Assembly: GCF_963853765.1 (NCBI RefSeq)
Contig: NC_088853.1
Location: 39,060,001-39,124,000 of the forward strand
Origin: Magallana gigas
Taxonomy: Eukaryota
Direction of reading: 5' to 3'
DNA: 64,000 bases
The notes under the pieces were generated by a model, which ran no database searches, was not told where the DNA came from, and saw nothing but the letters and a program-made list of their open reading frames with translations. Shown piece by piece: positions 1-64,000 of the stretch. The translations under genes were made by a program, and so were the position numbers. Each line of letters begins with the position of its first letter. The first letter of the stretch is position 1.

Positions 1-1009
1 TAGTTTGTGTACTTTGAAAAAATGATTTTTTAAAATTCACGATTTCTTAGAATGGTTGCCATGGTAACCACTTTTTTGCAGTTATCAACCCAAATGATGA
101 TACATTTTCATTTTCATTATTAAATTAAAATAAATGTTAATGTTTTGCTCCCAAAGATGAAATAAACACTACAAATAAGCCACCTATGATAGAATTTTAA
201 AATTTGTATCTGAGAAAATTCGGAATTTTGGGTCATTTTCATTCTGGCATATCCCTTGTTTACTAAAAGACACACTTTAAAAATCTATATGATATGAAAG
301 GTAAAAGTATAATTATTAACAACATGCAAGTCTTTTTGAAAACCTATCTTGGAATATCTAGATATATTGAACTGAAGTTGTTGTAAAATTGGGTATTTTC
401 TACATTTTGAAAAACCACAAAATTCGACATTTTTAAACTTCAATTTGCTTTTTATACTTGAGATAATGAAATAATTTCTTAACTATTCTTAGTTTTGGGG
501 AATTTTCAAAACATTAAATCTAATTTAACAGATAATCACAGTTTGTATTAAAATAAATATGGGAGTTAAAAATGCTATATTTCAGAAAATAGATTCTGTC
601 AAATTGACTATTTATTGGTCAGTTCTGGTTGCCATGGCAACGGCCACCCCAAAAAATAAACTAAGTCGAATTTTACCATCAGACACTTGAGTACACTCCC
701 TATAAAATTTTTTTGCATTTTGGAAGTATTTGTTTGAACGGCATCTTTGGATTCTTTGGTTTTTACAGAGAATGACTCTTAATTAGTCAGCCCGAGGACT
801 GACTAAATACATACTTATCCTTTGTGTTTCTGTATTTTTCCTTTACAATTAATTAAAAATGCTGTATAAATGAGAAAGTCTGATCCTATGCAATTGCATC
901 AGTAAATTATATATTTATACCAAATAAATAAATTGTTAATTATAGCTCTATTTATGATTACCACAATTGTTAAATAATTAAAGATCTTAAAAAAAGTTTC
1001 GTATTAAAT

Positions 1010-1222
1010 GCCGACGTTAGGGTCTCTCAGGGATTCTCAGTACCTTCAGTGCCGACCTAAGTGTATCTCAGGGCTTCCTCAGTGTCGACCTCAGGGTCCC
1101 TCAGGGTTTTTTTCCTCAGTACCCTCAATGCAAACCTCAGGGTTTCTTTCGTCAGTAATCTCAGTGCCGACCTCGGGGTCTCTCAGGGTTTTTTTCAGTG
1201 CCACTCAGGGTTTCCTCAGGTT
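1010..1222. repeat. Degenerate minisatellite built from CTCAGGGTTT / CTCAGTGCCGAC subunits
   Basis: Repeated motifs such as tctcagggattctcagtacc, cctcagggtttt and ctcagtgccgacc recur about 6 times; they explain the repetitive ORFs at 1008-1414. Confidence 0.7.
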
Positions 1223-1254
1223 GTTTTTTATTACAATAGTGGTATACCTATGTC

Positions 1255-1665
1255 AAAAATTCGATCCCCCATTGTGACCTCTCCTTTGGTCTTGATTTTC
1301 ACAACTTTGAATTTAAATTACCTGAGGATGTTGATAATAAGTTTTAGCTTTTCTGGCTGTTTTGTTTCAGAGAAGACGATGTTTAAAGACGTTTCTCTAT
1401 ATATTTTTACGTAAAAATGCGACCCTCATTATGGCCCAACACTACCCCTAGAGGTGATCATTTTACTACTTTGAATCAACACCACCTGAGGATGCTTTTA
1501 ATCATCTTTGCCAAAAAGCGTTTTATGTCAAAAATAGTTTTACTGGCCTAGTGGTCCTGGAGAAAATGTTGAAAATGTGAAAAGTTAACAGATGGACAGA
1601 CAGACAGACGACAGACCAAGAGTGATCAGAAAAGCATACTTGAGTTTTTAGTTCAGGTGAGATAA
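1255..1665 (+). mobile_element. 3' part of a non-autonomous Helentron-like (CvA/Pearl-type) element with GACA microsatellite
   Basis: (GACA)n at ~1594-1616 followed by gtgatcagaaaagcatacttgag...ttcaggtgag; the same terminal block follows the (GACA)n at 40205-40290. Confidence 0.55.
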
Positions 1666-2131
1666 TACATGTATAAGGTAGTTAGTATTACGTCACTATA
1701 AAAGTATGTGTGTAATCTCCCTGTAACCCCAAATCTTACCCCAAAAGCCTCGAGCATATCACCTCATTTTAAACATGAACAAACATATCTATAAATTAAA
1801 GTTTGCAATTTTTTGAAATCAATATCTAGTTTTCTCTTTTATTGTAATTTTAATTTAAAAATTATTGATGGATTTGGTCTTTTGTTTCATTTAACATCCA
1901 TGTTCATTACAGCCATTGCAACAGTTTAATTTTGTCCACGTTCAGTTACATTAAAATCAACATTTTCTCGGTATTGCATCTTCGAAACTAACAAGGAAAA
2001 TCATAAAAAGATTTATTATTCTGAAAAAACAAAATTGTTAACATGTAAATAAAAAGCGTATAATTATACGTGATGGCAGTTTATACCACAGAGGCCATAA
2101 TTTCCAAGATACATAATAACAGTGACTATAC

Positions 2132-2356
2132 CGTGATTGTTCGTCCTGAAGTAAATAGTGATGTGATGGATACTGTGGATGCTCCTCAGGTTCACCCACC
2201 AGGTGGCGGTTGTTGATAACGATGATACAGCATATTTACCACCGTCCAAGCTCAGGTCAGATTTACGTCCGTCCACAGCATTACTGGCGTCAAATCTGTC
2301 GTTACCTGGCATGTAAGGGTACTGCTGGTATGCTGGTTTATTGCGGGCAACGTTAA
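2132..2356 (-). CDS. Host gene B exon: N-terminal half of an F-type-lectin-like (FTP) domain
   Basis: Acceptor ttgttgacag| before 2356 and donor |GTATAG at 2131; 225 nt, phase 1-1; reads NVARNKPAYQQYPY...FDASNAVDG...TWWVNLRSIHSIHHITIYFRTNNH. Confidence 0.85.
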
Positions 2357-2900
2357 CTGTCAACAAACACACAACACCATATTAACAAGATTATTTACAT
2401 TTACAAAATTGAGTAGGTTCATTTACACTAACATTTACTTAAGATTGATCTTCAAAGACAATTCAACAGGATTTCATTTGCTTTGTCCGAACAATTATTG
2501 TCTTTTCATGTTATAAAATGTCCGATCATATAAATGATTTTTTTTTATAAAAACCTGAATGTTTCAAAACATTATTTATATAAATAACTCTACCGAATCA
2601 TAATTAATGATGTTATTTTTTTATTCTTATATATTTATCTGAAAAAGTGTTTTAAAGCATTATATTTCGGTCATAAAATGTAAATATGGTTTGTGAAAAT
2701 ACCAAACAAACAGTATTTAGGAAATAAATGAACTAATAATGAAACTTTTATAACATAATAGTGATGAACAATACGAGTAGATAACCGCCTAATTAGAATG
2801 TTGTTTATGTAAAAGGGAATATTACATTGTATACTACATGTACCTTTTTAATTAAATTTTAAATGACAATTACATTACATGTATATGCGTGTAAACTCAC

Positions 2901-2952
2901 CATAAGCCTTTGAAATCGCGAACACTACCAACAATAAAAACATGGACAACAT
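2901..2952 (-). CDS. Host gene B first coding exon (signal peptide)
   Basis: ATG at 2952 gives MLSMFLLLVVFAISKAY + G, then donor GTGAGT at 2900. It joins in frame (phase 1) to the 2356 exon as ...AY-VNVARNK. An acceptor (attacctatag|) 2 nt upstream of the ATG implies a non-coding upstream exon. Confidence 0.8.
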
Positions 2953-3929
2953 GTCTATAGGTAATACATCTAGTGAAGTTTAATTATGCTCTACAACGTA
3001 TATAATTATGCCGGAATATATTTCACAGTTACACTTTATGCGGAAATTAATGAAAACAATTACCGGATACAAAAACTTCAGATAATATCTAATTAGCATT
3101 ATAAAAGGATTGGCGAGGGAACATGAACGTTTGAAAAGATTGGCCAAGTCACAACTTGTCTCCGATGATTTAAACTCAAGCGTTATATGCAAACACCCTT
3201 GAATATGAAAACTGTACTTCCGACGCTTGTTAACCAAACACGTTCATAGAATCTCTCAAAAACTCGTTTCGATGTGATGTTTTCTTTTGAGTTTTGATTT
3301 ACGTGCTATAAAAAAAATAAAGGTTCACAATCATCATTCCTAGCACATGATATATGGCTAACGATAACAAAAGCTTTGTAATCAGTGACCCAGTTAAAAT
3401 ATAGGTCGACATAACACAAAACTGAAATACAATAATCAAGCACAAACGAACACGATATGCCTTAAGTGAAATCTATATTTAAACGAAAAGATATAACCAA
3501 ATGATTTGCAGTCATGCACGTCAATCTTTACAAAATTATCGACGGAGTCTATCTCAGAGGAAATTCTGGCAATGAAGAAAAAACAATGATGGAAATCGAG
3601 TGAGTACGACTTGCCCGTAGGAAATGATTTATTTGATATTCATGTGTAAATAATTCTAAATATAAAGAGAGGGGTATCATGGAACAAACAAGTGAATCAA
3701 ATTAGAAAGTTATGGAAAAAAAGTTTTTTGAAACGATCGCAGGATGAACCAATGAGCAATTTACTTTGTAAATATCATGAATATAATTATGTTTAGCTTC
3801 TCTTAGAGCATATAATGCAAATATTAGACATAAGTCGGTGAGTATCATCTGAATACGGAATTGTAATGCTAACTAGAACAACAATGAGAAGAAGGACGAC
3901 GTGTTGAAGGAGATTGGACTTGGTCGGAA

Positions 3930-4043
3930 AGGTTTAAGGCTGAAAGAATTGATGTGTTTATGATCAGTTCACTCTCCGACTAATAACTTGCAAGTTTGGG
4001 AGTTGACACAATCGAGGACAAACATATGCTGAGGAGGCTGTGT
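3930..4043 (+). pseudogene. Degenerate SAM-domain-like coding fragment next to the element 1 insertion site
   Basis: Reads RFKAERIDVFMISSLSD**LASLGVDTIEDKHMLRRLC, resembling the SAM pattern F..E.ID....L.D..L..LGV..IGD...L; two in-frame stops. Confidence 0.4.
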
Positions 4044-4105
4044 ACTCAGAAGAATGTACAGTGGATGATTCTGCTACCCATATAATAATAAGGGAACGTA
4101 ATATG

Positions 4106-4309
4106 TATAGTGTTTTTACACCTATATCATAAGTGGGTTGCCCCGAACTTACCGATACATAGCTGATTTGGTCTGTATTGGAATACGGCTTGTTCTCGTT
4201 TAGGCTGCAGTCCAAAGTGATCGGGGTCTTCACCATGAGCTCCCGCCAGGTGACGTCACAGCCCGTCATCATAGGTAACTCGTCCTTGGAGTAGTCGACA
4301 ACCACTACA
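4106..4309 (-). repeat. 3' LTR of element 1
   Basis: Direct repeat of 12958-13161; minus-strand ends TGTAG...CTATA; contains TGACGTCA (4251-4258) and CG|GTAAGT (4152-4147). Confidence 0.95.
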
Positions 4310-4327
4310 CTCCCCTCCGTTTTCTTC
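4310..4327 (-). other. Polypurine tract of element 1
   Basis: Minus strand GAAGAAAACGGAGGGGAG immediately before the 3' LTR. Confidence 0.85.
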
Positions 4328-4600
4328 GAAGGGACTCGGCCCACACTACCAGTAGGCCGGCTCCGTCCACTCCACTAAGCTGGACTTACAACCAACACAT
4401 CACCAGGGGGCGCATAACGCCCATCCCAATCAATACTGGGATCAACATCCCAATCTATACTGGGATCAACAGCCCTCACTTTTACGAGTTCAGAATATGG
4501 GCAGATGGGGCCATACAAGACATGATGGCCTCCGCCCAATAGAAAACGCCAACTAACCGTCCAGGAAACAGGGTCTGGGGGGACATAGGAGGGCGCGTAC

Positions 4601-5609
4601 CTACCACTCCTCCAGGATCAAGATGTGGACCCGGCGGGTTCTAGCATACCCGCGAGGATAGTCTACTGCTATGTACCCTCCTGTCGCAGTCCCAGGTGGC
4701 GGGCGGGGGAACTCCGGAGAGAACTCTACTCCCCTCGCTCTTCCTGCAACCCAGGGGTCCCAGGGCTCCAAGGCGCCCACCAGCTCATCCTCGGACGAGG
4801 TCGGGTCTGGGCCATAGTCCTCCGGCTCCTCCTCGGGCGGGGTCGCTGCTTCATCTACTTCGGTCTCCTCCCGTCTGAAGCTCTCGAGGGGTAGTGGCTT
4901 CATCGTCCTCGGACTCCTCCTGTCTGAAGCTCTCTGGAGGGGTAGTGGCGTCATCGTCCTCGGACTCCTCCAGGCAGATGCTCCCCAGAACTGGGGGATC
5001 AGGGGCATCCCAATCCTCATGGCAAGGACCCGGGGGCGGGGGTGGCAAGAGCCTAAACATCCCGTACTGCGACAATGGGTGCCCGCTGACTGTCTCGTTG
5101 CTCCACAGCTCCCGGTAGGCCCTCCTTAGGTCCGGGCCCAACCGGGAAACTAGATGTGCCTGTACCCTCCAATGTAACAGGAGAGCGGGATGTAGCCGAC
5201 CGAACAGGGCAAATCGGTGAGGGGGGTCCTCCCCCACAAACCGGCACAGTGCCTCCATGGCCCGATTCAAATCGGTGGGAACACCGGCGGCGGGCTTCTG
5301 GAACACTTCGCCTGTTGGGACGTCCCTCGCCAGGTCCTCTGGAGTGGCTCCTTCCCCCAGCAGGTGGTGAGCCATCCACATAAGCACGCGGTACCGGAGG
5401 CTGGCCCCCGCCTCAGGGGGCACAGACCTCCGGAACACTGGATGTAGGTGGGCCACTGTCACATGAGTTCTCATGGTGCGGGTCCGCACCAGGCACCCCA
5501 GGAACGGGCAAGTCGAACTTGGCCCTCTCGAACCTCTCCTCCTCGCGGCCCCCGATGGTGGGGGGGGGGGGGCTGCGGGGCCTCTTCTTCATCGTAATCA
5601 TCGTCATCT
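4601..5609 (-). CDS. Element 1 3' accessory ORF (env position): acidic/proline N-terminus, C-X4-C-X9-H-X4-H zinc-finger-like motif, helical domain, acidic 17-aa repeats; broken by two frameshifts
   Basis: Frame of ORF 4851-5489 is open from 5588 and reads PPPPPSGAARRRGSRGPSSTCPFLGCLVRTRTMRTHVTVAHL. The second 51-bp repeat unit lacks 2 nt, which shifts reading into ORF 4601-5020 (ESFRREETEVDEAATPPEEEPED...). No signal peptide or transmembrane segment is visible. Confidence 0.7.
4830..4970 (-). repeat. 51-bp coding tandem repeat (about 2.7 copies) encoding EESEDDDATTPPESFRQ-like units
   Basis: Units at 4920-4970 and 4871-4919 (49 bp, 2-nt deletion), plus a diverged third unit. Confidence 0.85.
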
Positions 5610-7432
5610 CTGTAAAATAAAAAGACCCTATTAATAATAATAGATATTCCCCCCATACACGTCGGACACACGAACTTGTCCATAGTGGTGGCGTCCTCCG
5701 GCGAGACACCCACACACAAGCCGTGGTACCAGCAGTCGCACTGGTCACACTGGACCATTAGTTTTCCGTCATCAGGACGATGACAGAGGCAATAAAGCTC
5801 GGTATCTGTGGATGTTTCTGGTGACTTTTCTGTGGTATCAGAGGATGACTGGCTGGGCCTCGGGGGTCGGTCTCCTCCTCGATAGGGTTCCTCAGGAGTC
5901 TTACCCAGCTTCCGAGGACGTCCTCTGCGGCGAGCGGGTTGAGGCCGACAGTCATCACCCTTAACTGGGCCCTCGAGTGCTCTTTTTCCCCGAGAGGTCG
6001 AACGTTGCGCCTCGGAATCTTCATCAGATCTTACATCACATGGTGAACCACTCACGAACTTCTCCCGATATCGGGCCAGCCACAAGGGAATATCCCTGTC
6101 GTTACACTTCTTAAGGCGGTCGTGGTTTGCCACCATCACAGCTGTCTTAGTCTTCACACGGTAAAGGTAAGGTGACAGCCTCTTGAGGATGATTCCTGGG
6201 CCCTTCCAGGATGGGCTCAACTTCCGGCACTTGCCCTTAACAGTCGCCGTATCTAGCAGGTATACCAAGTCACCCTCCTCAAAGGGGCGGGTGGCTGCCT
6301 TAATGTCAAAATCCCTCTTCATCCGCTCTTCCGAGGTGTTCAAGCGTCTACGGGTGGTCTCATGCGCCGACTGTATCCTCTCCTCTAGATCTGTCACATA
6401 AGTACAAACATTCACCGGATCCTCTTGAAGGGGAGGCCTGTACATTAAGCTGGCTGGTGTGTTAACTTCCCTGCCCAACATCAGTTTATTGGCGGTGAAA
6501 CCAGAGTTACGGTTCACTGCAGAGCGCAGAGCCCCGGCTATCTGTGCAAGATGCTCATCCCAACAATCTTGGGCCTTGTCAATGTAGCATCTGACAGCAT
6601 CCATAAGAGTCCGATTATAACGTTCAACCTGTCCGTTAGCCGACGAGCGATAAGGGGTGGTACGAGCCTTGTGGATCTCCAAGAGTTCACACACCGCCGT
6701 GAACAGCTTGCTCTCAAAATTACGCCCTTGGTCTGTGAAGATCTGGAATGGGCACCCAAACCTAACGAAGAACTCATTTACCGCGGCTGTAGCTGTAACC
6801 TCGGCCGTCTGTGAAGGGAGGGGAATGCATTCCACCCATTTTGTGAACTGGTCTACCATGACCAAGACATACTCATTTCCCCTCGGAGTCCGTGGAAGTG
6901 GTCCTAAGAAGTCCAGGTGCACCCTCTCCATGGGTGCCCCAGCATGGTACTTAATCATCTCCGCCCTGGCGTGGCGCTGGGGACGTTTGTTTCTACTACA
7001 AGGGCAACAAGTACTGACAAAGTTCTCAGCCTCTCTCATCATTCTGTACCAAAAGAAGTGCTCCCTCAGCCTGGCTTTAGTTCGTTCGATTCCCTGGTGT
7101 CCAGCTGCCGGCACCTCGTGGCAAAGGCGCAGTACCTCTCGTCTCAGGTCACGGGGCACAATCAAAACTCTTTTCCTCTCTCCCCCCTCCTCTATCTCTT
7201 TCCAGAGGACTTTGTCACTATCCAGATATAACATATTCCTGTTGATGTAGTAGTGTTTCACAGCCGGGCTGGTCAGAAACAATTCGCCCTCGTCTGGTCC
7301 CAGTTCTCCCTCCAACCAATCCAAGATCAAGCCTAACTCTGGGTCATTAGAGTGGCTAAGACTCATCTCCTTAAGGGTGAGGCCTACAAGTGACGTCGGG
7401 CCTTCGAGGTCCGCCGGAGAGACTCCCATCAC
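5471..7432 (-). CDS. Element 1 pol, part 2: integrase (HHCC, DDE core) with C-terminal AT-hook and PHD finger
   Basis: HEVPAAGH...CCPC; HLDFLGP, FTDQGRNFES, NGQVERYNR; RRRGRPRK; LYCLCHRPDDGKLMVQCDQCDCWYHGLCVGVSPEDATTMDKFVCPTC. This frame is open from 7576, so the shift from ORF 7429-11424 lies between ~7430 and ~7575. Confidence 0.93.
   Translation of the reverse strand: MMGVSPADLEGPTSLVGLTLKEMSLSHSNDPELGLILDWLEGELGPDEGELFLTSPAVKHYYINRNMLYLDSDKVLWKEIEEGGERKRVLIVPRDLRREVLRLCHEVPAAGHQGIERTKARLREHFFWYRMMREAENFVSTCCPCSRNKRPQRHARAEMIKYHAGAPMERVHLDFLGPLPRTPRGNEYVLVMVDQFTKWVECIPLPSQTAEVTATAAVNEFFVRFGCPFQIFTDQGRNFESKLFTAVCELLEIHKARTTPYRSSANGQVERYNRTLMDAVRCYIDKAQDCWDEHLAQIAGALRSAVNRNSGFTANKLMLGREVNTPASLMYRPPLQEDPVNVCTYVTDLEERIQSAHETTRRRLNTSEERMKRDFDIKAATRPFEEGDLVYLLDTATVKGKCRKLSPSWKGPGIILKRLSPYLYRVKTKTAVMVANHDRLKKCNDRDIPLWLARYREKFVSGSPCDVRSDEDSEAQRSTSRGKRALEGPVKGDDCRPQPARRRGRPRKLGKTPEEPYRGGDRPPRPSQSSSDTTEKSPETSTDTELYCLCHRPDDGKLMVQCDQCDCWYHGLCVGVSPEDATTMDKFVCPTCMGGISIIINRVFLFYRDDDDYDEEEAPQPPPPHHRGPRGGEVREGQVRLARSWGAWCGPAP
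5610..5640 (-). promoter_or_regulatory. Predicted 3' splice acceptor of element 1
   Basis: Minus strand ...ctattattattaatagggtctttttattttacag|AGATGAC: an AT-rich island with branch-like sequence, pyrimidine tract and CAG, inside an otherwise GC-rich element. Confidence 0.75.
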
Positions 7433-10400
7433 GCAAGCGAACTGAGGGTACCTGCTGATCCGGATATGGGTCCTACAAGGTCCATCCGGGCTACTCTCGC
7501 CCTCAGAGTCAATCTCAGGATAGGAAAACCGCCAGTCCGTCCCAGAATTCCTCCGGATACATATCCGAGGGCTATCTCACTGACCGATGGCTGGGCTTCT
7601 CCGGATGCACGGCCGTCTACTGTCCCCTCGAGCTCGTCCTCCAGCAAAGGAGAGTAAATCCAACTTCCTGGCCTAGCAAGCGGGGCTACATCGTCTACCT
7701 CATCAGTAAATACATTCCACAATTGATGGGCTCTGGTGCACTTACGACATCCACCGCAGGGCAAGTCACTAAGGTTCACAGCGAAGTCCACCCCCTGACA
7801 TCTGGAAGACATGGTTGGTCGAGAAAGCGCGTCAGCATTCACGTGACGCTTACCGGGCCGATGTTGGATGACCATATTGTACTGGCTGAGCTCCTCCAAC
7901 CAACGAGCTAGTTGATCCTGGGGGTACCTAAAGTTCAGCAACCAGATGAGACTATGGTGGTCCGTACGTACAATAAATCTCCGGCCTAGTAGATAATGGC
8001 GATACATGCGTGTGAACCGGATGACGGCCAGGAGCTCTTTCCGAGTAGTACAGTATTTTTTCTGCTCCGCGGACAAGGTGAGGCTCCCGTAGGCTATGGT
8101 TCGCTCCTGCCCCTCTTGGACTTGGCACAGCTCGGCTCCTATGGCTTCTGCAGACGCATCTGTGTCCAGCACAAACTGATAATTGGCTGTAGGCAGAGCT
8201 AGTACCGGGGGTGAAGTGAGGGCTCTCCGGAGGTTCTCAAAGGCTGTCTGCTGCTCAGGCCCCCAAACAAAGGGTTTCTTGCCAGTGATGTTATACAGCG
8301 GATGCGCCATCTGAGCAAAGCCAGCAATAAACCCTCTATGGTAATTGGCGAAGCCTAGGAACCGCTCCACCTCCTTAACATTAGTGGGAGTCTCCCAATG
8401 CTTCACGGCCTCTATGTATTCATCACCCATCTCTACTCCCGTCCCGCTGACCTGCCTTCCCAGAAACTCTACTCGGCGCCGGAACAGCTCACACTTCTTG
8501 GGCTTGAACTTCAAGTCATAATCTCGGAATCGCTTGAACACTTGTCTCAAGATAGCCAGGTGGTAATCAAAATCACTCCCCAGCACCAGGGCGTCATCCA
8601 AGAAGGCCAGTACGATACTCCAGGTCAGCCCGCGTAACACTAAATTCATTGCCCGGGAGAAGGTAGCAGGGGCATTACAGAGACCAAACCCCATTCTCCG
8701 GAACTCAAATAGGCCATACCGGGTAATGGAGGCAGTTTTTTTTCTGTCCTTGGGGCTGATCATAATTTGATGAAATGCGGAGTTAGCGTCTAGCTTCGAG
8801 AACCACACATTTCCCGAGAGGGTATCAAGGCACTCATCAATGAGGGGAAGGGGAAAAACATCCTTCCGGGTGACATTGTTCAACCGGCGGTAGCCGAGAC
8901 ACCACCTGACTTGTCCGTCCTTCTTACGGATGAGGACTGGCGCTGAAGCCCACTCGGACATGGAGGGCTGGATCACTCCAGCGTCAAGCATCTTTTTGAG
9001 GTGCGCCTCCTCTTCGCCCGCAAAGAATACAGGAGTACGCCGCATCCTCTCCTTGACTGGCGGTGCATCTGCAGTGTCAATCTCATGCTCAAGGGCAGTG
9101 AAGTTTCCAAAATCAAACTCACTCCGGGCAAACACATCTTGGAACTCAGACAGCAGGCTAGCAAGTTGGGACCGCTCCTCATCACTCAACTCCGCAGAGG
9201 ATCGTTCTAGCAGGTCCTGCAAGTGGGTGGGTACTTCCGGTGGTGTGCCCTCGGTCCCACTCTCAGCCATGTTACGCACCTCCCTCATCAAATAGGGCAC
9301 CGGCACGTATGGCTCCGCCTCGACTGCCTCACCGATAACACTGCCCTCCTCTAAGGACACATCCTTTCCAGATGCATGAACTAAGCAAGCCAGGGACGCC
9401 TCTCCCGCAGCGTGATACGTATGTGGCATGATTAAGGCATCCGACAAGTCCTCAATCCTTGGCACAACCAGGTAATCTGACAGTCTTCTCTCTAGCCTAA
9501 GAGGGCACATGACTACAGAGCCTGCAGGAACTCGAACCTTCCTCACCAAAGTCACATTGGCCTCCGTCCGAGCATTCCCCCGTCCATAGGTCATCTGAAT
9601 TGTCTCACCGCCGAGAATCAGTATCCCATGCCTCAGGTCAAGCTGAGCACCGTGGTCTCTCATGATGTCCATCCCCAGTAGCATCTGGTCCTTGAGAGGA
9701 GCAACATACAGGTCAACCTTAAGTGTGCGCTGGCCCACACGAAAATCAAATGGTCCTGCTACAAAACCCTTAAGTCTCGCTCCGTGTCCTGCCTGCAGCA
9801 AGGTAACATGCCTTTTAATAGGGGGCTTTTGTTCTAGCTGGTCATAAAACATCTTCCCTAGGACACTTACCTCTGCCCCGGTGTCCGCCACGGCCTCTAT
9901 AGATAACCCTTGGATCCTCAATGGAACCGAGTAACTGGTTTGTGGGCGTACCTGCCCCACCACCACACACAGGTCCTCTACCTCGCCGGCCGTCTCACTG
10001 GACTGGGGCATCCAGTCCTCTTCAATGTCCTCCATGACCTCAACCTCAGTCTCCCTAAACTCGGCAATCTCTACACTGAAATCCGCCACACGCTCCGGAC
10101 TCTGGTCGGTTGGAGTTGAGAATCCCCTCCCCGGAACCACAGGTTCATCATCAGAAAACAGATCGGGTGACTTGGACCGCTCAAATCTCACCTTCAGCCC
10201 ACTACGTGCCTTCCCGCTCTTCATGCAAGAGCGGGCCTCAGCTGCTTGCTTGTCACAACTTGACTTCTCCGTAGGTTGTCCCTGAACTCTATCATCTACT
10301 GGGTGCCTTCCTGCCTCCGTATTTCTATCCGGGGTCAGCATGCGCACGGCTCCTGAAGGCCGATTCTCACTGGAGGATCTATTCCTGAACCTAGGTCCTC

Positions 10401-11424
10401 CGCGGTTCCCCTCTGCTGGGTTGGCACCTCGATTGGGTGGGGGGTGTCTCTCTGCCCCACCTACCCCTCCATCTGACCTACGCCTATTATCCAAAGGGCA
10501 CTCCCGACGGAAGTGTCTTCTTTCACCGCACCTGTAGCACAAACTTTCCCTGGGACCCCCACTCTTACTCATAGGTGATGGGGTGGCCTCAAGCTTCCCT
10601 CCGGCCTCCCTCAGGGCCATCTCCAGTTGATACACCCGTCCTCTCAAGTCCTGCACCTCTTTACTCTCTGACAAGGCGGGGGTGTCTCTCTTCTCCCTCA
10701 GGGCTTCTTCTAGCTTCTCATCATTAGACTTCCTGTCTGCCTCCACTTCCTCTGACCAAGCGACCTCCTCTGTCAACTCCCTCACTGTCTTATGCCGGTG
10801 AGGCTTGCTGCGGCGCGAGTGTTGGTAATACTGCATTCTGTCCAATGCCTCCTCGACCGTCTTAGGGCTGCCATCCAGCGCATGCAGGCCAGCGTCAACA
10901 TCTTCCGCACCATAGCATAGGCGGGGGATAGCCTGGGTGTGAATGTCTGGCAACTGGGGGAAAGCTCGTGTGGCTAATGTGAGCACACGATCTGCCCACT
11001 CTCTCAGGGACTCACCGCTGTTCTGCGTTGCCGACTGGAAATTGAGTTGGTGGGTGAGATCCGGAGCCGAGGTACCAAAGCGCTTGTCAAACTTCTTGAG
11101 GATGTCCTTAAACCGTGGACGGGGACAGACTTCCAGTAGGAGAGTATAATACTCGCTGGCTGCGCCCTCCAGGAAAAAGCAGAACTGGTCATGTTGCTCG
11201 ACCTTGGTCCATTGCTGGCTGCGCGAGAGCCTCACGAACTTATGAAGGAACGCCTTCCAGCTGGATTTGCCATCATACCGCAGGTCCTTGTACTTCGGCT
11301 TGCTACGGGGCGCAGGTGGCCTGTCGTCGTGACTGCGTAATGTGCGGCGCGAGGTAGTGGTAACAGGGTGGGGCAAGGGCTGGGTAGGTAATGCAAAGGG
11401 TGGACGATGTTGCCGGGTCAGCAA
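7429..11424 (-). CDS. Element 1 gag-pro-pol, part 1: capsid-like gag, CCHC knuckle, aspartic protease, RT, RNase H
   Basis: YDGKSSWKAF (gag); CYRCGERRHFRREC; VADTGAEVS (protease); YRRLN, PLPLIDE, MGFGLCNAPATF, FLDD (RT); LDTDAS, ELLAVI, TDHHSL, NADALSR (RNase H). Confidence 0.95.
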   Translation of the reverse strand: MLTRQHRPPFALPTQPLPHPVTTTSRRTLRSHDDRPPAPRSKPKYKDLRYDGKSSWKAFLHKFVRLSRSQQWTKVEQHDQFCFFLEGAASEYYTLLLEVCPRPRFKDILKKFDKRFGTSAPDLTHQLNFQSATQNSGESLREWADRVLTLATRAFPQLPDIHTQAIPRLCYGAEDVDAGLHALDGSPKTVEEALDRMQYYQHSRRSKPHRHKTVRELTEEVAWSEEVEADRKSNDEKLEEALREKRDTPALSESKEVQDLRGRVYQLEMALREAGGKLEATPSPMSKSGGPRESLCYRCGERRHFRRECPLDNRRRSDGGVGGAERHPPPNRGANPAEGNRGGPRFRNRSSSENRPSGAVRMLTPDRNTEAGRHPVDDRVQGQPTEKSSCDKQAAEARSCMKSGKARSGLKVRFERSKSPDLFSDDEPVVPGRGFSTPTDQSPERVADFSVEIAEFRETEVEVMEDIEEDWMPQSSETAGEVEDLCVVVGQVRPQTSYSVPLRIQGLSIEAVADTGAEVSVLGKMFYDQLEQKPPIKRHVTLLQAGHGARLKGFVAGPFDFRVGQRTLKVDLYVAPLKDQMLLGMDIMRDHGAQLDLRHGILILGGETIQMTYGRGNARTEANVTLVRKVRVPAGSVVMCPLRLERRLSDYLVVPRIEDLSDALIMPHTYHAAGEASLACLVHASGKDVSLEEGSVIGEAVEAEPYVPVPYLMREVRNMAESGTEGTPPEVPTHLQDLLERSSAELSDEERSQLASLLSEFQDVFARSEFDFGNFTALEHEIDTADAPPVKERMRRTPVFFAGEEEAHLKKMLDAGVIQPSMSEWASAPVLIRKKDGQVRWCLGYRRLNNVTRKDVFPLPLIDECLDTLSGNVWFSKLDANSAFHQIMISPKDRKKTASITRYGLFEFRRMGFGLCNAPATFSRAMNLVLRGLTWSIVLAFLDDALVLGSDFDYHLAILRQVFKRFRDYDLKFKPKKCELFRRRVEFLGRQVSGTGVEMGDEYIEAVKHWETPTNVKEVERFLGFANYHRGFIAGFAQMAHPLYNITGKKPFVWGPEQQTAFENLRRALTSPPVLALPTANYQFVLDTDASAEAIGAELCQVQEGQERTIAYGSLTLSAEQKKYCTTRKELLAVIRFTRMYRHYLLGRRFIVRTDHHSLIWLLNFRYPQDQLARWLEELSQYNMVIQHRPGKRHVNADALSRPTMSSRCQGVDFAVNLSDLPCGGCRKCTRAHQLWNVFTDEVDDVAPLARPGSWIYSPLLEDELEGTVDGRASGEAQPSVSEIALGYVSGGILGRTGGFPILRLTLRARVARMDLVGPISGSAGTLSSLA

Positions 11425-12422
11425 ACTGGGCGGCCCATCGGGGGCCTGGGTTCTCCCGTAATCAGGTGAAGGGTCCGGTCCCTGGGTGGGGGGCCATTGG
11501 GTTGCTGTTGGGCATGAGCATGTATGCTAGGATTAAGAAAGTGTACCCCGGTCTCCCTGGGAGAGGACTCGTTCATTTGTGGGTAAACCTGAGCTACTCT
11601 ACCTCCCCCCTCCTGTCTAAAATAATAAGGCTGGGGCGGCACCACAGGTGCAGGGGCAGGATAACCAAGGCTGCTAGATGGAGGTACGAACAGGCCCCAG
11701 GGGGTGCCATCAGGGCTAACTACAGTTTGATAGCCCGGGAAGGGGTAGGGCGTGGTATGTGCATAGCCTGGGTCGACATGTGACTGGTGTAATTGCCCCG
11801 AGGTGGAAGTCCCCCCACTAGATGTCACTACAATCTGTCCCTGGGTCGTAGAGGTCTGCGTTGTAGAGCCCTGCAACTGCAAATCAGTGAGCTGGGCCGA
11901 ACTAGGAGCTACATAATTGTTCCCCGAAAACGGATTCGTCAGGACTGAGGAGGCCCCCAGGTGACTGGCATGCTGACCCCCCAAGGGCTGGGGTGCGGGG
12001 CCTGTGGCCCCAGCAGGAGAGGGGTGGGGCTGCTGACCAGGGGTGGGTGGGGAATCGAAGACCAGGGACTGGGGTGCCAGTACATGACTGGCTGAAGATA
12101 CCGGCTGAGGCAAAATAACAGGATCCCTGGACTCAAGTGTAGCCTTAGCACTATGGCCTGGTGGGGATTTCCCAGGGGTAGGGGCCACATAAGAACCGCG
12201 TGAGATGGGGTCCCCATATATAGCACTGGGTGGGACAAAGTCATAATCCCCCACCGGCGAACTGCATCTTATTACAGACCCCTGACTAACACACGAATGT
12301 ACTTCACTAGGGACCTGAAACTGTGCTGGCCTAATATAACTGTCACCCTGGGTACTACCAACCCCCCTCCCCTGACGGTTGGGCAACGCAGTTTCACCCC
12401 GAAGGTACCCCGTACTACTCAC
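11418..12422 (-). CDS. Element 1 Pro/Ser/Gly/Thr-rich ORF, probably the disordered N-terminal extension of gag
   Basis: 334 open codons that overlap both neighbouring ORFs in the -1 frame; no early ATG (the track start is GTG). Confidence 0.55.
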   Translation of the reverse strand: MSSTGYLRGETALPNRQGRGVGSTQGDSYIRPAQFQVPSEVHSCVSQGSVIRCSSPVGDYDFVPPSAIYGDPISRGSYVAPTPGKSPPGHSAKATLESRDPVILPQPVSSASHVLAPQSLVFDSPPTPGQQPHPSPAGATGPAPQPLGGQHASHLGASSVLTNPFSGNNYVAPSSAQLTDLQLQGSTTQTSTTQGQIVVTSSGGTSTSGQLHQSHVDPGYAHTTPYPFPGYQTVVSPDGTPWGLFVPPSSSLGYPAPAPVVPPQPYYFRQEGGGRVAQVYPQMNESSPRETGVHFLNPSIHAHAQQQPNGPPPRDRTLHLITGEPRPPMGRPVC

Positions 12423-12649
12423 CGGGGGGTGACTTCCTCGCTGTCTGAAGCAGAGTACATGTGCTCTCTCACCGATGATCTAGGAGTGTAAAGGTGCTCA
12501 TCCTCTTCATCACTTAGCCAACCATAACTATGCTTGCGAGACGAGCGCCCAATTTGAACAGAAGGTTCCCCCATGGGCGTTATGGTGTCATCGCTATCAC
12601 TTTCGCTAAGCCCTAACGCTGCAAAGGCATTCTCTAAAGAATCGTTCAT
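12423..12649 (-). CDS. Element 1 leader ORF / predicted first coding exon (MNDSLENAF...EEVTPR)
   Basis: First internal ATG I found after the leader (aaaATGa, 12649). The ORF ends at CG|GTGAGT: its TGA stop lies inside a consensus splice donor (intron start 12422, phase 2). Confidence 0.6.
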
Positions 12650-12945
12650 TTTCAAAATGGCGCACACCGGAGCACGTGGCCAAGACAGAAAAATAGTGCA
12701 AAGATAAATGCAAAATATAAAAGTATGATGCAAAAACAACGTTGCCTAAACAAATAAAAGAATCCTACTCTAAGCTAGCAATACTATCATAGAATGCTAT
12801 ATGTTCAATAAGTTTAACCACGCGGAGCCCCCAAAAATGGCGGCTACACACGTTTATTTTGAAAAATTTGACTCAAGAAGAAAAAAATTCTGACAGACTA
12901 CGGGAAAAAAAATTTCCTTTCACTAAATCGGAGTTCGGGCCTCGA

Positions 12946-12956
12946 GTTGGGCGCCA
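12946..12956 (-). other. Primer binding site of element 1 (tRNA-Lys type)
   Basis: TGGCGCCCAAC one nt after the 5' LTR; matches the first 11 nt of the tRNA-Lys(CUU)-type PBS TGGCGCCCAACGTGGGGC. Confidence 0.85.
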
Positions 12957-12957
12957 A

Positions 12958-13161
12958 TATAGTGTTTTTACACCTATATCATAAGTGGGTTGCCCCGAAC
13001 TTACCGATACATAGCTGATTTGGTCTGTATTGGAATACGGCTTGTTCTCGTTTAGGCTGCAGTCCAAAGTGATCGGGGTCTTCACCACGGGCTCCCGCCA
13101 GGTGACGTCACAGCCCGTCATCATAGGTAACTCGTCCTTGGAGTAGTCGACAACCTCTACA
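12958..13161 (-). repeat. 5' LTR of element 1
   Basis: Direct repeat of 4106-4309, followed by TSD TATG. Confidence 0.95.
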
Positions 13162-13359
13162 TATGTTTCAAATTTGGCCTCAATATATAGCCATTTAAAG
13201 AGTTTCAGATACATTTAATTGATATGTTAGTTTTTTTAAAGAGTTGACTGAATAACATATATATATATATATTTCACCTATCTGTTTGACATTTATGGTG
13301 CAAGACGTCAGAATAGACGCTCTTTGAATAATGCAATCAATATCAGTCGAATATTATTT

Positions 13360-14250
13360 TTAGGTCACCTGAGTAGAATGTAAAACCTCTTCTTATAAAC
13401 TACAAGGCTAATTGTTATCATTTTTGGTTTGAGGTATATCTATGGTAAGGGAATCTAAATTGTGAAATTCAAAAATTTACAAAAATCTTCTTCTCTACTT
13501 TCACACAAGAAGGGAAAAACTGGTTGTATGGTTATATTGTCCATGGAACTCTCTACCGAAATGATGAAATTCTTGGCCCCAGGGTCAGGAATTCTAGCTC
13601 TAGGATGAGGCCAAAATGGCCATGAAGTAGAAATATAATAGGTCTTAGAACATCTTTTCTACTCCCATATATATTTGTTGAAAACCAAATGCATGGTTAT
13701 GATGTCCATGAAACCCTCTACAAAAATGGTAAAATTCATGACCCCAGGGTCAGGGGTTCAGACTATATGGCCATATAGTAAAAATGATTATGATGTCCAT
13801 GAAGCCCTCTACCAAAATTGTGAAACTCATGACCCCTGTGCTATGGTTTCAGGCTCTAGGGTGGGGCCACTATGGTAATACGGTAAACATGTATTATATC
13901 TTAAAAACCGTCTTCTTTACTCCCAAACATGTGGGCAAAAAACTGAATACATGGTTATAATGTTCACTTACTTCCTTACCTAAATTGTGGAATTCATGAC
14001 CCCTGGATCAGGGGTTCAAGACATGAGGGGGGGGGGGGGTCAATATTGGAATATAGTGTTAATACATATAATGTTTTAAAATATTCTCTATTCTCACACA
14101 TCTGTATGAAAAACTGACTTCATAGTTATGTTTACCAGGAAGTCCTCTACTGAAATTTTGAATTTCGTGTCCCCTGGAGTATGGGTTTTGACTATAAGGC
14201 AGGGCCAAAATGGATGTATAGGTGTTCATGCAAATAATGTTTAAAAAATC
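13360..14250. mobile_element. Degenerate Helentron-like element with roughly 170-185-bp internal repeats
   Basis: Starts taggtcacctgagt; motif catgacccc(a/t)gg(g/a)tcaggggttc recurs near 13550, 13735, 13825, 13995 and 14165. Confidence 0.5.
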
Positions 14251-14817
14251 ATCTTCTCTAAAGATTTCAGGCAGAAAAGTGGTCGTCAATACTAATACAA
14301 ATTTGTCTACTCCAGAATGTTGTTTAAGAATAATTATCAATGGTACTACAATTAACATCAATATAACAATACCACTTTTGCATCAAATTCAACAAACTAC
14401 AAATCATTCAACATGAATTTACCTTGCATGCGGTATAATTAATAGATAAATGCATCATTAAGATCATATACCCGTTTATCTCAAGGATATCCAATGCATC
14501 ACTTTAAAATGTCCATCTTTTCAAAAGAAACATATACTAGTATGTGCCCTCAATAACTTTTAAGCAATAAATCTAGCTCATTGAAATAAAATTGTTACTA
14601 TATGGGTAAAAAATGCAATTATGTAAAAAAGAATGTAATGGCTAGATACTATTCATTATTATTGTTGTTGGGTTTTTTTTATTGCCATCAAATATGTTCA
14701 CAATTGTTTATAGATATGGGAAAAAATGTGGCTTAAATAGTTGAACACCTATTATGAGCAAACTGTGATACCACGTTACCAATACCAAGTATGTGCAAAT
14801 GTAAATTTTAAAAGTGT

Positions 14818-16250
14818 TTATTCTTCTACGGTGCTGTCCTCGCTGTCAGATACGTCTATTGGTTCTGGAACGTTGGCTGCGTCTTGAACATAGACCACCA
14901 AGTTCCTAACCTCAATATTCAAAGAGTCCAGTATGTGTCTGGCATACCCGAGATACCACAGGACGGACGCAACGTGAGCACACACACCGACCACTCTCGC
15001 CCTGGTGCAGTCTTACACAGACAATACCATGCCGTAACCTGAATCAAAGGGAACAGCAAACAGGCAATAGGTTTTTAAACTCTGTGTGATTCTAATTACT
15101 TTACTATCAAATAAACAGTTCACACCATACCACAACTTCGTCGTAAAATATCCACAATACATGTGCTTTTGAAGACATGTGTCTGCTCTGCATCCTAACT
15201 TTTAGAAGTTGTGGATCTTCTTTATGAACGAGGATGTCGTGGTTTCCGTCAAGGTGCTCTTGGATGAAGCACCTTGAGAGTTTAAGCTGGGGTAGGAGCC
15301 ACACGTCATCTCACGTAGCTGTTCCTCGGTCATTTTCGGGAAATCATCGATGGTTGAAGCATCTCTCCACATCGAGGATTTCCTACTGTGCAAGCTCTCT
15401 GCCTCCACTCGCTCTTTCAGCTGATTGACCTGACGACTAAGGTGCAACATTTTAGCCGCCACTGCAACATCGTCGTAATGGGCTATTTAGAAACAATCAA
15501 AATAATTTAACTGATATGTCACTTTATTACAACGGTGGAAAAGTTCATGTAAAAAAGCATAATGCATATGCGCGAAACCAGAAATTGTTCCCGGGAAGGG
15601 GGTGTACAGGGGGAGGGGGGCATACATGGCCAATTTTCCGTTACAAGTACTTTATTGTGTGAATTGAACAAGTCTGAATTTATACAAGGCAATTATAGTT
15701 ACGCGCCGCACATAATGCATATGTTATTTTAAATACCTGGTGATAGTAGACGTAAGAAATGGCGCAGATAATCTTTATGTAGTCTTCAATGTAAGGGACT
15801 GTGTTTGTTGGGAGGACTTTGTCAAGGTACTTCCACCTCTTTATTCGGGCATTCGCCGACTCCACTAGCCATCGCAACTTTAATTGAAAATATAAACAAT
15901 ATTACAATATAACTGTTTAATAATTATGGTCATACATTTTAACACTTTTAATTAAATATGTCATTCATTAACAAAAATAGCCTCATGAATTTAAGAACAA
16001 CAATCTACCAAAGCTGAATTTTGATACTAGTATAATCTAATCTTAGCAGATTTAAACATAAAAAAAACTTAAGTTACCTTTGTAACCAAACGACTAGCAT
16101 TAGCATCTTCTGTCGACAGTTGCTTATCCCCTCGTTTCATGAAACATAGCCTTTCTGATTTGATCCCCATATCCTCCAGTACACGTATCAAATACCGATA
16201 CATGTAGATGTCATCATTTCGCAAATATTTAGGGGCCCAGTATGAACAAT
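14818..16250 (-). pseudogene. Decayed intron-containing DDE_Tnp_4-family (PIF/Harbinger-ISL2EU group) transposase with C-terminal SWIM finger
   Basis: Four exon blocks: ~16250-16078 (LEDMGIK...KRGDKQLSTEDANASRLVTK), 15877-15737 (RWLVESANARIKRWKYL), 15482-15131 (FPKMTEEQLREMTCGSY...QSRH), 15038-14818 (WYCLCK..GARVVGVCAHVASVLWYLGYARH). Most boundaries are GT-AG; frameshifts are present. Confidence 0.8.
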
Positions 16251-17339
16251 TAAATAGTTATTATTCATCGATAAGAATATCAACTTTTAGATTTTACATC
16301 TGCGACACATAGTTTATTAAATTACATCTAGCTATTCGTATATTTCATCATTACGGAATCAATTCTGGATAATCACAAAACATTGTGTAACATTTTTAGC
16401 TTTATATCAGGACAGGATTACACTGTCGGTTAAGGTAATTAAACTGATTATCATAATATCAAATAGAGTGAGTGGTTTATTAGTTTTCTGCTTGTAATTT
16501 TATTCATGTTTGTCAGATATGTCATCTTGTTTTTGAAGAGGCAAACTTTTTGACAAGCAATTAAGGATTCAAATTAATAAAAAAAAAATCACTGATTCAC
16601 AAAATCCGAATCACCGAAGTGGGGAAGGGGGGGGGGGGGGGGGTTGGTGGTTGCAATACTTGTACTTTCATAAAACATCAAATGCATTGATGCATGCGCG
16701 TATCTAGAGTTGGAGGGTCCAGACCCTCCCCTGGAAATTCAAATGTATTGATTTCACTAAAGGGAAATTATCATAAATATGTTTCAGACCCCTTCCACCC
16801 CACCCGCGGAAAACAAAGATATCTCCAGAAAAAAAATATGGATTCAGGTAATTTTACTTTCATCACCTTCAGTACAATTATCAAAGTATTGGGGGCACCT
16901 TTAAAAATAATTTTACAATATATAGATTTAAAAATAAATATTAACTGCGTGAGAAAGAGGGAAAGCATAGTCTACGCCACTAGCCTAGGCCTGTTATACA
17001 ATCATAGGAATTTTATTTCAATGAGTTCATTTTGACTTTAATTATATCATAATAGATTTGTAATTTTGTACAATCCGTTTCGGGTTTTTTTTTGTTCCGA
17101 TTTTTGCCTTTGTTTCGTTTTTTTAGTACATGTAGCCATTTGACATTACCCGGATGTTATATATCGGATATCGGCATTGCTGTGGGGCCAATATGTATAC
17201 CTTTTGTCAATCAACACCTCGTCTACAATGGACACACATGTTGCATAGTAATTCCAATCCGATATAATAGCAAACTGTTTGATTGCCAATGTGTATGACA
17301 CCATAGAGTCAGATCGTCGTGATTGCGCAATGTTGAGAA

Positions 17340-17930
17340 CTAGAGAACTGTCTGGAGTGTTTAATTCCAGGCCACCTATGCCTAGATACAATCACACTTG
17401 GGATGTAGATATTGTACATAAATATATAATTTCTTTAGGGCTTTGCAAATATTTAGGGTAAAAGTTGTTAACTTTGAAAGTAACCAGCCTTACGGCATTG
17501 TCAACAGCTTATAAGTCATCGCAGCTGTACCATTAAGAACTGAAATTTATGCAAATTTCCCCAAACAGAATTGTGTTTAAAATAGTTCAACTGACTAAAA
17601 CACGAAAAGTGGAAATTTAACCTGTTAAATTGATATTCAAGTAATATGAAAATGAACGACTTGATGTCAAAAAACACCTTATGCAATATTTTAAAATCAC
17701 AGAACCCAATAAAAATAGAGAAAATAAATTTGCCCCCATAAGCCCGTTAGGTCCTGTACAATTGCTTAATAGTTAAAAACAGTATTGGGAAATGCAGGTA
17801 TTGATACAAGCATTTTTAAAGCACATTCTACAAGAGGGGCCAGTACTTCTAAAGCAAATAAGCTCGGATTGTCGGTCAAGCAAATTATCGACAAACTGTA
17901 AATACATTTTACAATAAACCAATTGAAAAC
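17340..17930 (+). pseudogene. DIRS-type tyrosine recombinase remnant
   Basis: GVFNSRPPMPRYNHTWDVDIV, LTLKVTSLTAL and AGIDTS..KAHSTRGASTSKA (H-x-x-R box) in broken frames. Confidence 0.8.
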
Positions 17931-18879
17931 AAGTGAAAGTTTTCTAATTCAGTTCTGAAAGTAAAAGGAAATTTAAATCTAAAACATATCAGGCTTTAAA
18001 TATACATTGTTATACCTTACTTCAGTTTTATGAGATAAAATTGAAAAAAAAAATTAAGTACGCTTTAGCGCATGCAATGACATTAACATTTTATGAATAA
18101 AACTGAAGTAAGGTATAAGCCCCCCACCCTCCTCACCCCAAGGGCTCATGCTTACTTCAGGTGTCGGGTCCTAGTAAGTTTCATGGAAGAGTGTGGCTGA
18201 TTGATGCCCTTTTCTTCACACCAAATTTTTAATTATTTGTTAATTAGCATAATATTTGAAAATCTGATCCAGTCACAGTTTTTTTCCTTTTCCAGTGAAA
18301 TGCGTTGACCCTGGTTTCTCCTGTTTTTTGATGTTACAAACATTGCTCCCTCCTTCACAACTAGAGCTTATCAGGTTTGCTAACTCCTGTTTTCTTTAAT
18401 TATTAAAGTACTATTGAAAAACGTGCCCACACACCCCAAGTATCCACCCCATTGGCCCCTAATCAATTTTAAATAGATATAATGAATCCCACTTTTGTGC
18501 GAACATTACATGTATGTAGTCCTACATGTAGATAAATAATAACAATGCCACCTTGCGACATGACTTATTGTAAGAGGAAATGCATTAATTAGAAAAATAT
18601 ATGTAAATTTAAAAGAACAAATTAAATATATGACACAAGTTTTCTTACCACCACCAGAAAGTCAACACAAATAATAATGATAATTTAGATTCATTTAGTG
18701 AAATTCATTTTTATGTAAGCATACATAAACGATCCGTATACATCATGACACTTAGCTGAATATCTATCAATCTGTAAACTGCTCTGATGAACAATTCCAG
18801 CTGCATGTCGTATGTCAACACATAGTAGTAGATACCCGTAGTTGTTTTTTTTTTCAAATACTACAATATTAGTGTAAGA

Positions 18880-18890
18880 CAGAGAGAGCG

Positions 18891-18921
<31 letters not shown>

Positions 18922-19010
18922 TACAAAGAGAGAGGGAGAGAGATATATATATTATAGAAATAGGAAAAATATGAGAGACCAAAAAGAGAGAGAGAGAGAG
19001 AGAGCCACAG
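18880..19010. repeat. Interrupted (AG)n microsatellite
   Basis: Visible agagag runs. Confidence 0.9.
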
Positions 19011-20321
19011 AGTGACAAAGAGAAATATTTTTAATATCTGTGCTACATGTATCGATACAGTTGCGTGTATGTATTGCAATACTCCTTCTGTTTGATTTGC
19101 TACAATGTAATTTAACAAGTTTATATTTAAATTGCAATCATTGTACCATAAAAAAAATGAATTGTATTTAAAGATAGTAAATTATCATCTTTGTATCAAA
19201 TTTAGCAAGATTCGTGGCTTTAGTACAAGGGTTGGGGGTCAACTACTCTAAATTTTAACTAATTACATGTAGTTTGAAATCGAACGATATTTTAATAAAT
19301 TACTTACTTACTCCATTTTTGTAATGCAATTAAATCCATTTAATTACTTTGAGACATGGAATTAAATACATATTAATTACCTCATAGTTTTTTTTTTTGT
19401 TTTTTTTTTTGCTTTTGTTATTAATTTTAAGAATGAAAACATTTATAAACAGCATCGAGATACACTTGTATACACGGTAATACATTTGAAGGTTTGCTTT
19501 CAATTTGACCACCATTTCTTGATTTTGCTATAATATTTCAAGACACGTAATTTTAAATGAACAATAAATTTAACCAGTATCATTAAGTTCAAGTTTTATT
19601 CGGAAGTTAACTTTTCTCAAGTAATTGTTTATTCAATATCTTTATCATTGTGTATTACACATTATGTAGAAAGGGTTCATAGCTGAACATAATTAGGCCT
19701 TTACGCAATGTCTAAGGTACTTTGAAATACCGTATAAACATATGAAACATTTTTAGACATGTTTTTATTGCAACATCACAAACCGATCTCAAACAGGTAT
19801 GCAAACGACACATTATTATAAGACACCTTTTCTTCATCCTCTAACTAAAAAAATTAAATTAGGTGTAATCTAAAATTGATTTAAGAAATGTTCACAAATT
19901 ATATTTTTAGAATGTATTTAAATACATTCAATTTATTGTTATTAAAGGCAAAATCAATTACCATGTAGTATCAATTATATCAAAAAATGTATTATTTATG
20001 CTTAATTAGTTTGTTTTTCAAGTACATGTAACCCATCCCTGATATATACGTCAATATTTCCTTATTTTTATTTCAAAAACATTTCACATACTTCACATAT
20101 TGAAATCGTGTACTTCTAATACACGATAAACAAGGAAACACTTAAAGTTTATGGAAAACAGAAAAGAAAAAACCCTCCGGAAATGAATATGTATAATTTA
20201 TAATGTTTTCATACAAATTACAGCCAGCAGGAAATTGTTCTATTTAGTTATTGCAAGCAATGACCTTTATACATCACGGAATTTAATAATTAAGTGGCTG
20301 CAATTGTGTCATAAGTAATTA

Positions 20322-20401
20322 ATCTCTCTCTCTCTCTCTCTCTCTTTCTCTGCTTGCAGACCTTATTAATATATTCTATTGTTAACTTTAGTGCGGTATC
20401 C

Positions 20402-20450
<49 letters not shown>
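20322..20450. repeat. Two (CT)n microsatellites within a local ~80-bp duplication
   Basis: Both runs are followed by tgcttgcag(a/g)cctt(a/c)t(t/a)aatatattctattgttaa. Confidence 0.85.
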
Positions 20451-20453
<3 letters not shown>

Positions 20454-23400
20454 GCTTGCAGGCCTTCTAAATATATTCTATTGTTAAGAATACCGAAACT
20501 ATTACCCCTTTATCCCTTTAATTTTTATAGAGGAAGAAATAAATAATATTGCATCTTCTATCTAATAGTTCTAATTACATTTTTTTGACATATGACCTTA
20601 CGTGCGACATGTTACATGTAAATACGTTTGAATACGCTGAATCCACATGTACTGCATAAAGCTGGTAAATTGTTGCGTCTAAGTAACACATGAAAACGAC
20701 GTAAAATTAACGTCCACACAGATGAAATCTACTGCGCAAACTTATATATTTGCTGTGAGGAGAGCGGCGAACATCAAGAACTACATGTACATGTCGCTAT
20801 TTACAGAATCGTTTTGATTTTTCTGTTTACGCACTATATTTCCAATGTAAGCATTTTAAAAGCTAAGAAAATCAGCCAGTGGAATATAAATTTCATGTTA
20901 CAAGAGACTAGTACAGTACACAATCTATAAAAATACAAAAATATAAATACTGTCAATAATAATATGCAAATGTACCTATATATTTATAACTGTATGTGAG
21001 GAGACAAGTGTGTAGCAGTGTACACGTATACAATGGGACGGTGCGCAGTTTGTCTTAAAAAACTGACCGGTTTCATAATTTCTTTTAACTTCTCTAACAC
21101 GGATTGTCTAGTAATTCCTTCCCAGAATTCCAATTTATGCAATCGCATTTGAGGATTCTGGACAATTTAATGAATCAGCCCGCAGGCTGACTAATCATTA
21201 CGTAGCAGACATTGCAATGATGTACGTAAGCTCTGTACATTAGATTCACAATAGCCCGTGCAGTCATGTCCGTAAACCCCCGAAAATGGTTCCCCAACCA
21301 GTTCAAATGATTTATATTTCTGCTCATAAGGGACAGTTTTTCGATGCACCGGGAGAGAAGCCTAACGACAATAAAGCGCTGAGCTATGCTTAGCGCTTTA
21401 AAAAACTCACACACAAAAAACACAAAAAAACACAACAACAATTGAACAAAACAAAAACATACCAAACAAACAAACCAACCAACAAAGAACAGTTCTTAAA
21501 ACTAATGTGCAGGTAACTGCATATTTACCTACAGGATTTCGGGTCAGAATATATGATTTGACCTTATATGTATTCATAGCTGAGTTTGATCAAAACTGAT
21601 AATGATGATGGTAACCCAACACCAATTATTACTTGTATCTTACCATAATAGACAATATTTACTTTCACTTCTTTTCCCCAATTAAATTGCATTGACTAAT
21701 TTGAGAGATATTTACGCATAACAGAGAAGACCCAATAACCAAAAGTAGCTTCATCAAATTACATTATGAAAATATAATTGTGTTTTTAGAATAATATGTA
21801 GACCGTTGGACCGAGCGCAGATTTAACACAGTGCAGTTGGATTGTTGAAGAACAAACTTTATTTGGAACGCACACTGTAGGATCCGCCTAGTTGCCTACT
21901 CAAATCATTAGCCAAAGTTTAACTAAACGTTGCGTGCTCAGTTAACATCCTGACGTCATCATTCAAACGTAAAACATACACGTTTTGTCTTCGGAAATAG
22001 CCGAAGAGAGTAACGTTATTTTGAACTCTTTTTTTTATTTCTTCTTTCATTCTTTATCAATTTAATTCATATAAATGCTGCGGTAATAAAATTGAATACT
22101 TTATTCAGTATTTAAATTATCAGTTACTTGATGTTATTTTTCTTTTTCCATCTGATAATTTGATAAGACATACATACAATTAGTCGAGTTTTTTGATTGA
22201 AGCACTGTTGGCACTTATCTGGTGTCCTCTTTTATTTCTTTTAATTGAAATTACCTTCTATTGAAACACTGGAACATTTTAATCGATTTTAGGGGCAATA
22301 AACATCGATAAGTACCAGTCAATCAATGATCGAACTAACTTTTAAAAAACAAAATGGCTGCCAATATGGCGGCCCCCAGGGATGGAATAATTTTTTTTGG
22401 CCTCAGTACCCCTGATTCAACTTTCATTTTTCATTAATGTTCTTACATATATGTGTTACCATTGATCCTTGCTTTGCGAGGCGGGCTTTGCCTGCCTCTC
22501 GATGCGCTGGTTATAAAACGCTGTGCACTAGTTTTGTTAACATAATTCGACTGTTCCAATGGTTCTTCCATTAATTGTGCAATACTCGTTGAATAAGGCT
22601 GAAATTTTTTTTCTTAAATCATACTAGTGGAAGAGGAATACATGTTAAAAAAGTAAATATAAGCATTGTTATTGTTAGTGCGCATTATTATATTTGTCTA
22701 CACACACCGTTGCAAATATGAGACAACATCTTTCAAAAATACCGATTCGATGCTTAAATATGTAGCAACGTGTTGCCCTTATTTATTGTAAGTGTATTGT
22801 CAGTACACCAGATAAAAGAATAAGCCGAATGGTCTTCTATGGTAATTTGGGTCTGACATCCTCATGATTATTTCGTACAGTCCGAAATCTTCCTTTGGTC
22901 GCTATATCTTTTGACAAATCGATAAATGGGGTGTGTATAATTCAGTCTGGGTGTTTCTATAGAGCTAAAAATTGAGGGAATCACTTTCGGTAGATGTAAA
23001 TATATTACACCATTGCATTCATTCCATTTTATCATAGTCACTATACTACATCTCTGAATATGACTATTCATGTTGTTGTTTTTTTGTCAGACTAACAACA
23101 TTTTTTAATTAAATATATATTGTACATGTATTCAATTTTGAGCATAAGGAATAAAAAAATATTCTTTTATGAAAAGGAGAATTTTTTCTTACGAATTATA
23201 ATTAAAGATAGCACTTATTCTTTTCAATGCATATAGTTCATCCAGTGACCTCTTGTATTTTTTCAAACCGTATATAAATAGGTAAAATAACTCCAAAAAA
23301 TCATACCCCTCTCAAAAGTTTTTTTCGAAATATATTATAACTTTCTATTTAGGATTCAAGATAATTCAGACAAAATGTTTTGAGAGTTTTTTTTAATGCG

Positions 23401-26400
23401 TATGTTGAAAAGGCTTATACTTATAAAATGCACATTCTGTCCATGTTTTCAAAATCAAGGCAACATTGAGTCTATGTGCGTTTCTCTATTTAAAAAAAAA
23501 TACTTAAAGAGGGCGAATTACACGTTGCTAAAAAGTGTACTAGATTATCGTTTAATGATTATTTTAACTACACAATAAATAAAACACTTTGTTTTATATA
23601 CAGTGCCTCATAAAGAGACATTTATCAAAGACAAACATGACTTACATATATATCAAGAGATAAAAAAATACACACGAAAAATAATAAAATGAGTTTTATG
23701 AATTTATTGGCGATAATGGCCACAGCTGCTTGATATTAAAATGAAAACAGAATACAAGGTTAACCCTGGGACCAGCTGATCACCTGTAAACAATTTTACA
23801 CTATTCATTAATTCTTAAACATTTTATATAAACCCATAATAAGTTCATGTGGGTTTTTTTTTTATTTCTTTTAGAAGGAACAAATAAGAAACAAATGTGT
23901 TTGTTAGTTGTGTGTTTGGATTGTGTACATGTTTTGAGATTTGAGAGGCTCTCGAAATTGACACTTCAAAATGTTCAAGGGTCTGCAATTAATTATCTTG
24001 TTAAACTTGGTATTGTTATTGTCTGGTTGTAAGTGTACTTCATAAAATTAATTTAATTGGTTTTAAAAAAGTACTTGACTTAAACAGTGTATTATATTTT
24101 GCTATATTTGGAGGGAAATGCCAATTAATTTCAAACTTTGACTCATTAAACAATTGTTTTAAGGAAATGAGCATTTATTTGTAATATGTAGTTATAAGTT
24201 GGCATATAAACTCTCTAAATGTTTTTGAAGAGTCCTAGAACTTTGAGTCTTAATTAAGATTTGGTACAATTTGTTTAAAAGACGCACATTAAAAATGGGC
24301 ACTAATAAATAACGAAGTAAACCTAGTGAATACATGTATATCATATTAAAGGTATGAAATGGGTATATTCAAGAGTATCATCATCCACAAAACACATTAA
24401 ATATCGAACAACCCTAGTATTGCAAAAAAGCATGTCCAATAACTTCATTTCATTTTATTAAAAAAAAAAAGAAAAAAGAAAACAAACAAAAAAGAAAAAA
24501 ATACGTTACTCTATAATTTAGCATCTAGTTATAAAAGTAATGAACATATTAAAGTTGTTCATCGACTGTTATCCTGTCAAATTTAGTCATACATACATTG
24601 TCACAACTTTGTTTCCATCGTTTCTTTTAAAATCAAAGTTTTTTTTAGCTTCTGATAAAAAAATGTCAACTCATCGTAAGAGCCTCGACCTTATCATTTC
24701 TTTAAGTAATATATATCCTAAATGTGTTTTCCACTGTTGTACATGTAACAAGACTGAAGTAGTTTCTTATCAAAGTTTTAACTTGTTGAGCCTGTAGATC
24801 TCTTACACATTAATAAGCCAGTTGATTATCTACTCAACATTGCCTGACTGTATTTAAATTAACATATTTTGGATGTATAATCCATTCATTTAGTAATATT
24901 TTTTTTTTAACATGAATAAAACTTACCAAAATATGAATTGCATTAAATAAATTCATTGATAAGCAATAACGAGATACAATGCTGTAAAATGTGACATGAA
25001 TAGAATAAACCTATGTCATGGTGTTGTCGTTTAACTTATACACCTTATATAAACAAATCGACATATTTGTATATATGTACATTCATTATCAAAAAAAAAA
25101 AAAACAACAATCACAGAGACAATGAAAATACAATGTAATATTATGACATATCACTTTAATGTATATCATAAACAATATTCATTTCATATCTACAAGTTAA
25201 TTATTAATATGTACAATATCCATCTATTTTTTTTTAAGGAAGGAGCATGTTTCTGCAAGTCCACCAGACTGATTGTGAATTTCGATTTATTGACATCTAC
25301 AAGTATTTAAGTAAATCATCTTAAGGTTTTGAAAATAAAAACAATTTCCTTAAATTTGTTTTTTTTTAAATACATGCAAACGCTTTCATAATTGTTTCCC
25401 TGTTAGATCCACTGTCTAAATATCTTTATATTTCACATATTTTTTAATTCAATCAAAAAAATGTTTTTTTTCTATAAAGATAAAGATGTAGAATAGATAA
25501 TGTGTGGATTTAAAAAAAAATGTGGAACACCATCCATCAATTGTTCCTAGGAGTAAGCATTCGTAAAACCATGCAGCTGCTTGATCAAGACTTGTTGAAT
25601 TTCAAAAGAGATCACAGATCATTTTTAATACATGCATCGTGTGTTAATTGCGTGGACCCTGAGGTCCACGCAGAAAATATATAAGCGACGTTAAACCGGA
25701 TGCTATGGAGAAAATTTAGCCTGCGCATGAGTTAGCCTGGTTCCTGTGCGAAATGGGTAGCTCAGGGAACCAGGTTAGCATACGTTTATCTGAATCGGGA
25801 TCGGGATTCCGTGCCATATGCACACATAAGTTCAAATGCACTGTAATTGTAAAGTTGTCAGTTAACAGTACAGAAACAAAGTATTCCTTTAAAAAAATGA
25901 TTGGCATGTGATATGAATTATCAGTATTATGAAATAAGTTAATGTTATGCCGAAACTACAACATGCATCAAATAGCATAATTTGCAATGTTTTGTTGTTT
26001 TCCGAATACACATGTAGCTTAACTGTACTTTAATAGTAGGCGGGGACTATAGAGAACTTCCCGATTAATTTTTCTTAAGCATTTAAGTATGATTGAATAA
26101 TTATGTCACTGTATAAAAGTTTAAATCTCAAGAAAAATGCATCAAAATATGAAAGTTTTAATTTACAAAAAGCTGTCACTGCATAGAGTTAACAAAGTAG
26201 TGCGAATCGTAATGTGTGCGTAAATAGTAGAATTCACCGAATGCCTGATACTATACATACAAATTTCATTCATAGATAGATCATAATTATTTGAGAAGTA
26301 TGAACCCTTTAAATTCTGAGATAAAAAGTTAGGGCTATACATACATGTATACATAATACAACGTACAAATTTAGTGGTTTAAAGCAGAGGGCTAGAGTCG

Positions 26401-29200
26401 GTGGAATCTCTGATAATCTTAAGGCTTTCACGTTTTCATTGAAAATACATGCAAATCCTTTTTTAAAGGACAGCAACTTGTTGTTTCCTTAAATGTCCTT
26501 AGATCAACGCAGTATTTGGATATATCGTCAGTATGATTCTTTCTGCTCGGAGGATTTTTAAACCAGTCTTCCTCGGGTTTCGTTGAGGAATTGTGACTCT
26601 GGTCTTTCTATCTGCTTTGGACCTTTGTAAAAAATATCATTAGAATAATACCAATCGTACACTAATTAAACAACAGAACAAAATACCCACATATACACTT
26701 AAAAACTACACAATTTACATGTATATCAATTTCAACACAAAAGTGCCATATCATTTGCTAATTGCATTGCTTTTTTTCTATGTATATTATGTATAATTTT
26801 CAGTTTTTAAGGAAACTTACTATGAAATTCCTCTCGTTTTCTTTATATTGTAAGTTCTTCTGAGCATTCCTTTAAGCAACGTTTACATATTCTAATATGT
26901 ATAAGACACATGGTCTCCCTGTAAGCAAATTGCAAATTGTAAGTGAGGTAAGGAATACGAAATGATTGCTGTTCATATAACTATGTTAGATTAAATCGTG
27001 ATAATTGTTTTTAATTCTTGTTCATAATATATTACTATTAATAATAAAATCAGATGATTTCAATTTTTAACATAGGCAATTACCATCCGAATACAAGACT
27101 TTTTAGACCTATTCAATTGTTCAAATTGTTTTAATATCGATGCAGATATTTTCTTCATGTTCAGCTCACCAAGCGTATTTGAGAACATACATACTTTTTT
27201 TTTTAATTTTCAAGAGAGGAAACAAAACCTGGAAAAAGAAATTGATTAATATAAATGTAGAAAGCTATTTTTTATAAGTGCCACATTAAATCATTCAAAT
27301 ACCTACCATTGTCAGCAAAGTCATCAGAAAAAAAAATAGATAACACTAATTTTAAGAATATATCGTTTTCGTTAAAACAATAATACAGTTGTATTCAAAC
27401 ATTATATTACAAACATCAATACTTTACTTTGATGAATACACATGCAAATATTTATAAAAACTTAAATTTGTTACTATGAACTTCTGCATCTAAAATTGAT
27501 TTAATTTTTCTTTAAAAGTTAATTTCGACAAACCTTCCGGGCGTTGCGTTTATCTGAAACAAGATATATCATTTAAGCCATTGTAAATAATACTGGTAAA
27601 TTGAAGTAAAAACAAAATGATATCAACGTCAAAGAAAGATATTCTTAAACATCAACAAGTCACACTTGATATCATATTATATATATAATCTAACTCTCCA
27701 TTATATACAAAACATATCAACTTTGGTTTCGTTTTCTTACTTTTGACAACATACGTTTCAGTCGTAGACAGTACAGTGCGCAGAATGGTATTTGTTTACG
27801 GGTACCATTCATAATCCTCTTTAATCATCAAGATATGATACCTTTGCTTCCCAAGTATCACTTTATTTGATCATGCTTAGAAAAAAAAAACACTTACCAT
27901 ACATCTCCAAAAACAGCCATCATTACAATGATATCAGCTTATCTGTTGTTAATTGTTACATTGCGCATTACATGCACCATTCGCGGTTTTCTTCTATTTT
28001 TTATATTTGAGTTGTCACGAAATATACAGTACGGTTTGCAAAAACATCTTAAAATAATAAAAACCGTAAGTTAAATTGATTCGTGTATCAGCGACATAAA
28101 GTAAGATCGGATTAGAGATTGTAAACATTTATGTACAGCATATATGTACTTACCTGCTTTGAGGACAAAAGCAAGTTTATATTTCCCCAACACAGAAACT
28201 CATTCATCTGGCGACGTTGCGAAGAATTATTGCTATCGAGGGGAACATTAACTTTCTATTGTCCGAATAGTCAGAAAATATATTGTTTTTTATTATGAAG
28301 AAAACTGTATTTGTAATCAATTAATGTTTTTATGTTTAACAAATTAGAGTAATCGAACTTTGAATTTAATTTGGCAACTTGAATTACACCATGCATGTTC
28401 CTATATAAAAATCGAGAGAAATCAATTCTATAGGCGTAAAGTTTCGATTATTATACACCATGGGTATTGAAACTTTTTCATGATTATATCGAGTAGCAGT
28501 TTTTCCCTCGTAATTTTACATAAAGAACATTCACAAAAAATGAATTGAATATTAATAAGTCAAATTACTTAACCCTGTAATACAAGAAGTATTGATAAAT
28601 TGTTGAAATTTAACATAAAAAAACACAGTATATATCGTTATAATCAAAATACGATAAAACAAATTGTGTGCAACTTACGTTGTTTGAATTTATTTTGTTT
28701 TAGTGACCTTAATAAAGGTATATTACTCAAAACAAACACTGTAGATATCTGGTAAATTTCCGTTTTATTGGACTTACCTTGATTTCTTTTCACTGTCTCT
28801 TCATTTTTTATTGACAATTTCAAATTTACATCAGTATTAACAATGCAGTGTAAAACATATGAATAATCTATTTAAATATCCATCTATGCTTAATTTCAGA
28901 GATGGTCTATGTACTCACGTACGTTACACAATTCTCCTTGATACATATAACCTTTTATAACATTAGTTAAGCATGTTCCATTGATACGGAAGAACTGGCT
29001 TATTACGTTACTACAATGTATGTTTGCCACAAGTAAAACGTAAACATGTTTATGTTATCAGTACTTCATTTTAATCGCATCGTGTAATTAAAAAAAATTG
29101 TTTTTACCAACTTTTTTTTTTCAGTATCATTTTTTAAGATATTCTTTTTTATAATAATAAGTAGCTAGTTTCGTCTTTGCCTTTGTGTTTGTATACTCAC

Positions 29201-29338
29201 GTGATTTACATAAGTCCCTTTCATAACCATCATCACATCCAGTCAAGCAAGAGCCATTAACATTGGAGCATTGTTTTACATCACGACAGTGTCCGCATGT
29301 TTCATTGCATTCAATACCATACGATCCTTTGTTACATT
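29201..29338 (-). CDS. Host gene A EGF-like exon (last confidently located exon)
   Basis: 138 nt, AG/GT, phase 1-1; CNKGSYGIECNETCGHCRDVKQCSNVNGSCLTGCDDGYERDLCKS. Confidence 0.9.
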
Positions 29339-31093
29339 CTTAAACAGTAAAAAGGTATATAAAGATATTAATTGTACAAAATGTAATATTGTTTGTACAA
29401 TGCATGGTGGCGCAAAAACAGTATTTTTGCTTTAATATGATGTAACGCTTGCAATGTTCACCATGTACTATGTGATTTGTAAGCCTTGATATGAACTTGT
29501 AGTGATATGCTATGAAAAATTCTATGATAAATCGAATTAAATGCTCAACGACATTTATGCTATTGTATGCAACCACATTAAACCAAAAAACACATTAGCA
29601 TACAGCAGTTTTGATCATATTCAAGTAAGTCATAAAATGAATTAACAATAATTTGAAATTCAAATAACATTATTTTTTGAAACACTACCAATAGAAAAAA
29701 AGTTTATCTATATTGTTACTGATACGTGAAAGGTGTTTTAATACGAATGTTTTCTTCCATTTCTCTCTGTATTGAATTATACCCATAAGTAATTATTGTA
29801 AAAAATCTTGAAATTTTGAAAACCCAGACTGTTAAAGCAAAACAATGCGAGTAAGGTGGTAAACATGTTTCGGTGGATCAACCTTAATTGACGATGGGGG
29901 AGGGGGAGGGGGGGGGGGGTTGTAAAATACTGTATACTTGCAATGAAATGATGTTGAATAATAAGATAAATAGGTAATATATCAAGCAGTAATATTTTTA
30001 GATTATTCATAAAATTGAGGATTTAACCAACTTTTAGAAAATAAAAAAGCTCGTTTTCTTCTTTAATTTTTTTTTTGATTTTTTTTTTAAAGTGAACCAT
30101 GAACATCAGATTGCGTTGACAGCTAAACTGTGTATATGATATTTATATGAATAAATGATAAACGCATCAATGGTTACATTGCCTCCTGACGTTGCCTCCT
30201 GAGAAGCGGGAATGAGGGAAGGCTTGTATTCTATTTACATATAGGAACATATTAAGGACAGTGTTAATTAGGAAGTGAATGCTCATGTTTTGATGTCGTC
30301 GGTTCTTTGACACACCAAGCGGTGCATACCAATTGGTGCGAGTTAGCGTGGTATGATAATATGTCTGCATCGCTTGGTGTGTCATATGACCGACGACATA
30401 AAAAAATAAGCATTCAATGCTTATATTTATATTTTATTACTGATGTCTACATGAAGTATTGTGTATCGCCGCTATAAAGCCATTATTTACGCTCTTGGTC
30501 AGGGATATGAAAAATACATGGACCAACCATATAAACATGTTATTTAGAAAGCTTCCGCTACAAAAACAATGTGCCAGAAACTTTGTGGAGAAAAATATTT
30601 TTAATTAGGGAGTAGGTATATATTAATGTTTGTTTTTCAAAAGTACATATGAAATAGGTAATTTTTTATTGAAAACTTCATTTAATCTGATTAGAAACGT
30701 ATAGCTAAATTTGTACTCACGTATTTATATACATATATTTAAAAAAGATGTAATTTCGACCAAATGTTCTTAATTAAAATTGAAATGAATACAACTTTGA
30801 CCCTTCTGGCATTGGATACTTTCAATGTATATTTATCAACATTGCTTTAATAATTCTCATTTCTACCTTAGCTTGCACAAAGTAAATTTCCCTTAGAACC
30901 ATGCTAGGTTTGCGCTTTTAAGTACTTTCAGTACTTTGATTTCATATAACAAAGAAGTTTGTACATGTAGCCTAATTGAACCGTTAGCTCTCTGATTGTA
31001 GCCATGGATACAACCAAGTTCATACAAACCTTTTGCATCACGATATTTGTTAATTCATCATTGAATTTCTTATTACACTTATTTCCAAAATAC

Positions 31094-31234
31094 GTATTTT
31101 ACAATCATATCTATGATGACCTTTTTCATAAACAGTTAAGTATTTTCAATTTGTCTCAAAGCATTGGTCAATATCACGACAGTTTCCACAATTTTCTGTG
31201 TGTAATCAACGCCCTATGACATGTTGTCACCACC
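31094..31234 (-). pseudogene. Dead EGF-like exon copy
   Basis: Retains CGNCRDIDQCF but has TAG and TGA stops, lost cysteines and an indel. Confidence 0.7.
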
Positions 31235-31392
31235 GTAATTATTCAAAAACAATCAGCATGAAAAAAAAAAAAACTGATCAACATCAGTGATTTATACTAT
31301 GGACACATATACATTTCGATGTTATGAATCGCATGATTATTAAGATCGCGATGTTCGAAATAAAAAAACATTTGTCTCAATAGCATACTCAC

Positions 31393-31530
31393 GTGTTGTA
31401 CACAAGTCCCCTTCAAAACCAGCAGCACATCCTATTATGCATATTCCGTCGATATTGGAGCATTGATTCACATCACGGCAGTGTCCACATGTTTCATTAC
31501 ATCCATTACCATACGATCCTCTGTCACATT
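31393..31530 (-). CDS. Host gene A EGF-like exon
   Basis: 138 nt, AG/GT, phase 1-1; CDRGSYGNGCNETCGHCRDVNQCSNIDGICIIGCAAGFEGDLCTT. Confidence 0.9.
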
Positions 31531-33484
31531 CTACAATGATTAGAAATAATAGTTGTATATTATCCCAGATACCTGATAAATAACATAAAAACCAAGTTAT
31601 CTGAGAATAGTTTATTTGGCGCTTCTGGCCACCGTGAAATTATGGAGGCTACCGCAACAAAAGCAAGCAATCAAAAAGCAAAGCAACAAGCATTGCTCGG
31701 AATAATAAGAAATAAATAAAATTAGCATAAATAGTAAATACTTAACGGGTAAAATGAACGATTTTTGATTACTGTTGCATTCTGTTCTGACTATCATACC
31801 CTCGCGTGATTTAAGCTGAACATAAATAAAATCCATGTAAATAAATTTAATCGATCAACAATCTTCATAAATTTAGACCATCCATATATATTACTTCTGG
31901 CAGCTTACCCCATTACACAATATGAGTTGAATGCTTTGTTATCTCAGCCATAAAAATCAAGATTATGTAAAAAATTATTTTAGCAAATTTACTACGTCTT
32001 ACCTAATCCACGACTGTTTTAGAAAAGGGATTATTCTAGAAGGGAAGTAACTAATATTAAAACACCCGTTAAAACCCAACCTGATCATACTCAAAATTTC
32101 CGGCTAATAGTTACTGAGATAAATGCGCATATCTGAGACAAGCTTCAATATTATTTTAATGTACACGTACATAACAATAACTATATCCACGCTTAACCTT
32201 CATCTGTGTTTGTCCTTATCATTTATCTTTCAAGAAGTAATCATGTACTATGCACAACAATGTGTGCTGTAACAAAACATGTGCATTTGTGCAGCTGCAT
32301 TAACGCAGGTTATTTATGTAACGGATTTTATAATTAATATTACAGTTATTGTGGTGGATCGCATTCCGTTTCCATGCAATCCGTTTATATCAGTTTATTT
32401 TGTCGAAATTGTCATGAAATGTTTTCCGTATTAACCTTTGGCGCTATATTCTAGCTTCGCACATTTTCCTATGTTCCAATGCATTCTGTCTTTCTACTCT
32501 TGCCAAAACTTAAAGTCATTACCAGTGTAAGTAAACATATATGTATTTTGTACATTATTTCTTTCAAAATTCGGTATTACCATGATTTCTTTAAACCTTT
32601 CGGTATATAACGGTGTAATGTTTACATTTTTTTGGTTCACTTGACCTACATTGTCAACCTATACCTGTATCATAATGTTTACATAGTTTTTGCATTTGTA
32701 CTTTATTCTAAGTCTGTGTTTTGTCTTGTTTGCAGCTTTTACGATATTAAATCGTTATTTATCTTTAAAAAAAAAAAATGATAATCATTGTCACGTACTA
32801 ATAAATATTCAATGCTAATTTATTGTAAATAGATAAACATGCTTTTTGATTTGGGTTGGGATATTTATTGTTTATTTTGGGGTTTATATTCTAAACATTA
32901 TCAATTATTCTAGGACAGCATCTATATTAAAACAGTGTTATTGCTTTTGAAAAAAACCCACAAAAAAACGACTCATTTGGTTCATCTTAAACAGAAATGG
33001 TTTGATAGAATGTGTTGTCATTCCTGCTATCTCTAATATTCAATACTGAGTGCGCGATCATCCCTGCTTAATTATATAGCATCAATACAAGAGTGCGGCT
33101 ATTCCTGCTTGTTTTGGTGGTGGCTGCAGCGGAGTACTAATGAGTGTGTGATCATCCTTGCTGGTGGTCTTACCATTGCGTCGCAAATAATGTTTCCGTT
33201 GTTGGCGAAAGTGTGCGATATTGTGTGCTTGCTTAAACGCTGATACCTGTTGAGTTGCGCATGCTGCAGGCATCACTGGTTGCATTACATACAGTCCATA
33301 TATAGGTGCAGGCACGCTGAATAGGTATGCATTTTTACATATTGGCAACAATCAGAGCTATTCAAGTCTATCTCGAGTAGGGGCTTGTGGGGGAACACAT
33401 GCAGCGACCCTCTTACACGTTATACAAAAGTATACAGTTTTATCTGATAAAGACAGCAATGACTCTACAAAGAATATGTAACCA

Positions 33485-34155
33485 TTTTTGGGAGTTGATT
33501 TTAATCAACTCTCATATTATGCAGTTACTCGGACAAACCGAAAGTGAAACAGTGTTTGGACCTCAGCACAAATCATTGCTGCTGACAAGACTTAGTTTTT
33601 GAATTTTTTTTTGATAAATTCGATGTAATGTATGCTAAAGCATTGTTTTTCAAGGGAACTTATTTATGAATACCTTGAATATAGTCAGATTTTAAATGGT
33701 ACGAACAATTTAGATATTTTTTGTAGTCGTATGTATTCCTACGCCAGAGTTCAATACAGTCTCGTTCAATTCGACGCTCGGCTGGTTCCGTAAATCTCCG
33801 ACAAGCAGAGAGTCTCTCTTGCTTGTCGGAGATTTACGGTGTCAGCCGAGCGTTTGGTTGAACGAGACTAGAGTTCAATATTGCTTGGATCCATACAATT
33901 TTCGAGAAATATTTTTATTACTGATACATAGTTTGATTGAATTAATTTTATCTTCAAATATTATTTAACATGATTCATATGGGAATTTCTCGACATTCTT
34001 GTCGAAAAAGTCCAAAAATTCATATTATAAAAATGTGCGGAACTTAAATACAAATTAGAAACTACATGTACTTGTCATGCAAAATAACATATCATTGATT
34101 TTAAAATAAATAAACATCGACAAAATCAACTCCCGTCAGTTCTTCAGTACTTTAA
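33485..34155 (+). mobile_element. Non-autonomous Helentron-like (HINE) element with a nested palindromic MITE
   Basis: Subterminal inverted repeats GGGAGTTGATTTT (33490-33502) and AAAATCAACTCCC (34122-34134); 5' hairpin GAGTTGATT-TT-AATCAACTC; inverted copy at 41915-42578; absent from duplication copy B. Confidence 0.7.
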
Positions 34156-34246
34156 TATAATATTACAAGTACACTATAAATTTACTTGGTTATTAATCCA
34201 CTACAATGCATGCTTACATATGTGAAACATATTTACAAGCACTCAC

Positions 34247-34384
34247 GTGTTTTACACAAGTCTCCCTGATATCCACCCTCACTACCAGTTAAGCATGTTC
34301 CATTTGTATAAAAGCATTGGTCGATTTCACGACAGTTTCCACATTTCTCTTTGCAATCAAAGCCGTATGAACCGTTGTCGCAAC
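34247..34384 (-). CDS. Host gene A EGF-like exon (one Cys to Ser)
   Basis: 138 nt, AG/GT, phase 1-1; CDNGSYGFDCKEKCGNCREIDQCFYTNGTCLTGSEGGYQGDLCKT. Confidence 0.88.
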
Positions 34385-34803
34385 CTAAATTTTGAAAAAT
34401 TATTCGGTTGAAAAATGATCATTGTATGTGATACACAAACATAAATACATGCTGATATTTTGAAAAAAATGATAAGATATTTGATTGGACTACCATTACA
34501 TATATTTTAGACATTTTAAGACGCACATAACACACGTTTAAAATGTCATGATTATTATATGTAATACAGAGAAATCGAAGATATATTCAGTTAGAAAAAT
34601 TTATATTGATATTTTATGACTGAAGTTTTTAAAATTTAAACCAGAGATAAAGTTAAAATCGACATGTTTCTTAGTAAAATATGACATCATGCTGTTTATT
34701 GTGACGTCATATCGATGAGAGGAATTTTTACTCAATCGATCGCTGAGATTTGCCTTTTCATACCCGCGTACACTTATTTCCAAAATGCAGTTTCAAATTG
34801 TAC

Positions 34804-34944
34804 GTATTTTACAATCATCTCTTTGATAATCTTTATAATAAACAGTTAAGAATTTTTAATTTGTGTCAAAACATTGGTCAATATCAATACAGTTTCCATA
34901 GTTTTTTGTGTGAATTCAAAGCCCAATGACATGTTTTCACCACC
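34804..34944 (-). pseudogene. Dead EGF-like exon copy
   Basis: Duplicate of 31094-31234 with further decay. Confidence 0.65.
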
Positions 34945-35113
34945 TTAATTATTAAAAAATAATCAGCCTGAAAAACTTGATCAACATACGTGATATATAC
35001 TATATACACATATACGTTTTCATGTGTTGAATAGCATGACTATTAAATCGCAGTCTTCGAAAAAAAAAAACCCAGAGCGATCTCAACATTTGTCTCAGTA
35101 TCTGCATACTTAC

Positions 35114-35251
35114 GTGTTGTACACAAGTCACCTTCAAAACCAGCCGCACATCCTGTTATGCATGTTCCATTGATATGGGAACATTGGTTTACATCACGAC
35201 AGTGTCCACATGTTTCATTACATTCAATACCATACGATCCTCTGTCACATT
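35114..35251 (-). CDS. Host gene A EGF-like exon
   Basis: 138 nt, AG/GT, phase 1-1; CDRGSYGIECNETCGHCRDVNQCSHINGTCITGCAAGFEGDLCTT. Confidence 0.9.
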
Positions 35252-36588
35252 CTACAATGATTAAAAATAATAGTTGTATATTATTTTAATGTACACGTAC
35301 ATAATGGCGCGCATGTTTCATCTTTAGCTTTACAATAACTATATCCATGCTTAACCTCCATATATGTTTGTCCTTATCATTTATTTTTTAAGAAGTGATT
35401 ATGTATTATGCATAAAATTGTGTGTCGACGATTTAGTTTCCGTAACAAAAGATGTGCATTTGTGTAGTTGCATTAACGAAGGTTATATATGTGACGGAGT
35501 CTATAAATATAACAGTTATGTTAAACATTAAAGCACAGGAATAAGCGTTCTGACAGAAAGGAAATGAGAACACTTTTGTCATTGTAGAAGTAACCTATCC
35601 GGAGAAGGAATCAACCAGAGAGTCACACAATATATTTACATCATCACACCCGGTGCATGCATCACTGCATTTCTTATTATTATTTTGTTAGAAAAACTTA
35701 TCAAACATGCTAATGGAAATATAAGAGGAAATTAATTGATACAAATGACGGAAGGAGGTTTTTTCTGTTGATAATTGCATTGCCCTTTAATTTTTCAAAA
35801 ACAAAAATGATAATTATTTTCATGCACCAATAAATATACAATGCTAAGTTGTAAATAAATAAACATATTTTTGAGTTGGGTTAGGATATTAATTGTTTAT
35901 TTTTGGGTTTATAATCTAAACACTATAAGTAATTCTAGGCCGGCATTTATATTATAACATTATTTTTTATTTTGGAAATAAAGGAAACGGCTAATGGGGT
36001 TCATCTTAAACAGATATGGTTTGATAGAATGTGTTGTCATTCCTGCTATCTCTAATATTCAATACTGAGTGCGCGGTCATCCCTGTTTAATTCCCAATTA
36101 ATACAAGAATGTGGCAATCGCTGTTTTGGTGGTGGTTGCAGCGGATCACTTATATGTGTGTGTGATCATCCTTACTGGTGGTCTTACCATTGCGTCGCAA
36201 ATATACGGCACTACCTGATTGTGTTATGTTTGCGTTGTTGGCGAAAAAGTGCGATACTGTATGCTTGCGTAAACGCTGGAACCTGTTGAGTTGCGCATGC
36301 TGCAGTCATTACTGCCTACATAACATAGAGTCCCTATATAGGTGCAGACGCGCTGAATAAGTATGTATTTTTTACATATTTGCAGAACTCAGAATTATTC
36401 AAGTCTATCTCGAGTACGGGCCTGCGGTGGAACACATGCGGCGAACTTCTTACACGTTATACAATGTCATACAGTTTTATCTGATAAAGACAGCAATGAC
36501 TCTACAAAGAGTACACTATAAATTTACCTGATTATCAATCCACCGAAATGCATGCTTACAAATGTGAAACATATTTACAACCACTCAC

Positions 36589-36726
36589 GTGTTTTACACA
36601 AGTATCCTTGATATCCACCATCACAACCAGTTAAGCATGTTCCATTTGTATAAAAGCATTGGTCGATTTCACGACAGTTTCCACATTTCTCTTTACAATC
36701 AAAGCCGTATGAACCGTTGTTGCAAC
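36589..36726 (-). CDS. Host gene A EGF-like exon
   Basis: 138 nt, AG/GT, phase 1-1; CNNGSYGFDCKEKCGNCREIDQCFYTNGTCLTGCDGGYQGYLCKT. Confidence 0.9.
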
Positions 36727-37093
36727 CTTAATTATGAAAAATTATTTGTTTAAAAAATTATCAGAATATGTGATACACAAACATAAATACATCCTGATGT
36801 TTTGAAAGATATTTGATTGGACTGTCATTTCATATATTTTAGACATTTTAAGAAGCACTTAACACACGTTTAAAATGTCACTATTGTTCTGTTAAATAAT
36901 GATCCGAGACAGTGTTTTATGTTTCCGCTTTATATAATTTAATGTCGTCTTGTAGTTGCATAAACGAAATTTTAATCAATCTTCATTTATGCAACTTAAG
37001 AATTAAGGTATTTATTATCAATCAAATGACTTGATTTGACAACAGATCGTTATATTCAAAGCTTGACTGGTGCCTTGCCGATTTTCTACTCAC

Positions 37094-37231
37094 GGGTTTC
37101 ACATAATTCTCCACTAAAACCAGCGTCACATCCAGTTAAGCAAGAACCATTGACATTGGAGCATTGGTTGATATCTCGACAGTGTCCACAAGTTTCTTTA
37201 CATTCAAGACCATATGATCCTTTGTCACATC
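37094..37231 (-). CDS. Host gene A EGF-like exon
   Basis: 138 nt, AG/GT, phase 1-1; CDKGSYGLECKETCGHCRDINQCSNVNGSCLTGCDAGFSGELCET. Confidence 0.9.
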
Positions 37232-39269
37232 CTTAAACATTTATAAAGGTATAGTTAGGGCTTTGTGAAAAAAAGTAAGGGAGCATAAGCCAAAATCAAA
37301 CCTCGTATTTTATATATATATTTGTAAATTTTTGTGTCAACTATGTAATTTTGGATAGTTAAAATTTTAAAATAGTGTGTAAATCGGGCTAAACTACAAC
37401 ACTTCATACTAACTAGCCTTACTAAAAATATTTTTGCATATTTGCTTTAAGGTAGAAGAACGACAAATGTGACAATAGCAAACAACTTCTTAAAAGCTCC
37501 TAGAAATGTATAGGTTTCTTAAAAGAAACCCAATCCCATTAAAAAAGGGAAAAATACCAAATAAACCAAAAATAACAAAATAAAACAAAACAAAGAAACC
37601 ATAATTTTGTGTTTTTCTACATCTGGATGTACGTTTGCCAAATTAAACTTTAATTACAGTATACTGTTATAAATTTTACTTTGATCTTATTCTTTTGTTT
37701 ATTTCGTCTTTTCATTTTTTTATCAAAATTAAAAAAAAAAACTACATCTACCTATGACACATATAATTGTAAAACATGTAACGGATTGACGTATGGCTAC
37801 CTTTATTGTTTAAGGAAGGAGTCTTTTTATTATCAAACATACTTCTTATAATAAGAAATGCATGAAATTTTGACACAGTCAAACGGATCATATTACTTAA
37901 TGATTCTATCAGTTTAATTAAATTTGACCGTTTTGTTTTCGGATAAAGGTCAGGTCAAGGTCACTACCTTTTTCCTCAACGTAAAGAGTGATAAAAATAA
38001 GTGTAGCTCTTTATAGTTCTGTAGAGATTTGTTTAAGATTTGAAGATTCAAATCTTCAATGAAATCATAGACCATGAGAGTGTCTATCAGCTTATACTAC
38101 TAAATTGGAATAAATATTTATACTAAAATTGATATTGCTTAGCCCGCATTTCCTCTAATTTTCTTAAATTTTGAAGAAATTTTGATTATTTTTTTATGCT
38201 TCCAATAATAAAATATTTCTAATTTTTATGTATTATGAAGACTTTATATAAAGATATAAATTGACAGAAAAGCTAATATATTCACCGTTTCATAAGAGAG
38301 AAAAACTGATTTTAGTGATTTTTTCACAAAAATCAATGTATAGAATGGGCGCTATAAAAAGCTTATAAAATATTATTTGATAGGCAAATCATATTTTAAA
38401 AACATATTCTGAAACCCAAGTATCATATTATTAGTTCACATTAGTAAAAAAAATCCAACATTATTGTTATTGCTTTTAAAATGCTAAAACAGACTCATTA
38501 TATATATATAATCTGCAGCAATTCTGAATTGCGCAACATGTGATATTTTCCTACGCCAAAAATATAGTCCTTGTTCCATTCTAAACATTGATTACATTTT
38601 TCTATGCCAAGTTGTATGATAGTAAAAAAGAAAGAAAAATATACTATTTTAATTTCCTTTCATCTTGATTTAATGAACAATTAATCAAATTTACGTTTGA
38701 CAAGTCGAAAACCAGAAAAGACTCCTTCCTTAATATATTTTATAACAACATAACACCGTGTTAATCATTACTCATACAGGTAAGTATGAATGGCATGGTT
38801 AATGAAACAAAATGTGACACATTAGGGAAATTCCTCGAAATAAAGTATCGAAAATAATACATTAACAATCAAAACCGTTAATCTTTGTAATAGAGCACAT
38901 TATTTACGATCGCGGCAAAAGGTACGATAAGGGTTAACACTCTATACCGTTACTTATTCTAACAAATTCCACGTGGTACATGTAATGAACTGATGTCTAT
39001 GTTATATTTATTCAGAACAAAATTGATGTATAAATTCATAGGTTTACATGTATCACATAATGAGCATTGCCATGCTTAAAAAGACTTCAAACAACTGTTC
39101 ATATGAATTTAAACCTACATCAAACTTTGAACCTCTTGCATTGCCAAATAATTATTCACAGTTTAATCTACTTAATTTTTTTTAAAACATGTAACTTTGC
39201 TTGCATATTAGTAATATTATATACTATATAGCTTTGAGAATATTCAATTTCATTTCTAATTAAAAATTT

Positions 39270-40290
39270 AGCACCCCCTCCCCTCCAAAAAATATTCGTC
39301 TTTTCCTATCTAATATGGTTTTTAAACATTTCCCCTATTTATTACACTTCCCGAGGATGTTTCCACACAAGTTACAGCTTTTATGCAAACTTAAAAAAAC
39401 ATTCTCTTTAGACTTCTTCGTAAATATTGGACCCCTCCCCCACCATGTTGGCCCCATCCTTCCCCGTTGTATTTTGGTTTAAGAAAAAATTGGATCTATA
39501 CTACCTGAGAATACGTACACTCAAGTTACAACTTAAATGGCCGATTGTTTTAGAAAGCAGCTATTTTTAGATTGTTCTCTCTATGTTCCTTTGAAAAAAC
39601 TGCCCCTCCCCCCCCCCATTTTGTCCACAACGTACCCCTGGAGATCATGATTGGAACAAACTTGAATTCGCAATACCTAAAGCCGCTTACATCTGTTCTG
39701 GTTAATTGTTTTTTTTTTCCTCTAAAAATTCCCATGTAAATATTCAACCTCCAGCATTGTGGCCCTACTGCACCCCCGGAGATTATAATTTAACAAACTG
39801 AAATGTATACTACCTCAGGGTGCTTCAACACAAATTTCAGCTTTTCTGGCCAAATGGTTTTCGATAAGAAGACTCTTCAAGATTTTTTCCATGTATTCCT
39901 TTGTACATATTCAACCCTCTATTGTGGATCCACCACACCCCCAAGGATCATGATTTGAACAAACTTGGATCTATACTACCGGAGAATGATTCCACACAAA
40001 ATTGCAGCTTTTCTAGCCAATTGGTTTTTGAGAAGATTTTTCAAAGATATAAACAATTTAATAACTCTTAATTATTATTTTTTTAACAAAGGTGATGCCT
40101 TTTATTGTAGCAAAGTCGAACCCCACCACCTAGGGATAATTTAAGCCAAGTTCAATTGAAATTGGTCCATTGGTTCGGAAAAAGCCAAAAATGTTAAAAG
40201 TTTACAGACTGACAGACAGACAGACAGACAGACAGGCGGACGTCAGACAAAACGTGATCAGAAAAGCTTACTTTAGCTTTAAGCTCAAGC
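39270..40290 (+). mobile_element. Non-autonomous Helentron-like element with ~166-bp internal tandem repeats and (GACA)n
   Basis: Units recur, e.g. caacc..cattgtgg at ~39745 and ~39911; ends acagacagacag...gtgatcagaaaagcttac, like the element at 1255-1665. Confidence 0.65.
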
Positions 40291-40374
40291 AAGGTTGAAA
40301 AGTATGTCATATGTCTTCAGCCATGCATATATATGTTAAATATTCTATTGGGTACTACGTAGATGTCTACATAC

Positions 40375-40512
40375 CTGTTTTACACATGGCCCCCTGATAT
40401 CCAGCAGCACATCCAGTTGAACATGTACCATGTATATGGTGGCATTGGTATATTTCACGACATTGTCCACATCTTTCATTGCAGTCAACACCAAACAATC
40501 CTTTGTTGCATG
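40375..40512 (-). CDS. Host gene A EGF-like exon
   Basis: 138 nt, AG/GT, phase 1-1; CNKGLFGVDCNERCGQCREIYQCHHIHGTCSTGCAAGYQGAMCKT. Confidence 0.9.
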
Positions 40513-41392
40513 CTAAAAATAGAACAAACACTAAAAACAGTTTAATGTAGAGCATGTTGCGTAGAAGTGTAAGTATTACAACTGTGAAAACCAAAATGGC
40601 GCCCTCTTAAGCCAATATGCTTATCAGAATATAATATCAATGAGACAGCAAACCGGGTTTCCTTTTTTTTATGTGAACTGTATCTATAATCCATGTCAAC
40701 CCTGAATTAATACACACTAAATATTATTATACTAATATTTTTTTTTCATGAATTATCAGAAATTAAATTTCTAGCAATATACACATCGATGATATATGTA
40801 CAATTCTGCAAAAGAAGAGCTTTCTATCTTGAAAACTGTAGGAGGGGTTATCCATTAAATAAGGGTACCCTCTATGCAATATTTTACCCAAAAAAATGTT
40901 TAAGATCAAAGCTGGTATTTTCGTTTCCTAAAGTATCAGAAATCAAAATCTTACAATAAATACATCTCTAATATATGTACAATTCCTTTGTTAAGAACTG
41001 TAGGAGAAGGTATCCATACAATGAGGGTAACCTTTTGACAGCCCTCCGCTTGCTATTTTCACCATTTTAATAACCAGATTGTTTCGTTATAAAATCTGGT
41101 GAATAAAAATGGTAGACAAACCTTTTTACGGTTTCATAAAATTCACAGTAACATATTGCCACATACATGTACATGTAGATGACGAAACAATGTTCAGTCC
41201 CCATAGAATCAATTTGGTTTTTTTTCTCAAATACCTGAAATACCTTAAATTCCCTAGCTGACATTTTTCATCCTTTTAAAATTAGGATAAACTATAAGAA
41301 TTAGACAAAATATATGTTTTTCTTGTCAAAAAGTTGCAAAGTTGAGCCAATAATTGTAATATAAAAAAAAAAATCAACGGTGAGTAATTATA

Positions 41393-44300
41393 CCGGTGTA
41401 ACGAAGAATTTTGACCCGGGTTGAAAATTGACCCGGGGATCATTTTTCAACGTTGAATATTGAGACCAAAGGTGTTGAATAAAGACCCTAAATCGTTGAA
41501 AATTGACCCGCATCGTGGAATTTTGATCATGAAACCGGTTCAAAATTCAACAGCAAAGAAGCACAAATTAACGAATCAATATTATAACTTGAGTTTATTT
41601 AATTAAAAATTATCAGTTTTTATATATTTATTCTTTAGATTTATATGTTCACATATTTCAACGGACGGGGGTGGAACCCCCTTCCACCCCCGTCCGTTGA
41701 AATGCATGCACAAACTGCGTTAAAATGAGACTTAAATAACTATTTTTTGAATTTACATAGTATCCCTTTAAATATGTACATGTTATAACTATTAAATTAT
41801 TATAAACTTATCGCGTATAATGCTGTTTTGTGTGATATCTATATATTTTTAAAGAAATATATGTTTTTTTAATAATATTAGTATACATAATTTCTGAGTG
41901 GGTGTAAACAAAAATCAAAGTACTGAAGTACTGACGGGAGTTGATTTTATCGATTATTTTTTATTTTAAATCAACGATTTGTAATTGTGCATGCATGGCA
42001 AGTAAATTCCTGTAAGTATTTGAATTACGCACATTTTTTAAGTAATATTTTTTATACATGTAATATTTCCTACAGGAAATTCGTGAAATTCCAATATCAA
42101 TCATGTTGTGTAATATTCAAAGAATTAGTCCATCAAACTGCGTATCAGTAATCGAAATAGTTATGAGAAATTTTATGGATCCAAGCAAAATTGAACTCTA
42201 GTCTCGTTCAACCAGACTCTCAGCTGTATTCGTTAATCTCCGAAAAGCAAGAGAGACTCTCTGCTTGTCGGAGATCTACGGAGACAGCCGAGCGTCTGGT
42301 TGAACGAGACTATATTGAACTCTGGCGTAGGAATGCATAAAATGTACGACTTCAAAAAATATCTAAATTGTTCGTATCATTTAAAATCTGACTATTTACA
42401 AGGTATCTATAAATTAGTTTCCTTGAAAAACAATGCTTAATAACTCATTTCATCGATTTATTGATTAGAACTAAATGTTGTCAGCGGTGTTGATTTGTGC
42501 TTAGGTCCAAACACGGTTTCACTTTCGGTTTGCCGGAGTAACTGCAAAGGAGAGTTGATTAAAATCAACTCCCAAAAATTACAGTATGTCATATTGAGGT
42601 TTTTTGTTTGCACCCACTCAGTTTGTTAAAACTGTGCCTATCTGCATTTTGTATTCACACCCATCCACCAATAACAGTTTACAAAATGATGATATGCTAA
42701 CATGTTTGTACTCTTTCATGAACAATGCTGTAGTAACTATATCTTGAAGCCGATTTTTTGGTGTTTTATTTGTTCCGTTAGAATAACTTCTGATGTAACT
42801 AAATATCATCAAATCGCTAATTTTTCTAGGCATTAGCAATTCTGCTTCATGGAATCTGTAGCAAGTTAGCAACCTAATTTTTGTACAGGATGACAATAGA
42901 ATTTTGCTTTAAAGTTTCTAAATTGCTTTGATCACAAACATTTATCATAAATTTGCTCACACTAATTGTTTTCGTCAATATATTGGTAACTTGCATTTTT
43001 TGAATAGAAATAAGTAGTGGAAGATCATACAGCAGCGTTGGAGTAGATGATTGACCTTCCTATCACAGCCACCTACATTATTAATTTAATTTAAACGTGT
43101 TAAATGTGTATATTATGTGTATATAAGACATGATCAGGTACTTGAATATTGAATAATTATCTGAATATTTATCATCTAATATAAGTATAAACATGGGAAA
43201 CAATTTTTCAATTTTATCTATATGAAAAATCAGAACTACCATAAAGTATATAGTTCATATAAAATGGTACACTAATGTCAATAAGTTGTTTAAGAAGTTC
43301 GTCTCTTTGTTGAGTGTATCTTGGATATCCAGGGAAAAATCACATTTCCTTCAGATTCAGACCCACAGTATAAACATCGACTCGCATCAGATAAAAAAAT
43401 CCTTAAAAAAGTAAGCTTTACTAGCTTTATTCCGTAATTGGCGTAAAATAATATTTCCTATTGTCTTAATTGAAAGGTTTGTAAGCTCTAGGTGTATTTT
43501 GTTTTTTAAGTTTTGACTTAAAAGAAAGATAAAGTTGATGAACTTTTCTTTTCTGCATGAATATTTTTTCATAATTTACATGTAGACGGAGCAAAGCTAT
43601 TGTAATAAGTATATAGTGGTAGATAGTAAACAAGCTAATTTGATCTATGATTATATGCATGTTCAGTAAGAAAATATGATTGAATTCAATCTAACATATC
43701 GTGTGGTGCTAAACCATTTATATTCTTGTAGAATATAATTAGTTTATAGCTATCCCTTCGAGATTGCAAGGTTTCCAAATTAATCTCACTATATAAAATC
43801 ATTTTAGAAGAATTAACTCTGATCCCTGGCACTGTCCTGGTTGCTTTAATTTGTACATGTTTAAGCAGTTCGGATTTTTCCTTGATACAGCTGCTCCAAA
43901 CAACATATCTATCAGTCGTATACTTTTTGCATACCTGTTCATGTATATACCATTAATATAATAAGATCAACCATCCTCCGACTGTATATTTAGATGCAAA
44001 CCTACTTTTTTGAAATTGTTAACATTTTTGCTGTAGAGGGTATATGTTTTTAATTTTGAGAAAATATGTTACGTCAGTTGCCTGTGTTTCTAATTTACAG
44101 GTAAATAATAGAATTGAAAACTCAAAATAATACAAATAAGTTTCATTTTTAAGAAGAACTATGACTGTATATGCAGAAAATTGGATGGTGCTTCAATAAA
44201 GTTAATCAGACAAGTTTATGAAAAATTATTTTTAAGTCGTAAAAAATTAAAAACATGTGTAAATATGTATATGCTGTATACATATGTATAAAAAACCCAG

Positions 44301-45111
44301 TATATATGAAAAAGGATAAAAATATAACAACCATTTATTTATTATTTTGTCAGTGAAATATTCTGACTTCTTCAAATTAAGCATAGGTTTCTGCCATTAT
44401 ATCCTTTTGTCTTGATATAAATATATATACCCTTTACCCAATAAAGCAGTATAGAGGTTATATATTTTCAATTATTAGAAAAATATACAACGTCAGGTGC
44501 CTGTCAAAAAGAGCTCTGTTGAATTGCCTTAAAAGTGACGATAACGGGCAATATGTTTGTTTGATATATTTATCAGAGATTGTAACAAGTTTAAACTTAA
44601 AATTCTGTCACATGAGGGAATGAAAACCATGTCATCTATGTCAAAAAATATTCTAGCCCTACTCGCCTGCTCCATTCCGAAGCAAACGGTCATCTTCTTA
44701 GCTTTATTTAGTATAAATAAATAGTATTGTAATAATAAATGGATATCATATTTTCAATCTAAAAACAAAATGATTAATTGGACATATCAGCCTAAAAGAA
44801 ATTAGCCACGTCCGCATATGTATCGGACAGTATGTACATTTTAAAACTGAAACTTTCAAATATGTGCATGATTGTACATTTAAACCGTGTAGAGTAAGTT
44901 CCAGTTCAGATCAAAACTCTGAGGTTTGGGTCAATTCTCAACAGGATCAATTTTCAACGGGTCGATGTCATCAGAGTTTAGAAAAATCTTTCTCATACCG
45001 TTGAAAAATGACCCCGGGTATAAATTTCACGATTTTGGTCTCAATTTTCAACGTTGAAAAATGACCCCCGGGTCAATTTTCAACCCGGGTCAATATTCTT
45101 CGTTACACCGG
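41393..45111. mobile_element. 3.7-kb non-autonomous DNA element with ~80-bp terminal inverted repeats
   Basis: Left end ccggtgtaacgaagaattttgacccgggttgaaaattgacccgggg... matches the reverse complement of the right end ending at 45111; subterminal TTGACCC/TTTTCAAC motifs; no coding signal or TSD found. Confidence 0.7.
41915..42578 (-). mobile_element. Second copy of the HINE element, inverted and nested in the TIR element
   Basis: Reverse-complement similarity to 33485-34155, including the subterminal repeats and the central palindrome (42199-42312). Confidence 0.7.
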
Positions 45112-46257
45112 CATGAAACTTATTAACTGATAGAGCAAACACGTTATTTAACTTTTCCGTTATTCGTTTAAGTTCAATAACGAATTTGTATGTAATCTTA
45201 AAGTGAATTCGTTCTTAAACAGTCACATGACAGTATTTCAAACTGTCGTTCGTTTTATACTCGATAGGACAATATTTTACAAATATAAAGTTCATTGACA
45301 AAACAAGGATTTGAAAGTGTTTTTTTTTTTTTTTTATACAACGCGGCTTCATACGACAACATGCAACCAAATACACCTTTGACAAATCAAAATTAGAAAC
45401 AATGAAATAAATTACATTTCCCGAAGAGTGTGTTTTGTGTTTGCAGTCCATTAGCGATAACTCCTGGATTTTGACGATAATTGAGTTATTATTGTAAACA
45501 CCCCTAGAATAAGATGTAGTTTACCGTGGATATTATCAACAAGACTCAAAACGCAAAGTCAAGGGTAGGTGACTTTTTTTGTATCTTGTAAAGCCGCGAT
45601 TATTCCATTTAATAAACATTAAAGCAGTCAACAAATATTTGAATTTCATATGTTTTAGAATTATTAATATATGTACAATATTCGTTACAGAAATGAAGAA
45701 TTGCGGTACATTTTCATTAAGAGCTTACATATACTTCGTTAGAGTCGTAATTTCTTTAGAGTCGTGTTCGATATATACGGTAATTTTATTTAGGTTCATA
45801 AACAGACTTTACTGGAACATAAATAAAAATTCTGCATAGCCGTGAATTTGCTTAATTTCAAATTTGCTGTAAAAAAAAAAGTTTACCTGACTGCCTACTA
45901 TCAATACTTTTTATTCTAACATGTGTGAAACTTTTTAAAAGTCAATGCAGGAACTAAACGGCAAAGCATTCTTTTTTTATATGGAATCAAATGGGTTCTA
46001 AAATATAAGATTTCAATGCTTTTAAATTTGTTATAATCATAAGTACACGCATGTTTATGATCTTTTATTATACACAATTAAAACGAAAAATATTACACGC
46101 TTTAACCTGTTTTGTATAATTGTTTCAGAATTAAAAAAAATATCTTCAAATTTGATTAGTTCTACCAATGCTTTGTAATGGTAGCCAATACGTAACGAGG
46201 CCATATACAGGCTTGCACACGTTTAAACAATCTTTGTCTATTGAAACTATTTCTTAC

Positions 46258-46392
46258 CTAACACACAACGATGACCTTGGTACCCAGGTTTACAGCCCTG
46301 ACAGGTGCCCGTCTCTATGTGACAGTACTGACAGTTGACATCTGGACAGGGAATGGAGCAGTTAGATCCGTAAAAGCTTGTTTCTGGACATC
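46258..46392 (-). CDS. Host gene A first EGF-like exon after the lectin domain
   Basis: 135 nt, AG/GT, phase 1-1; CPETSFYGSNCSIPCPDVNCQYCHIETGTCQGCKPGYQGHRCVL. Confidence 0.9.
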
Positions 46393-47716
46393 CTGTACAT
46401 GAACAGTTATTTATTACACGATTTTTGTTTTAATTTTGTAGAATCTATTCTCAAAGAAATAAGATGCAAGAGGCGTAAATGTACATGACTGTGTGTATTG
46501 GTATGCAGGAAAATTCATCAAGACAATTTTTAATCAAACCAGGAACATATTGCAATATTGCAACATTTAGAACAAAACAGTTTGACCTGTAAACTCCTGT
46601 TGCTGGAGAACCGTCTTTTATGCTAATACTTACCTTTATAAAATATATTCCCTGCGATGACCTTAAATATTAACTAAGTACCATGCGTTATATTAACGAG
46701 ACAATGGAATATACCGGTAGGACCAAACCAATTCAATGAGAAACATATCGCAACATTGCAACATTTATAACAAAACAGTTAGATGCCTAAAACCCTTTTG
46801 GTGGACACCTTTTAAGAAACGCTAAATAAATTAAATAATATATCTTGCAATGTTCATATATTTTAACTGCGTATCATGCATTTTTTTACATGAACAATAA
46901 GTATAGATGTATATCTCTGAGTTGGTAACGAGACTTATAAAGGGAGTTTAGATGACTTTGTGATTTGTGAGAAAACAAGAAGGGGGTCAATTGGTTAAAC
47001 TGTTTTGGTTTGTTTGTGATTTTTGGTAAATTTACCCTGTGAAATAATCAGTCAAGATATGTTATAGTGTACGGTATATATATGCATACCTAACGGTTCA
47101 AACAACTGTTTAACAAAAAACGTTCGCATGTACCTGACAGCATTGGGTACGGATAACTATACGTTTACATAACGCCATCAAAGAACCATGTAACTTAAGA
47201 AAGTATAAGTAAGCATAAGTTAAAAGTATATCAAAGCAATGGTTTTATTTATTTGGTTTGCTAGTAGTAAAGCAGATTAAAAAACACCGACATTGGTGAT
47301 GCACTGTGATAGTTCAGTAATGAGCTCCACCTTCATCAAGCCATTGTGGACTGAAAACCCCTTGCTAGCAAAGATGTCATCAACCTAAAAGGGTTTTCAT
47401 GTAATTGAAAATCATGACACATTCTACAGACATTCCGATAATGCATTGATGCTAGAAAAATCAATGCATATCCACTACATGACTAACATATAACTCTGTC
47501 TGTCATACTGAAGATCTCTGACCACAGAGTCATGGATTGTATAATATAATACAGACATTATCGTCCACCATACATTAAACTATGCCAAGTATTTATTTGC
47601 CTTTTTTTATTCTAAGTAACTCGCTTATTCAAGACGCCTGTTATTAAATTTAAGTATTTTAACAACTTCTGCTGAGTATCTGCTCACCCAGTACCAGTAT
47701 GAATGTTGTCACTATT

Positions 47717-47848
47717 TATAAGGTTTATAAGGATAAGGATTTTAAGGATAAGGAGTATAAGGATAAGGTTTATAAGGATAAGGATTATAAGGATAAGGTT
47801 TATAAGGATAATGATTATAAGGATAGGGTTTATAAGGATAAGGTTTGT
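47717..47848. repeat. 15-bp minisatellite TATAAGGATAAGG(T/A)T, about 8-9 copies
   Basis: Directly visible periodicity. Confidence 0.9.
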
Positions 47849-48571
47849 TTATAATATGCATTATGGAATAAGGATTATTTGATTATAACGGTTATTATAA
47901 AACCATAATATATATAAATACATTTTGTTGTGTATTATGTAAGTCGTGGCTACAATCGCCAAATCACAAAATAAAAATATTACATGAATTATTCTGTTTG
48001 TCTTCATTGTCTATAACAATGTCTTCGCGTCGGTTGACAAGGGTTTTCTCGGGGTGTCAATTTCAACTGTTACCCTCGCAAACAGGCACTATTTATATAC
48101 AATATAATGGTATATACCATCATTTCAGTTATACTGATTGGCTACTTTAACCCCGCCCTAACATACATGTAACATCCATGATCATTACAGGAAGAGGATT
48201 CAGTTAAATTGGACCTAAATGAAATATTTGGAATGCTTTATTCCTGTCCTGAATCATCTTTATATTGATTTATCATCAAAAGGTTTCTTTGTGCCTAGTT
48301 TTAATAAATAAATGCACATCCTTATAAAAATTGCTAAGCATAGCATGCATTTTACAATGTGTCATTGATTGTTAGGAGGGGGGTTCGTAGAAAAAAATGG
48401 ACACTTTAAATAATTGAACATGATTTGATAGGCTCATTACTGATTTATTCAGCAGGGTATATACACTAGTTTTTTGTGTTATGTTTTGACGATAAAGGTA
48501 AATATGTGTCGTAATATAAAAAAAATATTACAACATTTATCAAAGGTTGTTGAAATTACAAAGAACACTAT

Positions 48572-48810
48572 CTAAACACCTCTACTTAACATAGGTTACT
48601 CCATACATTACTATAATAACCGTCAGAGTAGACAACTCCAGGTGGTCTCTCGTTGTAGTAGATGGCATATTGTCAGATAAATATACAGTTTGTTGTGAAG
48701 ACAGAAGGTACATGTATCATTGTGTTTATTGTGAAATAATTATCCTTGAAACACAACCTCCACTGTGATCTATCCGTGATATTGGAGACATACACGGATA
48801 ACACAAGTAA
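48572..48810 (-). pseudogene. Dead duplicate of the lectin-like exon at 49067-49327
   Basis: SVYVSNITDRSQWRLCFKDNYFT...FTTNCIFI*QYAIYYNERPPGVVYSDGYY...NLC*VEVF; two in-frame stops and no splice donor at the end. Confidence 0.8.
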
Positions 48811-49066
48811 ATTGCAAATCAAAACAACTTACTGTTATTACAACAAGGGGGGGGGGCAAACATTCAGAAGTTAAAATAGACACTTTAAATGCCTGGATAA
48901 AATTTGATAGATTTATTTGAATTAACAACACTGTAACTTTGATTAAATCCACAAGGTCTGCACACTGTTCTGTTGTTCTACGTTTTGAAAAAAAATAATG
49001 TAGACCTATTACCACATTTTAAACAATTTTGAAAGGTTATTAGAATTTAAAAAAAAAACCGCTTAC

Positions 49067-49327
49067 CATACACTTCTACTTCACAAAGGAGAATGTCAAC
49101 ATATCTATAATAATCGTCAGGGTAGACAACTCCTGGTAGTCTCTCGTTGTAGTAGATGACATATTGTCCATGAACAAAACAATTTGTTGTGAAGACAGGG
49201 GGTATTGTGTGTATTGTGAAGTTGTCGTCCTTGAAACACAACGTTCCCTGTGATCTATCCGTGGTATTGGAGACATACACAGAGAATCCAAGTAAATGCT
49301 CTGCTATGTACGACCGAAAGCTGGAAT
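49067..49327 (-). CDS. Host gene A exon: C-terminal half of the F-type-lectin-like domain
   Basis: Acceptor ttttgtacag| and donor |GTAAGC; 261 nt, phase 1-1; LLGFSVYVSNTTDRSQGTLCFKD...GQYVIYYNERL...LCEVEVYG. Confidence 0.88.
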
Positions 49328-50371
49328 CTGTACAAAACGTTATCGATTCAGTGAAAAACAAGTTTATATGATTCTTTTTGACAATATCAACTAGCACATT
49401 GCTAAATATCAACTGCACTACAGGCGCAACATTCTACACATTCTCTCACGTATCAACTAAAATAGCTAATTGTTTAACGCACACTTACATTGAATACATA
49501 TGCAAGTTTCATATATTTGTCGTTTAAAATAACAACACCACCATCATTTATTATAATATCAAATTCAATGGCGGCGGCTAAACTCTGAGAATTCCTGAGA
49601 GAAAAAAAGATACGTATTATTAACCCATTTCTACATATAAACAAAGTTATGGTACCGTTTTTTTGAAGATTTCAACTGGTATTTTTAACAACATTAGTTG
49701 TTATACCAATGTGAAGTAAAAGTACTGGACAAAGATTTAATATCAAGAGTAATATAAAATGTTAAGCAGCTATTGTATATGATTGTCGTTAGAAATAATT
49801 GTCAGATAGCGATACGATCGTGCTAACTAATTGGAATTCAGTCAGAGTGCATTGCAGAAGGGCGGCCTGAACCCTCTCTTGAAAACTAGAAAGTTTAATC
49901 CAAACAGTAAAGAACCTGAAAAGGCACCTTACACCTTCTTGTTTAACAAAATATCACTTGAACCCCAATAAAAAACCTTAAGATACATCAGTGAAGATTA
50001 TATTATTGATAACCGTGGTGGGTAGATAACATGGAACATTTCTCAAGTTAATTTAAAAATTTTAATCTCTTTACTATCTGACCCTGAAAACACTTCATAT
50101 GATTTAGAAGAGCTATACATACAAAGATTTCTTTATCGTGCTACTTCCTCCTTTAACACACTACCTTATATTGGAAATAATTGGTTTGTTTTAATAAACA
50201 TCAGGATATTTGTGCTATAGAGATCATTTTCAAGAATAACATATACTTAACCGTCGCTCATAATTCGGGAAGAAAAACAATGTTATTAACATAAGGTAAA
50301 ACTTAAATCTGACCATTCAAGTGTCATTCTAAAACACGAAAAGAAGTATACCGTGATTGTTAGAATCATAT

Positions 50372-50931
50372 TGTAACGTGTTTTACCTAATCAAAATACC
50401 GGGTTCTTTTTAAGGGATATAAATATATTAATTTTACTTCTACTCTTCCTGACTACAATGATTAAACTTGATTTACAATTGATTGGAGGCGAATTTAAAC
50501 TACTTAGTATTGTTTAACTGGGATACTTATCATCGCGTGCCTTGGTAAAGGGTTCTTAATATTACAGGAAGTCAGGCGCCTCAGTCATATAGACTTACTA
50601 CCTCCCGACAACCAATTAAGATTCCAATTCCAATTACCGCTGAGGAGTATTCCTTCCCCTAGTCTGCCTACTTACAACCTCACAAATTAATTCTATCAGG
50701 TTTCTATTACCTTCCAGGTCTTGCTGGTTCTTCTGAGAGCTGTGGGTTTCAGACCTACTCTGCCTTATCTGCTAGATGAGTCTGCTTATATACCCTTGGG
50801 AGAGTTTACTTCCGAGGGGGGACCAGGTCATTCCATTTCAATGGGTGTACTCTGTACGCGTACGGGTGTGCTTTATTACTTAAACTTCATGGGTGTGTTT
50901 CTCTGCTTGTCACTACCCCTATTCCGTTTCA
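50372..50931 (-). repeat. 3' LTR of element 2
   Basis: Direct repeat of 56958-57517. Confidence 0.95.
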
Positions 50932-50945
50932 CTACCCACGCCTCT
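50932..50945 (-). other. Polypurine tract of element 2
   Basis: Minus strand AGAGGCGTGGGTAG abutting the 3' LTR. Confidence 0.7.
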
Positions 50946-51199
50946 AACACCGTGCGTCCCGCACGCTAAATCAATGAGAATCAAATAATTTTTTTTTTTT
51001 TTTTTTTTAAATTTTACATGGTAACTAATTGTTACCATATGCATGAAACTTGACAGCCATCAAACAATTTAAAGAACATCTACATGTAAATTTACATAGT
51101 TCAAGTAACCAACTGTTACTAGGTAAAACAAAAGAATCTTCTTCTCAGCAAAACACCATTTGCATGCAAAAAGCACATTCATTAAGAATATCACAAATC

Positions 51200-51877
51200 T
51201 CAGTCATTCCAGATATCTTCCTCGAAACGCTCCACTGTCTCACCATCTTTCTGAAATTTTCTGGTGACTCTTATTATTTTCTGGTGACTCTTTCCTGCCT
51301 TTAGATTTGTATCAGTCTGTGTTTCAGCGTCAGCTTTCTTGCTCTTCTTAGAACAGCATGAGCAGTGTTGGTCATCCAAGGGCGCCTTCTGCACCACCAA
51401 AGCACTGTTGCTAGGTTCCTCTCTCTCTCTCTCTTCATTAGTAGGAACGTCTATGGTCACCGTTTCTGATGTCTCCGTGTTTCTTCTTTTCACCCCTGGT
51501 AAAACTGGAGACGTCTTCTTCCTGTACGTTCTACTGGCTTCTCTGTCCTTCTCCTCCTCAAACAAGAGTTCTCCTGGATCCTCCTGCCAATCCTCTTCAT
51601 CTTCCACGCGTCTTGGTGGAGATTTCTCAGGTTCAGTGGACTCCAGTGGGGTAGTACAATGGTCCTGACCAGGGTGCAATCGTTGCATATGTTTCACCAA
51701 CACAATCTTCCTACCAAAGGCATGGTCGCAAAAATAACATTCAAATCTTCTCTTCTGAATATCTGCCATTCCACATTTTAACAGGTGTTCACTCCACTTG
51801 TCTTTAGTTGGCAGTTGAACCAGACAAATGGAACATAGGAATCCAGGTTTTCGTTGGGTAACTTTAGTCTTCGGCAT
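51200..51877 (-). CDS. Element 2 3' accessory ORF (env position): 225-aa protein with two zinc fingers
   Basis: Intact ATG-to-stop ORF starting 33 nt after the pol stop; CSIC-X12-H-X3-C and CYFC-X12-H-X4-H fingers, acidic patch EDEEDWQEDP, basic patch RKK...KRR, and AETQTD; no TM or signal peptide visible. Confidence 0.85.
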   Translation of the reverse strand: MPKTKVTQRKPGFLCSICLVQLPTKDKWSEHLLKCGMADIQKRRFECYFCDHAFGRKIVLVKHMQRLHPGQDHCTTPLESTEPEKSPPRRVEDEEDWQEDPGELLFEEEKDREASRTYRKKTSPVLPGVKRRNTETSETVTIDVPTNEEREREEPSNSALVVQKAPLDDQHCSCCSKKSKKADAETQTDTNLKAGKSHQKIIRVTRKFQKDGETVERFEEDIWND

Positions 51878-51878
51878 T

Positions 51879-51909
51879 CTGTCCTACAAACTGAAATAAC
51901 ATAATGACA
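51879..51909 (-). promoter_or_regulatory. Predicted 3' splice acceptor(s) of element 2
   Basis: Directly after the pol TAA: tgtcattatgttatttCAG|tttgTAG|gaCAG|aATG, with AGs ending at 51891, 51884 and 51879. Confidence 0.7.
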
Positions 51910-54546
51910 TTAAACCTTGTAATCGAACTCATAGTCGGAATGCCAAGCTGGTCTTTTTCTTTGTCTACGACCAGCATATGCTAGCTCTATCTCATTCAAT
52001 TCTGAATTACCTAACAGTACCACCTGAGACTCATCGTCAGAGATGACATCATTACCCTTATCATGGTTTTCTAAATCCTTAGCATCTATAACCTGATCAT
52101 GATTCTCTAAACTTTCGCTATCGCCTTCATCTCTAAGGACCTGAGTCCCGTAAGGTCTTAACCTATCAACATGTACACCAAGTGTCTTGGTATCAGTTTC
52201 TTTTCTGATTTTGAAAGTAACATCAGAGTGCTGTTTTACAATGATGTAAGGACCATACCAGAAACTCATAAGTTTAGGTGATTTCCCAACAGCTCTCTGT
52301 GGAAAGTATACTAACACCTTGTCACCCTCTTCAAACTTCTTTTTCACCACATTTTGATCATGGTATCTCTTTTGGCGCAACATAGATTGTTCTGTTATTT
52401 TGCGCGTGTTTGCATGCGCCTCTTCCAAAGTTTTCCTAAGTTCCCATACCCAGTCATGTACATTAGTGGGTTTTAGTCTGTTTGGAAGCTCATACATGAT
52501 ATCAATTGGGGTAGCAGTCTCTCTTCCCATCATCAACATATTCGGAGTGTAACCCGTGCTTTCATGCTGAGAGGATCGGTAAGCCATTAGAACATATGGT
52601 AATTTCTTATCCCAGTCTTCCTGGTAGTCAGAGACATAAGCGCTTAACATGGTAGCTAAGGTTTTGTTAAATCTCTCAAACATGCCGTCCGATTTCGGGT
52701 GGAACGCCGTCGTGCGGGTCTTTTTGATACCGAGTAGCTCACACATGTCTTTGAACAACCGACTCTCGTACTGCCTGCCTTGGTCACTGTGTACGATTTC
52801 AGGTACACCATATTTACAGAAAAACTGTTCCACCAGAACTTTCGCCACGGTTTGGGACTCAATATTTTTCAAAGGATACGCCTCTGTCCATTTGGTAAAA
52901 TAGTCAGATACAACGATTATATATTTGTTGCCAGATTCAGTCTCTGGTAAAGGTCCCATTATGTCACTGGCCACACGTTCTAAAGGATAGCCTGTTTGGT
53001 CAATTTGCATGTGTGACTTTCCAGAAGAACGAACTTTTCTTTTCCGGCATTGTGGACATCCGGTTACATAAATTCGGACATCTGCCTGTAAACCTGGCCA
53101 ATAAAACCTTTCTCGTACTCTAGCAAGAGTCTTTCTAACACCTAGACGTCCCGATGTTTTTGCATCATGACACTCTCTGAGTATTTCTTTCCTCTCCGAC
53201 ATTGGCACCAGCACCTGGTAAATGGTTTTTCGATCACCTTCCCATCTTCTACAGAGTAGATTGTCTCTTACTTCCAGGAATTTGTACTGCGACCAAAGAG
53301 ATTTGATTACGTTACTTTCATGTTTAATTTGGATGTATTCTGGGCGATCATTTAGCTCTAACCATTCTCTGACTTTCTTCAAATCAGAATCACCCTCTTG
53401 CAGACATTGCACTGTAGAACTACTATCTGGAGCAGTGTCAGGTGTTACACTTTGTACAACCTTCTCTCCATATCCACACTGGCGACACGGATATCTACTC
53501 AAACTGTCCGCATTTCCATGTTTCGCACCAGGTCTATGAGTGATTTCCAAGTCATAGGTACTGAGTAATTCGATCCACCTGGCTACTTGTCCCTGAGGAT
53601 CTTTGAAACTCATTAACCACTTTAAGGCGCTATGATCAGTGCGCACAATGACTTTGTGACCATACAGGTAGTGTCGAAAATGTTTGCATGCAAAGACAAG
53701 AGCCATCAATTCCTTTCTGGTGACGCAGTATTTTCTTTCACTCTTAGACAGTGTTCTACTTGCGTATGATATCACCTTGGTCGTACCATCTATATCCTGG
53801 GACAACACTGCACCAAGTCCCACTTGACTTGCGTCTGTGTCAAGTATAAAGGGCACTGAAAAGTTTGGGTGTGCCAAAACTGGGGCAGTTGTCAAACACT
53901 TTTTAAGATTATCAAAGGCACTCTGACAATCAGACGTCCATTTAAATTCTCTTCCTTTTTCCGTTAACCGAAATAACGGTTTTGCCAGGCTAGAGAATCC
54001 AGCTATAAATCTCCGGTAATAGCTGCATACACCCACGAAGGATCGCACCTCACTGACCTCAATCGGTATTGGCCATTGTTCCACAACAGCTACTTTGGCC
54101 GGATCTGTTTGTACTCCGTCGCCAGATACCTTATACCCCAGAAACAGAACTTCCTTCTTGAACAAAGTGCATTTTGCAGCTTTGAGCTTTAGTCCTGCCA
54201 ATTGTAACTTGGTCAATACTTGTTCTAAGTTTTGAAGCGTTTCATCAAACGTTTTACCAAAGATAATGATATCATCAATATATACCAAACATACATTGAA
54301 ATTAAGTCCAGCCAACACTACTTCCATTAGTCTTTCAAACGTAGCCGGACTGTTACAAAGTCCAAATGGCATCACGGTAAATTGAAAAAGGCCACTTCTG
54401 GTCACAAATGCAGTCTTTGGTTTATCGGTCTCGTTCATTTCTACCTGCCAGTAGCCCGAGTGAAGATCTAGAGTGCAAAACCAAGACGCTCCTTCCAGTC
54501 GATCTAGGGAGTCATCAATACGCGGTAAAGGGTAGGCGTCCTTCAC
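51910..54546 (-). CDS. Element 2 pol: RT (N-terminally truncated), RNase H, integrase
   Basis: KDAYPLPRID, LDLHSGYWQ, MPFGLCNSPATF, YIDD; LDTDAS, TDHSAL, NADSLSR; SDIMGP, HSDQGRQYES, DGMFERFN; second His of the HHCC motif appears replaced (SGRLG). Confidence 0.95.
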   Translation of the reverse strand: MKDAYPLPRIDDSLDRLEGASWFCTLDLHSGYWQVEMNETDKPKTAFVTRSGLFQFTVMPFGLCNSPATFERLMEVVLAGLNFNVCLVYIDDIIIFGKTFDETLQNLEQVLTKLQLAGLKLKAAKCTLFKKEVLFLGYKVSGDGVQTDPAKVAVVEQWPIPIEVSEVRSFVGVCSYYRRFIAGFSSLAKPLFRLTEKGREFKWTSDCQSAFDNLKKCLTTAPVLAHPNFSVPFILDTDASQVGLGAVLSQDIDGTTKVISYASRTLSKSERKYCVTRKELMALVFACKHFRHYLYGHKVIVRTDHSALKWLMSFKDPQGQVARWIELLSTYDLEITHRPGAKHGNADSLSRYPCRQCGYGEKVVQSVTPDTAPDSSSTVQCLQEGDSDLKKVREWLELNDRPEYIQIKHESNVIKSLWSQYKFLEVRDNLLCRRWEGDRKTIYQVLVPMSERKEILRECHDAKTSGRLGVRKTLARVRERFYWPGLQADVRIYVTGCPQCRKRKVRSSGKSHMQIDQTGYPLERVASDIMGPLPETESGNKYIIVVSDYFTKWTEAYPLKNIESQTVAKVLVEQFFCKYGVPEIVHSDQGRQYESRLFKDMCELLGIKKTRTTAFHPKSDGMFERFNKTLATMLSAYVSDYQEDWDKKLPYVLMAYRSSQHESTGYTPNMLMMGRETATPIDIMYELPNRLKPTNVHDWVWELRKTLEEAHANTRKITEQSMLRQKRYHDQNVVKKKFEEGDKVLVYFPQRAVGKSPKLMSFWYGPYIIVKQHSDVTFKIRKETDTKTLGVHVDRLRPYGTQVLRDEGDSESLENHDQVIDAKDLENHDKGNDVISDDESQVVLLGNSELNEIELAYAGRRQRKRPAWHSDYEFDYKV

Positions 54547-54566
54547 CGTTTAGTTGTTTAAGGTAG

Positions 54567-56594
54567 TCAACCGATAGTCATCAGTCTAACTGGTATTTTC
54601 TCAGATGAATTGACTACAGATCGAGCTACCAATGCTCTTCCGCTGTCCTGAAACTTGGCACAAGGTTCAATTAACAACGGTATCTGTGGGAATTTCGGTA
54701 GGTCTAACACTTGACCCGGGCATACCATTTCGCTTTTAGGAGGAATGGATATGGTTTCACATAGGCTCACCCGAAAGCAGCCAATATTTCCTTGCACATC
54801 TAATTCATGTTCTATCCCACGTACATACATCTTGGTCTTGCATACGTCAACTAGGCATTCATTCGTTTGTAAGAAATCTAATCCAATAATGCCATCTGCC
54901 TTTATGTTTGCTATCACTGCCTGAGTCTCAAATTCTTGAGAACCAAGTTTAATGCCAAATACTCCTTTTCCTTGTACCGTAAGCGGCGCACCATCAGCCC
55001 CTACAATTCTCTGTGATATCGGTAAAAGGGAAGTTCTGCTGATTTTGTCTATTTCTGCATACAGTTGATCTGACAAAATAGTCAGAGTGGCTCCCGTATC
55101 TAACAGTAAATTACACTGAGTGCCATTTACCTTTGCCTTGACAAACAACCCAGATTCATGGCTGTCTTGGTCAACTTTCATGGCCGTTGTACTGGAAACT
55201 CTCGAATCATTCCTCTTATTGGAATCTGTATTCCCTTTGACACTGGATGAATCCTTTACCTCTGGTTTTTGCATTCTAGTGCCACCTCTATTGTTTCTCA
55301 GAAAACAATCTTTGATCATGTGGCCTTTCTTTCCACAATGGTGGCATTTAAAAGGAAATCTACCTTCCTTGGCTATATTACCCGTATCTGCAGCAGCAGA
55401 TGATTCTTTTACCGAGACATTAACAATTTTCTTTTCTAAATCTTTAAGAGACGCCTGTATCTCATCTCTTAATTGCCTGAGTTCCTCCCTAACAGTAGGA
55501 TCTTGTGCATCAGGTGTAACATGGTTATTGCTCGTGGTCCTGACATATCCACCATTTTCTCTTCTTTGACGTTCTGCTCTAGAGAATGCCTCAATCTCAA
55601 CTGCACAACGTATTGCTTCATTGAGTGACTTTGGTCGAGATTGCTGAATGCGTAGACGCATATCAAACTCTGTCAAAGCATCTATGAACTGATCTTTGGC
55701 GATCATCTCTGTAACTTCTCTGGGAGCAGTACGATATGCCAGATGCGCTAGACGTCGAATACTTTCACCAAGTTCTGGTAAAGATTCATTTGGTCTTTGG
55801 CGCTTCTCTCTGAGCATTGCCCGGTAGAGTTCAGTTTGATTCGCGGGTGCAAATCTCGATTCCAAAGCTTCGCATAACTCTGCGTAGGTCCTATTCACTC
55901 CTGATCTCATGTTACCGAGGACGGTCTGGGCCTGTCCTCTTAAAGAAGCTGCCAGGTACAAGCTTTTCTGCTGGGAGTTCCATGAATTGATATCGCTACA
56001 GGCCTCAAAATGCGCTTTGTAATCAATCCATGATGCAGTGCCGTCATATGTTGCCGGTTTCATCACTGTTTTACCATAGTCCTGAGACCGTTCATTCGAA
56101 ATATTTTTAGTTGTAGTAATAGTAGGAAACGATCGGTAAACGGATTCCTGCACTGGATTCCAATTATTTGACCACGTAACCGTAGACGAATCTGATGATG
56201 ACACCGCACACCGAGTACTTAGGTAAGGGTTGGGTGTCAAATATGTCTCGGTGAACACTGGTTGGCTTATGGTTCCTAAGCGCGGCAGCCTGTTTTCAGT
56301 ATCTGTAACCTTCGGCAGTGCACGATCCTTCTCAACTTCGTACAATGTGTACCCAGGCTTTGGGTATTCAAAGTGACCAGGTGCATACCCCGTGTTCTTC
56401 GGTGTTTTGAAATTTATTTCAAAACTGTCGCCAGGGTTGCGATTGCTTTTGTAGCCCATGTCTACTCCGGAGTCTGGCATTGGCGAATGTTTGGCAAACT
56501 GTGGAGTTGATCGTAATCTTTCAATTTCTGCTCGGAGCTTTTCCCTTCTGGCATCTATGGCACTGAGGTCGGCTAACAAATCGTCTTCACTCAT
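54567..56594 (-). CDS. Element 2 gag-protease
   Basis: KPATYDGTASWIDYKAHF (capsid-like), CHHCGKKGHMIKDC (CCHC knuckle), LLDTGATLT (protease). Confidence 0.95.
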   Translation of the reverse strand: MSEDDLLADLSAIDARREKLRAEIERLRSTPQFAKHSPMPDSGVDMGYKSNRNPGDSFEINFKTPKNTGYAPGHFEYPKPGYTLYEVEKDRALPKVTDTENRLPRLGTISQPVFTETYLTPNPYLSTRCAVSSSDSSTVTWSNNWNPVQESVYRSFPTITTTKNISNERSQDYGKTVMKPATYDGTASWIDYKAHFEACSDINSWNSQQKSLYLAASLRGQAQTVLGNMRSGVNRTYAELCEALESRFAPANQTELYRAMLREKRQRPNESLPELGESIRRLAHLAYRTAPREVTEMIAKDQFIDALTEFDMRLRIQQSRPKSLNEAIRCAVEIEAFSRAERQRRENGGYVRTTSNNHVTPDAQDPTVREELRQLRDEIQASLKDLEKKIVNVSVKESSAAADTGNIAKEGRFPFKCHHCGKKGHMIKDCFLRNNRGGTRMQKPEVKDSSSVKGNTDSNKRNDSRVSSTTAMKVDQDSHESGLFVKAKVNGTQCNLLLDTGATLTILSDQLYAEIDKISRTSLLPISQRIVGADGAPLTVQGKGVFGIKLGSQEFETQAVIANIKADGIIGLDFLQTNECLVDVCKTKMYVRGIEHELDVQGNIGCFRVSLCETISIPPKSEMVCPGQVLDLPKFPQIPLLIEPCAKFQDSGRALVARSVVNSSEKIPVRLMTIG

Positions 56595-56805
56595 TCTGGT
56601 ATTATATTCTAACTGGGTTACAATTTCCTATAAATGCACTTGGTTAACTTTGCACTCGGTAAACTTTGCACTTGGTAAACTTCACCGAGTAATATTCATT
56701 ACCCGGAGACTAAGCAAACCAATAACAAGCCTAACAATACACGAAGTAACGCTGTACACACGCGGCGCAACCGACCTTTGGATAACTATACACAAGCTCT
56801 AATAT

Positions 56806-56812
56806 ACTTACC
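56806..56812 (-). promoter_or_regulatory. Predicted 5' splice donor in the leader of element 2
   Basis: TTG|GTAAGT (intron start 56811), between the PBS and the gag ATG at 56594. Confidence 0.65.
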
Positions 56813-56944
56813 AAGTCACAAATACTCGGTCCACTATACCCGTCAAAAATTAATTGGTAAAATATTAACCTGGTAAAACAAATCTACATAAAACAACAAA
56901 ACCAAAATAAATCAACAATTTAATCAGTTCCTATCCCTTAACCA

Positions 56945-56954
56945 GCTGCCACCA
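56945..56954 (-). other. Primer binding site of element 2 (tRNA-Leu type)
   Basis: TGGTGGCAGC three nt after the 5' LTR; matches the start of the tRNA-Leu-type PBS TGGTGGCAGCGG. Confidence 0.75.
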
Positions 56955-56957
56955 AAA

Positions 56958-57517
56958 TGTAACGTGTTTTACCTAAACAAAATACCGAGTTCTTTTTAAG
57001 GGATATAAATATATTAGTTTTACTTCTACACTTCCTGAGTACAATGATTAAACTTGATTTACAATTGATTGGAGGCGAATTTAAACTACTTAGTATTGTT
57101 TAACTGGGATACTTATCCCCGCGTGCCTTGGTAAAGGGTTCTTAATATTACAGGAAGTCAGGCGCCTCAGTCATATAGACTTACTACCTCCCGACAACCA
57201 ATTAAGATTCCAATTCCAATTACCGCTGAGGAGTATTCCTTCCCCTAGTCTGCCTACTTACAAACTCACAAATTACTTCTATCAGGTTTCTATTACCTTC
57301 CAGGTCTTGCTGGTTCTTCTGAGAGCTGTGGGTTTCAGACCTACTCTGCCTTATCTGCTAGATGAGTCTGCTTATATACGCTTGGGAGAGTTTACTTCCA
57401 AGGGGGGACCAGGTCATTCCATTTCAATGGGTGTACTCTGTACGTGTACGGGTGTGCTTTATTACTTAAACTTCATGGGTGTGTTTCTCTGCTTGTCACT
57501 ACCCCTATTCCGTTTCA
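56958..57517 (-). repeat. 5' LTR of element 2
   Basis: Direct repeat of 50372-50931, followed by TSD ATAT. Confidence 0.95.
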
Positions 57518-58071
57518 ATATATTTACTAATAGTAATTGTATCTGGTCGACATGATAGTTATGAATATGTGTTGGAAATTGTTTGTGGTAATCTGCATTC
57601 AGGGGGTTAAAGTATTCCTAAGTACAATCTGAAAAAAAAAGTTATCACGAAAACTATCGTTTGATTTCTGTGTTGTCTACCCGCTATGATTCAATAAAAT
57701 GGGGTTTTAGATGAGAGACAATTATGCTTTGTTATAACTTTGCGCGAACTGTTGTCTAATGATTTAGAAAGGACTGAATATTTTCGTTACTACACAAGCT
57801 TTATTTTTGAAAACTCTATACCGTTTATACCGTTACTTGTTTACCTTAGGTAAAGCGTTGATATATTGGTATAACAGGAAGGTTGATAAATTAGTTAATT
57901 GTGATTCAGAACCTTACAGTCAGGTTTGCGGCCTACAGTTTTAGGGTATTGTACCAAAGCTACATTCCGTTTTGTTCGCTATACAAAAAGAGTGATATGA
58001 ACTTTAAAATAATTCTGTCGGACAAGCGTTATAAACACAGAAGTGAATTATTATACTGTTTTACCCTTCTG

Positions 58072-58118
<47 letters not shown>

Positions 58119-58132
58119 CTGTCCGTCCGTAA

Positions 58133-61113
<2,981 letters not shown>

Positions 61114-63885
61114 TATCTCTGCAACTATTTATCGCAGATGCATTAAATATTTACACAGTGTTTGTTAAGGCATGCCATATCGTGGGATATATTTTTGTTC
61201 CAATCGGACGTCAACTTCCTGTTTAATGTCGACTTTGCTTATTTTTTAACCAAAATTTTTAAACAAATTTTCGTCAAAGATTTCTCAGCAACTATTTATT
61301 GCAGATGCTTGATATTTTTACACAGTGTTTGTATAGGCATGCCATATCGTGGGATATATTTTTGTACCAATCAGACGTCAACTTCCAGTTAAATGACGAC
61401 TTTTTTTTATTTTTAGCAACAATTTTCAAACAAAATTTCGTCAAAGTTTTCTCAGCAACTGTTTATTGCAGATGCTTGAAATTTTTCAACAGTATTTGTA
61501 TAGGCATGACATATCGTGGGATATATTTTTGTACTAATTGGACGGCAACTTCCTGTTAAATGAGTACTTTGTTTATTTTAGCCAAAATTTTCAATCAAAT
61601 TTTCGTCAAATATTTCTCAGCAGCTATTTATCGCAGATGCTTGAAATTTTAAACACTATTTGTTTAGGCATGCCATATTGTGGGATATATTTCTGTACCA
61701 TTCGGATGCCAGCTTTCTGTTAAATGTCAACTTTGCTTATTTTGCATATTCAAATCAGAGCGGGGGTATCACTAGTGAGCATTGGCTCACAGATATCTTG
61801 TTTCAAACTGTCATTTTAAGGAAATGTAAATTATTTTGTGAAAAATATGTACATTTTATATGGGGTGTTGCTAAAACGCGGAACAGAAAAGGGAACGGAA
61901 AGCGAAACGGGACGTAAAAAAGACACTCTTATCTTATGTTATTTACTGGATAGATGCGTTAATCATGCCAAAAACGATATACTTTATGTAATTTTTTTGG
62001 AAAGATTAGCAATATGCAGAAAAAAAATCATAAAAGTGTTCACTTGTATTTTTTAAGTACTGTATTAATATACTTTTATAATCTCTTTACAAACATTTAA
62101 CTTGTATCGAAATTATTTATTCAAGAATAATTATTTCCTCAAAATTAACGGTACATGCATTGACCACTATATTCTGTCCCAAAATATCATTGATAAACAT
62201 CTTGCTGAACAGCTTGATATTTATATATACCTCAAGGTTCAAGCGGTTTTCTTTCAGAAGCATGAACTATTCTCATTATTCCTTCTTTAAAACGTCGACC
62301 TTTTCTAGCTCACCATCTGGCTTCAATACACGGCTAAAATAAAGAAGTTTACAGGGTTTCCCATTTCAAGAGACCCAGGTGATAACGCTGAAAAAGTGTG
62401 CACGGTCTTCTGAGTGACTTCCAAATAGAGAAAAGGCGTCAACATTTCCCATTATAAATCTCCGTAAGAAATCTGGTTTCGATCCTGTGAATTTGTCTGA
62501 TTAAAAATGATAATGCGTCAATGAAGTTTCCTTTGATGTTTCCCGTTTCATCGATTTCAATTGCATCTTTTACAGGTATGTGTATTTTTTTTTTAAATTG
62601 TCCAAATATGTTGCATGAAGATTTTGGGATCGAATGACTACAGTCCCAATCTTTAATCGGAAAATCAACCTAGGCAATGTCTAAAGCTCTCTATTTAGAT
62701 CATATATACATATTTTGCTGCAGGAATGAACAGCTGCCAAGTAATTCAAACGTAAACAAAATTGCATTGCTAAAAATACTAGTTTCACTAAGTACCGAGT
62801 ATTTTAACGTTCAATGTATTTTTATTTTGAGTGTCGTCAGTCGTACGGTTGTTTTCATCTTAATGATACTGTATTGTAATTTAAGATTGTATAGAACACA
62901 GAACATTCATTGTCGATGTAAATTTATACATCATATTTGAATTATAAAAATACTAATGAAACATACGAAACGCTTTCACTAACTGCGTTACGTTATGCCA
63001 GCAATACCATACCCGAAAAATAAGTGAAGAGATATAGCTAATTTACTTGTTTAATCTTGTTAATAATAGACAATTCGTATACATTCGATTTTTGTTTCAT
63101 TTTGTATTTTACTAACGCCAATTGAATATAATGCAACGTGTATATTTGTTAGACATTTATAAGAATATCAATAAGGCAGTCACATGTTGATAATCATTTA
63201 TTAGATATGGATAAATCATACAACGTTAATCGTTTCTGGCCAATCTATAACATTTTAAAGCGGTAAAAGTGATATGATATTTTCAGTTTTACGTTACGTT
63301 CCGTTTTTCGTTCCGCGTTCTTGCAACACACATTTTGTATGTGACTACTACAAGGCACAGGATGAATCTCTGCCATTCAGTCAATTGAAAGGTGACTGAA
63401 AGGTAACTGAAATGTGACTGAATGGCATATGTGTGCCATTCAGTCACCTTTCCAGACCATTCAGTTATCATTCAGTTGACTGAATGGCAGAGATTCATCC
63501 TGTGAGGGTTATTTATACCTAAAATGTTTGAAGAAAAAAAAAGTCATTATTTGTATCATGATTCGTTTAGATTAATTGCTAATGAGCTATTTGAAAATAA
63601 AATAAAATGGAACAAAACATTTAGGACTACTATAATATGAACAAAAACACCTTTATTAAAACCTTTTAAAGTCCATGGAAATGAGGAAACAACTTATCTT
63701 AATGTAATCTTGTGTTTCTAATACCCTTTTTTAAAGCAAATGTTGCAGACTTCGCTTCTGTAAACATTAATAAAAACCAAAGTTTTCAGTCTGTTATTTT
63801 TTCAACTTCAAACAAAAAAACCCCGCTAAATAAAAAAATGAAATCGTTAACGAATTATTTCATTTAAATCTTCACGTCATATCTA

Positions 63886-64000
63886 ACACAAGACCCCCAT
63901 GGTCCACAACGCTCACCTGAGCAACAATAGACATGACAGAATCAGCTGAATGGAGTCATAATGCAAAATATCTTGAAAATGTGATATTCATGTAATACAT
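63886..64000 (+). mobile_element. Probable 5' start of another Helentron-like element
   Basis: acaagacccccatggtccacaacgctcacctgag; its ctcacctgag is an inverted partner of the tcaggtgag end motif at ~1650-1660. Confidence 0.4.

What the first reader, a model, noticed from the sequence alone, without database searches (positions are those of the whole stretch)
4106..57517. Two different Gypsy lineages share the same 'spliced zinc-finger gene in the env slot' layout, each next to the 5' part of a paralogous lectin-EGF gene
The elements differ in LTR length and sequence, primer tRNA (Lys versus Leu) and gag organisation. Their accessory proteins show no similarity that I can see. Yet both have a 5' donor, an acceptor right after pol, and a Zn-finger plus acidic ORF before the PPT. 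This suggests a widespread, under-annotated class of regulatory third genes in mollusc Gypsy elements. Both inserted in sense orientation near the lectin-domain exons of neighbouring paralogues, which may reflect a targeting preference.
Basis: inference. Interest (0 to 1): 0.72.

Follow-up and report, generated by a model that had tools for sequence, protein, structure and literature searches.

The report
Zinc-finger third genes in oyster retrotransposons
Two jumping genes in an oyster genome belong to one large clade whose families mostly carry, behind their usual genes, a conserved zinc-finger gene that is likely made from a spliced message and likely regulates the element, and that public databases list as ordinary host genes.

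Summary
Both elements are real, young, damaged Gypsy copies (A 4106-13161, Lys primer; B 50372-57517, Leu primer). They are not independent cases: they sit in one RT-RNase H clade (100/96) in which 36 of 43 sampled families carry a post-integrase zinc-finger frame, against 1 of 33 outside. B has a separate 225-aa ORF3 (two fingers, basic motif, LC8-type TQT, beta-hairpin) with full-length relatives in oysters, scallops and pearl oyster. A differs: integrase, PHD finger, acidic patch and a finger-helical domain form one frame in intact relatives. A's acceptor lies inside that frame and matches in phase an ATG mini-exon in the LTR, kept in two subfamilies. Relatives fuse this domain to TatD, SGNH or metallo-beta-lactamase domains. 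The A and B proteins share only a finger. Splice signals are enriched (acceptor before ORF3 in 16 of 30, before gag in 0 of 24), but shallow RNA-seq showed no spliced read, so splicing is inferred. Targeting of lectin-EGF genes is not supported: the window lies in a tandem array, and 1 of 28 other copies is within 30 kb of a listed exon. Function untested. New variant of a known kind.

The parts
4106..13161 (-). Element A: Gypsy-type LTR retrotransposon, damaged copy; target duplication TATG
12958..13161 (-). A 5' LTR (204 bp)
12999..13012 (-). A: ATG-TAT-CG|GTAAGT, start codon 8 nt before a donor (intron would begin at 13004); same spacing in both subfamilies of the family
   Evidence: splicing inferred
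12946..12956 (-). A primer-binding site, 11 nt complementary to tRNA-Lys(CTT)
7432..12649 (-). A gag (long Pro-rich N-terminus, broken by frameshifts), protease, RT, RNase H
5471..7576 (-). A integrase frame with C-terminal tail
5657..5791 (-). A PHD finger, in the integrase frame
   Evidence: Pfam PF00628, E 6.6e-9
5609..5635 (-). A predicted acceptor (branch-like TTAAT, pyrimidine tract, CAG|A; exon would start at 5609, phase 2), lying inside the reading frame
5052..5528 (-). A finger-helical domain (CxxxxC...HxxxxH, then PxLLxHW); out of frame with the upstream part in this copy
4601..5051 (-). A acidic/Pro-rich tail of the accessory frame (second frameshift near 4890)
4106..4309 (-). A 3' LTR, preceded by the polypurine tract
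50372..57517 (-). Element B: Gypsy-type LTR retrotransposon with a deletion at the start of RT; target duplication ATAT
56958..57517 (-). B 5' LTR with TATA box at 57378
57291..57299 (-). B candidate donor AAG|GTAATA, 82 nt after TATA (position shared by the B-type families)
   Evidence: inferred
56806..56814 (-). B second candidate donor TTG|GTAAGT in the 5' UTR (family-specific)
   Evidence: inferred
56945..56954 (-). B primer-binding site, 10 nt complementary to tRNA-Leu(AAG)
51910..56594 (-). B gag-pol (one frame of 1727 codons in the full-length copy L112; broken here by the deletion near 54570)
51884..51909 (-). B predicted acceptor TTATTTCAG| (exon would start at 51890); a second AG at 51885-51884 is not kept in L110
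51200..51877 (-). B ORF3, 225 aa: C2HC plus C2H2 fingers, acidic W-x-x-DP motif, RK-x-T-x-P basic motif, TQT motif, C-terminal beta-hairpin
50372..50931 (-). B 3' LTR, preceded by the polypurine tract
2133..2952 (-). Host lectin-EGF gene 1: signal-peptide exon, intron 2357-2900 (spliced in reads), first lectin exon
29130..49327 (-). Host lectin-EGF gene 2: second lectin exon (49067-49327), a decayed duplicate (48574-48813) and at least eight EGF-like exons

Best explanation
A and B belong to one clade of oyster Gypsy retrotransposons in which most families carry a conserved zinc-finger accessory gene behind integrase, likely expressed from a spliced message that joins a short leader in the 5' LTR to an acceptor at the end of pol, and likely acting in the nucleus as a regulator of the element's own RNA or DNA. 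Shown: the clade, the conserved frames, the motifs, and the enrichment of splice signals. Inferred: the LTR transcript splices by default to the accessory message, which lacks primer site and gag-pol. In B a non-coding leader meets ORF3's own ATG. In A an ATG mini-exon supplies the start in phase, and read-through also gives an integrase-PHD-accessory fusion. Predicted: the B protein is nuclear, dimerised by host LC8 through its TQT motif, and binds element nucleic acid with its finger pair. My single most likely job for it is a Rev/CERV-like switch that lets unspliced genomic RNA survive and leave the nucleus (about 0.35 alone; transcriptional or anti-silencing action about 0.3). The A-type domain would be an adaptor that other families use to carry a nuclease or esterase. 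The position beside lectin-EGF exons is most likely chance.
For: Clade of 43 family representatives, IQ-TREE 100/96. Finger frame in 36 of 43 families inside and 1 of 33 outside; 7 integrase-first families were not scored. 17 invariant columns, including the start Met, in 19 B-type proteins at 25-70% identity. dN/dS 0.12 and 0.14 for two A-domain pairs. Strict acceptor within 25 nt of the ORF3 start in 16 of 30 families, against 0 of 24 gag starts (p 9e-6) and 13 of 232 3'-UTR windows. Donor-like site 55-125 nt after TATA in 13 of 15 B-type families, against 28 of 196 control windows (window chosen after looking). ATG-TAY-MG|GTRAGT 8 nt before the donor in 6 of 6 A-family LTRs from two subfamilies, in phase with the acceptor. 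[TVI]QT motif in the 16 of 16 B-type ORF3s scored; the stricter motif occurs 12 times in 3,420 aa against 2 in 23,170 aa of pol. LC8 complex: weak support, 0.56 against best control 0.02; runs share at least 84% of contacts, partner pLDDT at least 47; only 5 of 78 solved pairs and all 4 passing mismatches scored 0.60 or under, and the pass may be from likeness to solved LC8-peptide complexes. No transmembrane stretch (hydropathy maximum 0.6 against 2.7-2.9 in three env-like ORF3s). Precedent: CERV of Cer1 (PMC10309623).
Against: No spliced read: 321 raw reads on B from three runs (about 1% of each run read) gave no joint into the acceptor and no depth step at it; a contig runs unspliced through it (51021-52830). 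On A, depth was 3.4 or less, on both strands, with no listed joint (39 joints were not shown), while a host intron was seen in 23 reads. Without the TATA anchor the donor test was not significant (p 0.12); 14 of 30 ORF3 starts fail the strict acceptor rule. Three families nested among B-type elements lack ORF3 yet have near-identical LTRs and long open frames (L075/76/79, L074/77, L096), so ORF3 is not needed in cis. The three complete A1 copies in this genome share a frameshift between acidic patch and finger domain. A and B proteins show no homology beyond a finger, so one function for both is an assumption. Many TQT peptides do not bind LC8 (PMC6607443, passages). No experiment bears on function.
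Confidence: 0.55

Rival explanations
1. ORF3 is a DNA-binding transactivator or anti-silencing factor: the finger pair binds the LTR, the acidic region activates, and LC8 binding dimerises it or draws LC8 away from host silencing complexes.
For: Finger pair plus acidic region plus TQT resembles the LC8-regulated transcription factor ASCIZ in layout (PMC5963919, search listing). LC8 dimerises the fly PICTS silencing complex (PMC7861614, search listing). Public annotators name the relatives after transcription factors.
Against: The names come from generic finger similarity. Two fingers give limited DNA specificity (own knowledge). PICTS was described in Drosophila; its presence in bivalves was not tested. 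No shared LTR target motif was sought.
Confidence: 0.3
2. The accessory frame is expressed without splicing (reinitiation after the pol stop, an internal promoter, or in-frame fusion to pol), and the acceptor-like tracts are AT-rich spacers.
For: No junction in reads. In-frame fusion exists in A relatives and in L067/L071. ORF3 starts 30-190 nt after the pol stop in B-type families.
Against: Equally AT-rich gag leaders score 0 of 24. The A mini-exon keeps ATG spacing and phase in two subfamilies whose LTRs differ otherwise. Read depth was too low to exclude a minor or tissue-restricted message.
Confidence: 0.15
3. The A and B third genes were captured independently and share only a convenient slot; they do different jobs, the A type being an enzyme-carrying effector against host defence.
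For: No profile similarity beyond a finger. At least four unrelated-looking ORF3 types occur in the clade. TatD, SGNH and metallo-beta-lactamase fusions occur only on the A-type domain. One finger ORF3 lies outside the clade (L124). Rotifer elements captured ORF3 enzymes repeatedly (PMC5408684).
Against: 36 of 43 against 1 of 33 is hard to get from scattered captures; seven changes on the tree fit one gain with losses plus L124 (direction not resolved). Nearly all types begin with a finger near the start.
Confidence: 0.35
4. These elements target the 5' part of lectin-EGF genes in sense orientation.
For: Two insertions about 1.1 kb from 5' exons, both sense. A third, unrelated Gypsy in the same array (L162) and L071 beside another paralogue also lie on the gene strand. 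A carries a PHD finger that could read chromatin.
Against: The family has at least 150 scored and 549 candidate exon hits, 36 listed ones within C1:37.3-39.4 Mb, so any insertion there is near one. Of other copies, 0 of 20 A-family and 1 of 8 B-family loci lie within 30 kb of a listed exon, and that one is antisense; 2 of 83 clade loci against 0 of 57 others (144 of the 150 listed exons typed, list incomplete). One surveyed locus, L071, held a lectin exon in its flank (104 loci with both LTRs gave 273 kb of flank).
Confidence: 0.07

Closest known systems
CERV of the C. elegans Gypsy element Cer1 (PMC10309623; abstract, passages and section 15 read)
   Same: [quoted passage not shown]
   Different: CERV has five exons sharing gag sequence, a C4-type loop, 517 aa, and no obvious homology outside nematodes. 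Here one leader exon in the LTR is predicted, with C2HC/C2H2 fingers and a TQT motif. I did not align CERV to these proteins. Export function is shown for CERV and untested here.
Enzyme ORF3s of bdelloid rotifer LTR retrotransposons Juno and Vesta (PMC5408684; parts 1-2 of 5 read)
   Same: ORF3 in the env position that encodes captured enzymes, including a GDSL/SGNH esterase; described as typically separate spliced units.
   Different: The rotifer enzymes are GDSL and DEDDy; no TatD in the paper (one search count 0). Here the enzymes are fused to a conserved finger-helical domain, and most families have fingers without an enzyme.
Spliced env of errantiviruses and retroviruses
   Same: Leader donor joined to an acceptor at the end of pol; A's ATG mini-exon recalls the short coding leader of Drosophila gypsy env (recalled, not checked).
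   Different: No signal peptide or transmembrane segment. True env-like ORF3s occur in another clade of this genome (L169, Pfam Baculo_F, E 5e-15).
Chromoviruses and other elements with chromatin-reader domains (PMC6673714 and PMC12440569, passages)
   Same: A reader domain at the integrase C-terminus (PHD in A and in L043, L046-L049).
   Different: PHD rather than chromodomain; absent from B; no targeting shown.
MolGy and other mollusc Gypsy clades (PMC6238403, passages)
   Same: 21 Gypsy clades defined in molluscs; this clade is probably one or several of them.
   Different: The text has no occurrence of 'ORF', 'zinc' or 'PBS'; I had no reference sequences to name the clade.

Membership tests
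Ty3/Gypsy LTR retrotransposon | Direct terminal repeats, target duplication, primer site, PPT | tested here: met
Ty3/Gypsy LTR retrotransposon | Order gag-protease-RT-RNase H-integrase | tested here: met
Env-bearing (errantivirus-like) element | ORF3 is a membrane glycoprotein with signal peptide and transmembrane anchor | tested here: not met
   hydropathy maximum 0.6 for B and for A1 relative L039, against 2.7-2.9 for env-like L149, L160, L169; no env family in Pfam
Spliced ORF3 (subgenomic message) | Donor and acceptor signals in compatible position and phase | tested here: met
   donor enrichment rests on a window chosen after inspection
Spliced ORF3 (subgenomic message) | Junction-spanning RNA reads | tested here: inconclusive
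   none listed, at low depth
Rev/CERV-like export regulator | Sequence or fold homology to CERV or Rev | tested here: inconclusive
   no direct alignment made; the A domain has no fold match; the B model was not fold-searched
Rev/CERV-like export regulator | Nuclear protein needed for export of unspliced RNA | not testable with these tools
   needs cell experiments
LC8 (DYNLL) client | TQT-anchored motif in a disordered region | tested here: met
   T186-Q187-T188 near-invariant; region without secondary structure, pLDDT 51-58; motif per PMC6607443 (passages)
LC8 (DYNLL) client | Binding to LC8 | tested here: inconclusive
   weak predicted support, 0.56 against control 0.02
TatD nuclease (relatives L047, L048, L052; not the window elements) | TatD domain with metal-binding motifs | tested here: met
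   Pfam PF01026, E 1e-22 to 2e-40; five motifs present in each; activity untested
Named mollusc clade (MolGy1-16, C-clade, Cigr-1) | Grouping with reference RT sequences | not testable with these tools
   no reference elements were available

The most novel reading that the evidence does not exclude
A dominant bivalve Gypsy clade has an ancestral, spliced accessory-gene slot that works like the regulatory genes of complex retroviruses. One branch makes an LC8-dimerised zinc-finger regulator; another makes a zinc-finger domain with no known fold match that serves as a docking module for captured nucleases and esterases. Many 'host' zinc-finger and TatD gene models in bivalve annotations would then be transposon genes, and LC8 recruitment would be a route of counter-defence.
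Probability: 0.3. Interest if true: 0.8.

Novelty: new variant of a known kind. Interest (0 to 1): 0.58.

Why it matters
Spliced non-envelope third genes are known from single cases (Cer1, rotifer elements). Here the slot marks most families of a large, recently active clade in farmed bivalves, with two conserved protein families for which I found no description in the papers searched. It gives testable predictions (exact junctions, an LC8 motif, a nuclease fusion) and shows that bivalve gene sets contain retrotransposon ORF3s labelled as transcription factors.

Tried and rejected
RNA lays on B and A: no junction, too shallow to decide. The 684-nt skip at 55054-55739 (4 reads, ends CT..TG) is non-canonical and is more likely an internally deleted copy. 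Donor near 12420 in A (end of the short ORF): rejected as the main donor; the ORF is a frameshift artefact and in L039/L040 the site is phase 0, which would meet stops after the acceptor. Donor test over the whole 5' region: not significant between ORF3-bearing and other elements (p 0.12). Single-sequence search with the A domain among longer proteins: no hit; the profile found 11. Atlas searches: generic finger clusters only, recognition scores 2095 and 1718, below the tool's mark. Fold searches of the A-domain model (pLDDT 92): no Foldseek hit at E 0.001 in PDB or viral models, best VIA Z 3.3; this does not show that the fold is new. dS was saturated for six B-clade ORF3 pairs and one A pair, and two pairs failed on stop codons. 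No genomic copy joining the leader to ORF3 was seen among the 44 loci compared or by an exact leader pattern (only the window's two LTRs). Literature searches found no description of these ORF3 families; Repbase, GyDB, subscription papers and supplements were not seen and may hold notes on them. Earlier-findings look-ups by sequence, by place and by two word sets gave nothing.
Full report
Setting. The window is G000:C1:39060001-39124000. Near-identical proteins carry Magallana/Crassostrea names, so the host is an oyster. Self-comparison shows two LTR pairs: element A at 4106-13161 and element B at 50372-57517, both on the minus strand, with target duplications TATG and ATAT. Pfam gives the Gypsy domain order in both. 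The primer sites match genomic tRNA-Lys(CTT) and tRNA-Leu(AAG). Both copies are young (LTRs 98.5% and 97.7% alike) but damaged: B lacks about 470-480 bp at the start of RT compared with copy L112 and an RNA contig; A has several frameshifts.

Element B. Thirty-two bases after the pol stop an ATG opens a 225-aa frame, preceded by TTATTTCAG. It is open over its full length in three of the other genomic copies that cover it and broken or truncated in the rest. Sixteen database relatives were found at 41-96% identity; most full-length ones start at the same Met. An alignment of 19 proteins at 25-70% identity has 17 invariant columns: the start Met, a C2HC and a C2H2 finger, a Trp in an acidic patch, RK-x-T-x-P, and QT of a TQT motif. 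The model has ordered fingers, a disordered middle and a C-terminal beta-hairpin. A profile search returned, among the best 150 rows, 27 single-stretch near-full-length hits; the rest were mostly generic multi-finger proteins. I did not see the genomic context of these database proteins.

Element A. The integrase frame continues into a PHD finger, then through the acceptor-like sequence, which reads as NRVFLFYR, into an acidic patch. In L043, L016, L020 and the P0017 cluster the frame runs on into a finger-helical domain and a second acidic tail. In the window copy, L039 and L040 it is broken at a C-run near 5570. So A has no separate third gene after pol in the sense of B. It does have a striking splice design: the LTR holds ATG-TAY-MG followed by GTRAGT, with the ATG exactly 8 nt before the donor, in all six LTRs examined from two subfamilies. 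That phase matches the acceptor at 5609 and would give a protein starting M-Y-R-D. In the A1 subfamily there is no other Met before the finger, so this leader would be needed. Sister families (L046-L050, L047, L048) stop after the PHD and start ORF3 at their own ATG, which suggests that read-through arose in A's family (inference). The domain folds confidently (pLDDT 92, 14 sequences) with no structural match, and shows dN/dS of 0.12 and 0.14 in two pairs.

Survey. I fetched 140 loci chosen from three searches. The sample favours long open frames and relatives of A and B; it covers a small part of about 1,500 candidates. With the two window copies, 140 had usable RT and RNase H (L055 and L178 dropped) and fell into 83 families. 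The smallest clade holding A and B has 43 families, with IQ-TREE support 100/96 (midpoint root, no named references). A finger-bearing frame after integrase occurs in 36 of 43 families inside and 1 of 33 outside; 7 integrase-first families were not scored. The types inside differ: B-type proteins, A-type domains, and several others, many ending in TQT-like motifs. A-type domains are fused to TatD (L047, L048, L052), an SGNH-like domain (L062; Pfam E 6e-4, below cut-off, but GSS, GIRG, GSND and DGIH motifs present) or a metallo-beta-lactamase domain (L051). The genome has 36 TatD-like matches. Of 18 further TatD loci fetched, 6 have pol sequence within the 10 kb and 12 hold the A-type domain or part of it. 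A- and B-type profiles align only over a finger.

Splicing. A strict acceptor lies within 25 nt of the ORF3 start in 16 of 30 families, against 0 of 24 gag starts and 13 of 232 3'-UTR windows. Donors are weaker. Over the whole 5' region the two groups do not differ (p 0.12). Anchored on the TATA box, 13 of 15 B-type families have a donor-like site at +55 to +125, against 28 of 196 control windows; I chose that window after looking, the scoring table is recalled, and single-family shuffle tests reach 0.05 or less in only 3 of 15. RNA: B is transcribed mainly from its own strand in run X21, but 321 reads from three runs showed no junction and a contig crosses the acceptor unspliced. A is barely covered, while the neighbouring host intron was seen in 23 reads. 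Tissues are unknown and about 1% of each run was read. Splicing therefore remains an inference (about 0.8).

Mechanism. The predicted spliced message would lose primer site and gag-pol, so the element needs some unspliced RNA to escape. Cer1 solves this with CERV, a spliced, nuclear, finger-bearing product of the same slot (PMC10309623: abstract, passages, section 15). B-type ORF3 has the parts of a nuclear regulator, and its TQT motif fits the LC8 consensus (PMC6607443, passages; PMC3078936, search listing). Prediction with the oyster's own LC8 gave weak support (0.56 against 0.02). Three nested families have lost ORF3 and still have near-identical LTRs. This fits a factor that is dispensable once the acceptor is gone, or one supplied in trans, and fits a counter-defence factor equally well. 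I rank RNA export or stability slightly above transcriptional control; neither is tested.

Insertion site. The host family is very large and the window lies in a tandem array. Other copies of A and B are not near listed paralogues (0 of 20 and 1 of 8 within 30 kb). Sense orientation in four cases near these genes is too few to judge. Targeting is not supported.

Novelty. Spliced non-envelope ORF3s, enzyme capture and reader domains have precedents (PMC10309623; PMC5408684, parts 1-2; PMC6673714, passages). The mollusc survey (PMC6238403, passages) does not discuss ORFs. Nine literature searches found no account of these two families or of TatD in LTR elements; Repbase, GyDB and supplements were not seen. 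Earlier notes of this scan describe a sea-urchin TatD ORF3 clade and a finger cassette fused to integrase in another genome; they are leads that agree, not evidence. Verdict: a real, clade-wide feature and a new variant of a known kind; splicing likely, function open, targeting unsupported.

Noticed in passing
L192:1536-5066 (G000:C9 near 29.74 Mb); L182:6441-8621; L183:1474-3669: Long frames (1177, 727, 732 aa) with the A-type domain (twice in L192) and a TatD domain but no pol within the 10 kb fetched; possibly domesticated or carried by another element.
   Followed up: partly
L149, L160, L169, L138: A separate Gypsy clade with 670-770-aa env-like ORF3 (signal and transmembrane stretches; L169 matches Baculo_F, E 5e-15).
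   Followed up: partly
L067, L071: A family in which a B-like finger frame with several xQT/xQC motifs is fused in frame to integrase (315-aa tail).
   Followed up: no
L119, L129-L132, L134-L137, L139: Seven families with integrase upstream of RT (Gmr1-like order; name recalled).
   Followed up: no
L046, L047, L052, L062 gag N-termini: Gag begins with a segment like 'VNIN.A....L..IPGIG...A..I', resembling a helix-hairpin-helix DNA-binding motif (recalled; not scanned).
   Followed up: no
window 48574-48813: Decayed tandem duplicate of the second lectin exon; similar duplicates appear 500 bp from several paralogues in the array.
   Followed up: partly
window 33484-34156 and 41914-42579: A 670-bp repeat present in both orientations, with internal inverted similarity (MITE-like).
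   Followed up: no
window 14900-16000: Fragmented frames on the minus strand that look like a decayed DDE transposase with a SWIM-like finger (by eye).
   Followed up: no
window 1250-1610, 13525-14247, 61116-61743: Abundant repeat family with about 167-bp tandem units; it drew thousands of RNA reads.
   Followed up: no
B LTR, window 57463 and 57378: The only AATAAA in B's LTR lies upstream of the TATA box, and B-type LTRs have 300-700 nt after TATA; the poly(A) site is unexplained.
   Followed up: no
L179:1489-1755 (G000:C3 near 44.66 Mb): Intronless LC8 dynein light chain gene of the host, used as the partner.
   Followed up: yes

Follow-up and report, generated by a model that had tools for sequence, protein, structure and literature searches.

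How does an oyster Ty3/gypsy element with an open reading frame downstream of pol express that frame, and what does the frame encode? The question arises from a 64,000-nucleotide stretch of Magallana gigas DNA (the window; NC_088853.1, positions 39,060,001 to 39,124,000). The preliminary description proposed that a splice skipping gag and pol, with its acceptor at 5610/5609, yields a non-env 3′ protein by the expression logic of retroviral env. This proposal is supported, at the level of sequence comparison, by a donor in the long terminal repeat (LTR), by predicted proteins beginning MYRDSD, and by a genomic copy (L067) with a loss ending at the acceptor. Each feature listed in that description is present in the sequence at the coordinates given.

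The element in the window is a broken copy of a Ty3/gypsy LTR retrotransposon of the oyster. It has paired LTRs, a primer-binding site (PBS), a polypurine tract, and a target-site duplication of 4 nt (CATA), and a Pfam search returns the Ty3/gypsy domain order gag, protease, RT, RNase H, and integrase. All features lie on the minus strand. The 5′ LTR (12958..13161, 204 nt) has 3 mismatches to the 3′ LTR over its 204 positions, ends in TG…TA rather than the usual TG…CA, and carries a TGACGTCA site at 13110, which we take to be CRE-like. The PBS, TGGCGCCCAAC (12946..12956), is presumably of the tRNA-Lys type and lies within the predicted intron. The N-terminus of Gag (12419..12649) ends prematurely, owing to a frameshift near 12435 found in this copy only, and continues in another frame (11418..12479), followed by a break near 11481. 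Gag capsid, zinc knuckle, protease, RT, and RNase H share a single frame (7429..11526) that breaks near 7524, while integrase and a PHD finger (about 5791-5657) occupy 5471..7576 in a frame that continues through the acceptor. The 3′ accessory domain (4851..5588), with its finger from about 5510 and a helical bundle ending LLHWR, does not share the frame of the acceptor in this copy. The frame after another break near 4885 encodes an acidic tail and the conserved C-terminus RRVHILILEEW (4601..5125). The polypurine tract and 3′ LTR (4106..4325; LTR 4309-4106) repeat the ATG and donor (4153/4152).

The acceptor tctttttattttacag| lies, as first described, directly past the PHD finger (Pfam PHD, E 6.6e-9). 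It comprises a branch-point-like TTAAT (5634-5630), a T-rich tract, and the AG (5611-5610), spans 5610..5634, and falls in phase 2 of the Pol frame. By T content it ranks second of 102 AG-free YAG sites and first among those past the 5′ leader. Its AG is retained in 13 of 16 copies. The frame from acceptor to finger is less constant: it is open in 6 of 15 copies and lost in 8 of 15, including all three full subfamily-A copies in the assembly. A single shift before the zinc-finger-like frame had been placed in the C run and indeed falls at or beside it (5572-5560). The spliced RNA of the window copy is predicted to yield only a 48-residue peptide.

On the 5′ side, an LTR donor had been named as an alternative. 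This donor, CG|GTAAGT at 13005/13004 (GTAAGT at 12999..13004, 47 nt before the LTR end), is present, and its phase and a conserved ATG fit the acceptor. That ATG (13012) stands inside the LTR, 8 nt upstream of the donor, and opens the coding portion with which the predicted first exon ends (13005..13012; ATG TAT CG, phase 2). Its phase matches the acceptor, and the predicted join reads M-Y-R-D. Read without splicing, it opens a three-codon upstream ORF (uORF), M-Y-R-stop (M-x-R-stop in the family form). NG|GTRAGT occurs five times on the sense strand of the element (13005, 12423, 11016, 9871, and 4153), so a single donor-like site is unremarkable. The ATG at −8 is found in 27 of 27 LTR ends with a GT donor, which are mutually related and were chosen by the donor-side pattern, versus 0 of 10 GC-variant ends. 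The resulting pattern, ATG NNN NG|GT(A/G)AGT, shares the phase of the acceptor. When five LTR exon types are compared, neighboring positions vary and only three elements stay constant: the ATG, the final G, and the donor. They do so although integrase synonymous sites are saturated between subfamily A, to which the element of the window belongs, and subfamily B (pS 0.89). Should transcription begin above them, two further phase-0 ATGs in the LTR (13124 and 13121) would interfere with ATG 13012.

All the direct splice support comes from sister subfamily B, which shares about 74% DNA identity with subfamily A, and consists of predicted proteins and one genomic copy. Four of 205 public assembly proteins (P0010, P0013, P0016, and P0086) start with MYRDSD. 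P0013 equals the unspliced-type P0015 apart from M-Y in place of the PHD end and LVLFF, and M-x at the junction position occurs in 0 of 23 genomic contexts. A gene-caller artefact, in which a TTG or GTG start is written as M, is rejected: without splicing this copy reads F-F-R, a difference of two codons. A chimera with a host exon is unlikely, given the identical M-Y-R start in two different copies. The sister genomic copy L067, whose LTRs are 98.9% alike, has lost a segment that begins with GT and ends exactly at the acceptor, the one loss of this type among 10 distinct internal losses; a template switch may account for it, since the breakpoints share 2 nt. Outside Magallana, the Ostrea edulis RefSeq model P0206 has an M joined to the same junction position. 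A search with alignment A2 for long fused forms returned none at E 1e-8, which is weak evidence.

In the predicted spliced product of open copies, which has about 340 residues, an acidic stretch precedes a C2H2-type finger, which is followed by a helical bundle and then by an acidic tail. The putative finger follows the pattern C-x4-C-x9-H-x4-H, and C77, C82, H92, and H97 are each kept in at least 90% of 62 sequences. It is predicted to form a hairpin followed by a helix and has no Pfam C2H2 match. The structure model of the 3′ domain is confident (pLDDT 93). Searches of the 3′ ORF of the window and of an open sister copy return no Pfam family, including no DEDDy or SGNH catalytic domain, and atlas look-ups give no match at 0.9 or above. 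Foldseek finds no solved structure at E 0.001, and the best Z among 48,161 chains is 2.8, which does not in itself prove a new fold. No viral fold matches in the structure search. The product had been described as non-membrane, in agreement with the lack of any hydrophobic segment (maximum 19-residue mean 0.65, P0007). Having no membrane segment, Pfam family, or viral fold match, the domain is not an F-type envelope. Judging from dN/dS values of 0.12-0.46 over 138 codons (0.12-0.26 between subfamilies), it is under purifying selection.

More distant gypsy elements of the oyster genome carry the 3′ domain as a separate ORF, fused in several cases to TatD. Neither this fusion nor the Pol-frame position of the domain in open copies featured in the preliminary description. 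The full TatD domain is found in L164 and L171 (E 1.7e-40 and 9.5e-35), and the fusion occurs in young elements with LTRs 99.6-100% alike. The TatD barrel (PF01026) is absent from the element of the window by Pfam search. In 7 of 10 LTR types of these distant families a donor, G|GTRA(G/T), stands 24-72 nt before the LTR end, as scored in a 15-85 nt range chosen post hoc with the data already seen; shuffling controls give 0.03-0.12 each, and the other strand 0 of 10. Their acceptor lies 3′ of the pol stop, in the same place but non-coding there. The model of the domain-TatD fusion (pTM 0.59) has a low-confidence linker and shows no sign of fixed packing. A literature search outside Repbase Reports and most subscription journals found no paper on TatD in retrotransposons or on such an architecture, and the main text of a study of mollusc LTR clades (PMC6238403) does not contain “ORF”, “splic”, or “PHD”. 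Host retrotransposons may be the source of many bivalve “TatD-like” gene models, and perhaps also of some entries labeled “TatD family hydrolase” in genome bins of bivalve symbionts.

Taken together, these patterns make it likely that the family splices from the 5′ LTR donor to the post-PHD acceptor and uses the LTR start codon to make a non-envelope 3′ protein. The splice would remove the PBS, gag, and pol (7395 nt in the window copy) and join M-Y-R-D to the 3′ domain, a step that is well supported. On unspliced RNA, ATG 13012 would act as a minimal uORF that lets ribosomes proceed to Gag. Both forms would be made, the spliced 3′ protein and a Pol C-terminal fusion after integrase-PHD. The spliced RNA, having no PBS, presumably cannot be copied back. 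As to function, we tentatively favor, with real doubt, a zinc-dependent nucleic-acid-binding helper that works in the nucleus on the RNA or cDNA of the element itself and that in relatives brings a TatD nuclease to this substrate; in the subfamily of the window the nuclease would have been lost and the domain coupled to integrase. A broader reading is possible, though less likely than not: a wide bivalve gypsy lineage may carry an unrecognized accessory gene spliced from an LTR donor, whose product has a new zinc-finger/helical fold that was ancestrally joined to an active TatD nuclease. The subfamily of the window would then be derived, its nuclease lost, its start codon relocated to the LTR to serve as a three-codon switch, and its domain fused to integrase-PHD. 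Such a lineage, if real, would be the first among retrotransposons to be armed with TatD, and its nuclease would act on cDNA, on RNA:DNA hybrids, or against host silencing.

The main model of the preliminary description placed the start in a separate leader ORF and the donor at 12423. ATG 12649 does open a 76-codon frame that ends EEVTPR-stop across CG|GTGAGT (12423/12422), and the 6813-nt join to 5609, which continues with DDDDYDEEEAPQPPP, keeps the frame in the window sequence; the fit holds in this copy only. The leader is the start of Gag, as the same ATG opens 855 codons in L031 and 215 in L032. The donor CCG|GTGAGT is present in 4 of 23 copies having the Gag start and is in phase 2 in the window only: in L031, L032, and L051 it is in phase 0, so that the join would read Pro-Arg-stop. 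L052 carries an altered form of the site, and neither L053 nor subfamilies B and C have it. RNA spliced in this way would retain the PBS and could be copied back, but the 12423-5609 junction is absent from the 40 loci compared. Largely refuted by phase, the model is very improbable. An N-terminally extended, membrane-type Gag made through a leader acceptor at 12746 was also considered and set aside, being in frame in L031 and L052 only with a phase that varies over 23 copies. The other earlier model, in which the LTR donor joins 5609 and translation starts at the ATGs just past the acceptor (MTMITMKKRPR), we regard as barely credible. The window, L031, and L032 do have such ATGs, but their frame ends at 5413 and differs from the conserved, selected frame of the finger; ATG 13012 comes earlier on the same RNA, and the observed proteins begin MYRD.

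A more serious, though improbable, objection is that the subfamily has no separate spliced gene and that the 3′ domain acts solely as the C-terminal part of Pol. Open copies L034, L037, and L044 have the domain in the Pol frame, as do proteins P0007, P0017, P0021, and P0028. A MYRD start is found in 0 of 12 members of the subfamily-A protein cluster, the predicted short product of the window has no match among 24-79 aa proteins, and pol-less copies L063-L065, which are without the 3′ domain, retain the LTR ATG and donor. The donor could then serve polyadenylation, as a donor 5′ of the poly(A) signal does in foamy viruses (PMC3694450); the sole poly(A)-signal-like candidate here, TGTAAA at 12972, lies 3′ of the LTR donor. 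However, U1 binding does not need an ATG at −8, and a Pol-only role leaves the MYRDSD proteins, the L067 loss at the acceptor, and the same-place non-coding acceptors unexplained. The LTR donor may have a U1 role in addition to splicing. Given the preferred LTR-donor splice, its product might, instead of helping replication, be an LTR trans-activator, an anti-silencing factor, or a counter-defense against small-RNA silencing, which we consider rather unlikely. Foamy virus Tas and HTLV Tax are precedents for trans-activators. The zinc finger with acidic tails, the adjacent PHD reader, and the conserved TGACGTCA site in the LTRs would suit such a role, and nuclease ORF3s of bdelloid elements are discussed, in parts of PMC5408684, as possibly touching silencing. 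The in-frame fusion to integrase and, in relatives, to a DNase-family enzyme fits work on the nucleic acid of the element better.

To our knowledge, third ORFs of non-insect LTR elements are mostly without assignment. The oyster 3′ ORF offers mapped candidate splice sites, a start codon that would double as uORF and first exon, and a conserved domain that matches no family or fold in the searches. Among Ty3/gypsy elements, the MDG1 group likewise has non-env accessory ORFs, sORF1 and sORF2, which according to passages of PMC11952523 lie upstream of gag and are unspliced; their position and splicing differ from those predicted for the oyster ORF. In insect errantiviruses, translation of the 3′ ORF uses a sub-genomic spliced RNA and begins in its first exon (PMC12992720). 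In ZAM and Beagle this is a short peptide exon lying 5′ of gag, whereas springer contributes an AU dinucleotide and idefix a part of gag. The Springer donor lies 43 nt downstream of the LTR (section of PMC13097621). The oyster 3′ ORF, with its predicted splice to a short 5′ start exon, would resemble these systems. Unlike them, its product lacks a signal peptide, a membrane segment, and Env similarity, its donor lies inside the LTR upstream of the PBS, and its ORF also occurs in the Pol frame. The major splice donor of foamy virus, which controls polyadenylation (PMC3694450), likewise lies inside the LTR and occurs in both LTRs; the oyster donor would carry a coding micro-exon instead.

TatD enzymes are 3′-5′ exonucleases and AP endonucleases (PMC10085689). 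The full domain of these DNases (PF01026; TATDN1, TATDN3, and E. coli TatD) occurs in related gypsy elements and not in the element of the window. Cellular TatDs in the PDB show no match to the accessory domain, hits being confined to the TatD part of the profile. The fusion in young elements is a directly testable enzyme. Bdelloid rotifer LTR elements carry non-env ORF3s, a DEDDy exonuclease or a GDSL esterase, typically expressed through spliced messages (passages of PMC5408684). The third ORF of the oyster is likewise non-envelope, and the bdelloid types include a 3′-5′ exonuclease; the nuclease in oyster relatives is TatD, not DEDDy, and the family of the window has the zinc-finger/helical domain only. 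In contrast to the bdelloid elements, candidate splice sites are mapped here, in an oyster family.

Element 1, which occupies 13161-4106 of the minus strand, is a Ty3/gypsy element of 9,056 nt that carries a PBS, a polypurine tract, a 4-nt target duplication, and two LTRs of 204 nt each that differ from one another at 3 positions. Its Pfam domains follow the order gag, protease, RT, RNase H, integrase, and PHD finger, and close protein relatives are labeled Magallana (Crassostrea) gigas and angulata. The window copy, a member of subfamily A, has breaks close to 12435, 11481, 7524, and 4885 and at or beside the C run 5572-5560. LTR ends (12958 and 4106 in the window) read TA rather than CA in subfamilies A and B, and CA in the pol-less subfamily C. 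Pol-less elements (L054-L056 and L063-L065), 4.5-5 kb in length, have LTRs that are almost identical and contain long Gag-like ORFs; one 3′ region is common to two LTR types among them, which suggests recombination between subfamilies. Gag-leader fragments of subfamily C (L057-L060 and L062; G000:C8, 48.4-50.3 Mb) cluster on one chromosome arm. The window also contains a 78-nt repeat family upstream of element 1 (13528-14199), 15-nt and 167-nt tandem arrays (47703-47882 and 61116-61780), and dispersed 181-nt repeats (29191-40545).

Five donor-like sites of the NG|GTRAGT type lie on the sense strand of element 1. The preliminary description joined one of them, at the end of a putative leader ORF (ATG 12649), to an acceptor at 5610/5609 after the PHD finger. 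The window sequence bears out the stated positions, the gap of 6813 nt, and a 12423-5609 join that is in frame; a separate leader ORF with this donor does not survive comparison with 40 related loci retrieved from the genome, because the leader frame continues without a stop as Gag for 855 codons in L031 (97.7% identical to the window copy) and 215 in L032, the donor is in phase 2 in the window copy only, and none of the 40 loci carries the junction. Near 12435, the window copy differs by 4 nt from both L031 and L032. The CCG|GTGAGT site occurs in 4 of 23 copies with a Gag start (4 of 6 within the window's subfamily), and outside the window copy the join would give Pro-Arg-stop. The other proposed start, at MTMITMKKRPR after the acceptor, also falls, as its frame closes at 5413.

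The alternative donor lies inside the LTR, where an ATG at 13012 is positioned eight bases upstream (ATG TAT CG|GTAAGT). This donor and the acceptor, the latter read in the Pol frame (TAC AG|A GAT), share phase 2, and the predicted join therefore reads M-Y-R-D-D-D. Among 37 distinct LTR ends collected with the donor-side pattern, which are related and not independent, the ATG at -8 is present in 27/27 GT-donor ends versus 0/10 GC ends; nine of the latter are from subfamily C, where they belong to pol-less elements or to fragments, and one is unclassified. Across five LTR exon types, variation in the neighboring bases leaves the ATG, the last exon base, and the donor unchanged, and the ATG and donor stay fixed between subfamilies A and B despite saturated integrase synonymous sites (pS 0.89). 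Counting against this, both are retained in L063-L065, three copies that lack pol and have LTRs of the B type. Unspliced, all five exon types read M-x-R-stop, which from sequence is a minimal uORF on the unspliced RNA. Transcription presumably starts downstream of two further ATGs (13124 and 13121), which lie directly above the TGACGTCA site.

The acceptor at 5610 ranks second of 102 candidate sites by T content. Its AG is retained in 13 of the 16 copies having a PHD end; L046 and L070 carry altered bases there, and L035 has lost it through a deletion. The frame from the acceptor reaches the finger in 6/15 copies and is shifted in 8/15, including all three full subfamily A copies, with L046 truncated. 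This shift is not universal, since public subfamily A proteins (P0007, P0017, and P0021) read through in frame; it sits at a homopolymer and may be either a real break or an assembly error. Other acceptor-like sites lie in the 5′ leader, at 12898 and 12746 on the minus strand. One of them, some 220-250 nt upstream of the Gag start, recurs in most copies of all three subfamilies (A, B, and C), and joining the LTR donor to it would remove the PBS from the Gag-Pol message. Phase is not conserved.

Splicing from the LTR donor to the post-PHD acceptor is quite probable. Four of 205 proteins (P0010, P0013, P0016, and P0086), each encoded on a Logan contig of 1.0-1.4 kb and known here as proteins only, start with MYRDSD, and M-x at the junction position occurs in 0 of 23 distinct genomic contexts. 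P0013 equals P0015 except for M-Y in place of the PHD end and LVLFF, and P0086 derives from another copy than P0013. The genomic copy L067 (LTRs 98.9% alike) lacks ~1.4 kb, in a loss whose first bases are GT, within integrase, and whose end coincides precisely with the acceptor; it is the only such case among 10 distinct internal losses (14 rows minus one artefact and three duplicates), with a roughly estimated chance of <0.01. It reads as a retro-copy of spliced RNA, against which weigh the 2 nt that the loss ends have in common. In an Ostrea edulis RefSeq model (P0206), M immediately precedes the homologous position, at which proteins of the unspliced type have SICRRRRL; from this we infer a phase-2 join. 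The MYRDSD proteins and L067 belong to subfamily B (~74% DNA and 88% RT identity to the window's subfamily), and the proteins searched yielded no direct splice evidence for subfamily A.

The 3′ domain encoded after the PHD finger is in frame with Pol in L034, L037, L044, and protein P0028. Its 138-codon core shows dN/dS of 0.12-0.46 (36 pairs from nine copies), and C, C, H, H, G, L, P, L, and W are conserved at ≥90% across 62 sequences. No hydrophobic segment was found in the protein, a Pfam search returned no family, and the predicted structure (pLDDT 93, pTM 0.86), in which a finger of hairpin-helix form and a helical bundle pack together, had no match in PDB and viral structure libraries.

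Among 1.84 billion representatives searched, 129 matched the 3′ domain, with sources including Mytilus, Ostrea, and bivalve-symbiont bins. In 30 of 44 matches chosen as longer or more distant, a TatD domain follows the matched part, one of the 30 below the Pfam cut-off. Four "TatD family hydrolase" entries from the symbiont bins (P0121, P0163, P0166, and P0184; contigs of 3-12 kb) carry the 3′ domain and may represent DNA of the host. Five gypsy loci of the oyster genome that are more distant differ in that pol ends at the PHD finger and the 3′ domain is a separate ORF. Elsewhere in the genome the domain is fused to TatD, including in young elements with a separate 3′ ORF and LTRs 99.6-100% alike: L163/L164 (G000:C4, ~11.735-11.743 Mb), L165/L166 (C3), and L171/L172 (C10). 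Their nuclease part has the usual TatD motifs, H-x-H, E, H, H, and E-x-D. The C4/C3 family occupies at least four near-identical places, and the window 3′ ORF matches one fusion ORF at E 1e-8. In these distant families, a T-rich acceptor follows the pol stop, with an ATG downstream of it. A G|GTRA(G/T) donor lies 24-72 nt before the LTR end in 7/10 LTR types versus 0.03-0.12 each in shuffles and 0/10 on the opposite strand, for a distance window (15-85 nt) set after the data were seen.

When an RT tree of 15 elements is rooted at its midpoint, TatD-bearing elements occupy three branches around TatD-less groups, a pattern that may reflect TatD loss. Three single-frame fusion ORFs, L123 (C8, 727 codons), L125 (C5, 732), and L121 (C9, 1177), have neither pol nor LTRs nearby in the 19 kb covered. 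L121 may be a domesticated gene because it holds the domain twice and has a close Ostrea relative, P0106. A second gypsy element (57252-50367, minus strand) has its own acceptor, TTATGTTATTTCAG, directly past the pol stop and a 227-codon ORF (51883-51200) with weak C2H2 matches that is not the element 1 domain.

In the proposed mechanism, full-length RNA would yield Gag-Pol after the three-codon uORF, with the 3′ domain at the Pol end, and spliced RNA, devoid of the PBS, would yield the domain alone from the same AUG. Most likely, though tentatively, the domain would bind nucleic acid via zinc and assist replication or integration, acting together with TatD in relatives. TatD is described as a 3′-5′ exonuclease and AP endonuclease family (PMC10085689). 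In a search of the literature outside Repbase Reports and most subscription journals, no LTR-internal coding micro-exon, dual expression with Pol, 3′ domain, or TatD fusion was found. The LTR donor could have a second use in a U1-based block of 5′ polyadenylation, as described for foamy viruses (PMC3694450). The expression logic itself, a short start exon and a non-env ORF3, is already known, since short first exons that provide the env start have been reported in insect errantiviruses (PMC12992720) and non-env, nuclease-type ORF3s in bdelloid elements (PMC5408684).

What the first reader, a model, noticed from the sequence alone, without database searches (positions are those of the whole stretch)
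5657..5934. Integrase tail carries an AT-hook plus an H3K4me3-type PHD finger
After the integrase core come RRRGRPRK (AT-hook core GRP, ~5911-5934) and a complete Cys4-His-Cys3 PHD (5797-5657). The PHD keeps the Tyr (LYC), Met (LMVQC) and Trp (CWYH) positions that form the methyl-lysine cage in PHF2/PHF8, DIDO and CFP1-type fingers. By analogy with chromovirus chromodomains, this could steer integration to active promoters. Consistent with that, though only one case, this copy sits about 1.2 kb from a gene's first coding exon in AT-rich DNA.
Basis: partly seen in the sequence, partly recalled or inferred. Interest (0 to 1): 0.75.

Follow-up and report, generated by a model that had tools for sequence, protein, structure and literature searches.

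The report
Oyster Gypsy retrotransposon integrase with PHD
A jumping gene in what is probably an oyster genome carries, fused behind its integrase, a genuine reader domain for the histone mark of active promoters; nearly every close relative with a complete integrase keeps this domain, so it is surely used, but whether it steers insertion towards promoters is still untested.

Summary
The window has a full-length Ty3/Gypsy LTR retrotransposon on the minus strand (4106-13161). Its integrase reading frame runs without a stop into RRRGRPRK (5909-5932) and a Cys4-His-Cys3 PHD finger (5657-5794).

The PHD passes Pfam's threshold and folds confidently. Its nearest solved structures are all H3K4me3 readers: BPTF, PHF2/PHF8, CFP1/Spp1, DIDO. 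It keeps the Tyr, Met and Trp cage positions.

It is not a one-off. Of the 120 closest reverse-transcriptase relatives, 72 have a complete integrase and 69 of those end in this PHD, with the cage residues almost invariant. The named relatives are molluscs and a brachiopod.

The AT-hook is seen only in the close oyster copies (0 of 66 relatives).

Two points were missed. In this family the PHD is not the protein's end: an intact sister copy continues for about 330 residues. That tail is homologous to the middle domain of a third gene that ends in a TatD-type DNase. All five relatives examined carry this gene after pol.

Promoter targeting stays an inference. This copy lies 1154 bp upstream of a gene's start codon, but a PHD-less Gypsy in the same window lies equally close to an exon. 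PHD capture by transposons is already published, so this is a new variant of a known kind.

The parts
4102..4105 (.). Target-site duplication TATG (partner at 13162-13165)
   Evidence: Direct reading of both flanks
4106..4309 (-). 3' LTR, 204 bp; contains a donor-like CGGTAAGT at 4147-4154
   Evidence: blastn of the element ends: 204 bp, 3 mismatches
4310..4327 (-). Polypurine tract directly upstream of the 3' LTR
   Evidence: Direct reading
4601..5510 (-). Post-PHD tail, derived from the lineage's ORF3. It has a conserved, predicted-helical domain of about 155 aa (about 5058-5510, starting CPFLGC), then an acidic low-complexity stretch, then a conserved C-terminal motif ending at the stop at 4601-4603. 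In this copy it is split over two frames, with a break near 4871-4891.
   Evidence: Sister copy L001/P0001 is open throughout. Tail relatives come and a profile search found 206 relatives. Of 10 long hits, 8 carry TatD_DNase. hhalign to L002 ORF3 gives probability 97%.
5560..5572 (-). Poly-C run where this copy's PHD frame loses register with the tail
   Evidence: Alignment with L001, which is open here
5610..5628 (-). AT-rich pyrimidine tract ending in CAG just after the PHD. It looks like a splice acceptor, yet it is translated in this family (GGISIIINRVFLFY).
   Evidence: The same tract plus CAG lies between the pol stop and the ORF3 ATG in L002-L005. The peptide is conserved in P0122 and P0128.
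5657..5794 (-). PHD finger, Cys4-His-Cys3, with Tyr/Met/Trp methyl-lysine cage positions
5909..5932 (-). AT-hook-like RRRGRPRK in a basic linker
   Evidence: Direct reading. Also present in L001, P0126 and P0128. Absent from 66 relatives. Shuffle P = 0.006.
5471..7432 (-). Integrase ORF: H2C2 6983-7159, rve core 6644-6937, SH3/GPY-F-like 6107-6274, then linker, AT-hook and PHD
7516..7537 (-). Zone of the frame break between RNase H and integrase in this copy
   Evidence: Three-frame translation compared with P0125, which is continuous here
7429..11424 (-). gag-PR-RT-RNase H ORF, 1331 aa: capsid 10963-11184, CCHC 10495-10539, PR 9637-9927, RT 8452-8931, RNase H 7879-8265
12940..12956 (-). Primer-binding site TGGCGCCCAAC..., which resembles the tRNA-Lys type (assignment from memory)
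   Evidence: Direct reading
12958..13161 (-). 5' LTR, 204 bp; donor-like CGGTAAGT at 12999-13006
2901..2952 (-). Neighbouring host gene: first coding exon (signal peptide), GT donor at 2899-2900; next exon starts at 2356
   Evidence: Direct reading; the frames agree across the splice; weak F5_F8_type_C_2 match

Best explanation
The region is the C-terminal extension of the integrase of a Ty3/Gypsy LTR retrotransposon, sitting in what is probably an oyster (Magallana/Crassostrea) genome.

Shown:
- The PHD finger is intact and belongs to the H3K4me3-reading subclass.
- It is an inherited, strongly conserved module at the C-terminus of Pol in a large Gypsy lineage. The only named relatives are molluscs and a brachiopod.
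- Members of this lineage also carry a third gene ending in a TatD-type DNase.

Inferred mechanism:
- After reverse transcription the integrase-DNA complex is tethered by its own PHD finger to nucleosomes carrying H3K4me3.
- New copies therefore land preferentially in open chromatin beside active transcription start sites.
- This is the mirror image of chromoviruses, whose integrase chromodomain reads H3K9 methylation.
- It is also a built-in version of the tethering that MLV and HIV obtain through the host readers BET and LEDGF.

In the oyster family alone, a lengthened basic linker with one AT-hook probably adds non-specific minor-groove affinity for the AT-rich host DNA (30% GC). In that family a TatD-less remnant of the third gene has also become fused in frame behind the PHD.

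The copy in the window is young (3 mismatches in the 204-bp LTR pair) but has three frame breaks.
For: Element anatomy: LTRs, TSD, PBS, PPT and the order PR-RT-RH-IN.

PHD identity:
- Pfam E 6e-9.
- The best PDB sequence matches for the window PHD, and the top 22 for the family profile, are H3K4me3 (or H3K4me2/3) readers. The window PHD gives BPTF 5.8e-16, Spp1, PHF2, PHF8, DIDO1 and CFP1. The family profile gives PHF2 and DmCfp1 at 4.4e-22 and BPTF at 3e-21.
- AF2 core pLDDT above 90. Foldseek top hits are H3K4me3-bound PHDs at rmsd 0.8-1.4 A.

Conservation:
- The 120 closest RT relatives are mostly 62-71% identical. 72 have a complete integrase and 69 of those end in the PHD.
- Among the 66 relative PHDs whose motif could be parsed, W is present in 66/66 and M in 65/66, with Y 58 and F 7 at the first position; the zinc ligands and the W are invariant in the 67-sequence alignment (those 66 plus the window PHD).
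- The PHD lies a median of 5.5 residues from the Pol C-terminus.
- Very young copies keep an intact Pol-PHD: the LTR pairs of L004 and L005 are 100% identical.

Position: C-terminal to the integrase SH3/GPY-F region. That is where chromodomains and other targeting modules sit (established knowledge: Gao et al. 2008, cited in PMC6673714).

This copy: 1154 bp upstream of a start codon, same strand.
Against: - No binding or insertion-site data exist here.
- One insertion says little. A PHD-less Gypsy in the same window is equally close to an exon.
- The element's other flank is transposon debris: a short repeat array and a Harbinger remnant.
- Other retroelement genes lie within 10 kb of the young relatives in L004 and L006.
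- The window PHD, like 32 of 66 relatives, has Asp at the fourth BPTF cage position, so affinity or methyl-state preference may differ.
- Grau-Bove et al. suggest, to explain why Bromo-transposon fusions are so rare, that targeting insertions to active chromatin such as promoters and enhancers may be harmful.
- The AT-hook has no profile support and no conservation beyond close copies.
Confidence: 0.5

Rival explanations
1. The PHD does read H3K4me3 or a similar mark, but not to choose integration sites. It could hold Pol or integrase on active chromatin for another purpose. Examples are nuclear retention of the pre-integration complex, keeping the element's own promoter in an active state or shielding it from silencing, or working together with the lineage's ORF3 TatD-type nuclease.
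For: - The same conservation and reader-type evidence applies. None of it speaks to what the binding is used for.
- In all five relatives examined the PHD co-occurs with an ORF3 ending in TatD_DNase. This suggests a shared, unexplained biology.
- The literature proposes chromatin remodelling or evasion roles for transposon PHDs without proof.
Against: - The domain is covalently attached to the integrase C-terminus, the classical place for targeting modules.
- No catalytic or effector domain in Pol would act on chromatin once bound.
- The oyster family has lost the TatD part yet keeps the PHD.
Confidence: 0.25
2. The PHD binds something other than H3K4me3: unmodified H3, another methyl-lysine, or a non-histone peptide such as a host factor. 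It would then act as an adaptor, as some PHF2-type and Pygo-type fingers do.
For: - The fourth cage position is Asp in the window and in 32 of 66 relatives.
- PDB neighbours include PHF2 bound to a VRK1 peptide, and EBS/SHL bound to H3K27me3.
- Sequence similarity cannot fix ligand specificity.
Against: - Tyr, Met and Trp at the cage positions are nearly invariant.
- Every one of the closest solved relatives has H3K4me2/3 as a documented ligand.
- As far as I recall, CFP1-type and DIDO-type fingers without the fourth aromatic residue still bind H3K4me3. This is from memory and was not tested here.
Confidence: 0.18
3. The PHD is a meaningless passenger: a recent chance capture of a host exon in this copy, a decaying relic, or an artefact of reading an open frame.
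For: - This copy is broken in three places.
- An AT-rich, intron-like stretch follows the PHD.
Against: - It is present in 69 of 72 relatives with a complete integrase, which share mostly 62-71% RT identity, with all ligands invariant.
- It is present in copies with identical LTR pairs.
- The AT-rich stretch is conserved as protein in a family that is 73% identical.
Confidence: 0.02

Closest known systems
Chromoviruses (Ty3/Gypsy elements with an integrase C-terminal chromodomain, e.g. MAGGY, Tf1; Gao et al. 2008 as cited in PMC6673714)
   Same: A histone-mark reader domain fused to the C-terminus of a Gypsy integrase. The proposed role is tethering of integration.
   Different: The predicted mark is H3K4me3 (active promoters), not H3K9me (heterochromatin). 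The host range seen so far is molluscs and a brachiopod.
[quoted passage not shown]
   Same: Capture of a PHD finger by a mobile element, with a suspected role in chromatin recognition.
   Different: - In Gypsy-7a_cRei the PHD lies between RNase H and integrase. Here it follows the integrase at the end of Pol.
- Here the PHD is of the PHF2/BPTF/CFP1 type. No Pygopus entry appears among the PDB matches.
- Here it is combined with an ORF3 ending in a TatD DNase.
Host H3K4me3-reading PHD fingers: BPTF, PHF2/PHF8/KDM7, CFP1/Spp1, DIDO1, Pps
   Same: - 44-47% identity to the BPTF and PHF2 fingers (34-47% across this group).
- The same zinc-ligand spacing.
- The same Tyr/Met/Trp cage positions.
- The same fold at about 1 A rmsd.
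   Different: The domain is attached to a retroelement integrase rather than a remodeller, demethylase or COMPASS subunit. In the window copy the fourth BPTF cage residue is Asp.
Retroviral tethering through host readers (MLV integrase-BET, HIV integrase-LEDGF/p75; reviewed in PMC4176367, listed and not read; the comparison is from general knowledge)
   Same: The integrase C-terminal region decides which chromatin receives the insertion. MLV likewise favours promoters and enhancers.
   Different: Those integrases bind a host protein that reads the mark.
CopiaMBD elements of arthropods (PMC6673714)
   Same: A lineage-restricted capture of a host epigenetic reader by an LTR retrotransposon. That case was tested by binding assays, which makes it a model for the experiments needed here.
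   Different: Copia rather than Gypsy.

Membership tests
Ty3/Gypsy (Metaviridae) LTR retrotransposon | Two LTRs in direct orientation flanked by a short target-site duplication | tested here: met
   204-bp LTRs with 3 mismatches; TATG duplication at 4102-4105 and 13162-13165
Ty3/Gypsy (Metaviridae) LTR retrotransposon | Pol domain order PR-RT-RNase H-IN, with a PBS after the 5' LTR and a PPT before the 3' LTR | tested here: met
   Pfam hits in that order; PBS 12940-12956 and PPT 4310-4327
PHD finger (PF00628) | Cys4-His-Cys3 ligands with canonical spacing, scoring above the Pfam gathering threshold | tested here: met
   36.2 bits against 24. All eight ligands are invariant in the 67-sequence family alignment.
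PHD finger (PF00628) | PHD fold | tested here: met
   AF2 core pLDDT above 90. Foldseek probability 1.00 to many PHD structures, rmsd about 1 A.
H3K4me3-reading PHD subclass | Methyl-lysine cage residues at the positions of BPTF Y10, Y23 and W32 | tested here: met
   Y, M and W align to these positions. In 66 relatives: Y/F 65, M 65, W 66. The Y17 position is Asp in the window.
H3K4me3-reading PHD subclass | Nearest characterised relatives are H3K4me3 readers | tested here: met
   BPTF, PHF2, PHF8, KDM7, CFP1/Spp1, DIDO1, Pps, EBS, TAF3, ING
H3K4me3-reading PHD subclass | Preferential binding of H3K4me3 peptide or nucleosome | not testable with these tools
   Needs a binding assay
AT-hook | Arg-Gly-Arg-Pro core flanked by basic residues | tested here: met
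   RRRGRPRK at aa 501-508, read directly. Shuffle P = 0.006 in the linker.
AT-hook | Recognised by a curated profile, and conserved among relatives | tested here: not met
   No Pfam AT_hook hit even at E up to 10 (the model is very short, so this is weak). 0 of 66 lineage relatives have a GRP core within 150 aa upstream of the PHD.
Chromovirus | Chromodomain C-terminal to the integrase | tested here: not met
   No Chromo family hit in the integrase ORF at E up to 0.1
Promoter-targeting retroelement (works like Tf1, MLV) | Insertions enriched near transcription start sites | not testable with these tools
   Only one copy with flanks in an identifiable gene context: 1154 bp upstream of an ATG. 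A PHD-less control in the window is similarly placed.

The most novel reading that the evidence does not exclude
This copy represents an undescribed, retrovirus-like Gypsy lineage, so far seen in molluscs and a brachiopod.
- Its integrase carries its own H3K4me3 reader and so targets active promoters directly.
- That would be the active-chromatin counterpart of chromoviruses in animals.
- It also encodes a third gene with a TatD-type DNase, expressed from a spliced subgenomic RNA that runs from a donor in the LTR to an acceptor right after the PHD.
Probability: 0.35. Interest if true: 0.75.

Novelty: new variant of a known kind. Interest (0 to 1): 0.55.

Why it matters
Where a retroelement lands decides how much harm it does and how it rewires gene regulation. 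Chromoviruses are the textbook case of an integrase reading a histone mark directly, and they read a silent mark.

A prolific animal lineage whose integrase carries a conserved reader of the active-promoter mark would offer three things:
- A natural test of whether direct reading of H3K4me3 can aim integration at promoters.
- An explanation for promoter-proximal insertions in mollusc genomes.
- A compact reader-integrase fusion to study.

The concept of PHD capture by transposons is already in the literature, so the value lies in this particular well-conserved and still active lineage, and in its unexplained TatD-nuclease gene.

Tried and rejected
1. Intron idea. The AT-rich stretch after the PHD (5610-5650) looks like a small intron. 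Every GT...CAG choice I tried removes the last zinc ligand or runs into a stop. The stretch is also conserved as peptide in P0122 and P0128. I rejected it as an intron of the pol frame. It matches the acceptor-like tract that precedes ORF3 in relatives.

2. First regex screen for PHDs in relatives found nothing because of my own pattern. I replaced it with phmmer.

3. The word search on the window's tail found only one protein, because the window's frame is broken after the PHD. Repeating it with the intact sister protein worked.

4. AlphaFold of the post-PHD tail gave pLDDT 41, which is unusable, so no fold search was made. Pfam finds nothing in the tail.

5. phmmer of a relative's ORF3 (L003) against PDB gave no hit.

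6. The Pfam AT_hook model gave no hit on the linker.

7. Organism names for the relatives: cluster look-ups and contig look-ups returned only sample codes. The host range therefore rests on a few named proteins: Gigantopelta, Pinctada, Lingula and Magallana.

8. An insertion-site test on relatives was abandoned. The flanks carry no usable gene annotation.

9. A PHD tree against host PHDs was not built, because no host PHD sequences were available by reference.

10. No contig that I would take for human was met.
Full report
WHAT IS THERE

The window is AT-rich (about 30% GC) except for a 9-kb block of 53-58% GC. That block is a full-length Ty3/Gypsy LTR retrotransposon on the minus strand, 4106-13161.
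- It has 204-bp LTRs that differ at 3 positions.
- A 4-bp target-site duplication (TATG) flanks it.
- A primer-binding site starts one base after the 5' LTR and a polypurine tract abuts the 3' LTR.
- One ORF (7429..11424) holds the capsid, a CCHC knuckle, protease, reverse transcriptase and RNase H.
- A second ORF in another frame (5471..7432) holds the integrase H2C2, the rve core and an SH3/GPY-F-like region.

THE OBSERVATION

In the integrase frame, with no stop in between, come two motifs:
- RRRGRPRK at aa 501-508, nt 5909-5932.
- A Cys4-His-Cys3 PHD finger at aa 547-592, nt 5657-5794.

The PHD is beyond doubt.
- Pfam PF00628 scores 36.2 bits against a cut-off of 24.
- phmmer against PDB gives BPTF at 5.8e-16, followed by Spp1, PHF2, PHF8, DIDO1, CFP1, Pps, EBS, TAF3 and the ING proteins.
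- An AlphaFold model built on a 67-sequence family alignment has a core pLDDT above 90.
- That model superposes on H3K4me3-bound BPTF, Pps, DIDO, PHF2 and Spp1 at 0.8-1.4 A.

In the BPTF alignment, whose numbering runs 4-57 of chain 2fui_A, the window's Tyr, Met and Trp fall on Y10, Y23 and W32. The Y17 position is Asp.

The AT-hook is a literal match to the core. It is unlikely by composition alone (0.6% of shuffles), but no profile supports it.

IS IT ONLY THIS COPY?

No. A search with the RT/RNase H part returned thousands of relatives. The best 120 are mostly 62-71% identical. The named ones come from Gigantopelta, Pinctada and Lingula. Some come from bacterial 'MAG' bins of Sedimenticola and Candidatus Thiodiazotropha, which I take to be host DNA contamination.
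- 72 of the 120 have a complete integrase, and 69 of those end in a PHD. The other three are cut short, frameshifted or repeat-expanded.
- In 66 parsed fingers the first cage residue is Y 58 and F 7, the Met is 65 of 66 and the Trp is 66 of 66. All zinc ligands are invariant, while overall identity to the window PHD is only 36-55%.
- The family profile hits PHF2 and fly Cfp1 at 4.4e-22 and BPTF at 3e-21. No Pygopus finger appears in the lists.
- Copies with 100% identical LTR pairs (L004, L005) carry an intact Pol-PHD.

The domain is therefore under strong purifying selection in elements that are active now.

In these relatives the PHD lies a median of 5.5 residues from the Pol C-terminus, and a median of 19 residues behind the integrase.

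WHAT IS SPECIAL IN THE WINDOW'S FAMILY

1. The linker from integrase to PHD is 98 residues and contains the AT-hook. None of 66 relatives has a GRP core there. The motif is seen only in close copies: L001, P0126 from Magallana gigas, and P0128. That it is used is therefore unproven.

2. The PHD is not the end of the protein. A sister copy about 97% identical in DNA (L001, from a public read-set assembly) is open from the AT-hook through the PHD and on for about 330 residues to a stop equivalent to window 4601. The window copy loses this frame in the poly-C run 5560-5572 and regains it near 4871-4891, so the middle of the tail sits in another frame. A third break separates RNase H from integrase near 7516-7537, where the related P0125 is continuous. 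I describe these places only and did not read them through with real letters.

3. The tail has no Pfam match. Its AlphaFold model was unusable (pLDDT 41). It is conserved in other oyster sequences at 47-73% identity.

4. A profile of the tail's 155-residue domain, searched against 1.84 billion representatives, found 206 relatives. In 8 of 10 long ones tested, the domain sits upstream of a TatD_DNase domain.

THE LINEAGE'S THIRD GENE

- All five relatives whose loci I examined have, after Pol-PHD, an ORF3 of 581-1126 residues ending in TatD_DNase. Flanking LTR pairs that enclose ORF3 were mapped for three of them (L002, L004, L005/L006).
- The middle of L002's ORF3 aligns with the window family's tail (hhalign probability 97%).
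- The oyster family therefore carries a TatD-less remnant of ORF3. In the more distant P0123 it is a separate 347-residue ORF. In the window's family it is fused in frame to the PHD.
- The AT-rich stretch right after the PHD corresponds to a pyrimidine tract plus CAG that lies between the pol stop and the ORF3 start in L002-L005.
- A consensus AG|GTRAGT donor lies about 20-50 nt from the end of the 5' LTR in the window, L002, L004 and L005.
- Together these suggest a spliced subgenomic RNA for ORF3, as for retroviral env. This is an inference with no RNA data behind it.

HOW IT MOST LIKELY WORKS

What is shown:
- The domain is a reader of the H3K4me3 type.
- It is covalently attached to the integrase C-terminus.
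- It is conserved across the lineage.

What is inferred, by analogy:
- The analogy is with chromodomain integrases, and with MLV and HIV, which reach chromatin through host readers.
- The PHD would tether the integration complex to H3K4me3 nucleosomes, so insertions would favour active promoters.
- I put this at about 0.5.

The window gives one data point.
- The element's 3' LTR ends 1154 bp upstream of the ATG of a same-strand gene.
- That gene's signal-peptide exon (2901-2952) splices in frame to an F5/8-type-C-like exon.

This is weak evidence.
- By my rough estimate, about 6% of such a genome lies that close upstream of a start codon.
- The other flank is transposon debris.
- A PHD-less Gypsy at 50367-57252 lies about 950 bp from another coding exon.

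Rivals are a chromatin-binding role unrelated to site choice (0.25) and a different ligand (0.18). A meaningless passenger is excluded by the conservation.

WHAT IS KNOWN

PHD fingers in mobile elements have been reported in:
- CR1 elements, REM1 and Gypsy-7a_cRei of Chlamydomonas (there between RNase H and integrase), Penelope-like Chlamys, Rehavkus and Ginger1.
- A survey of 172 eukaryotic genomes, which found that PHD and Chromo are the readers most often fused to transposon domains. This included PYGO-like PHDs in cnidarian retrotransposons.

That survey also suggests, to explain the rarity of Bromo-transposon fusions, that targeting insertions to active chromatin may be detrimental. A thriving H3K4me3-reader lineage is therefore worth testing.

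Seven full-text searches and a term search inside a 2026 survey of metazoan Gypsy elements found no description of two things:
- A Gypsy lineage with a PHF2/BPTF/CFP1-type PHD at the end of Pol.
- TatD in any LTR retrotransposon.

The library lacks Repbase Reports and most subscription journals, so absence is not proof.

VERDICT

Novelty: a new variant of a known kind. Interest 0.55.

The alignment tool prints a consensus line of its own, which I did not use.

Noticed in passing
L002:14763-17351; L003:14459-16519; L004:14506-16251; L005:14208-17588; L006:5402-8782: Relatives of the window's element carry a third ORF of 581-1126 aa after Pol-PHD; in L002, L004 and L005/L006 it lies between mapped LTR pairs. 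It ends in a TatD-type DNase domain. I found no paper linking TatD to LTR retrotransposons.
   Followed up: partly
window 12999-13006 and 5610-5628; L002:6040; L004:7771; L005:7259: A consensus splice donor sits near the end of the 5' LTR. A pyrimidine tract plus CAG sits just before ORF3 (in the window, just after the PHD). This suggests a spliced subgenomic RNA like retroviral env. There are no RNA data.
   Followed up: partly
window 50367-57252 (minus strand); extra ORF at 51200-51877: A second, unrelated Gypsy element with 300-bp LTRs (97% identical) and no PHD. After its integrase it has a separate 225-aa ORF with C2H2-like zinc-finger motifs (weak Pfam hits only).
   Followed up: no
window 13528-14199 and 14800-16250: Next to the 5' LTR lie five copies of a 78-nt repeat, spaced mostly about 165-170 nt apart (one gap 91 nt). 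Beyond them is a remnant of a Harbinger/PIF transposase (weak DDE_Tnp_4 hit; a SWIM-like CxH motif by eye).
   Followed up: no
window 2130-2356, 2901-2952, 48560-48812, 49047-49418: Exons of secreted proteins with an F5/8-type-C or fucolectin-like domain lie at both ends of the window. The exon near 49 kb is tandemly duplicated (77-85% identity).
   Followed up: partly
P0126 (UniProt A0A8W8MEI4, Magallana gigas): The public gene model of a near-identical copy jumps from the middle of the PHD (…WYHGL) straight to the acidic stretch, cutting out the last three zinc ligands. This is probably a gene-prediction artefact in a transposon.
   Followed up: no
P0032, P0050, P0104, P0116: Pol proteins of this animal retroelement lineage are deposited as proteins of bacterial metagenome bins (Sedimenticola, Candidatus Thiodiazotropha). 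This probably reflects host DNA contamination in those bins.
   Followed up: no
window 11425-12939: About 1.5 kb lies between the primer-binding site and the start of the long gag-pol ORF. It has no similarity to the N-terminal halves of relatives' Gag proteins. It contains short ORFs in several frames and an AT-rich patch at 12750-12950.
   Followed up: no
P0003 (Gigantopelta aegis): In this closest named relative, the region after the integrase holds about 300 residues of a tandem PSPQGE-type repeat, and phmmer finds no PHD in the protein.
   Followed up: no

Follow-up and report, generated by a model that had tools for sequence, protein, structure and literature searches.

An accessory gene conserved in a bivalve Ty3/Gypsy retrotransposon clade encodes a candidate histone H3 tail mimic

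A retrotransposon of the oyster Magallana gigas carries, behind a damaged pol gene, an open reading frame for a small protein with two zinc fingers (ORF3). The question raised by this locus is what such a protein does for the element and from which RNA it is made. The DNA studied, here called the window, is a stretch of 64,000 nt (GCF_963853765.1, NC_088853.1, 39,060,001 to 39,124,000 of the forward strand), and all coordinates are given within it. The element (Element 2) lies on the minus strand of the window and is, by its sequence, an LTR retrotransposon of the Ty3/Gypsy type. It is bounded by a TG...CA LTR pair and a short target-site duplication, contains both a tRNA primer binding site and a purine tract, and shows the Ty3-like order PR-RT-RNase H-IN in Pfam searches; the best solved relative of its pol is Ty3-G Gag-Pol (E 5.6e-91). 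Its features, in the direction of transcription, are:

57518..57521, minus strand, target-site duplication ATAT, 5' side
56958..57517, minus strand, 5' LTR of 560 nt (TG...CA), differing from the 3' LTR at 12 positions; RNA contigs have loose ends at 57517
57373..57378, minus strand, TATA-like box, inferred promoter
57289..57299, minus strand, predicted family-wide donor AAG/GTAATA, first intron base 57296, 82 nt past the TATA box
56945..56954, minus strand, primer binding site, pairing over 10 nt with the 3' end of tRNA-Leu(AAG)
56804..56814, minus strand, leader donor TTG/GTAAGTAT, intron starting at 56811, an alternative specific to the family
54567..56594, minus strand, gag-protease frame, 675 aa, with capsid, CCHC knuckle and aspartic protease, stopping at the break
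54563..54578, minus strand, gag-pol break, frame lost, about 480 nt absent relative to sister copies
51910..54438, minus strand, remainder of pol with RT, RNase H and integrase (Pfam)
51879..51909, minus strand, T-rich putative acceptor region with three AGs, their last bases being 51891, 51884 and 51879
51200..51877, minus strand, ORF3, accessory gene, 225 aa
51848..51877, minus strand, H3-tail-like N-terminus MPKTKVTQRK, 5 of 9 residues as in H3, in register
51773..51835, minus strand, zinc finger 1, C2HC
51674..51739, minus strand, zinc finger 2, C2H2
51575..51589, minus strand, W..DP motif within an acidic patch, conserved in 50 of 58 aligned ORF3 sequences
51506..51523, minus strand, basic RK.T.P motif, candidate nuclear signal or phospho-site, conserved in 52 of 58
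51311..51331, minus strand, DAETQTD, LC8 (dynein light chain)-type motif
51206..51283, minus strand, predicted C-terminal beta hairpin, residues 199-224, pLDDT about 90
50932..50945, minus strand, purine-rich tract preceding the 3' LTR
50372..50931, minus strand, 3' LTR, 560 nt
50368..50371, minus strand, target-site duplication ATAT, 3' side

A preliminary description of this DNA had remarked that ORF3 is intact in spite of the damage to pol. The frame is indeed open throughout (51877-51200), and pol is broken at 54563/54578, where the sequence of the sister copies is lost. The observation is true, but it is a weak argument alone, because the two LTRs are still identical at all but 12 of 560 sites and ORF3 of Element 2 differs from those of three sisters by 0, 5 and 1 synonymous and 8, 9 and 8 non-synonymous changes. 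The comparison across copies is more informative: 11 disjoint pairs of unbroken copies, pooled, contain 57 synonymous and 73 non-synonymous changes in ORF3 (pN/pS 0.36, p 3e-8), which indicates purifying selection, the value for pol being 0.38 (6 pairs).

ORF3 is an accessory gene that a large Ty3/Gypsy clade of bivalves has conserved. Matches to it were found in 72 of 136 candidates in the same genome, and it lies downstream of pol in 18 diverged family representatives, whose integrase cores are 49-76% identical to that of Element 2; the integrase tree was built from elements of this genome. Homologs occur in oysters, the pearl oyster and scallops. A representative-sequence search gave 26,350 matches, mostly finger arrays, and 31 new single-stretch sequences were kept from the best 150. 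Two loci (L102 and L105) turned out to be unrelated host finger genes and were removed from the set, and three others (L091, L125 and L137) are decayed.

The two fingers described earlier are present, one C2HC (C15-C18-H31-C35) and one C2H2 (C47-C50-H63-H68), although all Pfam matches of ORF3 fall under the cut-off. As for the "env position" assigned to the gene, it describes the location after pol only: no env family was found in Pfam, and the model, made up of two fingers, disordered sequence and a beta hairpin, does not resemble an envelope glycoprotein with its signal peptide, fusion and membrane segments. Foldseek gave no match at E 0.001 or better, and the fold matches of ORF3 concern the fingers only (best Z 5.0, rmsd 7.3 over 59 residues), the hairpin being hardly probed. 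The ESM Atlas yielded only generic finger clusters, with recognition under the mark. Across the U3 regions of 18 LTRs, no 6-mer recurred in excess when two-letter words were left out (for Element 2 they were included). In the Element 2 LTR, the threefold ACACCC is within chance (145 of 1000 shuffles), and no candidate finger site was found.

The preliminary description recognized the fingers but missed the two most conserved features outside them, an H3-like N-terminus and a TQT motif. With the H3 sequence read from the same genome and the register counted from the start Met, the N-terminus of ORF3 matches H3 residues 1-9 in register. In 58 aligned sequences, which share kinship and are not independent events, identity to H3 is found at T3 in 54, K4 in 57, T6 in 55, R8 in 45 and K9 in 45, and K4 and T6 are both present in all 18 family representatives. 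Other H3 residues are rarely kept (R2 in 1, A7 in 2 and S10 in 3 of 58) and Q5 is mostly lost too, so many H3 readers could not bind. Identity per sequence ranges from 3 to 8 of 9 residues, most having 4-5; the best matches are L128 (8 of 9) and L100 (7 of 9), both of family J. As background, none of 1198 Met-anchored windows from long frames at 40 loci reaches 4 of 9, and among 3842 internal 9-mers of ORF3 three reach 4 and none reaches 5. The motif stays locked to the Met although the first Cys shifts from position 10 to 21. The residue following the Met is small in 57 of 58 sequences, and initiator Met is removed ahead of small residues; the H3 residues would then stand in register at a free N-terminus.

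The closest known arrangement is that of the SNAG factors (SNAIL, GFI1 and INSM1), which combine a mimic of the H3 tail at the extreme N-terminus with C2H2 fingers and often have Pro1, found here in 20 of 58 sequences. Unlike them, ORF3 has the T3, K4, T6, R8 and K9 of H3 and not the SNAG sequence: there is no Pfam SNAG match at E up to 1, and in a comparison with the familiar SNAG consensus its residues follow H3. Its fingers come directly after the tail, it is encoded by a mobile element, and LSD1 is only a candidate partner. Short H3-like motifs also occur in proteins of genetic parasites, namely NS1 of influenza H3N2 and ORF8 of SARS-CoV-2, described as H3 mimics in PMC13165374. Those are four-residue motifs, internal or C-terminal, whereas ORF3 matches up to 8 of 9 residues in the true N-terminal register and does so clade-wide.

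A free N-terminus would depend on how ORF3 is expressed. The perfect donor TTG/GTAAGT reported in the untranslated leader is present; it is the sole GGTAAGT of the element, and over a leader of 363 nt only 0.005 matches of 9 bases to the U1 complement would be expected. Candidate acceptor AGs do occur in the 32 nt that separate the stop of pol from the ORF3 ATG, and the predicted intron of ~4.9 kb would measure 4921 nt from 56811. The preliminary description gave the leader part of exon 1 a single mini-ORF; an exon 1 ending at 56812 would contain two upstream ATGs, one at 56889 and the other, with 8 codons, inside the LTR at 57174. Of the 5 sister copies that have a leader, 4 retain this donor, but most other families have no counterpart of it at that position. 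An acceptor scoring at least 13 lies 0-17 nt from the ORF3 ATG in 17 of 18 families, compared with 61 of 1590 ATGs elsewhere and 15 of 178 ATGs in non-coding parts, a conserved placement right before the start codon as in a spliced gene; the single family lacking it also lacks the LTR donor described next. The predicted family-wide donor is inside the LTR, 60-99 nt past the TATA box in 13 of 17 families (a window picked post hoc, once the sites were known); no window between +100 and +750 has a donor in more than 5 of 17 families. In Element 2 this donor (57296) is kept in 8 of 8 sister stretches, has weaker donors nearby at 57269 and 57261, and would give an ATG-free exon 1 of about 50 nt. 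Donor 56811 is therefore probably not the ancestral one.

Splicing was looked for in 4 of 24 listed RNA runs, chosen with the whole element as bait, which favours full-length RNA. No spliced junction, including one from 56812 to an acceptor, is listed in any of the four, which are only 4-5 reads deep at the acceptor with joints listed from 3 reads up. In X21 all 4 reads at 51890 and all 4 at 51937 are unspliced, long contigs from X1 and X6 run through the acceptor unspliced, and the RNA depth of ORF3 is not clearly higher than that of pol in the four runs. A joint between 55054 and 55739 (4 reads) was rejected as a splice junction, having no GT-AG ends. No spliced retrocopy was found among 80 genome stretches. 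Spliced transcripts were also sought twice among JGI metagenome contigs, with 103 and 67 pattern matches, none of them confirmed. The earlier proposal of a small nuclear regulator made from spliced RNA thus draws on conservation, the acceptor and the LTR donor, but splicing was not seen and the donor named is doubtful. Judging by its signals, a short spliced RNA is the likely message for ORF3.

In layout the element resembles the insect errantiviruses with a spliced env: it has LTRs, a tRNA primer site, gag-PR-RT-RH-IN, a third frame between pol and the 3' LTR, and donor and acceptor signals. It differs from them in having as its third frame a gene for a small finger protein that shows nothing env-like, and in carrying the conserved donor inside the LTR, upstream of the primer site.

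The second conserved feature is the TQT motif, defined for LC8 as in PMC12057147. An xQT is found in 55 of 58 sequences and a strict TQT in 43, with two or three sites in 29, and the region is predicted to be disordered (low pLDDT around residues 170-195). By motif and disorder ORF3 is a putative LC8 client. A predicted complex with LC8 of the same genome scored 0.58, against 0.06 for the best control, and weakly supports binding: likeness to solved LC8-TQT complexes may explain the score, and in the calibration 5 of 78 solved complexes, and all four mismatches that passed, did so at 0.60 or under. The partner has a pLDDT of 46-51 in this model, and at least 67% of the contacts agree between runs. 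With the LC8 clients ASCIZ/ATMIN and Panoramix ORF3 shares TQT-type motifs, one to three in number, within disordered sequence, and ASCIZ also has zinc fingers; ORF3 has far fewer motifs than ASCIZ, and no sequence relationship to either is apparent beyond the motif.

These features can be joined in one mechanism. We give about an even chance to the reading that ORF3 is an LC8-dimerised, zinc-finger-tethered decoy of the H3K4 tail, made from spliced RNA, which keeps the LTR of the element unsilenced. Were the transcript spliced from the donor some 50 nt past its 5' end to the acceptor before the ATG, the resulting mRNA would have neither the primer site nor upstream ATGs. Cleavage of the initiator Met would leave K4 four residues from a free N-terminus, like in H3, LC8 would bind the TQT motif and form an ORF3 dimer, and the two fingers would put it on DNA, probably that of the element itself. 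The tail could then fill an H3K4 reader or eraser, candidates being LSD1/CoREST or an ADD/PHD reader; a host LSD1 gene was not recovered in SWIRM or amine-oxidase searches. Family J (L098-L100 and L128), the one with the best H3 match, counts against this mechanism: its ORF3 lies in frame behind pol with no acceptor or TATA nearby, and a free N-terminus is not evident there. The direction, protection and not self-repression, is the step with the least support. The viral mimics and the SNAG factors are precedents for such a tail: the SNAG N-terminus of SNAIL imitates the H3 tail in LSD1, with Pro1 required (PMC13316430). The SNAG precedent counts against the direction, however, as it recruits a repressor.

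The wider proposal, equally balanced in our judgement between right and wrong, is that a bivalve LTR-retrotransposon clade encodes a dedicated mimic of the H3K4 tail against host silencing, spliced for a free N-terminus, dimerised by LC8, aimed by fingers and kept across oysters and scallops. If true, histone mimicry would be a form of transposon counter-defence. In the literature searched, it is known from viruses and host factors only, few regulatory or anti-silencing proteins are known from animal retrotransposons, and no account of ORF3 or of a retrotransposon histone mimic was found, Repbase, Dfam, subscription papers and supplements lying outside this search (the supplements of PMC6238403 may list elements of this group). 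Dozens of natural variants, with 3 to 8 of 9 H3 residues, are at hand for a peptide pull-down that would name the targeted host factor and so identify the bivalve transposon-silencing pathway.

The same mimicry with the opposite sign is an unlikely alternative. Like a SNAG factor, ORF3 would bring LSD1/CoREST or another repressor to its own LTR or to competitors and so limit copies. We know of no SNAG sequence with a lysine at the position of H3 K4, and the tail keeps this residue, the real substrate position, in 57 of 58 sequences; retention of ORF3 in 18 families with young LTRs would also be easier through a gain of activity. The alternative draws on Pro1 and the C2H2 fingers, as in SNAG factors (PMC13316430), on the dimerisation of the transposon-silencing complex PICTS by LC8 via Panoramix motifs (PMC7861614), and on the drop of ASCIZ activity as LC8 occupancy rises (PMC5963919).

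It is similarly improbable that ORF3 is a particle or pre-integration cofactor acting on Gag or integrase, with LC8 serving assembly or transport and the tail and fingers choosing the chromatin for insertion. Fusions of retrotransposons with chromatin readers are known (10.1101/2021.11.30.470311), and in family J and P0296 ORF3 lies in frame behind integrase. In deletion derivatives, which have spread, gag-protease is fused to the last three quarters of ORF3, with the TQT motif and hairpin retained; the fusion is in frame at 4 of 4 independent junctions whose parent is known, for which the chance is 1 in 81. These derivatives have lost the tail, however, and in four of family B the ORF3 part has a pN/pS of 0.15-2.3 (few changes) against 0.12-0.19 for gag, so the in-frame joins may show no more than that early stops are avoided. 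Another point against a cofactor is that in 17 of 18 families ORF3 remains a separate frame preceded by an acceptor of its own. The gag-ORF3 fusions of family A were considered as splice products and rejected; with microhomologies of 6 and 8 nt and no GT-AG ends, they are read as DNA deletions.

Less probable still is a Rev-like exporter of unspliced genomic RNA, the fingers and basic patch binding RNA. Its model is CERV of the C. elegans Gypsy-class element Cer1, described in PMC10309623 as a nuclear accessory regulator from spliced RNA, with a cysteine finger and a basic signal, that is required for genomic RNA export. A donor at the extreme 5' end would pose the same export problem in the Element 2 clade, and the basic RK.T.P motif and the splicing predicted for ORF3 would fit. 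However, the ORF3 alignment has no conserved leucine-rich export signal, and K4 and T6, locked to the N-terminus, would be left unexplained. CERV also differs in size and domains (517 aa, exons common with gag, helix-hairpin, ring and GTPase-like domains in the same source), and ORF3 sits after pol and has the H3-like tail and TQT.

That the H3 likeness arose by convergence on a basic arm at the N-terminus, or is what remains of a finger linker, in an ordinary two-finger transactivator is just as improbable, for although a profile aligns the tail residues to the CTCF inter-finger linker and most sequences have only 4-5 identities, the motif is tied to the Met rather than to the finger, retains both threonines and reaches 8 of 9 in one family, and no background window reaches 5.

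Some ORF3 proteins are annotated as host genes, under the names "RE1-silencing transcription factor-like" and "zinc finger protein 407-like"; they belong to retrotransposons, and their annotation is corrected here.

Element 2, on the minus strand of the window, belongs to the Ty3/Gypsy LTR retrotransposons; it is flanked by an ATAT target-site duplication and carries a primer site that matches tRNA-Leu(AAG). Its Pfam domains run from gag-protease to RT, RNase H and integrase, and Ty3-G Gag-Pol is the best solved relative of its pol. The frame after pol is referred to as ORF3.

57517-56958 and 50931-50372, minus strand: LTRs, 560 nt each, 12 mismatches between them
57296, minus strand: predicted family-wide donor AAG/GTAATA, inside the LTR
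54563/54578, minus strand: break, ~480 nt of the sister copies missing and the frame broken
51877-51200, minus strand: ORF3, 225 aa

ORF3 is a real gene. Searching the genome (564 Mb, 29 contigs) with it gave 72 matches among 136 candidates, a second query gave 98 among 150 scored, and 80 genome stretches around matches were taken for inspection. It sits after pol in 18 families; their integrase cores share 49-76% identity with that of element 2. The gene that the preliminary description had read as intact is conserved beyond the window copy: 11 disjoint pairs of unbroken copies, pooled over 8 families, yielded a pN/pS of 0.36 (57 synonymous and 73 non-synonymous differences, p 3e-8), compared with 0.38 at the end of pol (6 pairs). 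Comparisons from one family to another show saturation at synonymous sites, with the ORF3 proteins still 50-60% identical; differences between the window copy and its sisters are not informative on selection. Two matches were unrelated host finger genes and were set aside, and three more were decayed. Two copies of one family (L039 and L040) lie in tandem, ~6.9 kb apart, with one LTR common to both.

The nearest named relative is an oyster protein that shares its 90% cluster with a relative of 96% identity, and named homologs occur in Crassostrea/Magallana, Saccostrea, Ostrea, Pinctada, Pecten, Argopecten and Mizuhopecten. A retroelement context is seen directly for two, P0296 (after integrase) and P0187 (after a gag-protease-like stretch). 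One family member, P0227, is catalogued with a bacterial MAG (Ca. Thiodiazotropha); its contig, 1869 nt long, is probably host-clam DNA. As a Gypsy accessory gene ORF3 belongs to a new family, and its N-terminus resembles the H3 tail. Searches of the open-access literature turned up no published account of it or of retrotransposon histone mimicry; neither ORF nor zinc appears as a word in the main text of PMC6238403, and retrotransposon and Metaviridae are absent from PMC11738798.

A T-rich tract with an AG 0-17 nt upstream of the ORF3 ATG is found in 17 of the 18 families, although the pol-ORF3 spacers vary from 0 to ~190 nt and differ in sequence among families; as background, this acceptor score is attained at 61 out of 1590 other ATGs, and at 15 out of 178 that lie in non-coding parts (first 11 families). 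The donor had been placed in the leader at 56811, with a ~4.9-kb intron, and these splice-site coordinates proved correct on re-reading. The leader donor matches U1 over 9 bases, where chance predicts 0.005 such sites in the leader of element 2, and it is present in 4 of 5 sister copies having a leader, but most other families have no counterpart there; instead, 13 of 17 have a G/GTR site 60-99 nt downstream of the TATA box, a window set after the sites had been seen. Control windows from +100 to +750 reached a maximum of 5/17 families in any one, and 9/17 have a further scoring site in untranscribed sequence just ahead of the TATA box. In element 2 the donor at 57296 would mean a 5406-nt intron and a first exon without ATG; the leader donor would leave two upstream ATGs in that exon. 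Splicing from the LTR donor would also cut out the primer site, which fits the absence of spliced retrocopies of ORF3-bearing elements among the 80 stretches. In one sister copy, a ~1-kb insertion (L031:6385-7417, oriented) lies between acceptor and ORF3, directly upstream of the ATG.

Four of 24 listed RNA runs were examined. Reads on element 2 (210 in X21, 59 in X24) are spread over gag, pol and ORF3, nearly all in the orientation expected of sense RNA. The anticipated joints from LTR or leader to ORF3 were not listed in the four low-depth runs, where a listing needs three reads and the bait favoured full-length RNA. Reads were unspliced at 51890 (4/4) and 51937 (4/4), and two contigs, 3123 nt long in X1 and 7078 nt long in X6, run through the acceptor uninterrupted. 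This counts against a spliced ORF3 RNA in these samples and neither shows nor excludes a stage-specific one. The ORF3 mRNA is very probably made by splicing. In four X21 reads a stretch of gag is missing, 55054-55739 (684 nt, divisible by three); its ends are not GT-AG, and the reads probably stem from a deleted copy elsewhere. A few antisense-orientation reads cover leader and LTR (56215-57314; X21, X24).

The N-terminus of ORF3, MPKTKVTQRK, has T3, K4, T6, R8 and K9 in register with H3 after the Met (MARTKQTARKS as read from the same genome). In 58 aligned proteins these residues are kept in 54, 57, 55, 45 and 45 rows, respectively, whereas R2 is kept in 1, A7 in 2 and S10 in 3; K4 and T6 occur in all 18 family representatives. 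The spacing of the motif from the Met is constant; the first Cys, by contrast, varies between positions 10 and 21. Met removal requires a small residue next to the Met, and one directly follows it in 57/58 rows. ORF3 may have its own ATG right after the acceptor because a free N-terminus is needed. Family J (L098-L100, L128) is the exception to this pattern: ORF3 continues in frame after pol/integrase (L098:5360, L099:5988, L100:5951, L128:2011, oriented), the four copies share neither an acceptor nor a TATA within 420 nt, and the LTR donor is absent too. It is the one family without the acceptor, its ORF3 has three LC8-like sites, and it holds the best H3 matches (L100, 7/9; L128, 8/9, MARTKNTARK). 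The likeness is probably true mimicry.

The rest of the protein was modelled from the 58 rows (mean pLDDT 71, pTM 0.34) as two fingers linked by a single long helix, a disordered stretch spanning residues ~70-195 and, at 199-224, a hairpin predicted with confidence. Sequence and fold searches matched generic C2H2 fingers solely. Short motifs are conserved (W..DP in 50/58 rows, RK.T.P in 52/58), and xQT occurs in 55/58, 32-57 residues from the C-terminal end, with two or three sites in 29. The LC8 anchor is described as xQT with flanking threonines in PMC12057147. When residues 165-225 were modelled with the LC8 of the same genome as a 2:2 complex, the prediction scored 0.58 (best control 0.06), in a range, 0.60 or under, that holds 5/78 solved complexes and 4/4 passing mismatches; partner pLDDT was 46-51 and contact agreement at least 67%. 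This lends weak support to the complex, and the model may be recalling solved LC8-TQT complexes.

The best reading, to which we give about an even chance, is a putative H3K4 decoy: the protein made from a short spliced mRNA would be nuclear and have its H3-like tail free, LC8 would dimerise it, the fingers would place it on DNA, and the tail would occupy an H3K4 reader or eraser, keeping the LTR active. The preliminary description is confirmed in part as an observation, and its regulator-like interpretation is supported in part and extended. Published work describes viral histone mimics (PMC13165374), chromatin-reader fusions to retrotransposons (10.1101/2021.11.30.470311) and the LC8 clients Panoramix (PMC7861614) and ASCIZ (PMC5963919). 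Element 2 carries ACACCC(A/G)T three times ahead of its TATA box (57434-57482), a number within chance (145/1000 shuffles). In 7/18 families, GTCACGTG or TCACGTG, which we take to be E-box-like, lies shortly upstream of the TATA box (LTRs of L048, L049, L061, L066, L069, L086, L100).

A repressor-recruiting role for this tail, like that of SNAG (an H3-tail mimic, PMC13316430), is unlikely. A particle or integration cofactor is comparably improbable; it would agree with the family-J fusion behind integrase and with deletion derivatives joining gag-protease to ORF3, in frame at 4/4 junctions with a known parent. A CERV-like export factor (comparison: PMC10309623) is very unlikely. So, finally, is a chance basic arm: 0/1198 Met-anchored windows of long frames reach 4/9, and among 3842 internal ORF3 9-mers 3 reach 4 and none 5.

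In the deletion derivatives, which are without RT, RNase H and integrase, the reading frame runs on from gag-protease into the C-terminal part of ORF3.

L035, L036, L038, L043, L044, L014-L025, L029; P0187: non-autonomous deletion derivatives

In several, the two LTRs are 99-100% identical, and in the family-B group purifying selection acts on gag (pN/pS 0.12-0.19). A side observation at 4851-5474 (minus strand) concerns element 1, the second Gypsy element of the window, which has a PHD finger at its integrase end. Its post-pol frame, downstream of a T-rich AG near 5610, belongs to no Pfam family and is unrelated to ORF3; searching the genome gave 48 matches among 63 candidates.
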